In this document: in pieces, positions 1-32,331 of the stretch
Layout: the number at the start of each line of letters is the position of its first letter
How positions within the stretch are numbered: position 1 is the first letter of the stretch
Notes under the pieces: generated by a model
What the model was told of the DNA's origin: nothing
Databases searched by the model: none
Seen by the model: only the letters and a program-made list of their open reading frames with translations
Position numbers and translations under genes: made by a program
IMG/VR virus record: IMGVR_UViG_3300025936_000018
DNA length: 32,331 bases
Reading direction: 5' to 3' (one strand)
Source: a virus
Taxonomy: Duplodnaviria; Heunggongvirae; Uroviricota; Caudoviricetes

Positions 1-199
1 CATCGCCCTTCCGGTAGAGGCCGAGCTCGAGCCCGGACTCGTTCGGCGCGATCGAGTTCTCGTCGGCCGGGCCGATATCCGTGTCGACGACGAAGCGGAC
101 GCCCGCAGCTGGAGCGCTAGCCGCCGGCAAGAGCCCGACGACGGGCGGCAGCGGCAGCGGCCCGTCTACTGGCCACGTCGGGAACGAAGTGAGCGCCAC
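1..199 (-). CDS. Hypothetical protein following the major capsid gene (runs off the window edge), probably virion-associated
   Basis: GTG at 199 preceded by GGAGGGG; open frame MALTSFPTWPVDGPLPLPPVVGLLPAASAPAAGVRFVVDTDIG... to position 1; not in ORF track; virion role inferred from position only. Confidence 0.6.
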   Translation of the reverse strand, partial: MALTSFPTWPVDGPLPLPPVVGLLPAASAPAAGVRFVVDTDIGPADENSIAPNESGLELGLYRKGD

Positions 200-222
200 C
201 TAGCCCCTCCCCTCGAGTCGCT

Positions 223-250
223 GCGAGGAGCGGCCGGAGCCGCTCCTCGC
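223..250 (-). terminator. Perfect 12-bp GC-rich hairpin with C(UCCG)G tetraloop after the capsid gene
   Basis: Minus strand GCGAGGAGCGGC-TCCG-GCCGCTCCTCGC; no U-tract, so attenuator or mRNA-stabilising hairpin is as likely as a terminator. Confidence 0.6.
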
Positions 251-294
251 GTTGCTGTCGTTCCGATCCATCAGCGGTTCGGTCTCCGTGCGAC

Positions 295-2130
295 CTATTC
301 GCTTCCGGCGTAGCTGATCGGGCAGGTGACCTCCGCCGGCAGCGACACCGTGCCGCTGTCGCAGACCCACGACTCGACGGCGAGCGACTCGACGCCGACG
401 AATGCGACGCTCTCGAACGTCTCACCGAAGAGCTGGAAGTTGTTCTGAGCGTTGAGCACGGAGTCGCGGACGATTCCGAGCTCGAGCATCCCCGCGTCGA
501 GGTAGAGGAAAGACCCCTCCGGGAAGAGGTACCACGTCACCGTCTCCGGGAACGGCAGGAGATCGCCGTCGCCCTGAGTGCCGAAGACCTGGTTGCGGCC
601 GTTCGCGCCGTCGATGTAGAAGGTCGGCTCGATGTTGAACGAGCGCAGGAGCGCCGTGACCTTCGCCTGATCGGTGTCGAACCGCTGGAACTGCGTGCGG
701 ATGACGTCCGAGACGATGAGGTCGACCGCCCACCACGGGATCATCAGCCGCAGGACGGCCTCCGGATCCATGCGGTTGCGGTTCCGCAGACCGTTCGCCG
801 CGGCGAGGATCTGCGAGAAGAGCGTCGCCGACGCCCCGAGGCCGAACGAGCCCGCCGTGACCTGGCTCGACGCGGCGTCGATCAGGGTGAGCAGGTTCGA
901 CTCGGCAAGCCGCGCGTGCGCGGCCAGCACGAGGTTGTTCCACTGCGCGACGAGCTCCGGGAAGGCGCGAGCGCCGAGGTTCCCGAACTCGAGGCAGTGG
1001 TAGATGATGTCGACGTCCGTCTCCTCGAACGGCGGGCACGGGATCGTCTGACACGACTTCGCCGCGGACGTCCCGCCTGCGGCGTCCTCGGCCTCGGTGA
1101 TGAGCCCGATGCCGTCCGTGACGGCGCCGAGCGATGCCGGCCGCGCGTAGCGGAGACCGCCGCGATCCGCCGAGAACGACGGCAGCGATCCCATCACGGG
1201 CCGCACCGGGACCGAGATGTACGCGAGGTTGTAGTACGGCGTCACCGGAGCACAGAGACCACCGGACGCGGTCATCGTGAGCTCCTCGCCGGACGCGGTC
1301 AGGCCGAGGCTCCGGTCCTGCTGCGCGATGCGGTCGCGCATGGCGCGCTTGATCGCCGACGGCTTGACCACTTCGCGGATCAGTGACCAGTTGCCCTCGA
1401 TGTCGGCCTGCCCGAGACGCCGCTCGGCCGGGTACTCGTCGTTCCAGTCGGCGACCGCGACGATGTACTTCTCGGTCGGCGTCCCCCGAGCCGCCGAGCG
1501 GTCGAGCGAGACGAGCGTCTCGTGGCGCCGAATGAGCGCCTGCGCGAGCTGGAGCTCGCTGCCGAACTCGACGCCGGGGGCGACGTTCGTCGCGCCGCCG
1601 CCGGCCACGAAGCCGACCGCGCGCGGAGCCTGGAGCTCCGCCTCGAGGAGCGAATGGCCTGCCGACGGGCGCGGAAGCGACCGCCGACCGCCGACCGGCG
1701 CACCCGCGGCCGTCAGCTGGTCGTCGGCACCGTCGCCGTCGCCATCTCCGTCGCCATCACCGGCTCCGTCCTCGGCGCCATCGCCGGCGTCGGCGTCGCC
1801 GCCGTCACCGCCATCCGCGCCGTCTCCGCCGCCGTCACCGGCATCCGCGGAGGTCTCGAAGTCGGCGAGCGCCGCGAACGCGGCCTCGTCCTCGGGCGTG
1901 AGCAAGCGCTGCGCCTGCAACGCCTTGAGCTCGCGGAGCGTCTCGAGCGCGCCGCGCGTCGCCTCGATCAGCTCGGCGGCGGACATCCCGGACTCGGCGA
2001 CGAACCTTGCCGGCTCGGCGAGCACGGCGTCCGTCTGCTCCGTGTAGTCGGCGATGAGACCGGCAAGCGCCTCGTCGTCGATGCTCGCGAGGTCCTCTGG
2101 CACCTCTGCGAAAATCTCGTTCTCGTCCAC
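295..2130 (-). CDS. Major capsid protein with long N-terminal scaffold-like region
   Basis: GTG start with AAGGAGGG SD; helical acidic N-terminus, G/D/A low-complexity linker, then MTASGGLCAPVTPYY which resembles the start of the mature shell domain of actinophage capsid proteins; downstream of protease. Confidence 0.85.
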   Translation of the reverse strand: MDENEIFAEVPEDLASIDDEALAGLIADYTEQTDAVLAEPARFVAESGMSAAELIEATRGALETLRELKALQAQRLLTPEDEAAFAALADFETSADAGDGGGDGADGGDGGDADAGDGAEDGAGDGDGDGDGDGADDQLTAAGAPVGGRRSLPRPSAGHSLLEAELQAPRAVGFVAGGGATNVAPGVEFGSELQLAQALIRRHETLVSLDRSAARGTPTEKYIVAVADWNDEYPAERRLGQADIEGNWSLIREVVKPSAIKRAMRDRIAQQDRSLGLTASGEELTMTASGGLCAPVTPYYNLAYISVPVRPVMGSLPSFSADRGGLRYARPASLGAVTDGIGLITEAEDAAGGTSAAKSCQTIPCPPFEETDVDIIYHCLEFGNLGARAFPELVAQWNNLVLAAHARLAESNLLTLIDAASSQVTAGSFGLGASATLFSQILAAANGLRNRNRMDPEAVLRLMIPWWAVDLIVSDVIRTQFQRFDTDQAKVTALLRSFNIEPTFYIDGANGRNQVFGTQGDGDLLPFPETVTWYLFPEGSFLYLDAGMLELGIVRDSVLNAQNNFQLFGETFESVAFVGVESLAVESWVCDSGTVSLPAEVTCPISYAGSE

Positions 2131-2238
2131 GGCTGGTAGCCCTCCTTCGCAAAACGCTGGATTGGGGATTCAGCGCTCGGCGGCTATGCCGGCCGTGCTG
2201 GCGTGAGGGCCGCTATGCGGATCTCTCGCTCGGACGGG

Positions 2239-2251
2239 ATTCTAAGACGGG
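2239..2251 (-). promoter_or_regulatory. Putative late promoter (CCCGTCT-TAGAAT) upstream of capsid gene
   Basis: Same motif at 8391, 18488, 28393 and 29813, all minus strand and between or at the ends of genes. Confidence 0.7.
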
Positions 2252-2283
2252 GCCTCTGAGCGATCTCCGCCGCCGGCCAAAGC

Positions 2284-2291
2284 GATATATT
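2284..2291 (+). promoter_or_regulatory. -10 box TATATT (GATATATT) for a leaderless transcript
   Basis: TATATT 2286-2291 lies 6 nt before ATG 2298, no SD; same GATATATT core at 8449 and 10358. Confidence 0.55.
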
Positions 2292-2297
2292 CGTACG

Positions 2298-2627
2298 ATG
2301 ATCGAGCGCGGTCACGAACATCTGCTGCGTCCGGTCAGCACCCAGGACCTTCCTGACGGCCGGAAACTTGTTCACTCGATCTGCGTGTGCTCGCTCGAAG
2401 AGCAGCGCGTTACCCGCGGCAAGACCGTGACGAGCCTGAAGTTCCGATTCGGCGGATTATGGTTCACGCCGCTCGATCTGCTTCGAGTCAGCTCGAGCAT
2501 CAGTGTCATGGAGTGCCCGACGTGCGGTGGAGCGATTGCGCTGACGCCGTGCGATCTCTGCCACGGTCTCGGCGTGACGGATCCGGACGGGAATCCGCTC
2601 GAGCCGCGGTCGCTCAAAGTCAGCTAG
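2298..2627 (+). CDS. Small protein with C-terminal CxxC...CxxCxGxG zinc finger
   Basis: ECPTCGG...PCDLCHGLG; start positioned as leaderless behind TATATT. Confidence 0.55.
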   Translation: MIERGHEHLLRPVSTQDLPDGRKLVHSICVCSLEEQRVTRGKTVTSLKFRFGGLWFTPLDLLRVSSSISVMECPTCGGAIALTPCDLCHGLGVTDPDGNPLEPRSLKVS

Positions 2628-2661
2628 ACCGCAGCCGGCCGCCACGCTACGCTCTCAGCCA

Positions 2662-2832
2662 ATGCTGCTCGCCATCCTCGTCCGTTTGTTCCAGTGGCTC
2701 TCGATCTCCGACGCAAAGCCGGAGACTCGGCCCGACCTCGGTAGTAACGGACCGAGAGTCGGGACAATGGAACCAGCGGATACCTGCATTGGGTGGGCGT
2801 ACAGGGGCAGGCAACTCTCGCACGCCCTGTAG
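2662..2832 (+). CDS. Small hypothetical protein, 56 aa, hydrophobic N-terminus
   Basis: ATG 2662 to TAG 2832, MLLAILVRLFQWLSISDAKPETRPD...; TACGCT at 2648-2653 upstream; not in ORF track. Confidence 0.35.
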   Translation: MLLAILVRLFQWLSISDAKPETRPDLGSNGPRVGTMEPADTCIGWAYRGRQLSHAL

Positions 2833-2863
2833 CCGCTCTCTCTTCACCGGAGGTTCGACCCTG

Positions 2864-3148
2864 ATGCAGAAGCCGCCAACGGGGCGGCTCCGGCCGTTCC
2901 GTCTCGAAGAGGTACCTCTCGACGTTCGCCTCCGCGCGGCGAAGCACGCGCGCGTGCGCGAACTGCCGGACGACGAGACCGATCCACGCGATCGGCTGCT
3001 CGCCGCGCTCGCGGCGCCAGCGTTCGATGAAGAGCGCGAGAAGCTGGTGCGCGCGGCGAACGCGCCGTCGGATCGCGTCTACTGGATCTCGGCCGCAGCG
3101 TGGGCGAAGGTCATGGGCGACTCGGCGTGGGCGAAGGTGATGGGATGA
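2864..3148 (+). CDS. Hypothetical protein, 94 aa
   Basis: GGAGG before ATG 2864; stop overlaps RNase H start (ATGA); C-terminal part of track ORF 2387..3148. Confidence 0.55.
   Translation: MQKPPTGRLRPFRLEEVPLDVRLRAAKHARVRELPDDETDPRDRLLAALAAPAFDEEREKLVRAANAPSDRVYWISAAAWAKVMGDSAWAKVMG
3098..3144 (+). repeat. Tandem duplication, 27-bp period (AWAKVMG x2)
   Basis: gcgtgggcgaaggtcatggg 3098-3117 and gcgtgggcgaaggtgatggg 3125-3144, 19/20 identical. Confidence 0.85.
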
Positions 3149-3729
3149 CGTGGCACATCTGGACGGACGGGTCCTGCGTCAACGCGTCCGCAGCTCCGAG
3201 CACGACGCCGAAGGGCGGCGTCGGCTTCGGCGGATGGGCCGCCATCGTCGAGCACGGATCGCAGGGGTTTGTGTTGCGCGGCCACGTCGCCGAGACGACG
3301 AACGTCGTCATGGAGCTCGTCGCTGTGATCGAAGGTCTCCGCGCGGTCCCGAGCGACGGGTGCGCCGTCGTGCACACCGATTCGACCGTGATTCTGTCCG
3401 TCCTCGACCGCTGGCAGAAGCGTTCGCCCATGCTCGGGAAGCACGCGGATCTCTGGGTCGAGCTCGGCGCCGAGTTCGACCGTCTGCACGTGTCGATCTC
3501 GATGGTCGAGCGCGGCATGCGCGACCCGCTCCACAAGCGCGCGCACGCGATCGCCGGCGCCGAGGCGAAGGCGCTGCTTCACATCGCGAGCGGCCGGATC
3601 CCGTCGAAGGCGACGCTGCTCGACCCCGAAGATCGCCGGATCCTCGGCCAGCAGTTCCGCCGCGAGGTTCGAGCGTGGCGCGAGCGCCACGAGCGCGTGA
3701 ACGCTAAGCCTCTCCCGTCCAGTCGATAG
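3145..3729 (+). CDS. rnhA: Ribonuclease HI family protein (atypical fourth acidic residue)
   Basis: WTDGSC, GFGGWAAIV, TTNVVMELVAVIEGL, VHTDS, HADLW motifs; C-terminal HKRAHAIA where NxxADxLA is usual; ATG 3145 coupled to upstream stop. Confidence 0.82.
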   Translation: MTWHIWTDGSCVNASAAPSTTPKGGVGFGGWAAIVEHGSQGFVLRGHVAETTNVVMELVAVIEGLRAVPSDGCAVVHTDSTVILSVLDRWQKRSPMLGKHADLWVELGAEFDRLHVSISMVERGMRDPLHKRAHAIAGAEAKALLHIASGRIPSKATLLDPEDRRILGQQFRREVRAWRERHERVNAKPLPSSR

Positions 3730-4366
3730 AACTCGCGTTGCAGTCGCAGTCGCGGTCGACGTAGACGAACGCGCGCCGGCCGGGATCTTGGCCGTGCCGC
3801 TGCCGGCGGCTCATGATCGACGGTACGACGTCGTCATGGTCAACGAGGGAAGGCACGGTCGCGAGCGGGTCGATGCCGCGAGATCGGAGGAAGCGTCCCG
3901 CGATCTCGTCGTCGGCGACGAACCGCGGCGGGTAGTTCTGCGCATCGACCCACGCAACGAACTCTCGAGCTATCCACGCCGGCCATCCGACCGCGACTGC
4001 CGGCAGCCAGTGCGCGTACTCGAGCTCGGCCCACGACGAGCCGCGCTCGCACGCCTTCTGGACGGCGAGACGGTGCCGCGGCGGGTTGCCGGTCACGCAG
4101 AACACGATGACGCGGTCGGGGCGCGCGTCGATCGCTGCTTGAGCTGCGGCGACGAAGCCGTCGCAGAGCGTCGCGTCATCCTGGATGACGATTAGGTGCG
4201 AAGCCTCAGCCGGAGCGGTCCGGATGCACTCGCGATAGGTGCGCCACGGGCTCTTGACAGGGTCGTCCGGCGCCGGGTCGAAGCAGACGCGCCCGTTCGT
4301 CTTGAGCGCGAGATCCTCGGCGAGATGGGCCCGCCGAGGGTGGCTCTGAATGACGACGTCTAGGAC
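3704..4366 (-). CDS. GT-A fold glycosyltransferase; no canonical start codon for the full domain
   Basis: Frame open upstream of track ORF 3704..4105: LDVVIQSHPRR...SPWRTYREC...HLIVIQDDATLCDGF...ADDEIAGRF...TVPSLVDH; in-frame TGA shortly upstream with no ATG/GTG/TTG in between; GGAG 8 nt before GTC at 4366. Confidence 0.75.
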   Translation of the reverse strand, partial: VLDVVIQSHPRRAHLAEDLALKTNGRVCFDPAPDDPVKSPWRTYRECIRTAPAEASHLIVIQDDATLCDGFVAAAQAAIDARPDRVIVFCVTGNPPRHRLAVQKACERGSSWAELEYAHWLPAVAVGWPAWIAREFVAWVDAQNYPPRFVADDEIAGRFLRSRGIDPLATVPSLVDHDDVVPSIMSRRQRHGQDPGRRAFVYVDRDCDCNASSIDWTGEA

Positions 4367-5598
4367 GGTTCGATCTCCAGCGGTTGCAATGCGAGCTCAA
4401 CCAGTTCGGCGACCTCGCGATCGCGGACAGGCTCGGAGTCGTCGTCGTCCGAGAGAGCCGCTGCCGCGCCGCTCGAGCGCGCGTAGAGCTCGGCGAGCGT
4501 TCCGCCATCATCGGTGGATTCGCCGAGCCACTCGGACGCCTCCGCAGCGTTCATCGGCCCGAATACGGTGGGACCGATCGCGCCGTCCGCGGCGCGCGAG
4601 ACGCAGCGGCCGGGGCGGATCGCCGCCGGCGCGAGATCGCCGAGCTCGTCGTTCGTGGTGATGAGCGCGAGCACGCGAAGTCCCTGACCGATCATGCCGT
4701 CGACGACGTTGAGCAGCCGCGAGAGTCCCTGCCCGTACTTCTCCTTCGCGTTGGCGGCGAGCAGCTCGCCAGTGTCCTCGAGAATCAGGATGCGCCACTT
4801 GTCGCCGGCCTCCGCGACGACGTCGCCGGACGGCTCGTGAATCACGTCGTAGCTGTCGGAGAGCAGCACGTCGATCATGTACGACGGGCGATCGACGAAG
4901 AACACGTCCGGGTCGGTGATGTAGTGGAACTCCGCCCACGAAGCCCACTCGGACGCGAGCGCACGCAGCGCCCACGTCTTGCCGCAGCCGGGCGGCCCCT
5001 GCCAGAGAAGCAGCTGGCCGTCGCGGCCGGGCTCCGTCCACGCCATGAGCGCCTCGAGCTCGGCGCGGACGTCGCCCGGGTAGTTGCGTGAGATGGCCTC
5101 CCAGCCGGCCGCTTCGATTCGGCGCAGCCTCGAGGTCGCTCCGAACTGGCCACACGTCCAGAACGTGATCGGCACGCGGCTGTCTTCGCCGGTCATGAAC
5201 GACGGCGGTAGCGCCGTGCGGAACGCTGAGAGCGTCGGCGCGATGTCCGAGTGGTTGAGCGCCGCGATGTGCACGTGGGCCCAGCCGCCGCGAAGCATGA
5301 CGAGCGCGAGCGATCCGTCCTCGGTCCGGAAGACCGCGGCGCTGCCGTCGCGGAACATCGCGTTCGTGACGTCGAGCGCCATAGCCTCGGTCGGCCACTG
5401 ATCGCTCATGAAGTTCGCGACCCCGGCACCGAGAGCCTCCGCGTAGAAGTACCGCTCGGCCGGCGACAGGCGCGCCATGTCGAGCACCGGCAACGTGCCG
5501 ACCGGGGCGACGCCGGATGCCGTGAGCGTGTCGCGCAGATGGCGGCGCCGCTCAGCGATCGAGGGCAGCGCGCGCCGGACCGTGACCGGCCGGTTCAT
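4360..5598 (-). CDS. AAA+ ATPase resembling actinobacterial DUF5925-associated ATPases
   Basis: Walker A GPPGCGKT, Walker B ILILED, SRLLNVVDG, ITTN, arginine finger RPGRC; ATG abuts protease stop. Confidence 0.85.
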   Translation of the reverse strand: MNRPVTVRRALPSIAERRRHLRDTLTASGVAPVGTLPVLDMARLSPAERYFYAEALGAGVANFMSDQWPTEAMALDVTNAMFRDGSAAVFRTEDGSLALVMLRGGWAHVHIAALNHSDIAPTLSAFRTALPPSFMTGEDSRVPITFWTCGQFGATSRLRRIEAAGWEAISRNYPGDVRAELEALMAWTEPGRDGQLLLWQGPPGCGKTWALRALASEWASWAEFHYITDPDVFFVDRPSYMIDVLLSDSYDVIHEPSGDVVAEAGDKWRILILEDTGELLAANAKEKYGQGLSRLLNVVDGMIGQGLRVLALITTNDELGDLAPAAIRPGRCVSRAADGAIGPTVFGPMNAAEASEWLGESTDDGGTLAELYARSSGAAAALSDDDDSEPVRDREVAELVELALQPLEIEPS

Positions 5599-8346
5599 CT
5601 AGCTCGCCTGCGCGAGCTCGCGGAGCTCGGAGAACCGCTCGAGCTCGTCCTCGGAGAGCTCCGCCTCGAACACCGGGATCCCCGCGGCGACGAGCGCGAG
5701 CACCTGATCGCCGTCCGCTCCGCACGCAGCGAGCGCCTGCTGGCGCGGAACCGGGAAGCCGGGCACGTTGACCGCGAGCAGCGCTACGAGCTCACCGTCG
5801 CGCCAGTCGCCCGACAGCTTCGACCCGCGCAGGAGCCGCACCTTGTCGGCCGGCGCGTCCGGCTGGAGAGCTCCGGCGACCCAGATGCCGTGCTCGTCCT
5901 CGCCGCAGCGCACATGCGCGACGACGGTGCCGGTGTGGTCGTAGTGGCTCGTCGCAGCCGACCGGCCGAGCCGAAGGTCGGCGTGCGGCGCGTCGAGCGT
6001 GATCTGGCCGCACGCGATCCTCGAGCCGTCCTCGACGACGATCTCGCCGAGGTGGAAGTACGCGTAGTCGGTCTTGGAGTGCGGCGCCGTGCGGCACACG
6101 GACGGGAAGCCGATGTGGCAGACGCCCCACGCGGCGGCGTGTCCGCTGATCCGACCGTCGTCATCGACGGTGATCGCGGTCGGCTCGGCGAAGTTCGGGT
6201 TCTCGAACCACTCCGCCGGCGGGCGCTCCGGCACGAGGCCGGCCGCCGCGGCGGTGAGAGCGTCTCCCGACGACGACTCCGAGACCGACGCGTACTGGCG
6301 AAGGTGCTCGACGCACTCCTCGTATGTGCCGGTGAAGCGCACATCCTCGGCGTTGAGGTAGTTCGCGACCCGCCAATTCTCGCCGTCATCGGAGAGGATG
6401 TTCGGAACGAACTCGCTCTGCTCGGACTCGACCGCAGCTGCGACGACCGTCTCGGTGCACTGCGTGCACTCTTCGACCGTCCATCCGCCCTGCTGCGTGA
6501 CCGTCCAGAACGCGGGGTTCGCGCCGGCGACGAGCGAGTCGCCGACCGCGATCTTCGCGACGCCGAACGCCGGGAACGGGCAGACCGTGGTCATGCCGAT
6601 CTCGGCGCTGAGCACGACGGCGATCGTGTCCTCGTTGTAGACGTCGAGAATCGACTGGCCGACAGCGGAGCCGCCGTTGGCTGGCTGCCACTTCCCGTCG
6701 TTGTCGAGCTCGCCGATCCAGTTGCCGTCCTCGTCGAACCAGTCCGACCGGGGGCCGGTGATGTAGTCGCCGATGGCGAGGTCGACCGAGTTGCCGCGGA
6801 GCGTCTCGTCGCCGACGAGCCGGCTGATCTCCGAGCCGTACTCGCCGGTGTCGAACACGCCCTTGCCGCGGATGAGTCCCGCGGCATCGTCGCGCCAGAT
6901 GTCGTCGACGCGGCCGGCGACCTGAGCTCCGACGTGGCCGCCCTCGCTCGTCTCGATCATGGCCATGAGCGTGAGCGGCAGCTCGCGCCACGTGATCGAG
7001 CCGGGCGCGAACGCGCGCCCGTCGGAGGTCAGCTTGCCCTCCGGAGCGAGGATCGCGCTCCATGCCGTCGGTCCCTCGGGCGCTGCGGTCGATGCCGCCG
7101 GCGCGGCCGGCGTGCGCGGCGAAGGATTGCGCGCCGGCATCCTCGAGCCCGGCTGGTGCGCCTCGGGCAGCGTCGCCTCGACCTCGTCGGCGACCGCTGC
7201 GAACACGAGCCGACCGATGCCGGCAAGCTGAGCGATTCCGGTGCGCATAGCGGCGTCGCCGTCCGGCGTCTCGGGCGCGACCTCGATCATGCCCTTCTCG
7301 ACCGGCACCCACTCGGACGGGTCGGAGACGATCGGCTCGTTGTCGTCGCCGACCGTGATCGGCGCGACGTAGTAGTCGCCGTCGCCGCAGCCGATGAGCA
7401 CCTTGTCGAGCCGGATCGCCGCGTCGACGACGTGCGGCATGTAGCCGTATTCGTCTCCGTCTCCCCGCGGCAAGTCCATCTCCGCGAGCGCGTCGTTCAC
7501 GTCGCAGATCAGGTCGCGGAAGCCGTCCTCCGGCGCCCACGCGACGTCGCCGACCGCGGCCGTGATCGTCTCGGGCGCGGCGAGCTCGTCCAGCCAGAGC
7601 GCAGCTGCCATCTCGAGCAGCGACTCGTCGGCGTCGGGCCCAAGCTGCGCGTACGCGAGCGCGTGCGCAGCGGCGCGCTTCTGGACGTCGACCAGCTCGA
7701 CCGGGTTGAAGTCGCCGCCCATGCCGGCGTAGACCTCGGTGCCGTCCTCGCCGTTGGCGTAGAAGATGTCGAGTCCGTGCTCGAGCGCGAACGCGATCGA
7801 CGCCTCGGCCACGGCTTCCCACGGCGCCTTGAGCGAGTCGTAGCCGTACTTCTTCGCGGCCTTCGCGTAGTAGTCGGCGACCTTCGTCTTGATCTCGGCG
7901 ATGTCGGAATCGGCCACGTCCTTGACGCCGCCGCGCGCGCCGGAGAGCGCGCCGGCGACCGCGGTGATCCCGCCCCAGTTCGCCTGGAGCTTGCCGTCGA
8001 CCGGCTCGGCGAAGCCGAGGCCGTAGTCGTCGAAGTTCTCGCCGTCGCCGCGCTCGAGGAAGAACGCCTTCGCGTACTGCGCGTTCGGCTTCTCGGTGGC
8101 GCCGGACCACTCGCGCACCGCCTTCTCCGCTGCGGTGGCGTCCCACTTCGCGTCGCGATCGCCGAGCGTCAGCGTCGTCGATCCGGAGACGGCGAGCTCG
8201 CCGCCCGCGCGCGCCTCGCGGCGCTGCTCGAGCACGGCTACGAGGTCCGCGCTCTGCTGCGTCCGCTTGACGGGGCGGCTTCCGTGAGCGCCCGACCGGA
8301 GCGCCGACCGGCGGCGCCTCGCACCTCTTCCACGATGAGTGGCCAT
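5599..8346 (-). CDS. Capsid maturation (prohead) protease, multidomain
   Basis: GGAGGAGG SD; core APEGKLTSDGR...GGHVGAQVAGRVD...RGNSVDL (His and Ser candidates); C-terminal GHAAAWGVCH...HYDHTG...LSGDWR...AVNVPGFP block as in actinophage proteases; between MuF and capsid. Confidence 0.82.
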   Translation of the reverse strand: MATHRGRGARRRRSALRSGAHGSRPVKRTQQSADLVAVLEQRREARAGGELAVSGSTTLTLGDRDAKWDATAAEKAVREWSGATEKPNAQYAKAFFLERGDGENFDDYGLGFAEPVDGKLQANWGGITAVAGALSGARGGVKDVADSDIAEIKTKVADYYAKAAKKYGYDSLKAPWEAVAEASIAFALEHGLDIFYANGEDGTEVYAGMGGDFNPVELVDVQKRAAAHALAYAQLGPDADESLLEMAAALWLDELAAPETITAAVGDVAWAPEDGFRDLICDVNDALAEMDLPRGDGDEYGYMPHVVDAAIRLDKVLIGCGDGDYYVAPITVGDDNEPIVSDPSEWVPVEKGMIEVAPETPDGDAAMRTGIAQLAGIGRLVFAAVADEVEATLPEAHQPGSRMPARNPSPRTPAAPAASTAAPEGPTAWSAILAPEGKLTSDGRAFAPGSITWRELPLTLMAMIETSEGGHVGAQVAGRVDDIWRDDAAGLIRGKGVFDTGEYGSEISRLVGDETLRGNSVDLAIGDYITGPRSDWFDEDGNWIGELDNDGKWQPANGGSAVGQSILDVYNEDTIAVVLSAEIGMTTVCPFPAFGVAKIAVGDSLVAGANPAFWTVTQQGGWTVEECTQCTETVVAAAVESEQSEFVPNILSDDGENWRVANYLNAEDVRFTGTYEECVEHLRQYASVSESSSGDALTAAAAGLVPERPPAEWFENPNFAEPTAITVDDDGRISGHAAAWGVCHIGFPSVCRTAPHSKTDYAYFHLGEIVVEDGSRIACGQITLDAPHADLRLGRSAATSHYDHTGTVVAHVRCGEDEHGIWVAGALQPDAPADKVRLLRGSKLSGDWRDGELVALLAVNVPGFPVPRQQALAACGADGDQVLALVAAGIPVFEAELSEDELERFSELRELAQAS

Positions 8347-8390
8347 TTTTCAGTCCTCCTCCGCGATCGACGGATCTTTGGTCGCTCGGA

Positions 8391-8403
8391 AGCCTACGAC
8401 GGG
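8391..8403 (-). promoter_or_regulatory. Putative late promoter (CCCGTCG-TAGGCT) upstream of protease
   Basis: Repeated motif, about 45 nt upstream of the protease ATG. Confidence 0.7.
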
Positions 8404-8428
8404 GTGCGCGGAGAGCTCTCGATAGCAC

Positions 8429-8462
8429 TTGCAACTTCCGGCAGGAGTGATATATTTATATC
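8429..8462 (+). promoter_or_regulatory. Sigma70-type promoter with overlapping palindromic operator candidate
   Basis: TTGCAA 8429-8434, 16 bp, TGa-TATATT 8451-8456; inverted repeat GATATA-TT-TATATC 8449-8462. Confidence 0.75.
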
Positions 8463-8489
8463 GGGAGAAGAGAGCGAAGGGAGATCGCT

Positions 8490-8690
8490 ATGAGTTACTA
8501 CGCAAGAGCCATCGAGAGCCTCACGACGAGCGATCCGCGCCATGTCGAAGCGTGGATGCGGCTCGAGTTCGGAACGCTCGATCATCTGACCGCGGAGCGG
8601 TTCGAGTCGGAGGTCTGCATCGCCAACGCCTGCATCGCTGAGGCCGGCATCGAGGAGAGCGAGGCGCTCGCCGTCTCGTACGGCCTCTGA
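8490..8690 (+). CDS. Small hypothetical protein
   Basis: GAAGGGAGA SD, 66 aa, DPRHVEAWMRLEFGTLDHL; TGATG coupling to next gene. Confidence 0.75.
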   Translation: MSYYARAIESLTTSDPRHVEAWMRLEFGTLDHLTAERFESEVCIANACIAEAGIEESEALAVSYGL

Positions 8691-9304
8691 TGAGCGCCAT
8701 CGAGCTCGAGAACACCGCAGCGGCGTTCGCCGACGCGCGGAACCCGCAGACCTCGATCTTCGAGGTCCAGACGTGTTCGCGCTGTGGCGGAAGCGGCCGG
8801 TATTCCTACAACGCTTTCACGCAGGACCGCTGCTTCAAGTGCGGCGGCCGCGGCTGGACGTACACGAAGCGCGGCGCCGCTGCCGCGGCGAAGCTGACCG
8901 AGCTCCTCTCGAAGCGAGTCCGCGATCTGCAACCCGGCGATCGCATCCGGTACGCCGGCATCCCCGGCTTCTCGGGCGGCGGATGGGCCACGATCGAGAA
9001 GGTCGGCCGCGACACCGGCGAGATGGAGTTCGGCTCGCGGGTGGTCGACTTCGACTACGAAGCGAACGAGCGCTGGGGCTATCAGTGCAACGGATACAGC
9101 GCTGCCGGTGTCGATCCCGACTCGCTCGTTCGGGTCGCGCACACGGCAGACGAGAAGGCAGCCGCTCGAGCCGCCGCGCTTGACCAGCACGGAAGAGCTC
9201 CAGATCGTCTCGCCGAGACGCCTGGACGATCCAGAGACCGCGAAGCTGATTCGGGCGCAGCTGAAGAAGGCGTTCCCGGGCCAGAAGTTCACGGTCAGGA
9301 GTAG
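8690..9304 (+). CDS. Protein with DnaJ-type CxxCxGxG zinc finger
   Basis: CSRCGGSG and CFKCGGRG; last ~40 aa overlap next gene out of frame. Confidence 0.7.
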   Translation: MSAIELENTAAAFADARNPQTSIFEVQTCSRCGGSGRYSYNAFTQDRCFKCGGRGWTYTKRGAAAAAKLTELLSKRVRDLQPGDRIRYAGIPGFSGGGWATIEKVGRDTGEMEFGSRVVDFDYEANERWGYQCNGYSAAGVDPDSLVRVAHTADEKAAARAAALDQHGRAPDRLAETPGRSRDREADSGAAEEGVPGPEVHGQE

Positions 9305-9824
9305 CCGGTATTCCGGCGGCTCGAGCATCAGCATCGACTGGATCGACGGGCCGACCACGAAGCAGGTTGACGACGTGACCGCCGTCTTCGCGGGCTCGCG
9401 CTTCGACTCGATGATCGACCTCAAGACGTACAACCGGCACTGGCTCAATCCGGACGGCACAGTGAGCATCGCTTACGCCGGCGGCCAGGGCTCGACGCTG
9501 GAAGAGGTCTACGGCAGCGCGCCGACGCCGAACTCGGAGCTGGTCTCGATCGGCGCCGATCACATCATGACCCAGCGGGAGACGTCGCCCGAATGGAAGG
9601 CAGCGATCTTCGCCGCATTCGGCGAGATCCTCGGCCGCGACCTCGGCGACCCGACGGGAAGCTATTCCACGTGGGATCAGCTAGTCCCGCTGAAAGTCGA
9701 CTGGAGCGACGGGAGGCTGTACCACATGGTCGAGACCGACACGGAGCGGCTCTCGACGGTCTTTCACCAGTTCACGAGCTATCGGCAGGGCGGCGACTGC
9801 TCGACCGATGCGGTCGCATCATGA
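9180..9824 (+). CDS. LPD29-like (large polyvalent protein-associated domain) protein
   Basis: ETAKLIRAQLKKAFPGQKFTVRSSRYSGGSSISIDWIDGPT...SRFDSMID matches remembered LPD29 consensus; TTG 9180 start is uncertain. Confidence 0.72.
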   Translation: MTSTEELQIVSPRRLDDPETAKLIRAQLKKAFPGQKFTVRSSRYSGGSSISIDWIDGPTTKQVDDVTAVFAGSRFDSMIDLKTYNRHWLNPDGTVSIAYAGGQGSTLEEVYGSAPTPNSELVSIGADHIMTQRETSPEWKAAIFAAFGEILGRDLGDPTGSYSTWDQLVPLKVDWSDGRLYHMVETDTERLSTVFHQFTSYRQGGDCSTDAVAS

Positions 9825-10345
9825 GCGTCATCGAACAAGCTAGACGCGACTGGACGAACGTCGGCGCCGAGGTTGTCGAGCGGATCGGCGGCCGCGACGC
9901 GGCGAGCAGCGAAGCCGAAAGCCTCGAGTGGCAGAGCGTTCCGATCGGCCGGCCGCTGACGGTCGGCTTCATGCCCGGCGAGGCGATCAAGGCTGCGATC
10001 AGCGAGCTCGCCATCCCGAAGGTGAGCGCGATCGCGATCGGATCGCTTGAGCGGCCCGGCGCGACCGGCGACGACGACGGCTGGTACCCCGGCTTCTACG
10101 GCATCGAGGGGAACTATCGCAACTGCGTCGTCCGCGTCTACATCATCGACGGCGGCGAGTCGCTGATCCCGATCTTCGCCGACGTCTGGGAGATCGACGA
10201 GACCGACGATCCGGCGCTGACAGCTCTGCGGCAAGCCGGAGCTCGAGCTCGCGCGCGCGGCGAGGAGCCGATCGTGGACATGCCAACCGCGGCCGAAGCG
10301 AACGCGCGCGTGGCGGAGCTCGGCCGGCGCAAGGCGTATCGGTAA
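9821..10345 (+). CDS. Hypothetical protein
   Basis: ATGA overlap at 9821, MSVIEQARRDW..., high GC3; C-terminal part of track ORF 9593..10345. Confidence 0.7.
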   Translation: MSVIEQARRDWTNVGAEVVERIGGRDAASSEAESLEWQSVPIGRPLTVGFMPGEAIKAAISELAIPKVSAIAIGSLERPGATGDDDGWYPGFYGIEGNYRNCVVRVYIIDGGESLIPIFADVWEIDETDDPALTALRQAGARARARGEEPIVDMPTAAEANARVAELGRRKAYR

Positions 10346-10356
10346 GCCGCACGTCC

Positions 10357-10371
10357 TGATATATTTATACC
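10357..10371 (+). promoter_or_regulatory. Second TGATATATTTATA extended -10 / operator candidate
   Basis: 13-bp identity to 8448-8460; followed by GAAGGGAGA SD as at 8476. Confidence 0.75.
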
Positions 10372-10397
10372 GTCATCACTAGCGGAAGGGAGACCGC

Positions 10398-11087
10398 ATG
10401 ACACGCAGAGAGAGGCTCGAGCGTAGAGCCGAGAAGAGGCGCGACTGGGCAGGAAGTGCCAGCGCGCGATCAGACGCCGCGTACGAAGCGGAGCACGCGA
10501 TCGGCGATCGCATTCCGATGGGCCAGCCGATTCTCGTCGGCCATCACTCGGAGCGGAGAGCTCGCCGCGACGTCGAGCGGATGCAGACGCTCGCGAGCCG
10601 GAGCATCGAAGAGGGCGCGAAGGCCGAGCGCCACGCAGCGGCCGCGGACAGCATCGAGCGGCAACTCGAGGTCGCGATCTTCGATGACGACGAGGACGCG
10701 GTCGAGCAGCTGCGCGCGAAGGCCGACCGGCTCGAGGCGCAGCGCGACGAGCGGAAGCGTGCGAACGCCGAGTACCGGAAGGAGCACAAGGCCGAGCTCG
10801 CCGCGATGACGCCCTACGAGCGGTCGCAGGCAGTTCCGTATCCGACCTACTCGCTCACGAACCTCGGAGCTCGAATCCGAGACGCGCGGCAGCGCGCCGA
10901 CCGGCTCGAGCGCGAGAAGGCGATGGTCGCCGCAGGCGATCGCGGCCACGGCCGGCAGATGGAGTCCCGGTACCCGGGCACCTGCGCCGACTGCGGCGGA
11001 GAGATCAGCCGCGGCGAGCAGATCGTCTGGTTCCGTCTCACGCGCGAAGCGACGCACGCGACTTGCCCGGCAAAGGACGAGTCGTGA
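10398..11087 (+). CDS. DUF3560-like protein with C-terminal Cys/His zinc ribbon
   Basis: RRERLERRAEKRRDWA...IPMGQPILVGHHSERRARRD signature; YPGTCADCGGEI...HATC. Confidence 0.82.
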   Translation: MTRRERLERRAEKRRDWAGSASARSDAAYEAEHAIGDRIPMGQPILVGHHSERRARRDVERMQTLASRSIEEGAKAERHAAAADSIERQLEVAIFDDDEDAVEQLRAKADRLEAQRDERKRANAEYRKEHKAELAAMTPYERSQAVPYPTYSLTNLGARIRDARQRADRLEREKAMVAAGDRGHGRQMESRYPGTCADCGGEISRGEQIVWFRLTREATHATCPAKDES

Positions 11088-11578
11088 CGGCCGCGGAGTA
11101 CTTCTGGATCGAGTACGAGAACGACGACATGGGCCCGTTCGTGGAGCGCGAGCTCGCGGAGATGGCGCTCGGCTCGGACGAGGGCCAGATATTCACGAGC
11201 GGCGACGGCGGTTGCACGCCGATCGTTGCGCTCGTGAGCCCCGCGTGGCAGTCGACGGCCGTCGAGTGGCGCGGAGTCGGTCTCGGCGAGCAGCGCGATC
11301 TCACGCGGCGATCTCTTGCTCGAGCGATCGCCGGACCCAATTCGGTCACCGTCAACTGCGTGCACGGCCAGCATGACGAGTGCCACGGATACGTCGCGCC
11401 GCTCGTCTACAGCGCCACGCGGCCGTGCGGATGCGTCTGCCACGACGCCGGCGGCCGCGACTTCCATGCCGGGCTCGAGCGGGCCCGGAGGTCGTACTAC
11501 AGCGAGCGCGAGCCGGCGGAGATCGGCGGCGCTTTCGACGGCTTCACCGTCACATCCGACGCGGATCCGGGGCTCTAG
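11084..11578 (+). CDS. Hypothetical phage protein
   Basis: GTGA overlap; Cys/His cluster (CVHGQHDECHG, CGCVCH); ends GGAFDGFTVTSDADPGL. Confidence 0.7.
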   Translation: MTAAEYFWIEYENDDMGPFVERELAEMALGSDEGQIFTSGDGGCTPIVALVSPAWQSTAVEWRGVGLGEQRDLTRRSLARAIAGPNSVTVNCVHGQHDECHGYVAPLVYSATRPCGCVCHDAGGRDFHAGLERARRSYYSEREPAEIGGAFDGFTVTSDADPGL

Positions 11579-11784
11579 TGGCCGCCGGCGTGCGATGCAC
11601 GGCATCCGGCGCGGAGCGCTCCGTCACGTCCGAGCAGTGGATCTCCGCCAAAGGTGCGTGCCCGGATTGCGGAGCAGAGGTCGAGTTCATGGTCCGAGCC
11701 AACGACCTCTCGCCGCGCTGCAAGGTGAAGGTCCACCGGGCGCCCGCGGGCGTCATCCCGCGCCCGTACGGAGCAGCGCCATGA
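11578..11784 (+). CDS. Small Cys-containing hypothetical protein
   Basis: TAGTG overlap at 11578; KGACPDCGAEV; stop overlaps next ATG. Confidence 0.55.
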   Translation: MAAGVRCTASGAERSVTSEQWISAKGACPDCGAEVEFMVRANDLSPRCKVKVHRAPAGVIPRPYGAAP

Positions 11785-12074
11785 TCGAGGAGCTCGAGAT
11801 GACCACGGCGCTAGGCTTCGCAGCGATGGAGACCGCGCAGTGGAACTACTTCACCGTGACGAACGAGGACGGCTCGCCGCGGCTGGTCGTGCGTCGGAAC
11901 GGGCCCGACATTCAGCTGCTCACGGCGAACGGCTGGGTCGATCGGCCGCAACTCCTGACGCGGTTCCAGGATGCCGGCTTCCTCGAGCAGACCGATCTCG
12001 CCGGCGCGCAGCGCTCGGCGACGTCGATCGGCGGCGGCCTCCAGTGGCCGCGCGAGGACCTCGCAGTTGGCTGA
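11781..12074 (+). CDS. Small protein, candidate immunity protein 1
   Basis: ATGA overlap; WNYFTVTNEDGSPRLVVRR...NGWVDRPQLL; immunity role is inference from position. Confidence 0.65.
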   Translation: MIEELEMTTALGFAAMETAQWNYFTVTNEDGSPRLVVRRNGPDIQLLTANGWVDRPQLLTRFQDAGFLEQTDLAGAQRSATSIGGGLQWPREDLAVG

Positions 12075-12321
12075 GCTCAAGATCATCGGACAGCAGGGGC
12101 CGACGCGGTTCCTCGTAGACGCGGGGAAGGTCGCGGACGGCGAGCCGAATGCTGGTCTGCCGGCGGCGCGGGTCTACGACGTCGTGACTGACTTCCTCGG
12201 CGAGCCGACGGCGATCGGCGCGATCACCGCGCACTCGCCCGGCTGGGACGAGCCGACAGCGCCGGACGAGCTGCTTGAGACTGTCCGTGAGCGCGTCGCC
12301 GCGCTGCTGCCGGCGGCCTAG
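12067..12321 (+). CDS. Small protein, candidate immunity protein 2
   Basis: TTG 12067 with GAGGA SD; MAELKIIGQQGPTRFLVDAG...HSPGWDEP; stop overlaps MuF stop in CTAG. Confidence 0.65.
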   Translation: MAELKIIGQQGPTRFLVDAGKVADGEPNAGLPAARVYDVVTDFLGEPTAIGAITAHSPGWDEPTAPDELLETVRERVAALLPAA

Positions 12322-15300
12322 TCGTTCTGGCTGTTGCCGCCGCCGAGCTCTCGGTACGTGTCGACCATGTGCCAGCGGATCTCGAGCTCGTCGAGCAACT
12401 CGCGGAGGTGCGTGCCCTCCATCATCGTCTGCTCGGAACGGGCGAGCCATTCGTCCGCCTGTTCTTGAGCTCGCGCGACGGCGTCCTCAGCCGCCGCGAG
12501 TGCGCTCGTGTTCGACGTGCCCTTGACGGCCTCGCGTAGCGCGTCGAGCTCTCGCTGCTTCTCGGCGAGGTTGTCGCGCATGATGTTCGCCATCGCGGTC
12601 GCGCCCTGGATGCGCTCCTGCTCGCGCTCGGCGGAGAAGATGACCTGGTCGATGTCGCTGAGCGCGACGCCGCCGTGGATCTGCGCCTCGGCGTATGAGC
12701 CGTACGTCATGTCCGCGACGTCGCCGTTCGCTTCGACGGGGTTCGCGCCGCCCCACCACGAAGTCAGGCTCGGATCGTTCAGCGGCGAGGGGATGATCTC
12801 TCCGTCTCGGCCCGGTCCGAGCGAGTCGATGAGCGAGAACGTCGTCCGTTCGTTCGTCTCCGGCTTGAGGTTGACGATCAGGTCGCCGTACTGCTCGACG
12901 CCGTGTGTCTCGTCGGCGGAGCCGGCGAGGTACCCGTAGATCGGCCTCTCTTCGTCCGGCAGGCTCTTCGGGTAGCCGAACATTCGCTCTTCGGCTCGAG
13001 CTCGCAGATCGGCGTCGAGCATTCCCTTCGACGTGCCGGTCTCGAACTGACTCTTGAAACGGCCTTCCTTGAGGATCTTCTCGAGCGTGTCGGTGGTGAC
13101 GCGGATGCGCACCTGCGCGTCGGCCACGGCCTTCTTGATCGACGTGAGAGCTTCGGCCTTCCACTCCTCAAGCCGTTGCGCTCGCTCCTCGGGCGTACCG
13201 ATCATCTTCCATCTGCCGCCCTGCGTCTGCGCTTGCCGCTCGGCGACGTAGTTGATGTTCTCCATCGTGCGGTCCATCGTGAGATTGTTCGCACCCGGGA
13301 CGATGTCCTGCACCCTCAGGACGCGCATGACGTCGGCGCCAACCGGAGCATCATGCGTCACGCGCTGGCCGATGCCGAACGCGCCAGCCGGGACAGGATT
13401 CTTCGACTGCTCGGCCGCCATCTCGTTCCACAGCCGAAGCCGCTCCGCCGGGTCGGTCGACAGCTGGAACGCGCGATACTGCGGGTGCAGCGACGTCTTG
13501 AGCTCGAACGTCCGCGGCGTGTGGAACTGGAGCTCGAACCGCTGCCCGTTCTTCTCGAATACGCCGTTGATCCCCTGGTAGTCGGCGTTGCCCCAATAGT
13601 TCTTCAGCTTGATCTGCGTGTAGCCGTCCTTCTCGAGCCGCGCGAGCGTCGTCTGGACGCCGTTCGCGTAGCTGCCGTCAGGGAACGTCATCGTGTAGCG
13701 GAGCGTGTCGTTGATCGACGCCGAGACCTCCGCGACGGTCGCGCTCGGATCAGCCAGCCGAGCGTCGGCGAGGTCGCCGGTGATCTTGCGGACGAGCGAG
13801 GGGTTCTCCTTGACGGCGTTCTCGAGGCCTTCCATCTTTCCGCCGGCCGTGTCCGCGATGCCAGAGAGCTCGGCGGTGACTTCCGGCTCGGCCGCAGCCG
13901 CGTCGCTGATCATCGCCTTCGCGGAATCGAGGACCTCCGGCGGGATCGGCTCGCCAGCGACCGACGCCGCGTACGCCTTCGCTTCGTCCCAGTCAGTGAA
14001 CAGACGCACCTCGGTCTCGGCCGGCGCGTTCTGCGCCATGAACACGATGTCGGGCCGGCCGTACTCCTCGAACTTCCAACCTTCCGGCGCGTACTCGTCG
14101 ACGAACTTCATCCGGCCGACAACCCGGAATCCCTCCTGCTCGTACATGTCCGGCAGGAAGCCGTCGTACGCGTCGAGCGTCGCCGCGCCTTCCTCCTGCA
14201 CCGCCTTGCGGACGGCCTGCTGGCCGGCGCCCTTGATGCCGCCCGGATTGCGGAATACGTTCTGGAGGTCGTGCTCCGGCGTGACGACGAAGCCGGACTC
14301 GCCGTCAGGCGAGATGAAGACCTTGTCCCGGGCTAGCTCTTCTGGGGTGTGGACGGTGAGGAAGCCGGGGCGGGCGTTTTCTGCGAGTGCGGAGTTGAAC
14401 GACTCGTAGTCGGTCGTTTCGGCGAAGGAAACGACGGGTCGTCCGGGTCCCGATCCGGCGGAAGGTGCCGAGAGAGGCCTGATGCCGGCTTCTGCATGAC
14501 CAGATGTTAGCCCACCGGCGTCGGTGAGCTCCTCGCAGTTGACCGGCAGGATCTCCTCTGCGGCCGGCGGCGTCCAGCCGGCCGGATTGGCCGGATCATC
14601 GGCCGCGGTCAGATGGTTCGTCGCGAGCTGCTCGAAGCGGAGCGCGGCGATGTCGCCGGCGCGCTCGAGGATCGGCTGCAAGATCGCGGCAAGCCTCGGC
14701 TCGAAGTCGTCGATGCGCTTGTGGGCGGCACGCAGAACGCGGTTGTGATGCTCGAGCGAGAAGCGCTGCTCGCCGGCCGCGTCGATGTTGTCGCCGGCGG
14801 TGTCGCTCTTCCGCTCGCCCGAGTACTCGAGCGTGCACCGGCAGTTGATCACCTCGCCGGCCTCGCCGTCCGGGTCGCCGGGGAAGCGGAGCTCGGCGCC
14901 GCCGACGTCGAACAGCCCGTCGAGTTGAACGGTCTGGCCGTCCAAGCCTTCGTAGTCCTCGTGGCGCGGATACGTGGCGCCGGGCGCGGTCATCCACGTC
15001 TTCGTCGCCGTCGCGCCGGCAACATCGGCCGCGATCTTGGCCGCGGCGAGCGAGCCGCCGTTCACAGCGCCGGCGAGCTCGGTTCGCGCGATCATCGTCG
15101 CGCGCACGTTGCTCGCCTCAGCCATGTGCGCCCGGATCGCCTTCGCCGTATCGGGAACCGACAACCCCTGCTCGTGCGCGTAGTTGATCACGTTCATGAC
15201 GTCGTCCTGCGTCGTGCGCGAGATGCCGACGATGTGCTGGCCTGCTCTCGAGATGACGTCCGCCGCGAGCGGATTCGTGATGTCCCAGGTGAGCCCGGCC

Positions 15301-16229
15301 TGCTCGAGCGCCGGCGTCATGACCGCCTTCACGAACGCCTGCCGGATCGGGTCGGTCTTGCCGCGCAGCTCCGCGGGGAGACAGAACGGTTCGGCGGCGG
15401 CGACGAGCGCGGCCGCGGTGATCGGCAGCGCTCCGGTGAACGGGATCGCGATGATCTCGGTGTCGCCGCGGACGACGAGGAGCTCGTCGAAGTGGAGCGC
15501 GTTGCCGACAGCCGACTCGGGGTAGCCATCGGCCGGCTCGCCGTCGACGTCGGTGACGGTGAGATGCGCCTCGAAGCCGTGGTCGTGCGAGTAGTCGATC
15601 TCTGCCGCGATGAGCGCTTCGCAGACGTCGGTGCGGAGCTCCACGAGCCCGCGCACGTCGGGCAGCAGAATGCCGACGCCGGGCGGGTCGAACGCGCCGT
15701 AGCCGCCGATTACGCCCTCGAGCGGCGCGTGGGTGGCTGCCACGATGCGCAGCGCGTCCACGATCGGCTCGAGCTCGCCCTCGATCTCGCCGAGATACGC
15801 GAGCGTGACGTGGAGGTTCTCCGGAGGGTCGCCGCCGGGCGCCGCGATCGCTTCAGCTTCGAGCGGCCGCGGCTTGACCGCGATCATCGTCGAGAGCGAC
15901 GTGACGCCGGGCGCCGCAGAGACGAGCGGCGGCGTCACCTCGGCGAGGTCGCTCCACTGCCACTGCTCCGGAAGCACGCCCGGAAGTCCTTCGGCCCACT
16001 CGTCGCAGACCATCGCCGGGGAGACCAGCGTGTCGAACATGCCGCAGCGCATCGCCGTGCCGGCGCCGTAGAACGAGCACGTCGCGCACGCGCGGTCGTG
16101 GTTGGCCGTCTCCCGGTAGTGCACGAGCGGCGGCAGTTCGCCCTCGCCGTCGGCGATCGTGGCAGCAGCGGCTCCCACAGGCTCGCGCAGGCCATCCCAC
16201 GCGGCCCAGACCAACTCGCGGTCGCTCAT
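12318..16229 (-). CDS. MuF-family minor head protein fused to several enzymatic/toxin-like domains
   Basis: MuF motifs RATMIARTE, TKTWMT, DGQTV, FPGDP, EVINCRC; 2H motifs LHVTL/AHLTV; RelA-like ELQFHT; YAEAQIHG; directly downstream of portal. Confidence 0.88.
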   Translation of the reverse strand: MSDRELVWAAWDGLREPVGAAAATIADGEGELPPLVHYRETANHDRACATCSFYGAGTAMRCGMFDTLVSPAMVCDEWAEGLPGVLPEQWQWSDLAEVTPPLVSAAPGVTSLSTMIAVKPRPLEAEAIAAPGGDPPENLHVTLAYLGEIEGELEPIVDALRIVAATHAPLEGVIGGYGAFDPPGVGILLPDVRGLVELRTDVCEALIAAEIDYSHDHGFEAHLTVTDVDGEPADGYPESAVGNALHFDELLVVRGDTEIIAIPFTGALPITAAALVAAAEPFCLPAELRGKTDPIRQAFVKAVMTPALEQAGLTWDITNPLAADVISRAGQHIVGISRTTQDDVMNVINYAHEQGLSVPDTAKAIRAHMAEASNVRATMIARTELAGAVNGGSLAAAKIAADVAGATATKTWMTAPGATYPRHEDYEGLDGQTVQLDGLFDVGGAELRFPGDPDGEAGEVINCRCTLEYSGERKSDTAGDNIDAAGEQRFSLEHHNRVLRAAHKRIDDFEPRLAAILQPILERAGDIAALRFEQLATNHLTAADDPANPAGWTPPAAEEILPVNCEELTDAGGLTSGHAEAGIRPLSAPSAGSGPGRPVVSFAETTDYESFNSALAENARPGFLTVHTPEELARDKVFISPDGESGFVVTPEHDLQNVFRNPGGIKGAGQQAVRKAVQEEGAATLDAYDGFLPDMYEQEGFRVVGRMKFVDEYAPEGWKFEEYGRPDIVFMAQNAPAETEVRLFTDWDEAKAYAASVAGEPIPPEVLDSAKAMISDAAAAEPEVTAELSGIADTAGGKMEGLENAVKENPSLVRKITGDLADARLADPSATVAEVSASINDTLRYTMTFPDGSYANGVQTTLARLEKDGYTQIKLKNYWGNADYQGINGVFEKNGQRFELQFHTPRTFELKTSLHPQYRAFQLSTDPAERLRLWNEMAAEQSKNPVPAGAFGIGQRVTHDAPVGADVMRVLRVQDIVPGANNLTMDRTMENINYVAERQAQTQGGRWKMIGTPEERAQRLEEWKAEALTSIKKAVADAQVRIRVTTDTLEKILKEGRFKSQFETGTSKGMLDADLRARAEERMFGYPKSLPDEERPIYGYLAGSADETHGVEQYGDLIVNLKPETNERTTFSLIDSLGPGRDGEIIPSPLNDPSLTSWWGGANPVEANGDVADMTYGSYAEAQIHGGVALSDIDQVIFSAEREQERIQGATAMANIMRDNLAEKQRELDALREAVKGTSNTSALAAAEDAVARAQEQADEWLARSEQTMMEGTHLRELLDELEIRWHMVDTYRELGGGNSQND

Positions 16230-16232
16230 GGG

Positions 16233-18275
16233 TTAGCGCCCGTTCTTCGCTGCCGCGAGGAGCCCCTCCACCTTGGCGGCGAATGTCGGCGGCAGCGGGT
16301 CGGGCCGCTCGTCATAGAGCGTGCGTGCGGCGTGGCGCTCGATCGTGTCCGCGATGGACTCGGCCGCGGTGTCGTCGCGCACGCCGAGCTCGCGGAGCAC
16401 GGCCAGCATGATCTCGTGCGTCGCGGAGACGAGCTCGAGCTCGCGCGCGCCGCCGAGCAGCCGCCGGACGGTCGTGCGTCCGAGTTTCGCCGCGACAAGG
16501 CCGTTCGGATTGCCGTCGATCAGCGCGAGCGCTTCATCGTCGCGTCGTGCGAGCTGCCGAAGGCGCGCGCCGGCGGCTTCGCGCGCGCGCAGCTGCGCAT
16601 AGACGGCCGCGCCTTCGATCGTGGTGCCGAGAGATCCGACGATCGTTTCGGTGCCCGCCTCCTGGCCTCCGGCCGGCGGTCCCGTTTGGGCCTCCGCTCC
16701 GGTCTCGGGCCCGCCGGCCGGCTGCTCGTTCCCGCTGTTCGAGACGACACCCGGAGTGGGCTCGACCGAGCCGGCGCCGACTCGCGGCACGCCGTCCCAC
16801 GCGAGAGACGAATCGCCCGTCGCGATGCCGACGATCCGTGCCCTCTCGTCCTTGGTCGGCGCGTCGTCCTCGCTGAAAGCTGTCTCGCGGCGAAGCGCCT
16901 CGTCGCCGATGACCGCCTTGTCGTGCAGCTGGATCGCGGTCTTCGTTCGGTCGGGATGGTTGATCACCTTCGTCGCGTCGTACGCGATCACGTACTTGTC
17001 CCAGTCGGCCATGTTGAGCTCTTCGCGCAGGTACGGCCCGAGATAGGCGGCCGTCAGGTCCTCCACGAATCCGTCGGCGACCGGCTGGATGTGCGCCTGC
17101 CACGTCTGGTCGTCGATGATCCAGGCGTTCCAGTGGTTCGTGTCGGTGAAGCCGAGCAGCGCCTCGACCGGCATATCGAGCGAGATCGCGAGCCGGCGAA
17201 TCGCCTCGTTGCGCAGGCCGACCTCCGGGTAAATCTGGAGCGGGTCCTGGATCTGCATGTGGTAGACGAGATCGGCGAGCTTCATCCCGTCCGGGACGCG
17301 CACGCGCAGAAGGATCGGCGCCACCGCGGCGGCGGTGCCCTCGTCGGCGATCGCCGTCGTGATCGCCTCGGTCATGTCCTCCATGAGCGGGTCCTCGAGG
17401 ATGTCCTCGTCCGGAGACGGCTCGTCGGGTCGCGTCGTGATGCGGTCGTCGATGAAGAGGAAGCCGGCCGTCCAGAGTCTCGAGCGGAGCCGCGCGCGGA
17501 TCACCTGCGTCAGAAGGACGAGCTCCTCGAGGATGTCGAGCACGCCCTCGGTCGTGGAGTCCGGCAGTGCCGAGAAGCGCGGGTGCGGCCGATGGAGCCG
17601 GTACGCGACGGCGGTGCCGACGCCGGCGGGCCCCTGGTTGTTCCCTTCCTTGTCGACGACCGGCTCGAATGAGTCGTCCGGCGCCGGGCGGAAGAGCGTC
17701 GCCGGCATCACCGGCGCCGTGAACCGCGTGTAGTTGCCGTCGAGCAGCCGGATCTCGTCGGTCGAGAGCATCTCCCACTGCTCCTGATTCGTCTCGGGGT
17801 TGATCGAGACGAAGAGGATGGCCTCGCCGACGAGGAACGCGAGCAAGCCGTAGGCGCGCTGGAGCCCGGTGCGGCCGATGCCGCCCGGATCCTTGATCCG
17901 CTCGAACGCCTCGATCACCTGCTCGTTCGTCGTCGGAATGAGGTCGCCGTTCTCGTCCTTTTCCGCGGCGAAGAGCAAGAGCTGCGAGAGCGCTCGAGCG
18001 TAGAACTGCGCTGCGAACTTGAACTCGCCGACGAGGTCGAAGTAGCCGAACGCCCGGATCTGCCACGGCATGATCAGGCGGCGCAGATAGGTCGCCTGTC
18101 CGTGGCGGACGAGCGCGCCGGCCGCGGTCATGTTCTCGCGATAGGACTCCGGCAAGTCCTTCTCGACGAGAGCGAGCTCGGCCTTCAGCGCGTCATGTGT
18201 CGGGCCGACGCGATGCGACATCACCACGCGAGCGCGCGGCACGGGCGAACGACGGCGGCGGCGGAAGAGGCCCAA
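16233..18275 (-). CDS. Portal protein
   Basis: WQIRAFGYFDLVGEFKFAAQFYARALS, RLHRPHPR...DS, IRRLAISLDMPVEALLG...NHWNAW resemble actinophage portals; position upstream of MuF/protease/capsid. Confidence 0.82.
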   Translation of the reverse strand: MGLFRRRRRSPVPRARVVMSHRVGPTHDALKAELALVEKDLPESYRENMTAAGALVRHGQATYLRRLIMPWQIRAFGYFDLVGEFKFAAQFYARALSQLLLFAAEKDENGDLIPTTNEQVIEAFERIKDPGGIGRTGLQRAYGLLAFLVGEAILFVSINPETNQEQWEMLSTDEIRLLDGNYTRFTAPVMPATLFRPAPDDSFEPVVDKEGNNQGPAGVGTAVAYRLHRPHPRFSALPDSTTEGVLDILEELVLLTQVIRARLRSRLWTAGFLFIDDRITTRPDEPSPDEDILEDPLMEDMTEAITTAIADEGTAAAVAPILLRVRVPDGMKLADLVYHMQIQDPLQIYPEVGLRNEAIRRLAISLDMPVEALLGFTDTNHWNAWIIDDQTWQAHIQPVADGFVEDLTAAYLGPYLREELNMADWDKYVIAYDATKVINHPDRTKTAIQLHDKAVIGDEALRRETAFSEDDAPTKDERARIVGIATGDSSLAWDGVPRVGAGSVEPTPGVVSNSGNEQPAGGPETGAEAQTGPPAGGQEAGTETIVGSLGTTIEGAAVYAQLRAREAAGARLRQLARRDDEALALIDGNPNGLVAAKLGRTTVRRLLGGARELELVSATHEIMLAVLRELGVRDDTAAESIADTIERHAARTLYDERPDPLPPTFAAKVEGLLAAAKNGR

Positions 18276-18277
18276 CG

Positions 18278-18454
18278 TCAGGACGTCGGCGTCTGCCTCG
18301 AGCCGCGCGGCCCGGTGGAGTAGTAGCGCGGGTCGCCCGGGCCACCTTCGCGCCGTGGCCGGAACGACGACTTCGGCCGTTCATGGACGGTCGGCTCGAA
18401 CTTCCGCGGCTCTTTCGGCGTGCGTGCCGTTGACCCGCCACAGTTGCATCCCAC
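18278..18454 (-). CDS. Small basic protein beginning MGCNCGG, 58 aa
   Basis: GTG 18454 with AAGGAGGG SD, TGA 18278, 2 nt before portal start; not in ORF track. Confidence 0.7.
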   Translation of the reverse strand: MGCNCGGSTARTPKEPRKFEPTVHERPKSSFRPRREGGPGDPRYYSTGPRGSRQTPTS

Positions 18455-18487
18455 AGGACTGCCCTCCTTGCTCGTAAGGTCGGCGAC

Positions 18488-18500
18488 AGTCTAAGACGGG
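18488..18500 (-). promoter_or_regulatory. Putative late promoter (CCCGTCT-TAGACT) upstream of portal operon
   Basis: 12/13 identical to the capsid-gene motif at 2239-2251. Confidence 0.7.
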
Positions 18501-18502
18501 CG

Positions 18503-18853
18503 CTAGTCAGCGAGAGTGAGACGTGCTGCCGTACGAATCCGATGGCAGCACGCGCAGACGACTTCGCACTTCGCGACCTCGGCCATGAGCCGCTCAACCG
18601 AACACGCAGCGCGCACGAGATCGGAGACGGCGCGGTCCTTGTCGTTGCCGATGTGATCGAAGTCCATGCAGATCGGCGGGAACTCGCGCTCGCAGTCGGC
18701 GCACGGCACGGACTTGAGCTCATCTATCAGGCGTCGCAGGAGCGCGCGCTGACGCTTCGTATGCTCACGCGCGCGGCGCTTGTACGCCTCCGGATCGCGT
18801 TCGTACGCGCGTCGCTGGCAAGCCGCCTCGTCCGCTGGGTCGGCATAAGCCAT
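18503..18853 (-). CDS. HNH endonuclease family protein
   Basis: CADC...MDFDH...KCEVVCACCHRIRT. Confidence 0.82.
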   Translation of the reverse strand: MAYADPADEAACQRRAYERDPEAYKRRAREHTKRQRALLRRLIDELKSVPCADCEREFPPICMDFDHIGNDKDRAVSDLVRAACSVERLMAEVAKCEVVCACCHRIRTAARLTLAD

Positions 18854-18868
18854 TAGAAATAGTGAAAA

Positions 18869-18941
18869 TAGCGGAGATCGGACTCGAACCGATGACCTCC
18901 GGGTTATGAGCCCGGCGAGCTACCAGCTGCTCCACTCCGCG
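18869..18941 (-). tRNA. Initiator tRNA-fMet (CAT), CCA not encoded
   Basis: CGCGGAGTGGAGCAGCTGGTAGCTCGCCGGGCTCATAACCCGGAGGTCATCGGTTCGAGTCCGATCTCCGCTA: C1 unpaired, A11-U24, three G-C pairs closing the anticodon stem, TTCGA T-loop. Confidence 0.95.
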
Positions 18942-18949
18942 TGGCCGGG

Positions 18950-18958
18950 ATGCTACCA
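18950..18958 (-). promoter_or_regulatory. Extended -10 (TG-G-TAGCAT) for the tRNA
   Basis: TAGCAT 8 nt upstream of tRNA C1. Confidence 0.45.
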
Positions 18959-18966
18959 GCCGTGTT

Positions 18967-19332
18967 TTACGGGTCGAGCCAGCGCGAGACGATGCCGACC
19001 GCGCTCGAGAGCGCCGGCGCGGCAAGCAGCGTCAGCGTCCACCACGGCGCGAAGTACCACGCGACGTAGACGCCGGAGCCGATCCAGACGCTCAAGCAGT
19101 ACGGGCAGCCGAAGAGCTCGTAGAAGAACCGCCGGCGGTACGCGACGTTGACCTCGATGCGCTCGGACGTCAACCCCATGCGCGCATTCGTGCTGGCGCT
19201 ATTCGTGGCGTGCTCGCCGGCGATCCACGCGCGCGCCTTGACCAGGATCGAGAGATGGTCCCAGCCGACGAGCCGAACGAGCCGATGCGTCGCGAGTACA
19301 AGGATCGCTGCTGCCCATGGCGACGGAATCAT
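18967..19332 (-). CDS. DUF1360-like membrane protein
   Basis: LATHRLVRLVGWD...ELFGCPYCLSVWIG and two hydrophobic segments. Confidence 0.75.
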   Translation of the reverse strand: MIPSPWAAAILVLATHRLVRLVGWDHLSILVKARAWIAGEHATNSASTNARMGLTSERIEVNVAYRRRFFYELFGCPYCLSVWIGSGVYVAWYFAPWWTLTLLAAPALSSAVGIVSRWLDP

Positions 19333-19357
19333 CCGGCGATCTTCCCACAGACGACGC

Positions 19358-19663
19358 TCACGCGGTGAGCTCCGGGATGACTTCGTCGAGCGGGATCAGC
19401 TCGCCGTTCGCGCCGAGCGCGTGCGACGGCTGGTGCTGCCAGCGCGACCACTCCGAGCGCGCCTCGTCACGCGCGAGCTCGAGCGCCGCGCGCGCATCGT
19501 CGTCCGTGGCGACGCATCCGCCGCGGGCGAAGCGGAAGCCGCGGTCGATGACGCCGCGGCGCGGCCGCTGCGGCCGGCCCTCCTCGAGATGGATGAAGAG
19601 CCACCAGCGCACGTCGTGCGCGCTGCCGTCGAGCCGTATCCGCTCGTAGCCGATCTCGATCAA
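19358..19663 (-). CDS. Hypothetical protein
   Basis: TTG 19663 overlapping upstream TGA; C-terminal part of track ORF 19358..19813. Confidence 0.6.
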   Translation of the reverse strand: MIEIGYERIRLDGSAHDVRWWLFIHLEEGRPQRPRRGVIDRGFRFARGGCVATDDDARAALELARDEARSEWSRWQHQPSHALGANGELIPLDEVIPELTA

Positions 19664-19830
19664 CTCGAGCTCTTCCTGCGAAGAGCGCGCCGGCTGATAA
19701 CGAGACGCTCGCCCGTGTCGATGAACCGCACGAGCGCAGAGCAGCGCGTGCCGGTCGCCTCGAGCACGCATTCGCGGCCCTTGAGCTCGGCGCGGCGCGG
19801 ATTGTTTCCCCACGCGTAGATGTAGATCAC
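19660..19830 (-). CDS. Small hypothetical protein, 56 aa
   Basis: GTGA overlap; MIYIYAWGNNPRRAELKGRECVLEATG...; coupled at both ends; not in ORF track. Confidence 0.65.
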   Translation of the reverse strand: MIYIYAWGNNPRRAELKGRECVLEATGTRCSALVRFIDTGERLVISRRALRRKSSS

Positions 19831-20819
19831 GGTCGCACGCCCTCGACGTGAAAGACGTCGGGCGGATGGCCGTAGTTCTGCTGGATCAGGCTGCGATCGG
19901 AGAACGCCGTCTCGTCCTCGCCGACGACGCCGGCCTCGATTCCGGCCGCGGCGAGATGCTCGAGCACGAGCTTGGGCGTGGTGGCGACGGCCGCGCCCGG
20001 CCGAATCCTCGGGCGGCTCGAGCCGCGACCGCCGATGGCGTCCTGCGTGATGCGGACGGTTCCTCCTGGCCGAAGAACGCGCGCGATCTCATGGAACACG
20101 GCCGGCCACTCCTCGAGCGCGACGTACATCAGCGCGTGCGACTCGGTGATCGCGTCGACGCTGCTGGAGGCAAAGTCGCCAAGGCCGTCCTCGAACGTCC
20201 AGCCGGTCGACTTGTCGATGTTGACGTAGCCGGGAATCGGGTTGATCCCGCCGCCGAGGTTGAGCCGGAGGCTCTCGATCTCGTACTCGTCGAGGTCGCG
20301 CTCGAAGTGCATACGGGTGCCTTCACGCTGGATCTGCGTCTGGTAGCAGGAGAGCGCCGCTCGCTTCATGTTCGGCCAGCCGTCCCACTCGACGTCGACC
20401 GGGAAGCCGTGCGTCGTGCGGATCGGGTAGCCGCTCTCTTCGCACCGATAGGTCGTGTAGTAGCGGATCTTCCCAGGCCAGACTTCGTGCGCGACGCGCG
20501 CGAGTTTGTTGTGGTGGCTGTGGCCGCGCGGCTCCGGAGTCGGCACCCAGACACAGTCGGGCTCGGGCTCCTCCTGCCGAAGCCATAGGGCGACGAGATC
20601 CCACGGCGCGGGGTCGCACGGGAACCACAGCTGCTCGAACTCGCACCCGAGGATGTCCATCGCCGCGGCGCTCTCGGCGATCCGTTCGGTCGGCAGCGGG
20701 TAGCTGGCCTTCCGAGCTCCGAGCAGGCAGACGATGACCTTCGGCCGCTCGCGCAGAGCGATGTACGACGCGAAGAGCGTCTCGTCGTCGTTGTGAGGAC
20801 TGAGAAGCAGCTGCGTCAC
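19827..20819 (-). CDS. PIG-L/LmbE-family de-N-acetylase fused to class I SAM methyltransferase
   Basis: SPHNDDE and GHSHH in the N-terminal half; LNLGGG, YVNID, SHALMY, RVLRPGG in the C-terminal half; GTG 20819 overlaps upstream stop. Confidence 0.8.
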   Translation of the reverse strand: MTQLLLSPHNDDETLFASYIALRERPKVIVCLLGARKASYPLPTERIAESAAAMDILGCEFEQLWFPCDPAPWDLVALWLRQEEPEPDCVWVPTPEPRGHSHHNKLARVAHEVWPGKIRYYTTYRCEESGYPIRTTHGFPVDVEWDGWPNMKRAALSCYQTQIQREGTRMHFERDLDEYEIESLRLNLGGGINPIPGYVNIDKSTGWTFEDGLGDFASSSVDAITESHALMYVALEEWPAVFHEIARVLRPGGTVRITQDAIGGRGSSRPRIRPGAAVATTPKLVLEHLAAAGIEAGVVGEDETAFSDRSLIQQNYGHPPDVFHVEGVRP

Positions 20820-22234
20820 AGATGGTCCCACGGAGGGTGTAGCCGGTCTTGTGCGTCCGGGTTCATGACGCTGGCGACATCGGGGACCGGGACAGCGAGC
20901 GAGCGCTTGACGCGGTACATGCGCCTTCTAGCGCGATGCAGCGCGACGGACATCACGCGGCCGACGCCGCTCGAGGTGCGCCCGCGGAGGTTCGGCACCC
21001 GAGGGCACTGGTAATTGAAAAAAGCGAGCGTGTCGCGCCGGCATAGGTAGATGCCGTCAACGTGGAACGTCTCGAACGCGTGATCCTGCTCGACCGGGAC
21101 CAGCCCCGTCCAATTCATCTGCCCTTCGTGATTACGGAGCCGCCACAGGGTGAGCGCGGCCGGATTCTCAAGACGACGCCATGTGTCGATCGCACGCGGC
21201 AGCGCGTGCCGCGTGAGACGAACGTCGTCGGGAAGGAACACGAACCAGTCGGCGTGCGACGAGCGGCAGTCCGCGAACTGGCGACTGACGAGCTCCCAGT
21301 GCTTGTCACGGCCCTGCCGGCGCGCGAAGCGCCGCCACGTCCAGCCATTCTTGTCAACGATCGCGCGCGCGTCGATGTACGCGTCCTCAGTCGGATCTTC
21401 GTAGACGCCAACCTCGAGATCGGCCCAGTTCGCTTCGCACTCGAGATCCTCGAGCAGAGCTGGAAGAAGGCGCGAACGCTCGCAGGTGGCGATCGAGACG
21501 CGAATCCGAGGGCGCCGGGGATTCCGCGTCCAGTCGATCGTCTCGAGCTCGCGCCGGCGGTCCTCGCGCGTGTCAAAGACGGTGCCGTCGCCGGCTGCGT
21601 TGCTGTCGTAGATGGTCCGCATGCCGTCCGGCAGGATGTATTCCAGCCAGCCCTTCTCGTGCGCGAGCACGGCGAGCGGGATCCCCGTCCGGTGTGCGTG
21701 GCAGGAGAGGTAGACGTCGGCCATGTTCGGCGTCCGGAAGAGGTCTCGCCAGATCGGTACGCACTCCGTGTGCCAGCCGAGAACGCCCGTGCCGACCGTG
21801 TTGACGTCGAGGTCGTCGGCGTCGACCGTGGCGAGGCAGTGGAGCCGCTTGATGGTCGCGGCGCCGTGAACCTTCGTGGAGTAGCCGGCCGTGGTGCCGC
21901 CGTGGAAGCTGACCGCGCGGCAGCGGCCGTACCGCTCGATGCCGGCGATCAGCGTCTCGATGTAGTCGGGCGGGTAGAGGATGTCGTCGTCGATCGTCGC
22001 GACGTAGCCGTCCCAGTTGTCGACTGCGGCGAACTTCTCGGCGTCTCCGCCGTTGATCGGGCGGATGGTCGCGTGGACGTTCGGGAAGTCGGCGAGGAAG
22101 GCTGGCGCCTCGGTGTAGTCGTTGAGCGAGAGATGCACCTCGTCGACTTGGGGTGCGATGCTCCCGAGCACGCGCTCGAGCGAGTCGGCGCGCTCGGGGA
22201 TACTCGCGATCCCCGCCATGACACGGTCAGTCAC
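20816..22234 (-). CDS. Two-domain GT-A glycosyltransferase
   Basis: Domain 1 IASIPER...TIDDDILYPPDY; domain 2 RVSIATCER...VFLPDDV; GTG 22234 overlaps upstream stop. Confidence 0.82.
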   Translation of the reverse strand: MTDRVMAGIASIPERADSLERVLGSIAPQVDEVHLSLNDYTEAPAFLADFPNVHATIRPINGGDAEKFAAVDNWDGYVATIDDDILYPPDYIETLIAGIERYGRCRAVSFHGGTTAGYSTKVHGAATIKRLHCLATVDADDLDVNTVGTGVLGWHTECVPIWRDLFRTPNMADVYLSCHAHRTGIPLAVLAHEKGWLEYILPDGMRTIYDSNAAGDGTVFDTREDRRRELETIDWTRNPRRPRIRVSIATCERSRLLPALLEDLECEANWADLEVGVYEDPTEDAYIDARAIVDKNGWTWRRFARRQGRDKHWELVSRQFADCRSSHADWFVFLPDDVRLTRHALPRAIDTWRRLENPAALTLWRLRNHEGQMNWTGLVPVEQDHAFETFHVDGIYLCRRDTLAFFNYQCPRVPNLRGRTSSGVGRVMSVALHRARRRMYRVKRSLAVPVPDVASVMNPDAQDRLHPPWDHL

Positions 22235-22617
22235 AGGCGTCTCATCGGCTCGAAGCCATCCGGCCGCGCTGCTCTTCCGTGCACCGGCCGGCCCAGCCGC
22301 TCGAACTCGTCCCACGCGATGCACGGGCCGAGCGCGGTCTCGTAGCCGACGACGCGCGGATTGCGGCCAGCCGACTTCGCGCTGTGCGCCGCGGAAAGCA
22401 GCTGCGGGTCGTCGATCTCCGGCCAGACGATGATGCGGTGAGCTCCGGTCATGTAGTTCGCGACGAAGCTACAGCCGGCGGCCGGACATGGGAACGGGTC
22501 GGTGCGAATGCAGAACCAGCCGGTGTAGTCCGCGTCCCCGTCGTGCCGGCGCGACTCGACCTCCTGATCGAAGGTTGTGGTCGGCTCGGCAACGACGGGG
22601 ACCGCGGCGGCGCTCAC
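22231..22617 (-). CDS. Hypothetical protein
   Basis: Coupled at both ends (GTGA), high GC3. Confidence 0.65.
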   Translation of the reverse strand: MSAAAVPVVAEPTTTFDQEVESRRHDGDADYTGWFCIRTDPFPCPAAGCSFVANYMTGAHRIIVWPEIDDPQLLSAAHSAKSAGRNPRVVGYETALGPCIAWDEFERLGRPVHGRAARPDGFEPMRRL

Positions 22618-23015
22618 TCCTGGTCGGAGTCCTCAGCGGACGGCTGCTCACCGTCGTCCGCGCCGTCCTCGGCGCCGGCGTCGGGCGCGTCGAACGGCTC
22701 GACAGGCTCGCCGTGCCGCGCACCCTGCGGCAGCTGCCGCTCGGAGCCCGCCTCGCCGTCGGACTCGGCGTGTGTGTGGCCGTCGGACTCGCCGTCCTCC
22801 GCGCCGTCGCCGGTCTCCTCGCCGTCGCTCGTCTCGCCGACGCCCGGCTCGGTGAAGCCGTCGTCGCCGGCGTCTGCGCCGTCGCCGTCGCCCTCGCCAC
22901 CGGTCTCGCCGTCCGTCTCGATGGCCTCCTGGCCCTCGATCGGCTCGACCGGACCGTCGCCCTGCTCGCCGTCGCCGGCGCCGTCCTGCTGGTCCTGCTC
23001 GACGTGCTCGTCCAT
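22614..23015 (-). CDS. Very acidic Gly/Asp/Glu low-complexity protein
   Basis: AAGGAG SD; about 47 of 133 residues D/E, no Lys, two Arg. Confidence 0.7.
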   Translation of the reverse strand: MDEHVEQDQQDGAGDGEQGDGPVEPIEGQEAIETDGETGGEGDGDGADAGDDGFTEPGVGETSDGEETGDGAEDGESDGHTHAESDGEAGSERQLPQGARHGEPVEPFDAPDAGAEDGADDGEQPSAEDSDQE

Positions 23016-23061
23016 GGTGGAGCTCCTTCGCTCGTGGGATTACGTCCGTTCCGGTACGACG

Positions 23062-23073
23062 ATACTACAACGA
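23062..23073 (-). promoter_or_regulatory. Degenerate late-type promoter (TCGTTG-TAGTAT)
   Basis: Overlaps methyltransferase TAG; about 45 nt before ATG 23015. Confidence 0.4.
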
Positions 23074-23739
23074 TCGGCCGCTTTTCCACCCGAAGATGTC
23101 CGGATGGACGACAGGTCTGACGTCGAGCCGCCAGTCCTCACGGAAGAGCGCCGAGTAGAGCGTGTCGATGTCGGAGAAGAGCATGAGATTCTGCCGGTAG
23201 CAAGGCTCGACGCGGTCGTCGTCCCAGAACCGCCAGCGTGGCCAGTCGGTGCACGCGAAGCCGTGCTCATGGAAGCGCACGCGCCAGTAGTCGGGCCACT
23301 GCTCGTTGAGATGGCCACCCTGACCGGGGATCGCCGCGGAGAAGAGCACGACCGGCGCGATCGAGCAGAGCCCGAGGACGAGCTCGTCGGCGTTTTCGGC
23401 CGGCAGCTGATCGGCGACCTCGAGGCAGACGGCGAGATCGAAGTTCGTCAAGCCGCCGTGGATGTCCGCGATCTGCGCGCGCTCGTGTGCGAGCTGCCGC
23501 GCCCACCGCTCGTCGGTGAGATCGACCGGGAGGAAGTCGAGCCGGTGTCCAGCACCGCTGGTCTCGAAGCGCCAGCTGTCGATCGACTGGTCGGCGACGA
23601 CAACGCTCGAGCCGAGCTCGTAGAACGCGCGGCCCCACCATCCTTCGCCGCCGCCGACGTCGATGACCGTCTCCGGAGCGAAGAGCTCCTTGATCACCGG
23701 CACAACCGCTGCGGCGCTCTCCTGGCAGATGGCGCTCAT
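23065..23739 (-). CDS. Class I SAM-dependent methyltransferase
   Basis: VIDVGGGEG, FDLAVCLEVA, VLFSAAIPGQGG, NEQWPDYW; ATG 23739 overlaps upstream stop. Confidence 0.82.
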   Translation of the reverse strand: MSAICQESAAAVVPVIKELFAPETVIDVGGGEGWWGRAFYELGSSVVVADQSIDSWRFETSGAGHRLDFLPVDLTDERWARQLAHERAQIADIHGGLTNFDLAVCLEVADQLPAENADELVLGLCSIAPVVLFSAAIPGQGGHLNEQWPDYWRVRFHEHGFACTDWPRWRFWDDDRVEPCYRQNLMLFSDIDTLYSALFREDWRLDVRPVVHPDIFGWKSGRSL

Positions 23740-23927
23740 CGGAGAACGAGCCAGACGAAGATGACGACCGCAAGCGTGCCGAATGCGCCAATGGCCGCGC
23801 CGAGGATGGTCGCGCCGGCGATCGCGCGCCGGTAGTGGTCGGGCGAGTGCCGGAAGAGCAGTACCGACGAGTAGACCCACCGATCGAGCCACGACCCGGT
23901 CCCGGACCGGACTCCGGTCTCGCTCAC
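23736..23927 (-). CDS. Small membrane protein
   Basis: C-terminal hydrophobic helix; coupled both ends. Confidence 0.6.
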   Translation of the reverse strand: MSETGVRSGTGSWLDRWVYSSVLLFRHSPDHYRRAIAGATILGAAIGAFGTLAVVIFVWLVLR

Positions 23928-24226
23928 GCCTCGAGCCTCTCTGCGAGGTCATCGAGTACGACGCAGCGTGGGCAGCGCGGCAATCCGCATGTCGGACAGA
24001 TCGCCGACTTCGAGTAGCCACAGGGCGCCGGGCCGAGCGCTTCGCCGCCGGATCCGCAGAGGATCACGCCGAAGTCTGAGATGTGGCAGAAGTCGTTGTC
24101 GGTCGCTTCGTCCAGCCATCGCGCGCGGCGCGAATCCACATGGTGCTCGATCCGCTCTTCGATCACACCGCGGCGCCAGACGTCGGTCGGAGCCACGGGC
24201 GTGCCGGCTTCGTCGCCTACCGGCAC
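23924..24226 (-). CDS. Hypothetical Cys-rich protein
   Basis: ICPTCGLPRCPRC. Confidence 0.6.
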   Translation of the reverse strand: MPVGDEAGTPVAPTDVWRRGVIEERIEHHVDSRRARWLDEATDNDFCHISDFGVILCGSGGEALGPAPCGYSKSAICPTCGLPRCPRCVVLDDLAERLEA

Positions 24227-24630
24227 GCCCCGCCCCTCTCATCCGTCGATGAGCCTTCCGTCACGGCGACGGGAAGATCCCAATGCTTCGGAGCCGACGC
24301 GTCGATCGCTGCGCAATGCGCCGCCATTGTCGAGCACTCGAGACAGTCTGGAGCAGGACCGGCCGGCTCGACCGCGGTGGCTCCGATCCGCAGTCCGCAG
24401 AGCGCGCTCAGAGCTGACGGATACGCGGCGTGCGCGACTCCGCCGACGGTCAGCGAGCCGAGGTGCTCCGTCGTGACCGCAATCTCCTCGGAGCTCGTGA
24501 TGATCGGCTTCGGCTTCCTCACGCGTCTCGGTCGTATCTTTACGCCGGGGTTCGCGCGACGCAATGCCTCGTGGAACGCGTCGAGCGCGCGATCGCCAGC
24601 GAGCCGGCGGTCCTCCGACCATTCCGTCAT
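24217..24630 (-). CDS. Hypothetical protein
   Basis: ATG 24630 overlaps upstream TGA; H...C...CLEC cluster. Confidence 0.6.
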   Translation of the reverse strand: MTEWSEDRRLAGDRALDAFHEALRRANPGVKIRPRRVRKPKPIITSSEEIAVTTEHLGSLTVGGVAHAAYPSALSALCGLRIGATAVEPAGPAPDCLECSTMAAHCAAIDASAPKHWDLPVAVTEGSSTDERGGACR

Positions 24631-25313
24631 AGCAGGGATGGCACGCCCTCCTTCTCCGCCCACTCGCGATGCGCGCGCGTGTGCGCCGCGTGCAGCCAGC
24701 GACTATCGACGACGCTGCGCATACGACTGTCCCGCCGAACGTGCGCGCGATAGATGGCGTCCTCAACGTGGACGATCTGAGCTCCTCGCGCGACGCACTT
24801 GAGCCAGAGAGCCCAGTCATCCCACGCTTCCCATTCATCGAAGCCGCCGAGCTCGAGCAACAGCCGACGCGGTGCGCCCGTCCCGATCACGCACTCGTTG
24901 AGTTTGGGCCAGCGACCGCGGTTCACGAGCTGCGCCCGCCCCGGCACGCCGTTTCGCACGTATCGAACGGCCGGCGCGAGAAGTGGGACCGGGCATAGTG
25001 GGCCGAGTCGAGTCGGCCGAGGTCCGCTCTCTGTTCGGACCGTCCCGCCCTGATTCGTGTACCGGTCGAGCGCGATCTTCATCGCGTCGAGATAGCCGTG
25101 CTCGAGCTCGTCGTCAGCGTCGAGAAACACTACGACGTCGCAGTCGGCCGAAGCGAGAATCCGGTTGCGCGCCTCCGCGAGCGTCGCGCCGGCGTGATGC
25201 TCGACGATGACCTCGTCGAATCCCTGGCTGCTCGCGGATGGATACGCGCGCGCCCATGCGAGCTCCGACCACGACTCGTCGCCGCACGTCGCGATCAGGC
25301 AGCTCCACGTCAA
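24627..25313 (-). CDS. GT2-like glycosyltransferase
   Basis: CLIATCG, ARNR, VFLDADD, GGFDEWEAWDDWALW; TTG 25313 overlaps upstream stop. Confidence 0.85.
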   Translation of the reverse strand: MTWSCLIATCGDESWSELAWARAYPSASSQGFDEVIVEHHAGATLAEARNRILASADCDVVVFLDADDELEHGYLDAMKIALDRYTNQGGTVRTESGPRPTRLGPLCPVPLLAPAVRYVRNGVPGRAQLVNRGRWPKLNECVIGTGAPRRLLLELGGFDEWEAWDDWALWLKCVARGAQIVHVEDAIYRAHVRRDSRMRSVVDSRWLHAAHTRAHREWAEKEGVPSLL

Positions 25314-25519
25314 AGGACGTGCTCCTGGATGCGCGCCATGAGGTGCTCGCCGCGCTCTTGGCTCGCCATCGCGTTCTGCCAGTTGCTCACGATGAGCTCG
25401 TTGATCTCCTCGGCTCTCGCGTGCACGACCTTCGCCCGGCTGTAGTAGATCGCTGCCCCGGCAAGACACGCAAGCCCGGCGAGGAAGAACACGCCGGCGA
25501 TGATCACGAGCGCCGTCAT
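25310..25519 (-). CDS. Small membrane protein
   Basis: N-terminal 24-aa hydrophobic helix. Confidence 0.65.
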   Translation of the reverse strand: MTALVIIAGVFFLAGLACLAGAAIYYSRAKVVHARAEEINELIVSNWQNAMASQERGEHLMARIQEHVL

Positions 25520-25785
25520 GCGCTGTCCGGTACGTCGGCGAACTGGATGCTCTGGATCGCGCCGGCCTCGCGCGCGGCCTTGACGTGATGGAACTCGGCG
25601 AACGCTGGCTCGGAGATGACGTAGTACTCGTCATCCTCGCCGTCGCTCTCGTACAGCGGCCGCACGACGACCATCGGCTCGTCGATGACCGCGATGACGC
25701 GATAGAAGAGCGGCTCGCCCTCCTCGATGTCGTCCTTCGTCAGGACCATCCCGGGCTCGACGTTGGAGCGGTGCCAGCTAGCCAT
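25516..25785 (-). CDS. Hypothetical protein
   Basis: Coupled ORF, high GC3. Confidence 0.65.
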   Translation of the reverse strand: MASWHRSNVEPGMVLTKDDIEEGEPLFYRVIAVIDEPMVVVRPLYESDGEDDEYYVISEPAFAEFHHVKAAREAGAIQSIQFADVPDSA

Positions 25786-25984
25786 CGAGCAGCGCCTTCC
25801 ACGCGTCGGGATCTCCGTCGGGCCCGGTGAAGTGGACGTCGGACGCGTCGACGATCAGGTAGCCGGAGCCGTCATCGGTGCCGCGGTGCTCGAACACGAT
25901 CACCCACTTGAACGGCTCCGCGATCGCCGCGACCTCGACGATCTTCGCGCCCTCGAGCTCTGACACGCCCGGTGCCGTCGCCAT
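25778..25984 (-). CDS. Hypothetical protein
   Basis: TGATG overlap at 25984; C-terminal part of track ORF 25778..26083. Confidence 0.6.
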   Translation of the reverse strand: MATAPGVSELEGAKIVEVAAIAEPFKWVIVFEHRGTDDGSGYLIVDASDVHFTGPDGDPDAWKALLDG

Positions 25985-26220
25985 CAGCAGACCATCAGGT
26001 AGTGAGAACGGCCGGACGTCACCTCGCACGGACATGGATTCGTCTCGCCGCTGGCGAAGTTCGGCGCGTCGTCGATCTTCCAACCGCTCGAGAGCCCGGT
26101 CGGGTTGACGGCGTTCACGGCGAGCTCGATCTCTTCGCTGCTCGCGCCGTCCGGAACGCAGACCGAGCAGTGCACGGCGCCGTTGCGGTAGATCGAGACG
26201 TCCTCAGGCTTCAGGGTCAT
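25984..26220 (-). CDS. Small Cys-rich hypothetical protein
   Basis: HCSVC...NPCPC...HYLMVC. Confidence 0.7.
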   Translation of the reverse strand: MTLKPEDVSIYRNGAVHCSVCVPDGASSEEIELAVNAVNPTGLSSGWKIDDAPNFASGETNPCPCEVTSGRSHYLMVC

Positions 26221-26935
26221 GCGCCTCGATCTCGATTCCGACTTGCGGGTTGGCGTCGGACGGGAAGAGCTCGTCGCCGTAGACCGATCCGTCGAAGCGC
26301 TCGAACACGCGGATCAGGAAGTCGTCCCACGTCTCTCCCTCGAGCGGCTCGCCGCACTCGCGCTTGACGTCGGCGAGGTCTACGAAGTGGCGCTCCGTCA
26401 CGCTCGAGACGAGCACGAACAACCGCCGGCGCGGATCCTCCGACCACTCGGCGACCGGCTCGGGCCAGACGTCGAGAACGGCCGCATCGCCGTCGACACC
26501 GAGCGCCTCGCGCACGTCCTTCGCACGCGTCACGCGCCGGAGCAGCTCGTCGTCGGCGACGTTGGCCGGCTGCGGCGTGGCCTCCGGCAGCTTCATCCGG
26601 ATCTGGCCGAGCCAGTCGCCGGTGTCGCAGCCGATCCGCTGTAGGAAGCGCAGCGCTTGCAGGAGGTTCGCGACCTCGTAGTCGTCGAGCGCCACGAGAT
26701 GATCGCTTGCCGCGATCGGCTCGAGCAGCTTTTCGGCGTCGGCCTTCCAATCGTTGAGCCACTCGTTGACGACGCCGGCGCGGCAGAAGGCGTTGCGAAG
26801 ATCGGCGCGGCACAGGTTGCAGTCGTCCGGCCGCTCGGTGAGATCGAGATGCGTGTGGACGACGCAGTTCGTGACGGTAGTGCCGCCGGCGTAGGCGCGC
26901 TCGAGCAGCGCGCGCGCGTCAGCTGGAGAGATCAC
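26204..26935 (-). CDS. Hypothetical protein
   Basis: GTGA overlap, 243 aa, high GC3. Confidence 0.65.
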   Translation of the reverse strand: MISPADARALLERAYAGGTTVTNCVVHTHLDLTERPDDCNLCRADLRNAFCRAGVVNEWLNDWKADAEKLLEPIAASDHLVALDDYEVANLLQALRFLQRIGCDTGDWLGQIRMKLPEATPQPANVADDELLRRVTRAKDVREALGVDGDAAVLDVWPEPVAEWSEDPRRRLFVLVSSVTERHFVDLADVKRECGEPLEGETWDDFLIRVFERFDGSVYGDELFPSDANPQVGIEIEAHDPEA

Positions 26936-27111
26936 CTGCTGCTACTCCGCACCCGCTCGAAGAGCTCGGCCGTGAGATCAACGACGCGCGCGCCGCGCAC
27001 GCGCTCAACGACCTTCTCGACAAGGCTCGCGTGCTCTTCGCGTTCAACCGGCGACTCTTCCGCGCCGGACGCGGCGAGCAGCCGGTCCTTCAAGTCTTGT
27101 CCCTCGGACAT
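26932..27111 (-). CDS. Small hypothetical protein, 59 aa, probably leaderless
   Basis: MSEGQDLKDRLLAASG...; ATG 7 nt after TACATT; not in ORF track. Confidence 0.55.
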   Translation of the reverse strand: MSEGQDLKDRLLAASGAEESPVEREEHASLVEKVVERVRGARVVDLTAELFERVRSSSR

Positions 27112-27118
27112 TGCTACG

Positions 27119-27124
27119 AATGTA
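27119..27124 (-). promoter_or_regulatory. -10 box TACATT for leaderless transcript
   Basis: TACATT-CGTAGCA-ATG parallels TATATT-CGTACG-ATG at 2286. Confidence 0.5.
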
Positions 27125-27128
27125 CTAG

Positions 27129-28046
27129 TCAGCGACGCGCAAGTCTAGTCCAGAGGTTGCGCCGCGACACGAAGAGCCGGCGGTCCTGCGTGACGAACGA
27201 CTGGCCGATCTCGTAGGTCGCGTCCATCGGTGCGCCCTTCCAGATCGGGTGGAAGTGCTCCACGATCGCGTCGTGCGCGTGCGCGTATGTGCCGCGCGCT
27301 CGCGCCGTCTCGACGAGCTCGGTGTCGACGTACCAATGCCGGTACCCCTCATGGCAGACGAGATCGGTCTGGTCGATCGTGCCGCACGCCCAGTAGTCGC
27401 GATTCACGGCGGGATGGGTCGAGTGGCGGCCGGCGAGCACGAGCCTGTTGTGCAGGTCGTTCGTGCCGATCACGCAGCAGTCGGTCTCGGCGTGCTTCGC
27501 GAGCACGGCGTCGTACCAGCCGGCGCGCGGAAGGACGTCGTCAGCGCCGAGCAGCGCCCACTCGTAGCCGCCGGGAAGGACGCGCTCGCGGAAGCCGAGG
27601 TTGATCTTCCGGGCCCAACTCTCGAGCTCGGCCGGCAGCGTGACGTAGTCGACCTCGAGCCGCTCGAGCTCGGCGAGCTCATCTTCGTCGCCTTCGGTCG
27701 CGACGTAAAGCACGTCGACGCGCGGGTCGGCGAGCTCATCGAGCGCATCGAGCATCGGCTCGACACGATGCGGACGCGCCAGCGTCGGGACGATGATCAG
27801 GATCCGCGGCTCGGCGTCCTCCTCGATCTCCTCGTCATCGGTCGTCTCGTCGCGGAGATGGTCAGGCGTGAATGCCTCGACGATCGAATGTGTGCCGTCC
27901 TGCGGGACCGGCGAGCAGCACTCCGGGCATGGCATCCCGGCTCCGCCGCAGTCGCAGCCGCCGTCGACCAGCTCGCCCCACGGCCGGTCGGGATGGTTCT
28001 CGCAGACGTGGCCCGAGTCCTTGCAGACCTCGCACGTGAACGGCAT
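27129..28046 (-). CDS. GT2-like glycosyltransferase with N-terminal Cys-rich domain
   Basis: CEVC..GHVCENHP...CDCGGAGMPCPEC then ILIIVPTLARP, LLGADDV, HEGYRHWYVD, EHFHP; TAATG overlap at 28046. Confidence 0.82.
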   Translation of the reverse strand: MPFTCEVCKDSGHVCENHPDRPWGELVDGGCDCGGAGMPCPECCSPVPQDGTHSIVEAFTPDHLRDETTDDEEIEEDAEPRILIIVPTLARPHRVEPMLDALDELADPRVDVLYVATEGDEDELAELERLEVDYVTLPAELESWARKINLGFRERVLPGGYEWALLGADDVLPRAGWYDAVLAKHAETDCCVIGTNDLHNRLVLAGRHSTHPAVNRDYWACGTIDQTDLVCHEGYRHWYVDTELVETARARGTYAHAHDAIVEHFHPIWKGAPMDATYEIGQSFVTQDRRLFVSRRNLWTRLARR

Positions 28047-28300
28047 TAGGCCAGACTCTCGCGGCACATGACGCAGCGACGATACACGGTTCCACGACTC
28101 GTTTTCAACATGCCGGCGTGAATGGCTGCGTGCCGGAAGAGCACGAGACGGATCTGCTGTCGGTTGCCGCGGCGCTCGCCGGCCGTGCGGTCGGCTAGCT
28201 GCCAGAGATCGAACGCGGTGACCGGCTCCGGAGACGTTCCGAGCCGCATCGCGTTCGCGGCCGTGAGCAGCGTGTCGCCCGGGGCGAGACCGATCTTCAC
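28046..28300 (-). CDS. Hypothetical protein, probably leaderless
   Basis: GTG 28300, 7 nt after TACGCT (28308-28313); ends RRCVMCRESLA. Confidence 0.55.
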   Translation of the reverse strand: MKIGLAPGDTLLTAANAMRLGTSPEPVTAFDLWQLADRTAGERRGNRQQIRLVLFRHAAIHAGMLKTSRGTVYRRCVMCRESLA

Positions 28301-28324
28301 TCGACGAAGCGTACGCCGGACCCA

Positions 28325-28358
28325 GAAAACACGAAGCGCCCCGATGAAGGGGCGCCTC
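28325..28358 (-). terminator. Intrinsic terminator
   Basis: GAGGCGCCCC-TTCATC-GGGGCGCTTC (10 bp, one G-U) followed by GTGTTTTCT. Confidence 0.7.
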
Positions 28359-28392
28359 GCGCGGCAAGGAACAGCACATGCACGCGTCGGTG

Positions 28393-28405
28393 ATTCTACG
28401 ACGGG
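28393..28405 (-). promoter_or_regulatory. Putative late promoter (CCCGTCG-TAGAAT)
   Basis: Repeated motif; overlaps TAG of the upstream ORF. Confidence 0.65.
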
Positions 28406-28665
28406 GCGTCGGCGAGGCTCATCGCGTCCGACGCGGAGCAGTAGACCGCGGCGCTCGTGATGTCCTGCCATGCCACGTTCGAGACCGCCACGCCGGACGC
28501 GTTGATCGCTCCGCTGAAACCCGCGAACGTGTGGCTGTCCGCGTACGTGTTGCCGGCCGTATCGGCGAGCGTCCACTGCTGCGGATCGAGGTTGCCGAGG
28601 AAGGAACCGCCGGCGGCCAGCGCGATCGGCTGCTCGGGCTCGTCCCACCGCTCGTTGATCGGCAG
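28396..28665 (-). CDS. Hypothetical protein, 89 aa, apparent CTG start
   Basis: GAGGAGGG SD 5 nt before CTG; LPINERWDEPEQPIALAAGGSFLGNLDPQQW...; strong GC3 bias; fills the gap exactly; absent from ORF track. Confidence 0.6.
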   Translation of the reverse strand: MPINERWDEPEQPIALAAGGSFLGNLDPQQWTLADTAGNTYADSHTFAGFSGAINASGVAVSNVAWQDITSAAVYCSASDAMSLADAPS

Positions 28666-28676
28666 TAGAGCCCTCC

Positions 28677-28898
28677 TCAGAAAGGGCGGACCGCTACCAC
28701 CACGCGATCGAGCTTCCCTCCCTCGGCGTACTCGTCCGGGATCGCTCGAGCGGCGATCATCTGCGCCTGGCTGTCGTTCCGCGCGACGATCGTCGTCGGC
28801 TTCACGAGAACCTGCGCCTCTTCGACGATCTCGTTGTCGCGGTCTCGCTTCTCGTTCAGGACAATCGCGTACTCGTAGAGTTGCGCGGCTGCGTCCAT
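28677..28898 (-). CDS. Small phage protein
   Basis: GAGGAG SD; LYEYAIV...AARAIP...VAVRPF. Confidence 0.78.
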   Translation of the reverse strand: MDAAAQLYEYAIVLNEKRDRDNEIVEEAQVLVKPTTIVARNDSQAQMIAARAIPDEYAEGGKLDRVVVAVRPF

Positions 28899-28912
28899 CG
28901 GTGTCTCCTCTC

Positions 28913-28947
28913 GTTGCGTTGTGTTGCGGGGTGCTGCGGGGTGTTGC
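28913..28947. repeat. Four GTTGC/GCTGC pentamers at exact 10-bp spacing
   Basis: Copies at 28913, 28923, 28933, 28943 in an intergenic gap. Confidence 0.75.
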
Positions 28948-28957
28948 TAGCCGGATC

Positions 28958-29155
28958 CTACGCCGGCGCGCGGCCGTTGCTTGACGCGCCGGCCGCGAGA
29001 GCTCGAGCGTGGAGCTCGGTCGCGGTCGGGCCCATGCCGACGCGGAGCGGGTCCATCTCGAGCGATTTGCTGACGTTGCGGAGAGCAGTCGCCGCCTTGA
29101 CCTCCTCGGAGGCGTCCGGCGGCGGCTGCTCGTAGCGGTAGCTGTACTCGGTCAA
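28958..29155 (-). CDS. Small hypothetical protein
   Basis: TTGA overlap with holin-like stop. Confidence 0.55.
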   Translation of the reverse strand: MTEYSYRYEQPPPDASEEVKAATALRNVSKSLEMDPLRVGMGPTATELHARALAAGASSNGRAPA

Positions 29156-29616
29156 GCCGGCGGCGATCCTGGCTTGATCGGCTCATGCGGCCGCGCCGGC
29201 TCGGCCAGACCGTGCTGAGGCCACGGCGATTCCCCGGACGTCAGCGCACCCTGGAGACCACGGAGGCCGGCGGACGCGGCGCCGATGAGCGCAGCGGTCG
29301 CGAGCGCGGTGCCGGTGCCGAGGCTGTGCGCCATGAACACGCCGGGTAGCGTCACGCAGAGCGACCCGGCGAACGCTCGGAGCGCGGAGTCGACGTAGAC
29401 GCCGACGCTGCCGAGGTAGTGCGCGACTGAGAGCGACGGAACGTACGCCTGGATTGCGCGGATGCCGGCGGCGATCGACGCGCCGAGGCCGGCGACGGCG
29501 AGCAGCTCGGCGCCGCGGATCGTGGGCGCGGCGAGGATTCCGGGCGCGAGAACGATCAGTGCCCCACCGAAGGCTCGCAGGAACGAGCGGCCGGCAGCTG
29601 AGAGCCATGAGCGCAT
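29152..29616 (-). CDS. Holin-like membrane protein with internal duplication
   Basis: GGAGGAG SD before ATG 29616; two LRAF-initiated hydrophobic hairpins reminiscent of r1t-type holins. Confidence 0.55.
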   Translation of the reverse strand: MRSWLSAAGRSFLRAFGGALIVLAPGILAAPTIRGAELLAVAGLGASIAAGIRAIQAYVPSLSVAHYLGSVGVYVDSALRAFAGSLCVTLPGVFMAHSLGTGTALATAALIGAASAGLRGLQGALTSGESPWPQHGLAEPARPHEPIKPGSPPA

Positions 29617-29641
29617 GTCTACTCCTCCGTTCGAGCGGTGA

Positions 29642-29803
29642 TCACGACTCGCCTCTCTCGGCGCGCTTGCGATCATCGAGCTCGCAGTTCTCACGGAAGC
29701 GCGTCAGCGCGTCGCCGAGATCCTTCAGCAGCGCCTCGAGCCTCGCGAGATCGCCCAGGTCGGGGCGGATACGGACGAAGCACTCATCGAGCGGCTCTGC
29801 CAT
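29642..29803 (-). CDS. Small hypothetical protein, 53 aa
   Basis: MAEPLDECFVRIRPDLGDL...; ATG 9 nt after TAGAAT; not in ORF track. Confidence 0.5.
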   Translation of the reverse strand: MAEPLDECFVRIRPDLGDLARLEALLKDLGDALTRFRENCELDDRKRAERGES

Positions 29804-29812
29804 CGGCCGCAG

Positions 29813-29825
29813 ATTCTAGGACGGC
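29813..29825 (-). promoter_or_regulatory. Putative late promoter (GCCGTCC-TAGAAT) upstream of holin-like gene
   Basis: Repeated motif in intergenic gap. Confidence 0.6.
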
Positions 29826-30203
29826 CTACGCCGGCAGCGGCGCGCGCACGCGCTCAACGGGACGCAGCTTGACCGTCTTCGGCAGCCGGAGTCGTGCGTT
29901 CGCGCGCCGTCGCCTGCGCTTGCGGTCATCGTCCGAGCCGCCGGTGAGCGCGTCGTCGACGAACCATACGACCGTGACGAGCTCCATGACGAGCGCGACC
30001 TCGCCGATGCCGATGAAGAGGACGACCATCGCGTCGAACGCGAGCAGCAACGCCTGGACGCCCATGATGGCGCTCTTGTGGAGCCGCCATGCGCGTCCGA
30101 GTGGACGACTGACGTGCCGGCCGCGTCCTTTCCGGTCGACCGGGCAGATGATCCCGACGAGCAGGACGACCGTCGCGCAGCCGATGCCGAGCAGCTGGAT
30201 CAC
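29826..30203 (-). CDS. Membrane protein
   Basis: Three hydrophobic segments, basic tail; GTGA overlap. Confidence 0.6.
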   Translation of the reverse strand: MIQLLGIGCATVVLLVGIICPVDRKGRGRHVSRPLGRAWRLHKSAIMGVQALLLAFDAMVVLFIGIGEVALVMELVTVVWFVDDALTGGSDDDRKRRRRRANARLRLPKTVKLRPVERVRAPLPA

Positions 30204-30568
30204 GGCCGTTCACCCTGCTCGGCGGCCGCGCGGAGCTCGTCCTGCCGGCCGGCGCAGTCCAAGAGCGCTCGCAGCGAACCGCCGGACGCGTCGAACTCCT
30301 CGTCGACGTAGAACGTCCCGCCGATGGCGGCTCGCACCGGGTCTCGCCCTTCGGCGATCGCTAGCGCGCGGCGCGCGTCGCAGCCTGACGTCCAGTAGAT
30401 GTAGTCGTCGTCGATCACGCCGACGAGCTCGAGCGTCTTCGCGGTCGCCACGAGAGCGTCGCCGTCACGCTCGAGGAATCCTTCACGAACGAGCCTCGCG
30501 ATCAGATCGTCGCGCGACTCAGGCTCGGGGAGGCGGTACCGCCGGAACCGTGAGAGCCAGCGCTTCAT
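30200..30568 (-). CDS. Hypothetical protein
   Basis: ATG 30568 overlaps upstream TGA; C-terminal part of track ORF 30200..30781. Confidence 0.6.
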   Translation of the reverse strand: MKRWLSRFRRYRLPEPESRDDLIARLVREGFLERDGDALVATAKTLELVGVIDDDYIYWTSGCDARRALAIAEGRDPVRAAIGGTFYVDEEFDASGGSLRALLDCAGRQDELRAAAEQGERP

Positions 30569-31203
30569 GCTCCGCAGCACCGCTTGAACTTGATCCCGCT
30601 TCCGCACGGGCACTTGTCGTTGCGGCCGACCTTCCGCGCCTTCGGCGACAGCGTGAAGCCGGCCGGCATGGCCGTCATCCGCGGACTCGCGACGTAGAGC
30701 TCGCGCTTCTCGGTCGGGTCGGGATGCGGGACCGCGATCGCGAATCCCTTCGGGCACTCGAGCCGCCAGTCGAACGGACACGGGCAGCGCGGGTCCTCGA
30801 GCGGCGTGAACGTCGTGTAGTGCGGCAGGCGAAGCGAGAGCGCCGGGCAGAGCGCGTTGATCATCGGATTCTCGGCGTCCTCGACGACGCCGAAGTGCTC
30901 GACCTCGAGCGTCGCGTCCATGATCCCTCGCTCGAGCGGCTTGCTGTGGACGGTCGCGCAGATGACTTTGCGGCCGTCATCGAGCAGCATCCGCCCCCAC
31001 GCGTGCGGGAAGAGGATCTCGCCCGGGTCGTCGCCGGCGGCAATCGCTGCGCCGAAGCGTTCGTCGGTGGCGAACTCGACGCCGCGCTCGCGGAGCTCCT
31101 CGGCGATCCGGCGAGCCTCGGCCGGGTCGGCGGATTCGCTGATGACCTTCTCGACCTCGTCGTCGAACGGGATCGCGCCGGGCGGTAGCCAGAGCTTGCT
31201 CAT
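30565..31203 (-). CDS. SEC-C motif-containing protein
   Basis: C-terminal KVGRNDKCPCGSGIKFKRCC; no SecA ATPase domains. Confidence 0.88.
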   Translation of the reverse strand: MSKLWLPPGAIPFDDEVEKVISESADPAEARRIAEELRERGVEFATDERFGAAIAAGDDPGEILFPHAWGRMLLDDGRKVICATVHSKPLERGIMDATLEVEHFGVVEDAENPMINALCPALSLRLPHYTTFTPLEDPRCPCPFDWRLECPKGFAIAVPHPDPTEKRELYVASPRMTAMPAGFTLSPKARKVGRNDKCPCGSGIKFKRCCGA

Positions 31204-31640
31204 CAGAAGACGGCGTACTCCGCTTCGCGTTCTTCGCGACGGAGCCGCTCGACCTCGGTCGCGTAGTCGAAGATCAGGGTGCTGCGCGCATCGAAGTGGA
31301 AGTCCTTGACCTCCGACTGGCGCAGCGCAGCCAACATGCAGACCGGGCAGCCGTCGACCTCGTTCCGGAGCCAGTCGATGTCGTCCTGCCCAAGCAGGAG
31401 ATCGTCGCGTGCATCAGGATCGGCTGAGCGCGGAGCGAACCCCGCACGTGCGTTGAGCTCGACGGCGATCGGCGCGATGTCCATCTGCTTCGTCCCGTCG
31501 GAGTGACCGTCGATCCGCCATCGACAGACTCGGTTCGGGTTCATCGTGCAGCCGGCTTCGTGCTTCGCCATCGACGCGCGCGAGTGCCGATGAGCCCGGC
31601 AGTAGTCGCAGTAGTAGATCGTCCTCTGCGCCTCTCTCAT
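31203..31640 (-). CDS. Hypothetical zinc-binding phage protein
   Basis: YYCDYC...KHEAGCTMNPNRVC...GCPVCML. Confidence 0.7.
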   Translation of the reverse strand: MREAQRTIYYCDYCRAHRHSRASMAKHEAGCTMNPNRVCRWRIDGHSDGTKQMDIAPIAVELNARAGFAPRSADPDARDDLLLGQDDIDWLRNEVDGCPVCMLAALRQSEVKDFHFDARSTLIFDYATEVERLRREEREAEYAVF

Positions 31641-32233
31641 GCCGTCGCTCCGAGCAGCGCGAGCCTGTGCGCATTCCAGCCAGCGCAGAGCAGCGCCGGC
31701 GAGCCGTCCGCTTGGAACGCGACGGCGTCGATGATCGGCGGTCGGTAGTCGCCCGGGCCCGCCGGCAGCATGCCGTCCGGGAAGAACGCCGCGATCGCGT
31801 CATCGAGGTCCGGATGCGTGAAGCCGATCACGCGGCGCATCCCCTGGTGGCAGAAAAACCGGTCGCCCGAGCCAGCGATGTCGACCAGCTCATCGGCGTA
31901 GCCGCCGGCGCGCTCCGGCGAACCGTTCCGGTACGCGCAGTCGCGACAGCAGCGCGGCTGCGACACGACGACGAGTTGCGACGCCTGCGAGCGCGAGACG
32001 CCGAGATCAGCGGCGATCGAGTCGATCTCGGCGAGCTCCGGCTCGGCCTGCTCGAGGTCGTAGACCGGCTCCCAGCACGTGCACCGGCCCATCCCGTAGA
32101 CCGCGGCGCCCATGCAGCACGGAACGACTAAGAGCTCGGCGATCTCGTCCGGCAAGTCGGGCCCGGCGTACGTGTCGATCGAGACGGCGAAGCCGGTCTC
32201 TCGACCGAGCCGGCGCTGCTCGAGACTCTTCAT
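31637..32233 (-). CDS. Hypothetical Cys-rich protein
   Basis: PCCMG...CTCW, CCRDCAYR, FFCHQG, LLCAGW. Confidence 0.7.
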   Translation of the reverse strand: MKSLEQRRLGRETGFAVSIDTYAGPDLPDEIAELLVVPCCMGAAVYGMGRCTCWEPVYDLEQAEPELAEIDSIAADLGVSRSQASQLVVVSQPRCCRDCAYRNGSPERAGGYADELVDIAGSGDRFFCHQGMRRVIGFTHPDLDDAIAAFFPDGMLPAGPGDYRPPIIDAVAFQADGSPALLCAGWNAHRLALLGATA

Positions 32234-32331
32234 GAACGCAGCCGTCCCTCCACGAGCACCGGCACGATCCGAACGGGCGGCTCGGGCGTGTGCAGGTTCG
32301 TGATCGTGACGGCCGGCTCCGGCGGCAGCGC
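32230..32331 (-). CDS. 3' end of a gene entering from outside the window
   Basis: ...ALPPEPAVTITNLHTPEPPVRIVPVLVEGRLRS*, ATGA overlap with next gene. Confidence 0.5.
   Translation of the reverse strand, partial: ALPPEPAVTITNLHTPEPPVRIVPVLVEGRLRS

Follow-up and report, generated by a model that had tools for sequence, protein, structure and literature searches.

A conserved motif of head proteins, Ala/Ser-Leu-Thr/Val-Ala-Ala/Ser-Gly/Ala, located at domain boundaries, most likely marks the points at which a capsid-maturation protease cuts. There is a good probability that the motif is both recognised and cut by a capsid-maturation (prohead) serine protease that the phage itself encodes; we infer that the motif bonds are actually cut, and by this particular protease. 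Judging by analogy with herpesvirus proteases, the cut probably falls between Ala and Ala/Ser, and with the scissile bond assumed there the consensus is P4 Ala/Ser, P3 Leu (Val/Ile/Met/Phe), P2 Val/Thr, P1 Ala, P1' Ala/Ser and P2' Ala/Gly. Neither a published description of the motif nor a cleavage product for any relative was found in the literature searched.

Enrichment and conservation of the motif

The window, a stretch of 32,331 nucleotides, comes from an uncultured high-GC, siphovirus-like actinophage of 96 kb (69% GC, with 14% alanine in the head proteins). In the original prediction, words of the form [LIM][TV]A[AS] at domain boundaries of the head proteins were read as a protease cleavage code; the coordinates quoted were all correct, each translating on the minus strand to the word given. 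This strict word has 14 matches in the five head proteins (3,868 aa) versus 1.8 +/- 1.4 in composition-preserving shuffles, and its density is 4.2-fold greater there than in the other 131 called genes, which contain 21 such words in 24,133 aa (binomial p = 1.2e-4), so that the proposed enrichment of head proteins over other orfs is borne out. To correct for the post hoc choice of motif, 7,972 random degenerate motifs of equal shape and comparable expectation were drawn: none reached 14 matches, the maximum was 10, and both best-scoring random motifs overlapped L-T-A-A. The strict word is also 2-fold above shuffles in the non-head proteins (21 versus 10), and part of the signal is therefore a general sequence preference. 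A scoring matrix (PSSM) built solely from homologues of the capsid, protease, portal and AAA proteins, leaving out MuF, places 12 of its 20 matches in this genome in the five head proteins; its matches in the remaining 131 are at chance level.

The second proposed test, whether motif positions are kept in homologues, likewise came out in favour of the cleavage reading. Eleven sites are conserved among homologues (capsid 141, 176 and 288; protease polyprotein 607, 699 and 887; portal 51; AAA 27; MuF 104, 272 and 542), mostly within variable or disordered linkers, and the columns that flank them are far less conserved than the motif columns. Five of the six sites covered by two AF2 models (capsid and protease) are in low-confidence segments that are probably disordered; pLDDT is below 50-63 at capsid 141, 279 and 288 and at protease 699 and 887. 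Conservation of position did not extend to about a third of the instances originally listed, which are probably chance occurrences, and the placement of most instances at linker or domain junctions is true of the conserved subset (by low pLDDT and by homology breakpoints in MuF). Five instances not conserved as motif sites, and probably due to chance, are ITAAV 261 and VVAAA 636 of the protease polyprotein, IVAA 162 of MuF, and LTAA 407 and LVAA 593 of the portal, the last two found by strict regular expression and absent from the original list. Motif-like words are partly conserved inside folded domains (capsid ~424 and ~442, protease ~853, MuF 162 and 396), where cutting is unlikely; the word alone is therefore insufficient.

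Sites in the five head proteins

The capsid features are as follows, with an arrow at the assumed scissile bond.

295..2130, minus strand: major capsid protein precursor, 611 aa (PHROG 777 major head protein, E 1.6e-66)
1702..1719, minus strand: site 1, Q-L-T-A↓A-G, P1 Ala141 (Ala in 113/116 homologues)
1597..1614, minus strand: site 2, G-F-V-A↓G-G, P1 Ala176 (Ala in 116/116)
1288..1305, minus strand: site 3a, G-L-T-A↓S-G, P1 Ala279 (PSSM 11.2 bits; phage-specific extra copy)
1261..1278, minus strand: site 3, T-M-T-A↓S-G, P1 Ala288 (Ala in 116/116)

The precursor, aligned with 116 homologues, consists of a scaffold-like N-terminal region (1-288) followed by a shell domain of HK97 type; its AF2 model is helical at 19-94, disordered at 96-167, helical at 192-274 and disordered at 284-304, with the shell fold thereafter. 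Site 3 (columns L101/I11/M3, V66/T32, A116, S99/A16, G116, G114; n = 116) immediately precedes the invariant N-arm GGLCAPVTPYY; the sequence upstream is almost unalignable (0.07), conservation downstream is 0.87, and the homology of cluster B mycobacteriophage capsids begins at query residues 285-286. Site 3 is predicted to separate the scaffold region from the mature capsid, which would comprise residues 289-611 (323 aa, 34.6 kDa). The listed LTASG at 1288-1302 (site 3a) does match the motif, but it lies in a phage-specific insertion, with columns gapped in 107-111 of the 116 homologues, and duplicates the conserved site nine residues downstream. Site 1 sits in the disordered acidic linker C-terminal to the N-terminal coiled coil (pLDDT ~35), with a class match of 0.94-0.98 from P3 to P2' and a top-residue frequency of 0.26 in the upstream flank. 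Site 2 (P3 L85/F11, P2 T50/V42, P1' A67/S28/G14) is a short strand of high pLDDT in the AF2 model and not a linker, which counts against the cleavage reading; its invariant FVA-GG (174-178) was absent from the original list.

The protease is the C-terminal part of a polyprotein.

5599..8346, minus strand: protease polyprotein, 915 aa (PHROG 859, E 1e-83; alternative start at 8235, giving 878 aa)
5686..6249, minus strand: predicted released protease domain, residues 700-887, 188 aa, 19.8 kDa (from the flanking sites)
6520..6537, minus strand: site S-L-V-A↓G-A, P1 Ala607 (PSSM 11.3 bits)
6244..6261, minus strand: site at the N-terminal edge of the protease domain, A-L-T-A↓A-A, P1 Ala699 (A in 65/72)
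5680..5697, minus strand: site at the C-terminal edge of the protease domain, A-L-V-A↓A-G, P1 Ala887 (A in 65/72)

Residues 694-890 match a head maturation protease family (PHROG 18402, E 1e-47), and BFVD searches returned actinophage capsid maturation proteases (E 1e-26) and COG3740/HK97-family proteases (E about 1e-3); against Pfam peptidase families, S78 included, the domain had no match. The predicted structure, with pLDDT above 90 in the core, has the fold of the T4 gp21 prohead protease and herpesvirus assemblin, although the matches are moderate (Z below 8): VIA-align gave Z 7.5 for T4 gp21 (116 residues, rmsd 3.0), Z 7.4 for the VZV protease and Z 5.3 for the HCMV protease, and the best Foldseek matches were almost all herpesvirus proteases, but weak. 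Residues invariant in the alignment include H736, H744, H788, H801, S845 and D847. The motif on both flanks of the domain fits self-release. Site 699 (L48/I9/V7, V31/T19, A65, S31/A28, A46/G9; n = 72) is in a variable linker with an upstream conservation of 0.20 and pLDDT 43-63, while site 887 (L66, V52/I8/T6, A65, A51/S11, G59; n = 72; pLDDT 39-47) has the top PSSM score of the genome, 13.6 bits. The segment with site 607 is present in about 50 of the 72 homologues (L24/V7/I7, V14/T12, A36, A27/S20/G8, A22/G17). Two words originally taken as sites lack conservation: ITAAV (261-265; 7552..7569, minus strand), with a class match of 0.04-0.36 in homologues, is probably no site, and VVAAA (634-638; 6433..6450, minus strand) has a class match of 0.03-0.11.

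The portal and AAA proteins each have a conserved site near the N-terminus.

16233..18275, minus strand: portal protein, 680 aa from TTG at 18275 or 664 aa from 18227 (PHROG 776 portal, E 2.4e-85)
18117..18134, minus strand: portal N-terminal site, N-M-T-A↓A-G, P1 Ala51 (A in 37/46)
4360..5598, minus strand: protein with DUF5925 and AAA ATPase domains, 412 aa (Pfam AAA E 8e-9, DUF5925 E 2e-8)
5512..5529, minus strand: AAA site, T-L-T-A↓S-G, P1 Ala27 (kept in 8/8 homologues)

The portal site (L30/I6/V3, T19/V19, A37, S21/A17, A27/G14; n = 46) lies ~27 residues upstream of a conserved WQ motif in an otherwise variable N-terminus, and the equivalent position has a site in Orion gp8, Hyperion gp21 and Mareelih gp76. 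The rejected portal word LTAA (407-410; 17043..17060, minus strand) is within the folded portal and has the P1 Ala in 9% of homologues. The AAA gene directly follows the protease gene in frame, with one TAG between them (junction TAG-ATG). The AAA module, separate here, is fused to MuF/protease polyproteins in P0199, P0200 and P0204, and P0199 (P1 1194) and P0204 (P1 1239) have the site at the position aligned with Ala27. A cut at Ala27, if made, would release a basic N-terminal peptide of 27 residues.

The MuF polyprotein has Pfam and PHROG matches that define, in order, a Cys-rich N-terminal piece, a 2H phosphoesterase, a MuF domain and C-terminal cargo (DUF3626 and others).

12318..16229, minus strand: MuF polyprotein, 1303 aa
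15912..15929, minus strand: site N-terminal to the 2H domain, P-L-V-S-A-A (register uncertain, P1 being Ser104 or Ala105)
15393..15425, minus strand: tandem sites C-terminal to the 2H domain, P-I-T-A↓A-A (P1 272) and A-L-V-A↓A-A (P1 277)
14598..14615, minus strand: site between the MuF module and the cargo, H-L-T-A↓A-D, P1 Ala542 (A in 25/27)
14772..14789, minus strand: weak candidate site, N-I-D-A↓A-G, 481-486 (partly conserved in 21 homologues)

Among 105 related polyproteins, in which the cargo domains are shuffled, the PSSM trained without MuF finds 286 sites of at least 9 bits versus 30.9 +/- 6.3 in shuffles; homology breakpoints are 3.5-fold enriched at most 10 residues from PSSM sites (Wilcoxon p = 9e-19), and the breakpoint peaks of the query (99-104, 272-289 and 543-545) coincide with its sites. 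The site at ~104 aligns with L-T-A-A-A of homologues, about 8 residues ahead of the 2H motif STM(I/V)A. Site 272 has columns L35/V11/I5, T47, A52, A39/S11 and A28/G17 (n = 60), and site 277 is only partially conserved; site 542 has L16, T15, A25 and A15/S4 (n = 27), and in homologues a MuF segment ending HLTA(A/S) is located ahead of the 2H domain. The listed word IDAAG (482-486), with an acidic P2 and a PSSM score under the threshold, is weakly conserved. No site was found in the cargo (543-1303), so the rule of one module, one cut fails there, in agreement with the original caveat that no motif separates the cargo blocks, and the cargo is predicted to remain a single piece of ~83 kDa.

The locations of the sites support the proposal that the protease matures the scaffold, the portal and itself and clips MuF, except within the MuF cargo. 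The protease would enter the procapsid as the C-terminal part of the 915-residue polyprotein and, once the shell is complete, would release itself at Ala699 and Ala887 and also cut at 607. Next, the capsid protein would be cut in its 288-residue scaffold-like region, at 141, 176 and 288 and at the extra copy, 279, leaving a 323-residue shell protein that begins Ser-Gly-Gly-Leu-Cys. The portal would lose ~51 N-terminal residues and the AAA protein 27. Cuts in the MuF polyprotein at about 104, 272/277 and 542 would yield a small piece rich in Cys, the 2H phosphoesterase in free form, the MuF module and the cargo as a single piece of 83 kDa.

Comparison with known maturation proteases

The original prediction drew a parallel with T4 gp21 and phiKZ gp175, which stands as to the principle of a short shared motif; the specificity, with a small residue (probably Ala) at P1, resembles that of herpesvirus assemblin and not that of the Glu-specific phage enzymes. 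Assemblin (MEROPS S21), which has release (R) and maturation (M) sites, shares the protease fold, a small presumed P1, Leu/Val/Ile two residues earlier and Ser/Ala next; Ala887, at the C-terminal end of the protease domain, is placed like the R-site, and additional sites are located in the scaffold. The general herpesvirus consensus, reportedly formulated by Welch et al. in 1991, is (V/L/I)-x-A↓S. The assemblin of pseudorabies virus cuts after Ala, at YLQA-T and VQA-S (PMC4498786). In contrast to assemblin, the phage motif has P2 Val/Thr in lieu of polar Asn/Gln/Lys, and P2' Gly/Ala; the protease is C-terminal in its polyprotein rather than N-terminal, scaffold and capsid protein form one fused chain, and the site occurs on many more substrates (portal, ATPase and MuF effector polyprotein). 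A putative phage counterpart of the Ser-His-His triad would lie among the alignment-invariant His and Ser residues.

T4 gp21 (S77; (L/I)-x-E) and phiKZ gp175 and SPN3US gp245 (S80; A-x-E) likewise act on one short motif that recurs in the capsid, the portal, the protease and the internal or ejection proteins that are packaged, and gp21 resembles the phage protease in fold (Z 7.5). The A-x-E motif is established for SPN3US gp245, and the N-terminal propeptides taken off in that system can hold several motifs (PMC10052503), as is predicted here. These enzymes cut after Glu, whereas the invariant central residue here is Ala, and the protease sequences are unrelated at the family level. The resemblance to HK97 lies in an N-terminal scaffold-like region (the delta domain in HK97) that forms one chain with the capsid protein and is removed, here by prediction, where the N-arm begins, in a protease gene between the portal and capsid genes, and in BFVD matches to COG3740/HK97-family proteases (gp4; S78) at E about 1e-3. 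The phage differs from HK97 in that the region predicted to be removed has almost three times the length (288 versus about 103 residues) and a second folded domain, and in that the protease has no Pfam S78 match and is embedded in a 915-residue polyprotein. For actinophage capsids with such long delta domains, the cleavage site was described as not predictable (bioRxiv 10.1101/2022.09.09.507160). Polyvalent proteins and MuF polymorphic toxins likewise combine several enzymes with a MuF head-association domain; some polyvalent proteins carry a C-terminal assemblin-like peptidase, and their processing into units was proposed with the cut positions left undefined (Iyer et al. 2017, PMC5512222). 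Here, by contrast, a specific conserved motif marks the junctions and is common to the capsid and portal too.

Alternative explanations and cultured relatives

The motif might instead serve, uncut, as a docking or targeting peptide that brings proteins into the procapsid, for instance as a strand bound to the protease, to the inner surface of the capsid or to the scaffold region. Its confinement to head proteins, its position close to the N-terminus in the portal, in the AAA protein and in several head-module proteins of Mareelih (where T4 has its capsid-targeting peptides) and the predicted short strand at capsid 176 are in keeping with this, but one scaffold region holds several copies, and copies lie on both sides of the protease domain and at the internal junctions of shuffled polyproteins, which is the pattern of processing sites and not of a single tag. 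Since the capsid site coincides exactly with the scaffold/N-arm boundary, the place of cleavage in HK97-type capsids, and small central residues are typical of a scissile bond, a purely docking role is improbable; moreover, targeting and cleavage are compatible, as T4 targeting peptides are taken off at the protease motif. In staphylococcal phage 80alpha, a host protease trims the capsid and scaffold proteins. By that precedent, the motif could be cut by an actinobacterial host protease or another phage enzyme rather than by the assemblin-fold domain. That is very unlikely, as the motif accompanies this protease family across hosts of four genera, flanks the protease domain on both sides in 65 of 72 homologues, is at chance level in the non-head proteins of the phage, and is unlike the sites of signal peptidase I (small residue at -3) or the lipobox.

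Least probable of all is that the words are a functionless by-product of Ala-rich, high-GC composition and helix or linker preferences, an explanation already disfavoured by the tests run here. The base composition of the genome, the alanine content of its head proteins, the 2-fold excess in non-head proteins, the five unconserved instances and the similar words in folded domains would agree with it, but it predicts 1.8 matches where 14 are seen, and no random motif of the same shape came near. Composition cannot give an invariant Ala and Leu in otherwise unalignable linkers of 46-116 homologues, nor does it account for the 9-fold excess in an independent family (the MuF polyproteins) while, in the same phages, the motif is almost absent from tape-measure, helicase and tail proteins.

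The reading as a maturation cleavage site probably extends to cultured phages of Mycobacterium, Gordonia, Microbacterium and Arthrobacter, whose head proteins have the motif in common; in four of these relatives the PSSM marks almost only head proteins. In Microbacterium phage Hyperion only the portal, the capsid and the capsid-morphogenesis protein have matches, and 15 other proteins have none. In Gordonia phage Mareelih they fall in the portal, the capsid and four head-module proteins, two of which are the protease homologue and an ADP-ribosyltransferase; the tape-measure protein has one more. Arthrobacter phage Atuin has 8 matches in gp74-76 versus 1 in ~7,000 aa of other proteins, and in Mycobacterium phage Orion the motif is found at corresponding places in the portal, a MuF-protease fusion and the capsid.

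The head module and its protease

The window is taken in reverse orientation from one contig of 96,219 bp and about 69% GC, in which 136 genes were called with a codon-bias model. The head module is laid out as follows.

295-2130, minus strand, major capsid protein of 611 residues (PHROG 777, E 1.6e-66)
4360-5598, minus strand, DUF5925 and AAA ATPase, the AAA protein (Pfam AAA, DUF5925)
5599-8346, minus strand, protease polyprotein of 915 residues (PHROG 18402 head maturation protease at residues 694-890, E 1.4e-47)
8490-12321, plus strand, six small genes between the MuF and protease genes, not head genes
12318-16229, minus strand, MuF polyprotein of 1303 residues (2H phosphoesterase, Phage_Mu_F, DUF3626)
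16233-18275, minus strand, portal (PHROG 776, E 2e-85)

The protease gene sits between the portal and capsid genes, and the module is split by the plus-strand block at 8490-12321, one gene of which has a primase-like PHROG match and none of which looks structural. The MuF polyprotein, adjoining the portal gene, combines a MuF domain (Pfam Phage_Mu_F, E 3.2e-6 and 28.3 bits, slightly below the cut-off of 29.6; PHROG 2468 head morphogenesis, E 3e-36) with fused enzymatic cargo, the arrangement that defines a MuF polyvalent protein. The closest cultured relatives of the capsid protein, with 25-41% sequence identity, belong to Arthrobacter, Gordonia and Microbacterium phages and cluster B mycobacteriophages; the family has 861 cultured records, and closer relatives are numerous in metagenomes.

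The TAG of the protease orf is followed with zero gap and in the same frame by the ATG of the AAA orf (…AGC TAG ATG AAC…, window 5596-5601). The same in-frame junction is found in three relatives (L001, L014 and L009), the two genes overlap in another frame in other relatives, and they are fused outright in the related polyproteins P0199 and P0204; the junction may reflect read-through of the stop codon or a recent fission of one gene. A PDB sequence search with the protease polyprotein returned nothing except a weak match of 61 residues to inorganic pyrophosphatase (2prd, E 0.003) at residues 290-350 (window 7297-7479), where Pfam has no match; this segment may be a packaged pyrophosphatase-like domain.

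The prohead and capsid-maturation serine proteases with an assemblin-like fold make up MEROPS clan SH (families S21, S77, S78 and S80). The protease domain (residues 688-915, modelled by AF2 with 44 homologues, pLDDT 81.7) was compared exhaustively with 48,161 structural chains, and the best match was T4 gp21 (Z 7.5, rmsd 3.0, 116 residues aligned), followed by the proteases of VZV (Z 7.4) and HCMV (Z 5.3), the next and unrelated chain having Z 4.1. These Z values are moderate, and the model shows the beta-barrel fold of assemblin and gp21. Foldseek against the PDB also placed herpesvirus proteases in almost all of its top rows, weakly (E 0.08 or weaker), and BFVD yielded actinophage capsid maturation proteases (E 1e-26) and COG3740 or HK97-family proteases (E about 1e-3). 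No Pfam family was found with E up to 1 for the protease domain, including Peptidase_S78, or for the rest of the polyprotein. His736, His744, His788, His801 and Ser845 (within L-S-G-D-W-R) are invariant among 44 sequences and are candidate catalytic residues.

The capsid protein is of the HK97 type with an N-terminal delta (scaffold) domain, as indicated by its sequence family and its long helical N-terminal extension: the N-terminal part of the AF2 model forms helices at 19-94 and 192-274 and leads into a domain of mixed alpha/beta structure, whose long helix spans residues 391-420. A PDB sequence search with the capsid profile found no solved relative, as was also the case for the protease, and therefore there is no first ordered residue to be read off.

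Enrichment and conserved positions of the motif

The original prediction held that the motif [LIM][TV]A[AS], recurring at domain boundaries of the head proteins, is a candidate cleavage code of the prohead protease. Every one of its coordinates translates to the word quoted. The observation was upheld by the tests that follow, and about a third of the listed instances were set aside as probable chance matches. The five head proteins contain 14 matches in 3,868 residues, compared to 1.8 +/- 1.4 when each protein is shuffled, and the other 131 proteins contain 21 in 24,133 residues, a density 4.2-fold lower than in the head proteins (p = 1.2e-4). Across the whole proteome the strict word shows a mild excess, and similar words also occur inside folded domains. 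Because the motif was picked after looking at the sequence, a control was run with 7,972 degenerate motifs drawn at random, matched to it in shape and approximately in expected count. The highest count among them was 10, short of the 14 observed, and both of the best-scoring ones overlap L-T-A-A. Among exact words in the head proteins, TASG occurs three times (0.14 expected) and LTAA four times (0.39 expected), and no single three- or four-letter word is individually significant after correction for multiple testing. It is the degenerate motif, together with its conservation, that carries the signal.

Conservation was assessed in an alignment of 116 capsid homologues and in 80 viral contigs around protease homologues, which supplied 72 protease, 46 portal, 8 AAA and 19 MuF relatives. 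Eleven sites are kept among 8 to 116 homologues, which bears out the predicted conservation of position, and the motif columns are much more conserved than those flanking them. Sites are numbered by the presumed P1 alanine. Three capsid sites are essentially universal: residues 139-143 ([VIL][VT]A[AS][AG], alanine in 113 of 116) in a gap-rich acidic linker; residues 174-178 ([LF][TV]A[ASG][AG], alanine in all 116), a site absent from the original prediction; and residues 286-291 ([LIM][VT]A[SA]GG, alanine and first glycine in all 116), directly N-terminal to the invariant GGLCAPVTPYY, with site 288 lying at the start of the N-arm. Sites 699 and 887 of the protease polyprotein bracket the protease domain (alanine in 65 of 72 at each), and site 607 is kept wherever its segment is present. 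The portal site at 49-53 (alanine in 37 of 46) lies a fixed distance before a conserved WQ motif in an otherwise variable N-terminus, and the AAA site at 25-29 is found in all eight homologues. Conservation is lacking for five of the motif words, namely protease 261 and 636, portal 407 and 593, and MuF 162. In the AF2 models, capsid sites 141, 279 and 288 fall in regions predicted as disordered, site 176 is part of a short strand, and both sites flanking the protease domain are in low-confidence tails.

An insertion at capsid residues 270-290 (window 1261-1320) duplicates the maturation site (G-L-T-A-S-G-E-E-L-T-M-T-A-S-G-G); the LTASG at 277 is almost unique to this phage, most of the 116 homologues having a single site. 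The short capsid homologues P0042, P0090 and P0113, checked as possible natural mature-only genes from which the scissile bond might be fixed, start inside the middle domain and look like truncated gene calls.

Sites in MuF polyproteins and across genomes

A position scoring matrix was derived from homologues at seven sites of the capsid, protease, portal and AAA proteins, the query itself being left out (P4 A/S; P3 L 0.71, also V/I; P2 V/T; P1 A 0.96; P1' A/S; P2' A/G). Run on 105 MuF polyproteins outside its training set, the matrix found 286 sites of at least 9 bits, compared to 30.9 +/- 6.3 after shuffling. These relatives carry shuffled cargo sets that differ widely (zeta toxin, ADP-ribosyltransferase, DUF3626, kinases, PHP, GNAT, AAA), and therefore all-against-all BLAST exposes the breakpoints of module shuffling, which show a 3.5-fold enrichment at distances of up to 10 residues from a motif site (Wilcoxon p = 9e-19). 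The breakpoint peaks of the query at 99-104, 272-289 and 543-545 match its sites at about 104, 272/277 and 542. A global alignment is unreliable because module order is permuted between phages; local BLAST mapping, used instead, showed sites 104, 272 and 542 to be conserved and sites 277 and 484 (I-D-A-A-G) only partly so. Residues 543-1303 contain no site of at least 5.2 bits in the matrix scan except a weak one at 1245.

As an example of permuted order, a helical segment with H-L-T-A-(A/S) at its end comes after the MuF domain here, and in several relatives it stands ahead of the 2H phosphoesterase (window 14598-14720 and 15912-16229; homologues in L002, L003, L005, L009, L010 and L014). Ahead of the first site, residues 1-104 (window 15918-16229) contain cysteines in the arrangement Cys-x-x-Cys … Cys … Cys, suggestive of a small zinc-binding domain, for which no family match was found.

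Throughout this genome the matrix gave 20 hits of at least 9 bits (7.3 +/- 2.8 in shuffles); 12 of these, the top six among them, are in the five head proteins, which account for 14% of the proteome. The remaining 131 proteins have eight, roughly the number expected by chance. In Arthrobacter phage Atuin, eight hits are spread over gp74, the protease gp75 and the capsid gp76; the 2,254-residue tape measure has one, and a helicase fragment of 2,811 residues has none. Hits in Microbacterium phage Hyperion are confined to the portal (residue 15), the capsid-morphogenesis protein and the capsid, and 15 other proteins lack them. In Gordonia phage Mareelih the portal, gp77 and an ADP-ribosyltransferase have N-terminal hits, gp81 also contains one or more, and others surround the protease domain of gp83 and precede GGYCAP in the capsid; the layout in Mycobacterium phage Orion is the same. 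One short motif is found in several head proteins and is rare elsewhere, in this phage as in Atuin, Hyperion, Mareelih and Orion; in this phage it is located at predicted propeptide-mature and at inter-domain boundaries.

A predicted cleavage code and its implications

The simplest account of these observations is that the motif is the cleavage code of the prohead protease, as originally predicted; all of the computational tests proposed for that reading support it. The evidence somewhat favours the broader view that hydrophobic-x-Ala | Ser/Ala, a herpesvirus-like specificity, is the conserved code of a large actinobacteriophage prohead-protease lineage (cluster B mycobacteriophages and many Gordonia, Microbacterium, Arthrobacter and Streptomyces phages), in which short motif-ended N-terminal peptides would be removable capsid-targeting tags. 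The scissile bond is assumed to follow the invariant alanine, only by analogy with herpesvirus assemblin.

Predicted products of cleavage after the invariant alanine
Capsid: mature shell protein 289-611, 34.6 kDa
Capsid scaffold region: fragments of 14, 3.5 and 12 kDa
Protease polyprotein: protease 700-887, 19.8 kDa
Portal: portal minus about 51 residues
AAA protein: ATPase minus 27 residues
MuF polyprotein: pieces of 11, 17, 28 and 83 kDa

Compositional chance is strongly disfavoured as an explanation, given the shuffles, the random motifs and the restriction to head proteins. That the motif is a docking tag that is not cut is improbable, and cutting by a host protease is more improbable still. 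A complex prediction of the protease domain with capsid segment 268-308 scored 0.01 and weighs neither way. A host L27-type protease, as in 80alpha, was rejected because its motif is different and the present motif co-varies with the phage protease family. Signal peptidase I and lipoprotein signal peptidase sites were likewise rejected, as P3 is leucine and there is no +1 cysteine.

To our knowledge, prohead-protease cleavage codes have been established for only a few model systems, namely T4, the phiKZ and SPN3US giant phages, and herpesviruses. Herpesvirus assemblin follows the general rule (V/L/I)-x-A|S, the T4 code is L/I-x-E, and that of phiKZ and SPN3US is A-x-E. The pseudorabies virus sites YLQA-T and VQA-S (PMC4498786) are of the assemblin type, and the site at the C-terminal edge of the present protease domain resembles the herpesvirus release site. 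In SPN3US, many head proteins are cleaved after A-x-E by gp245 (PMC10052503). The proposed code agrees in principle with those of the giant phages and T4, but has another specificity. Searches of the available literature found no description of this motif and no mature N-terminus for this capsid and protease family, nor any proteomic or Edman data for the capsid family: N-terminal sequencing in cluster J concerns an unrelated capsid family (PMC3706429), the mass-spectrometry tables of Rosebush give coverage at the protein level only (PMC7150772), and a 2022 structural survey of actinophage capsids considered the cut site of long delta domains unpredictable (bioRxiv 10.1101/2022.09.09.507160).

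If the motif is the cut site, the mature N-termini of capsid and portal and the ends of the protease become predictable from sequence alone in cultured phages numbering in the hundreds, some of them related to phages that are used against mycobacteria. So do the proteins packaged in the head, since removable N-terminal peptides would flag enzymes that are packaged and probably injected. Processing of polyvalent MuF proteins with assemblin-like peptidases was proposed by Iyer et al., without locating the cuts (PMC5512222); the code would predict where these effectors become free enzymes injected with the DNA. The likeness to assemblin sites would also extend the link between phages and herpesviruses beyond fold to substrate specificity. 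The prediction is directly testable in cultured phages of Mycobacterium smegmatis, Gordonia terrae and Microbacterium foliorum.

Removable capsid-targeting tags occur in T4. Candidates for such tags would be those of the AAA protein here and of the ADP-ribosyltransferase and others in Mareelih, where the head-module proteins gp77, gp79 and gp81, including the 1,017-residue ADP-ribosyltransferase, have the motif 20-85 residues from the N-terminus; these peptides look like removable capsid-targeting peptides on packaged effectors. Orion has a MuF-protease fusion, gp9, in which the stretch G-R-V-A-A-G-G-W-T-A-P-S-E-Q-D-Y at about residue 398 nearly copies the predicted mature N-terminus of its capsid protein gp12 (S-L-I-A-A-G-G-W-C-A-P-S-E-Q-L-Y, at about residue 256), suggesting that the middle domain of the fusion may start with a capsid-like N-arm.

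Follow-up and report, generated by a model that had tools for sequence, protein, structure and literature searches.

A MuF-anchored polyvalent protein with four predicted enzyme domains encoded beside the portal gene of an uncultured high-GC phage

MuF polymorphic toxins, as reportedly set out by Jamet et al. in 2017, consist of an N-terminal MuF domain and a single variable C-terminal toxin, and the Apk2 MuF toxins are said to have been treated by Bartoli et al. in 2023. In phage T4, Alt and the internal proteins are trimmed at a short motif by the prohead protease. Alt is an enzyme packaged in the head and injected with the DNA (PMC9503650).

A broader category is formed by the "polyvalent proteins" of Iyer, Burroughs, Anand, de Souza and Aravind (2017, J Bacteriol; PMC5512222), which comprise 2 to 15 domains. 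In these proteins MuF acts as a hub, with 2H-MuF and RelA/SpoT-MuF fusions and with GNAT domains placed beside ADP-ribosyltransferases (ART) (PMC5512222). The class is marked by genes lying in phage head/packaging modules or in the transfer modules of conjugative elements and by an anchor such as a MuF or portal domain, and injection of these proteins is predicted (PMC5512222, PMC9503650). Apk2 combines MuF with a (p)ppApp synthetase (Paulet et al., 2025, PMC12226406). MuF is also among the delivery domains listed for the clade of the alarmone synthetase SaEAS, whose activity is abolished by the mutation D121A (PMC12691689). SopF is a type III effector that is activated by eukaryotic ARF GTPases and modifies the V-ATPase (PMC10333799, PMC6682159).

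Gene, locus and domain order

The analysed window (32,331 nucleotides) derives from an uncultured high-GC phage, whose complete 96-kb genome has terminal repeats. It contains a single intact ORF of 1303 aa without internal stops (12318..16229, minus strand; protein P0001), as stated in the initial annotation. The GC3 of this gene is 0.89, matching that of the adjoining genes, the coding signal is uniform, and three contigs encode an identical 1303-aa protein, with unchanged neighbours on the one that comes from a separate Logan assembly. The ATG lies 3 nt past the stop codon of the portal protein gene directly upstream (16233..18275, minus strand; phrog_776, 2.4e-85), and a capsid gene is located downstream; the P0001 gene is placed in the head module. 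On the contig of a relative the same order was found: portal, MuF protein, reverse cassette, a protein of ~900 aa and an AAA ATPase.

Stand-alone genes with the polyvalent-associated domains LPD29 and DUF3560 occur in the neighbourhood, and ArdC-N/MPTase-PolyVal near one relative. Two small convergent ORFs of 97 and 84 aa (11781..12321, plus strand), which gene calling on an independent contig also predicted, follow the P0001 gene, and the end of the second (84 aa) overlaps its stop codon; Pfam, PHROG and phage searches gave no match for either. No co-directional immunity gene comes after P0001, and the complete 96-kb genome yielded neither an integrase of the tyrosine or serine type nor an HD_4/Aph1-type hydrolase.

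From the N to the C terminus, P0001 is composed of a Cys4 module, a 2H domain, MuF, a helical cassette, a GNAT domain, a (p)ppApp synthetase, a DUF3626 ART and a helical tail (all on the minus strand). The enzyme domains flank MuF, the 2H domain on its N-terminal side and the GNAT, synthetase and ART domains on its C-terminal side, and the predicted catalytic residues are intact in all four. The six blocks initially named from the sequence, including this placement of enzymes either side of MuF, were recovered by Pfam, PHROG, profile, AlphaFold or Foldseek analyses (Cys4 by conservation), with coordinates agreeing within a few tens of bases; the 2H, GNAT, RelA/SpoT-like and ART segments each matched the expected fold or family in profile or Foldseek comparisons.

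Predicted domains

The MuF head-protein core (aa 281-500; 14730..15389) matches PF04233 at aa 343-467 (31 bits versus a cut-off of 29.6), phrog_2468 "head morphogenesis" (3e-36), phrog_2662 and phrog_859. It is followed by a conserved helical cassette (aa 501-568; 14526..14729), with the end H-L-T-A-A ... W-T-P-P, which was recognized by its recurrence in relatives: after MuF in the close ones, and in an N-terminal or inter-domain position in more than 20 others. No Pfam family matched this cassette and no published description of it was found. The C-terminal tail (aa 1201-1303; 12321..12629), rich in Ala, Glu, Arg and Leu and with weak coiled-coil-type Pfam matches only, is probably helical; a comparable tail lies behind the DUF3626 domain in relative P0181 too.

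In the Cys4 module (aa 33-78; 15996..16133), C48, C51, C62 and C75, together with Y38, R39, D66 and W78, are invariant across eight relatives (nine-sequence comparison). High-potential iron-sulfur proteins (HiPIP) bind a 4Fe-4S cluster through four suitably spaced cysteines. All four cysteines of the module were aligned with those of the HiPIP structure 1HLQ in a weak match (E 0.19), and viral Atlas clusters with PF01355 in 11-12% of their members are a further weak HiPIP lead. The Pfam HIPIP family (PF01355) gave no match to the module itself, and its AF2 model (pLDDT 44) was unusable. The module is possibly a HiPIP-like metal or Fe-S binder.

The 2H phosphoesterase domain (aa 113-268; 15426..15893) matches PF13563 (35.6 bits versus a cut-off of 27) and likewise, above cut-off, PF02834. 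Its motifs H140-V-T142 and H222-L-T224 are fully or almost fully conserved among 20 relatives, and a profile built from these relatives retrieved from PDB the RNA 2',3'-cyclic phosphodiesterase ThpR (5H7E, E 1.9e-10) as well as 1VDX and 1IUH. The two H-x-T motifs and the family HMM match assign the domain to the LigT/ThpR type of the 2H superfamily; Acb1 was absent among its matches up to E 1.

The GNAT-fold acetyltransferase domain (aa 598-760, or 595-765 in a wider delimitation; 13950..14438) was identified from its AlphaFold (AF2) model (pLDDT 93.6), for which the best 50 Foldseek matches in PDB were all GNAT acetyltransferases (E from 2.8e-5, TM 0.43-0.56); RimI, YiaC and others were matched among Swiss-Prot models. 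Since no Pfam family matched, the domain represents a divergent GNAT branch. Its profile aligned with YjaB (E 0.013), with G667-A-G669 falling on the YjaB G-x-G loop; this loop is kept and Y696 is invariant, so that both the fold and a candidate acetyl-CoA pyrophosphate-binding loop are present. The homologues of the domain comprise 3123 representatives, many of them in proteins of 1000-5700 aa; those of phages carry acetyltransferase annotation, and gp4 of Microbacterium phage Caron consists of MuF and the same GNAT.

The alarmone synthetase domain (aa 771-952; 13374..13919) matches SaEAS (PDB 8VX3) at E 3.6e-17 as a single sequence and 2.7e-36 as a profile, Tas1 (6OX6) at E 0.018 and the XopAD C-terminus (NF041399) at 4.5e-30, and shares 34% identity with the MuF-Apk2-type gp20 of S. 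pneumoniae phage phiARI0462. The invariant motif residues K807, K815, D841, R844, E899, Q901, H903 and T904 are kept, including the E899-L-Q-F-H-T motif (E899-x-Q-x-H-T904), and D841 is aligned to Asp121 of SaEAS. In the R-x-K ATP-binding motif, P0001 and three relatives have Ala where the family has mostly Arg, and therefore the activity or substrate of the synthetase may differ. MuF thus stands together with a RelA/SpoT-superfamily synthetase bearing the synthetase motifs, with this one atypical Arg-to-Ala exchange, and by its sequence the domain is of the Apk2/SaEAS type with (p)ppApp as the predicted product.

The last enzyme is a SopF-type (DUF3626) ART (aa 1011-1200; 12630..13199). Both the PF12294 match (E 5e-11 for the whole protein and 8e-13 for the segment; 42.6 to 48.5 bits versus a cut-off of 27) and a candidate catalytic Glu assign it to the SopF/DUF3626 group. 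The profile matched the SopF structures 7DN8 (SopF-ARF1, E 4.7e-10) and 7DN9 (8.8e-9), and the motifs SQFET, RPIYG (R1095-P-I-Y-G1099) and Y-x-E-A-Q-x-H-G are conserved; E1181 is aligned to the catalytic Glu of SopF, the residue replaced by Asp in 7DN9, a crystal form with bound NAD.

Relatives, candidate processing sites and proposed mechanism

A search for MuF homologues with varying cargo, suggested in the initial annotation, revealed many relatives in metagenomes in which 2H-MuF is kept and the cargo is changed: Apk only, GNAT only, Zeta toxin with Apk and DUF3626, or ADPrib_exo_Tox with DUF3626. Each domain junction of P0001 recurs in at least one other contig, including relatives from other samples. 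The initial annotation knew of no description of the combination; no relative with exactly these six domains was found, whereas proteins of this kind were described by Iyer et al. (2017, PMC5512222), whose main text mentions neither DUF3626 nor HiPIP.

Five LTAA-like motifs were distinguished in P0001, namely P-L-V-S-A-A (aa 102-106; 15912..15926) at the Cys4/2H border, two within I-T-A-A-A-L-V-A-A-A (aa 270-279; 15393..15422) at the 2H/MuF border, H-L-T-A-A (aa 540-544; 14598..14612) past MuF and ahead of the enzyme array, and one site (aa 162) inside the 2H domain. With a motif definition that is post hoc, set after inspection of the data, these five compare with 0.6 expected (reached in 0 of 2000 shuffles), and 28 family proteins (P0001 and 27 relatives) contain 62 versus 16.6 expected. 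The capsid protein, the portal protein and the 915-aa protein contain the motif too, and all five non-head proteins checked lack it.

The 915-aa head protein (5599..8346, minus strand) is a candidate processing enzyme. It matches phrog_18402 "head maturation protease" (1.4e-47) and phrog_859; its segment aa 694-900, located between two LTAA-like sites, is prohead-serine-protease-like, the Atlas features show 0.92 to the Mu-like_Pro, S80 and S77 clusters, and the structure gave TM 0.47-0.49 to S78/S77 models. Pfam S78 and S77 did not match, and no prohead protease was recognized by Pfam. The LTAA-like motif, enriched at domain borders and in other head proteins, may be a prohead-protease site, and its enrichment lends processing indirect support.

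As a whole, P0001 is most likely a MuF-anchored polyvalent minor head protein that would be processed and ejected with the DNA. Its packaging, cleavage and injection, as well as the substrates and targets of its enzymes, are what we infer as follows. The protein would be made alongside the portal protein and enter the prohead via the MuF core, where the prohead protease would cleave it close to aa 104, 275 and 542, at the LTAA-like motifs there. Inside the head this would set free the 2H enzyme, separate Cys4 and MuF pieces and a GNAT-Apk-ART piece of ~760 aa. The freed pieces would leave the head with the DNA, and their action would precede any phage gene expression. The 2H enzyme may degrade 2',3'-cyclic or 2'-5'-linked nucleotide/RNA ends, e.g., defence signals or cut tRNAs; the RimI-like GNAT may acetylate and the ART may attach ADP-ribose to some host protein; and the synthetase would turn ATP/ADP into (p)ppApp, stopping host metabolism. 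As a caveat on this proposal, a very fast ATP consumer would deprive the phage too.

The metagenome origin of the sequence could raise the suspicion that the long ORF arose by chimeric assembly or by sequencing errors that fused separate genes, which is scarcely credible given the uniform coding signal across the ORF, the identical protein on three contigs (including that of a different assembler with the same neighbours) and the recurrence of all domain junctions in relatives from other samples. It is also quite unlikely that the enzymes act uninjected in the producer cell or head, e.g., in late shut-off or in DNA/RNA end processing during packaging. The gene position does imply expression with the late head genes; however, the MuF fusion and the conserved post-portal place are typical of head-internal proteins, an ATP-depleting synthetase late in the producer would damage assembly, and related head-packaged enzymes, e.g., T4 Alt, are injected (PMC9503650). 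Very unlikely, finally, is a MuF polymorphic toxin by which a temperate phage hits non-lysogens to the advantage of the lysogen, with the small convergent ORFs as immunity genes that protect the producer. The synthetase has a homologue in Apk2 of S. pneumoniae prophages and the two ORFs abut the 3' end of the gene, but the complete 96-kb genome showed neither a tyrosine/serine integrase nor an HD_4/Aph1-type hydrolase, no co-directional immunity gene follows as it does in phiARI0462, and MuF is internal, with three C-terminal enzymes and one N-terminal enzyme instead of a single toxin.

A processed and ejected polyvalent head protein also allows a bolder reading, which we consider doubtful. 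A phage without detectable lysogeny or immunity genes would pack a processed polyprotein whose LTAA-like code is read by a protease within a second giant head protein, and the set so freed would include a HiPIP-like Fe-S module and a (p)ppApp synthetase, the latter injected and serving host take-over and not lysogen competition. If true, this would be the first SopF-type ART with a bacterial target and the first alarmone synthesis used as an immediate-early phage weapon.

Comparison with described systems

The phage ART and Salmonella SopF belong to the same Pfam family, and in the alignment of the two their R-P-I-Y and Y-x-E-A-x-I-H-G motifs coincide, as does the catalytic Glu within the second. 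Unlike SopF, the phage ART has no N-terminal helical region of the SopF kind, and it must have a bacterial target and an activation mode other than SopF's. T4 Alt and the internal proteins show no sequence relation to P0001, and targeting to the T4 capsid relies on a short N-terminal sequence where P0001 has MuF. SaEAS of Streptomyces albidoflavus (8VX3), which among solved structures comes nearest in sequence to aa 771-952, is in contrast a Sec-exported stand-alone enzyme making both (p)ppApp and (p)ppGpp (PMC12691689).

Like Apk2 (phiARI0462 gp20), P0001 is encoded beside the portal gene and joins MuF to a homologous adenosine 3'-pyrophosphokinase domain. Apk2, however, is a single C-terminal toxin of temperate phages followed by iapK and aph1, whereas the synthetase of P0001 is one of four enzymes. 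In phiARI0462 two small genes (gp19/gp18) follow Apk2, the second annotated as a metal-dependent phosphohydrolase; downstream of P0001 no iapK/aph1-type immunity was found, with no HD_4 hydrolase in the genome. The Jamet-type architecture was rejected for P0001, in which MuF (aa 281-500) is preceded by two modules and followed by three enzymes, and so was a temperate-phage toxin with co-directional immunity, with no integrase families found and the next genes convergent.

With the polyvalent proteins, P0001 shares several effector domains per polypeptide (four of them catalytic in P0001), a MuF anchor, a head-module gene beside the portal and variable cargo, as well as the 2H, RelA/SpoT-type, ART and RimI-like GNAT domains and a solo LPD29 nearby. 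Judged from sequence comparison, the exact domain set, the SopF-type ART and possibly the HiPIP-like Cys4 module appear to be new, and so do a (p)ppApp synthetase in a genome without a detectable integrase or Aph1-type hydrolase and the LTAA-like motif as a possible prohead-protease site. P0001 thereby enriches the polyvalent class, itself known before, with a new and many-sided example.

P0001 gene and its genomic setting

P0001, a MuF-anchored protein of 1303 aa, is a real, well-preserved polyvalent MuF protein. Its gene (12318-16229, minus strand) forms one open frame of 1303 codons, whose ATG lies 3 nt past the stop codon of the portal gene (16233-18275, minus strand), and the GC content at the third codon position is 0.89, with similar values for the neighboring genes. 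The window covers positions 5765-38095 on the reverse strand of a 96,219-bp parent record with direct terminal repeats and a completeness rating of 100% (IMG/VR), and the GC content of the phage DNA is approximately 68%. The origin of P0001 in a chimeric assembly is very unlikely: three contigs record the identical protein, all of its domain junctions recur in relatives from other samples, and one of the contigs, a 43.9-kb Logan assembly, likewise carries the portal gene upstream and two small convergent ORFs downstream (97 and 84 aa; 11781-12321, plus strand), neither of which matched any family. Because the portal protein shares at most ~31% identity with its counterparts in cultured phages, almost all of which are actinobacterial, this is an uncultured phage, and its host is probably an actinobacterium.

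Domain composition of P0001

The initial annotation divided P0001 into six blocks (Cys4, 2H, MuF, GNAT, RelA/SpoT-like and ART/DUF3626-like). Each of them was supported by domain matches, profile alignments or conserved residues, which confirms the observation in full. The N-terminal Cys4 module (aa 33-78) contains residues C48, C51, C62 and C75, which, together with Y38, R39, D66 and W78, are invariant in 8 relatives. It resembles HiPIP in the spacing of the cysteines and in the C-terminal C-x-x-W motif; a profile aligned all four cysteines with those of HiPIP 1HLQ in a weak match (E 0.19), and the viral clusters retrieved by a language-model search have Pfam HIPIP in 11-12% of their members. 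This Pfam family was unmatched in P0001 and in the genome, and the fold prediction of aa 1-115 (pLDDT 44) was too low for a test of the Cys4 fold, so the assignment to HiPIP is a lead. A tblastn search of cultured phages gave no match to aa 1-120.

The 2H phosphoesterase domain (aa 113-268; PF13563 and PF02834 above cut-offs) has the motifs H140-V-T and H222-L-T, kept across 20 relatives. Its closest solved structures are RNA 2',3'-cyclic phosphodiesterases of the ThpR/LigT types (5H7E, 1.9e-10; 1VDX; 1IUH), with viral NS2a and AKAP7 ranking next. Membership of the Acb1 type was rejected on the grounds that ThpR/LigT proteins are the closest relatives with solved structures; degradation of signaling nucleotides is a possible function. 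The MuF domain (aa 281-500; PF04233; phrog_2468, 3e-36) is followed by a helical cassette (aa 501-568), whose C-terminal end reads H-L-T-A-A ... W-T-P-P. The cassette occupies the same place in close relatives, and in more than 20 others it is N-terminal or interdomain. No family matched the linker region aa 480-600.

The GNAT domain (aa 598-760) matched no Pfam family and was recognized by an AlphaFold model together with Foldseek and profile matches. The model of this segment, proposed earlier as GNAT-like, reached a pLDDT of 93.6, and all of its top-50 PDB matches are GNATs, in agreement with that proposal; the matching models of reviewed proteins include RimI, YiaC and similar enzymes. A profile alignment with YjaB placed the acetyl-CoA loop (G-x-G) and the Y...GF motif in register. 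An exhaustive search retrieved 3123 representative homologs, many of them within proteins of 1000-5700 aa, compared with only 5 recovered by a word-indexed search; a first Atlas feature search with this part was uninformative. Copies in cultured phages carry acetyltransferase annotation, and in Microbacterium phage Caron GNAT is the only C-terminal cargo of a MuF-type minor capsid protein.

The next domain (aa 771-952) is an alarmone synthetase, matching SaEAS (8VX3) with 3.6e-17 as a single sequence and 2.7e-36 as a profile. The second structural match was Tas1/Apk1 (E 0.018), and no further synthetase, whether RelQ, RelP or tRNA-modifying toxSAS, was found at E 1 or better. The domain shares 34% identity with the MuF-Apk2-type protein of Streptococcus pneumoniae phage phiARI0462 and keeps every invariant residue. 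D841 is aligned with Asp121 of SaEAS, whose D121A change yields an inactive enzyme (PMC12691689). In the R-x-K motif Ala replaces Arg, as is also the case in three relatives. The subsequent region aa 950-1015 matched no family.

DUF3626 (aa 1011-1200; PF12294 above cut-off) matched the SopF-ARF1 structures 7DN8/7DN9 with 4.7e-10; this match required a profile, and a single-sequence PDB search with the same part gave only noise. The R-P-I-Y-G and Y-x-E-A-Q-I-H-G motifs align with SopF, an ADP-ribosyltransferase with an I-Y-E triad (PMC10333799; PMC6682159), and E1181 occupies the position of the SopF Glu, which is Asp in the NAD-bound form. The Ala/Glu/Arg/Leu-rich tail (aa 1201-1303) is probably helical, and the relative P0181 has the same tail, likewise after DUF3626.

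Relatives, head-gene neighborhood and a candidate processing motif

Segments of P0001, together with Pfam, were mapped onto 33 other proteins obtained in a length-matched search. In the resulting family 2H-MuF is the constant part, often joined by the Cys4 module and the helical cassette, and the cargo differs among members. P0178 (69% identical) carries only Apk, P0029 (80% identical) carries only GNAT and stops shortly past it, P0180 combines Zeta toxin, Apk and DUF3626, P0186 and P0187 carry ADPrib_exo_Tox and DUF3626, and in P0200 DUF5925 and AAA are joined to 2H-MuF in one 1653-aa protein. In five proteins (P0181, P0031, P0032, P0033 and P0179) there is an additional Apk-like synthetase domain, more divergent but with every catalytic motif kept, which either follows MuF directly or precedes the Cys4 module. 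In P0179 and P0182 an insert of ~300 aa, which may represent either an intein or an extra domain, splits the MuF core (P0179 segments 596-698 and 1002-1111).

The P0178 contig and the window share the gene order portal, MuF protein, reverse cassette with DUF3560, ~900-aa protein and DUF5925-AAA ATPase. The reverse cassette (8490-12321, plus strand) interrupts the head module, separating the MuF gene from the head gene that comes next, and includes genes for a Cys-rich zinc-ribbon-like protein (8690-9304), LPD29 ("large polyvalent protein associated domain"; 9108-9824) and DUF3560 (10398-11087), along with small ORFs that have no assignment. The DUF5925-AAA ATPase gene (4360-5598, minus strand) lies inside the head module, and RNase H and glucosyltransferase-like genes (3100-3729, plus strand, and 3704-4105, minus strand) are located between it and the major head protein gene. 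The neighborhood of P0186 contains an ArdC-N/MPTase-PolyVal gene.

An LTAA-like motif, [LIM][TV][AS]A, which was picked after inspection of the data, occurs five times in P0001 (aa 102, 162, 270, 275 and 540) against 0.6 expected (0 of 2000 shuffles). Except for aa 162, the copies are placed at the Cys4/2H, 2H/MuF and post-MuF borders. In 28 family proteins (P0001 and 27 relatives) there are 62 copies against 16.6 expected, mainly near 2H and MuF. The motif is also present in the capsid protein (295-2130, minus strand; aa 139), the portal and the 915-aa head protein (5599-8346, minus strand), and in none of five non-head proteins examined. In the 915-aa protein, copies at aa 697 and 885 flank a part (aa 694-900) that matches the PHROG "head maturation protease" (1.4e-47) and has language-model features similar to those of prohead serine proteases, together with a weak structural resemblance to them; Pfam S78/S77 proteases had no match in the genome, a Pfam-negative result that is not proof of absence. 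The motif is a candidate prohead-protease site, and its distribution is compatible with a cleavage code like that of T4 Alt and the internal proteins, which are cut by the prohead protease. The 915-aa protein, apparently another multi-domain head protein, also shows a weak inorganic pyrophosphatase match (aa 290-350; 2PRD, E 0.003); Iyer et al. (2017; PMC5512222) count InPase among the domains of polyvalent proteins.

Predicted role and comparison with known MuF proteins

The sequence analysis establishes what the domains are, that their catalytic motifs are intact, that the gene belongs to the head module and that cargo is modular across the family. In the proposed mechanism, P0001 would enter the prohead through MuF and be cleaved into Cys4, 2H, MuF and GNAT-Apk-ART pieces, which would be ejected along with the DNA, and the enzymes would then act early on the host. 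For SaEAS and Apk1, turnover is ~10^5 per minute (PMC12691689), and therefore a few injected synthetase molecules could matter; an injected synthetase would also drain ATP needed by the phage, which is a problem for the proposed mechanism.

Genome-based predictions of polyvalent proteins date back to 2017, and P0001 offers a compact, intact test case with four predicted enzymes. Since their closest relatives (ThpR/LigT, RimI-like GNATs, Apk2/SaEAS and SopF) have known chemistry, each prediction is directly assayable. Besides these testable enzymes, the interest of P0001 lies in its Cys4 module, in the candidate cleavage motif, which, if it is a protease site, would give a simple rule for predicting which pieces of such giant proteins are released, and in the SopF-type ART, a kind of domain familiar from a single effector of an animal pathogen and here encoded in a phage head protein, alongside an Apk-type synthetase. 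Both occur here in a phage with no detectable lysogeny or immunity genes, which ties the (p)ppApp toxin field to such a phage and puts in question the role of MuF-Apk in competition between lysogens.

Neither integrases nor an Aph1-type HD hydrolase were detected in the genome, Pfam-negative results that are not proof of absence. MuF proteins of temperate phages carry a single toxin and are accompanied by immunity genes (Jamet et al., 2017, PMC5576092; Apk2, PMC12226406), and in phiARI0462 a co-directional immunity gene follows MuF-Apk2, whereas the P0001 gene lacks one. P0001 differs also in its internal MuF and several enzymes, and, judged from its sequence, fails to show the defining features of the single-toxin proteins. 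Polyvalent proteins, as defined by Iyer et al. (2017; PMC5512222), comprise 2-15 domains, are encoded alongside packaging genes and were predicted to accompany the DNA into the host, an idea restated for ARTs (Iyer et al., 2022; PMC9503650). In the initial annotation the domain combination was not known to have been described; the full set occurs in none of the 33 length-matched relatives, but its kind is known, as Iyer et al. (2017; PMC5512222) described MuF as a hub and covered 2H-MuF, RelA/SpoT-MuF and GNAT next to ART. By its predicted domains, P0001 fits this polyvalent class.

Follow-up and report, generated by a model that had tools for sequence, protein, structure and literature searches.

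A RelA/SpoT-type synthetase module and its candidate inhibitor in a polyvalent MuF head protein of an uncultured, apparently virulent phage

The DNA analysed here, referred to as the window, is a stretch of 32,331 nucleotides from a complete 96-kb virus record with terminal repeats, which is uncultured and high in GC. On its minus strand lies a portal protein gene (16233..18275; phrog_776, E=2.4e-85), and directly downstream, also on the minus strand, a gene at 12318..16229 encodes a MuF head protein of 1303 aa, P0001. Five modules are arranged in P0001 in the order 2H phosphoesterase, MuF, GNAT, RSH and SopF-like DUF3626. On the plus strand, convergent to the MuF gene, are two small open reading frames, g2 and g1.

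The first module, a 2H (LigT-like) phosphoesterase at aa ~114-228 (15546..15890, minus strand), is matched by the Pfam families 2_5_RNA_ligase2 (E=1.2e-8) and LigT_PEase (E=5.3e-6), both above their own Pfam cut-offs. The MuF core, a head morphogenesis domain like SPP1 gp7, spans aa ~291-480 (14790..15359, minus strand) and matches phrog_2468 (E=3.3e-36); Pfam Phage_Mu_F scores 28.3 bits on it, slightly below the cut-off of 29.6. A GNAT-fold acetyltransferase-like domain follows at aa ~595-750 (13980..14447, minus strand; AlphaFold2 pLDDT 88.8; phrog_2563, E=2.3e-13). It has no Pfam or NCBIfam match, and the PDB matches listed for it by Foldseek are all acetyltransferases, nearly all of GNAT type. 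Beyond the RSH module lies DUF3626, a SopF-family, ADP-ribosyltransferase-like domain at aa ~1001-1200 (12630..13229, minus strand; Pfam score 46.6 bits, cut-off 27), with a helical tail after it. DUF3626 is present in SopF, and a tblastn match is annotated in phage Tierra as 'capsid maturation protease and ADP-ribosyltransferase'. The nearest relatives of P0001 are also MuF fusions and carry additional toxin domains, Zeta, ART and DUF3626 among them. With several unrelated effector domains joined to a MuF anchor, and its gene in the packaging/head module, P0001 is a polyvalent protein.

The RSH module, a small-alarmone-synthetase (SYNTH) domain, occupies aa 764-959 (13353..13940, minus strand; limits from the profile match), almost exactly the 13370-13930 proposed in the preliminary description of this DNA. 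All five RSH motifs named there are present, between 13476 and 13814 and within the single 1303-aa reading frame: VKENPSLVRK (aa 806-815; 13785-13814), NDTLRYT (aa 840-846; 13692-13712), YQGING (aa 884-889; 13563-13580), FELQFHT (aa 898-904; 13518-13538) and LHPQY (aa 914-918; 13476-13490). They read on the minus strand; the strand had not been given before. The domain had also been placed inside MuF. Its carrier is indeed a MuF protein encoded next to the portal gene, but the domain lies outside the MuF domain as the fourth of five modules, and DUF3626 and the helical tail come after it, so that it is not C-terminal.

Structure prediction, fold search and catalytic residues agree that this is a RelA/SpoT-like nucleotidyltransferase. 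The AlphaFold2 model of residues ~764-959 has a pLDDT of 96.8 and shows the synthetase fold, in which helices flank a central antiparallel sheet. The top Foldseek match is SaEAS (8VX3; E=7e-14, TM 0.82-0.85), with Tas1, RelP and RelQ next, and the matches listed are RSH synthetases, among them also CapRel, SpoT and RelSeq. A phmmer search of PDB sequences connects the domain to SaEAS 8VX3 at E=2.2e-18, and 3457 library proteins match it at E<=1e-3, 2180 of these at <=1e-10, a similarity well beyond chance. The Pfam library is blind to the domain although its fold is that of an RSH enzyme: the isolated domain matched no family at E<=10, and RelA_SpoT (PF04607), the kind of profile search by which the assignment was to be checked, gave no match at E<=10 in the domain or in a six-frame search of the genome.

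Other comparisons place the domain within the family more closely. A profile of the RSH family reaches SaEAS at E=1.9e-46 and Tas1 at E=1.6e-5, the C-terminal part of the NCBIfam XopAD model matches at E=2.5e-31, and the toxin domain of pneumococcal phage Apk2 is 36% identical. From this significant similarity to SaEAS and Apk1, and from the active-site residues common to them, the module belongs by sequence to the clade of exported or toxic synthetases that comprises SaEAS, Apk1/Tas1, Apk2 and the C-terminal domains of XopAD. Characterised relatives differ in product despite similar motifs: Apk2 makes (p)ppApp only, SaEAS both alarmones and AaEAS (p)ppGpp only. The acceptor nucleotide therefore cannot be read from the sequence, as had been cautioned earlier.

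The active site is largely intact. The active-site residues of SaEAS, D121, R124, K154, N169, E182 and Q184 (PMC12691689), align with D841, R844, K874, N888, E899 and Q901, and all are kept; among 48 relatives the D, R, E and Q do not vary. Asp841 (13707-13709, minus strand) and Glu899 (13533-13535, minus strand) are the catalytic, Mg2+-associated residues, and Glu899 forms the ExQ motif with Q901. The phosphate-binding K-x3-S-x3-K is made up of K807, S811 and K815, both lysines being invariant in the same 48 relatives. The signatures of Apk-type enzymes, RYT, GxN and aromatic-His, are all in the domain.

A single departure stands out, and it had been noticed correctly: two residues before the first Lys of VKENPSLVRK an Arg is replaced by Ala805 (13815-13817, minus strand). 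In SaRelP, Arg78 and Arg112 form a pair that stacks on the donor adenine, and Ala805 stands where SaRelP has Arg78. With the equivalent of that residue gone, the domain could bind ATP less tightly or in another way. R844 aligns with R124 of SaEAS, an ATP-binding residue, and probably corresponds to the second arginine, Arg112. The nearest relatives, P0002 and P0007, also have the alanine. Across 182 family domains the position is Arg in 142 and Ala in eight, with K, S, N, V and T also found. Comparison of subclade-specific changes revealed no compensating change among conserved columns; Ala805 is the sole strong subclade-specific change at a well-conserved column, and the only other common change, Met773, falls in a variable hydrophobic column. 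In one Ala-bearing relative (P0122) an 81-aa gene and a gene resembling HD_4 hydrolases come next, an arrangement also seen in Apk2 loci.

Small genes near the head protein gene had been suggested as possible rescue partners for the toxin. There is no minus-strand gene after the MuF gene; a minus-strand reading frame at 11920..12450, overlapping the MuF gene end, was rejected as a gene, with neither GC3 support nor a family match. On the plus strand, g2 (11781..12074; P0159) encodes 97 aa and has a GC3 signal; its start may alternatively be at 11799 or 11826. The ~84-aa g1 (12067..12321, plus strand) overlaps the end of g2 by 8 nt, an overlap that recurs in one related locus (L011), and its stop interlocks with that of the MuF gene. 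Homologues of g2 adjoin RSH-bearing MuF genes in L001, L004-6, L014 and the P0002 contig, and in L013 one lies beside an RSH fragment; weaker matches occur in L008 and L009. In P0007, a relative with RSH only, g2 is the sole small neighbour. A further homologue, P0167, is on a bacterial contig alongside a terminase and an integrase. The P0005 locus, with DUF3626, has a homologue of g1, and the P0007 locus, without that domain, has none; because its presence tracks DUF3626 in this way, g1 is probably the partner of that domain rather than of RSH.

A predicted complex of the RSH domain and g2 scored 0.91, compared to 0.31 for the best of three controls; of 80 solved complexes 58 pass the mark used for this score, as do 2 of 110 mismatched pairs. 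Contacts agreed between runs to at least 97%, the pLDDT of the partner was at least 79, and the predicted interface includes D841, N888 and E899. The model may in part reflect memory of the solved Tas1-Tis1 complex. By this model g2 is predicted to cover the active site and is a candidate cognate inhibitor. The co-occurrence and the complex model thus make it the probable rescue partner, on the opposite strand. It belongs to no Pfam, NCBIfam or PADLOC family, and its profile found no Tis1 and nothing meaningful among PDB sequences. The idea that g2 is Tis1-like by sequence was dropped after an hhalign comparison of its family with the Apk2 immunity proteins of phiARI0462, Aaphi23 and L007 was not significant (probability 1%, E=0.053).

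The host of the phage is probably an actinomycete. A megablast of 10 kb against phage records returned a tRNA-Met stretch only, and in tblastn the portal reached only ~30% identity, to cultured actinophages; by these searches the phage has no close cultured relative. Neither a tyrosine nor a serine integrase was found in the 96-kb genome, and the phage is apparently virulent. Searches of the genome for alarmone-degrading enzymes (HD_4, HD, MazG and NUDIX) found none.

The best explanation, in our judgment a reasonably probable one when taken as a whole, is that P0001 is an injected polyvalent head protein with an active RSH module silenced by g2, the module being a small alarmone synthetase of ~195 aa, of a known toxin type and predicted to be active. 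What has been computed is the fold, together with the conservation of its catalytic residues and its homology to proven synthetases, the order of modules, the co-occurrence of g2 and a complex model that passes its controls. The MuF module would anchor P0001 at the portal inside the capsid, and on infection the protein would exit together with the DNA. Inside the newly infected cell, ATP would serve the RSH module as pyrophosphate donor and the 3'-OH of a purine nucleotide as acceptor, so that (p)ppApp, (p)ppGpp or both are made. Drainage of ATP and the imposed alarmone state would help host takeover. Seated over the active site, g2 would silence the enzyme either during late synthesis or once its pulse is done. 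Packaging and ejection of cargo are described in published discussion as undemonstrated for toxin-bearing MuF proteins.

A bolder version of this explanation, which we regard as speculative and rather doubtful, is that the phage, being virulent, delivers its multi-enzyme head protein into the cell to give a short, self-limited alarmone pulse that g2 ends; the RSH-g2 and ART-g1 pairs would then form a timed device for host takeover and not a weapon of competition. The position of g2 at the end of an opposite-strand block, which a host-type promoter may switch on early, would suit such timing, and Ala805 could tune the affinity for ATP to a pulse.

It is improbable that the enzyme, while active, is not injected and works instead within the cell that makes it or once that cell has lysed, either as an extracellular synthetase in the manner of SaEAS or, like other polymorphic toxins, against other bacteria. 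In favour of this, the nearest relative with a solved structure is exported and acts outside the cell, and there is open debate in the literature on what MuF toxins do for a phage. Against this, the module is fused to MuF in a gene that adjoins the portal gene in the head module, and a candidate intracellular inhibitor gene, g2, is present. A role in prophage-based competition is unlikely since no integrase was found.

Even less probable is that the RSH domain is a tRNA 3'-CCA pyrophosphokinase like CapRel, FaRel2 and PhRel2, which would block translation and produce no free alarmones. Small alarmone hydrolases can also remove the 3'-pyrophosphate from tRNA, so the HD-type hydrolase beside a relative is compatible with such an enzyme too. 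CapRel and FaRel2 do appear in the Foldseek list (E 5e-4 to 4e-3), but these are distant, fold-level matches; by sequence or profile only SaEAS and Tas1 are reached and none of the toxSAS enzymes (CapRel, FaRel2, PhRel2) at E<=1, and no PADLOC model matches at E<=1. The Apk-type motifs also argue against it, and the closest characterised relatives all produce free nucleotides. The preliminary description had left the choice between alarmone synthetase and tRNA-modifying toxin; the second is the less likely of the two.

It is just as improbable that the change from Arg to Ala at the SaRelP Arg78 equivalent, at a position where most related domains keep Arg, has left a crippled or repurposed domain, that is, a nucleotide-binding or structural module or an enzyme with another donor: every other catalytic and phosphate-binding residue is retained, the change is the only strong subclade-specific one at a well-conserved column, the position varies across the family, an Ala-bearing relative retains the immunity-plus-hydrolase locus, and a dedicated predicted binder of the active site would be pointless for a dead enzyme.

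Taking the domain, then, as a probable active synthetase delivered by the virion, its counterparts may be compared. SaEAS of Streptomyces albidoflavus (8VX3) is the best match in both sequence and structure, has identical active-site residues and comes from a high-GC actinomycete (PMC12691689). It differs in being Sec-secreted and single-domain, in lacking an immunity protein and in keeping the Arg (R70) (PMC12691689), whereas the RSH domain of P0001 is a module of a virion protein with a predicted inhibitor. With Ala805, this domain is a natural variant that lacks one donor-adenine arginine. Tas1/Apk1-Tis1 of P. aeruginosa (6OX6) has a homologous SYNTH domain, as the profile match indicates, and a small immunity protein that blocks the toxin, just as g2 is predicted to sit over the active site. 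Delivery there is by PAAR/T6SS, and g2 has no detectable similarity to Tis1.

Iyer et al. (2017) listed RelA/SpoT, 2H, zeta-kinase and ART domains as MuF fusions delivered with DNA (PMC5512222), and P0001 is likewise a multi-enzyme polypeptide anchored on MuF. The five-module combination and the dedicated convergent inhibitor genes are not named in the accessible part of that article (PMC5512222).

Apk2 is similar in having a MuF module and a homologous SYNTH domain in one polypeptide, in the RYT, GxN and aromatic-His signatures, and in a gene that follows the portal gene with a small inhibitor, here a predicted one, encoded nearby. The toxin domain is C-terminal in Apk2 but internal in P0001, among several enzymatic modules, and the donor-adenine Arg is Ala in P0001. 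Apk2 is found in temperate phages and prophages, whereas no integrase was found here. In Apk2 loci a Tis1-like immunity gene is co-directional, often with an Aph/HD hydrolase; in the present phage no HD or HD_4 protein was found, and the candidate inhibitor is convergent and has no detectable similarity to Apk2 immunity proteins. An Apk2/EAS-type synthetase is found here in a phage that is apparently virulent, accompanied by three further enzymatic modules and by candidate inhibitor genes on the opposite strand. This composition speaks for a function in infection itself and not in competition mediated by prophages. Synthetases of the Apk2/EAS type and polyvalent MuF proteins are already known; what is new is g2, an unnamed candidate inhibitor family that travels with one RSH subfamily.

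The gene for the MuF head protein P0001 (1303 aa) lies on the minus strand at 12318..16229, in a window with a G+C content of 65-73%, and has a strong third-position GC bias (GC3 0.89). The five motifs quoted in the preliminary description, which gave no strand, are all present in this minus-strand frame (aa 806-918, window 13476-13814). The call of a RelA/SpoT-like (RSH) domain within a MuF protein, placed here at aa 764-959 (13353..13940), is borne out by fold, conserved residues and homology to SaEAS and the Apk toxins. In a check by profile search, as proposed at that time, no Pfam family was recognised in aa 760-960, PF04607 found nothing in the whole genome, and the C-terminal part of the NCBIfam model for the XopAD effector matched the RSH domain at 2.5e-31. 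Rel-like (EAS) domains are reported in XopAD-domain proteins (PMC12691689).

A plain sequence search of PDB chains matched the domain over its full length to 8VX3 (E=2.2e-18), which is SaEAS, the exported alarmone synthetase of Streptomyces albidoflavus that forms (p)ppApp and (p)ppGpp (PMC12691689). By position arithmetic on the 8VX3 alignment, the SaEAS active-site residues D121, R124, K154, N169, E182 and Q184 correspond to D841, R844, K874, N888, E899 and Q901 of P0001. An exhaustive library search with the domain yielded 3457 relatives (E<=1e-3), and in an alignment of 48 of these K807, K815, D841, R844, E899, Q901 and H903 are invariant. AlphaFold2, given the same 48-relative alignment, returned an RSH fold (pLDDT 96.8), for which the top Foldseek match in the PDB was SaEAS (TM 0.82-0.85), followed by Tas1, RelP, RelQ, CapRel, FaRel2, SpoT and RelSeq. 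A family profile reached SaEAS at 1.9e-46 and Tas1 at 1.6e-5, and no tRNA-modifying toxSAS. In phage records, tblastn matched MuF "minor head proteins" of pneumococcal prophages and of Aaphi23; the pneumococcal phage domain is 36% identical to that of P0001. The domain belongs to the SaEAS/Apk clade, is well preserved and sits within a polyvalent MuF head protein.

One residue departs from the pattern. The Ala reported two residues ahead of the first Lys is confirmed as Ala805, at the position of Arg78 in SaRelP, where Arg78 and Arg112 sandwich the donor adenine and the phosphates are bound by Lys80, Ser84 and Lys88 (PMC5794853). The change is not confined to P0001: its two closest relatives, P0002 (61% identical) and P0007 (50%), carry Ala there too. 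Among 182 domains drawn from the best 150 representatives, this column holds R in 142, K in 16, A in 8, S in 2 and five other residues once each, with 7 gaps. Strong subclade-specific departures at well-conserved columns were not found besides Ala805; the sole other departure, Met773, falls in a variable hydrophobic column. Downstream of the gene for P0122, an Ala-bearing relative, lie an 81-aa gene and then a gene for a 145-aa HD_4-like hydrolase. This is the Apk2 arrangement, which argues that the Ala variants are live enzymes in need of neutralisation.

The published adenosine-type signatures RYT, GxN and YH have the counterparts RYT, GIN and FH in P0001. SaEAS shares these signatures, yet prefers guanine-nucleotide acceptors, and motif swaps left the specificity of Apk2 unchanged; the acceptor therefore cannot be read from sequence, in agreement with the preliminary description. 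Of the two classes of product, a free nucleotide is much likelier than a modified tRNA.

Also encoded by the minus-strand gene are a 2H phosphoesterase (aa 114-228), the MuF core (aa 291-480) and DUF3626 (aa ~1001-1200), all found with Pfam and PHROGs. A previously unannotated region (aa 595-750) has a predicted GNAT-type acetyltransferase-like fold (pLDDT 88.8); among its listed PDB matches all are acetyltransferases, nearly all of GNAT type. DUF3626 is the domain found in the Salmonella effector SopF, and in a mycobacteriophage its homologue carries an ADP-ribosyltransferase annotation. The portal gene directly precedes that of P0001. The nearest RSH relatives are similarly built (for example 2H-MuF-RSH, 2H-MuF-Zeta-RSH-DUF3626 and MuF-RSH-RSH-ART), and the architecture is of the "polyvalent protein" type described by Iyer et al. 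(2017), who already list MuF fused to RelA/SpoT, 2H and zeta-kinase modules, with ART as a hub domain of such proteins (PMC5512222). In the relatives P0003 (L008 4001-6742) and P0006 (L009 237-3692), two tandem RSH domains precede an ADP-ribosyltransferase exoenzyme domain. P0052, P0090, P0093 and P0145 carry RSH and DUF3626 together, with MuF undetected by an ad hoc MuF profile; these two toxin modules may move between proteins as one cassette.

The virus record (96,219 bp, direct terminal repeats) is rated complete, and cultured actinophages are only distant relatives. Six-frame searches of the genome, which recovered the RSH domain itself as a positive control, found no tyrosine or serine integrase and no HD, HD_4, MazG or NUDIX hydrolase. 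By codon-position GC, no minus-strand gene lies downstream of the MuF gene; instead a plus-strand block of ~3.6 kb (~8.7-12.3 kb) runs toward it, an insertion that separates it from the next head gene. The block encodes an LPD29 protein (9108-9824) and a DUF3560 protein (10398-11087), both on the plus strand, and a sigma-70-like site just upstream (8429-8456) is the region's only one. The P0002 contig has the same inverted block, including DUF3560, downstream of its MuF gene. Beyond the block, downstream in the direction of the MuF gene, a 915-aa minus-strand protein (5599-8346) has PHROG matches to head-maturation proteases and portal fusions; in relatives its place is taken by a protein of 888 aa or one that contains DUF5925/AAA. 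Just upstream of the portal operon is a minus-strand tRNA-Met gene (18869-18941); its counterparts in large Mycobacterium phages match it at ~93% identity across 45 nt.

The last two genes of the block, both plus-strand, are g2 (11781-12074, 97 aa) and g1 (12067-12321), with an 8-nt overlap between them. A g2 homologue (50% identity) adjoins the RSH-bearing MuF gene at the P0005 locus; at the P0007 locus g2 is the only small neighbour and RSH the only C-terminal cargo. In the P0002 contig the homologue is the adjacent 72-aa gene (P0164), and weaker matches occur at the P0003 and P0006 (MuF-RSH-ART) loci, in one case as the C-terminal region of a 2H protein. The second gene, g1, is found at the P0005 locus, which has DUF3626, and is missing from the P0007 locus, which lacks it, a pattern that fits a pairing of g1 with the ADP-ribosyltransferase-like DUF3626 module. 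As a blind check three new g2 homologues were looked up and the flanking DNA of two was examined: one is convergent to a giant MuF-RSH gene; the other (L013 6001-6589) faces a convergent 118-aa fragment, which aligns to the C-terminal half of the RSH profile alone. The latter homologue, with GmrSD, Vsr and DNA methylase genes as neighbours, resembles an orphan immunity gene that lies in a defence island beside the remnant of a toxin.

Complex prediction, on alignments built within this analysis, scored RSH-g2 at 0.91 versus 0.31 for the best of 3 controls; 58 of 80 solved complexes reached that mark, as did 2 of 110 mismatched pairs. Contacts agreed between runs by at least 97%, with partner pLDDT of at least 79. 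Domain positions 82, 129 and 140 (D841, N888 and E899) form part of the predicted interface, so that g2 is placed over the active site in the model, which supports binding that would cover it. The Tas1-Tis1 complex has already been solved, and the model may lean on it; g2 has no detectable sequence similarity to Tis1 or to the Apk2 immunity proteins.

The pneumococcal locus (portal, MuF-toxin, a 69-aa gene and a metal-dependent phosphohydrolase) has the published Apk2 layout. In the MuF/Apk2-like head protein of Aaphi23 (L003 1234-3636), an insertion of ~300 aa splits the MuF "NCRC" motif and looks, by eye, like an intein; P0008, a giant RSH-bearing protein, has Pfam intein-splicing and LAGLIDADG matches. 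P0001 is not a textbook Apk2, because its RSH domain is internal and one among several enzymatic modules, integrase and alarmone hydrolase are undetected in the phage genome, the donor-adenine Arg is replaced by Ala805, and the likely inhibitor of the domain, g2, is encoded on the other strand and belongs to a family that has no name.
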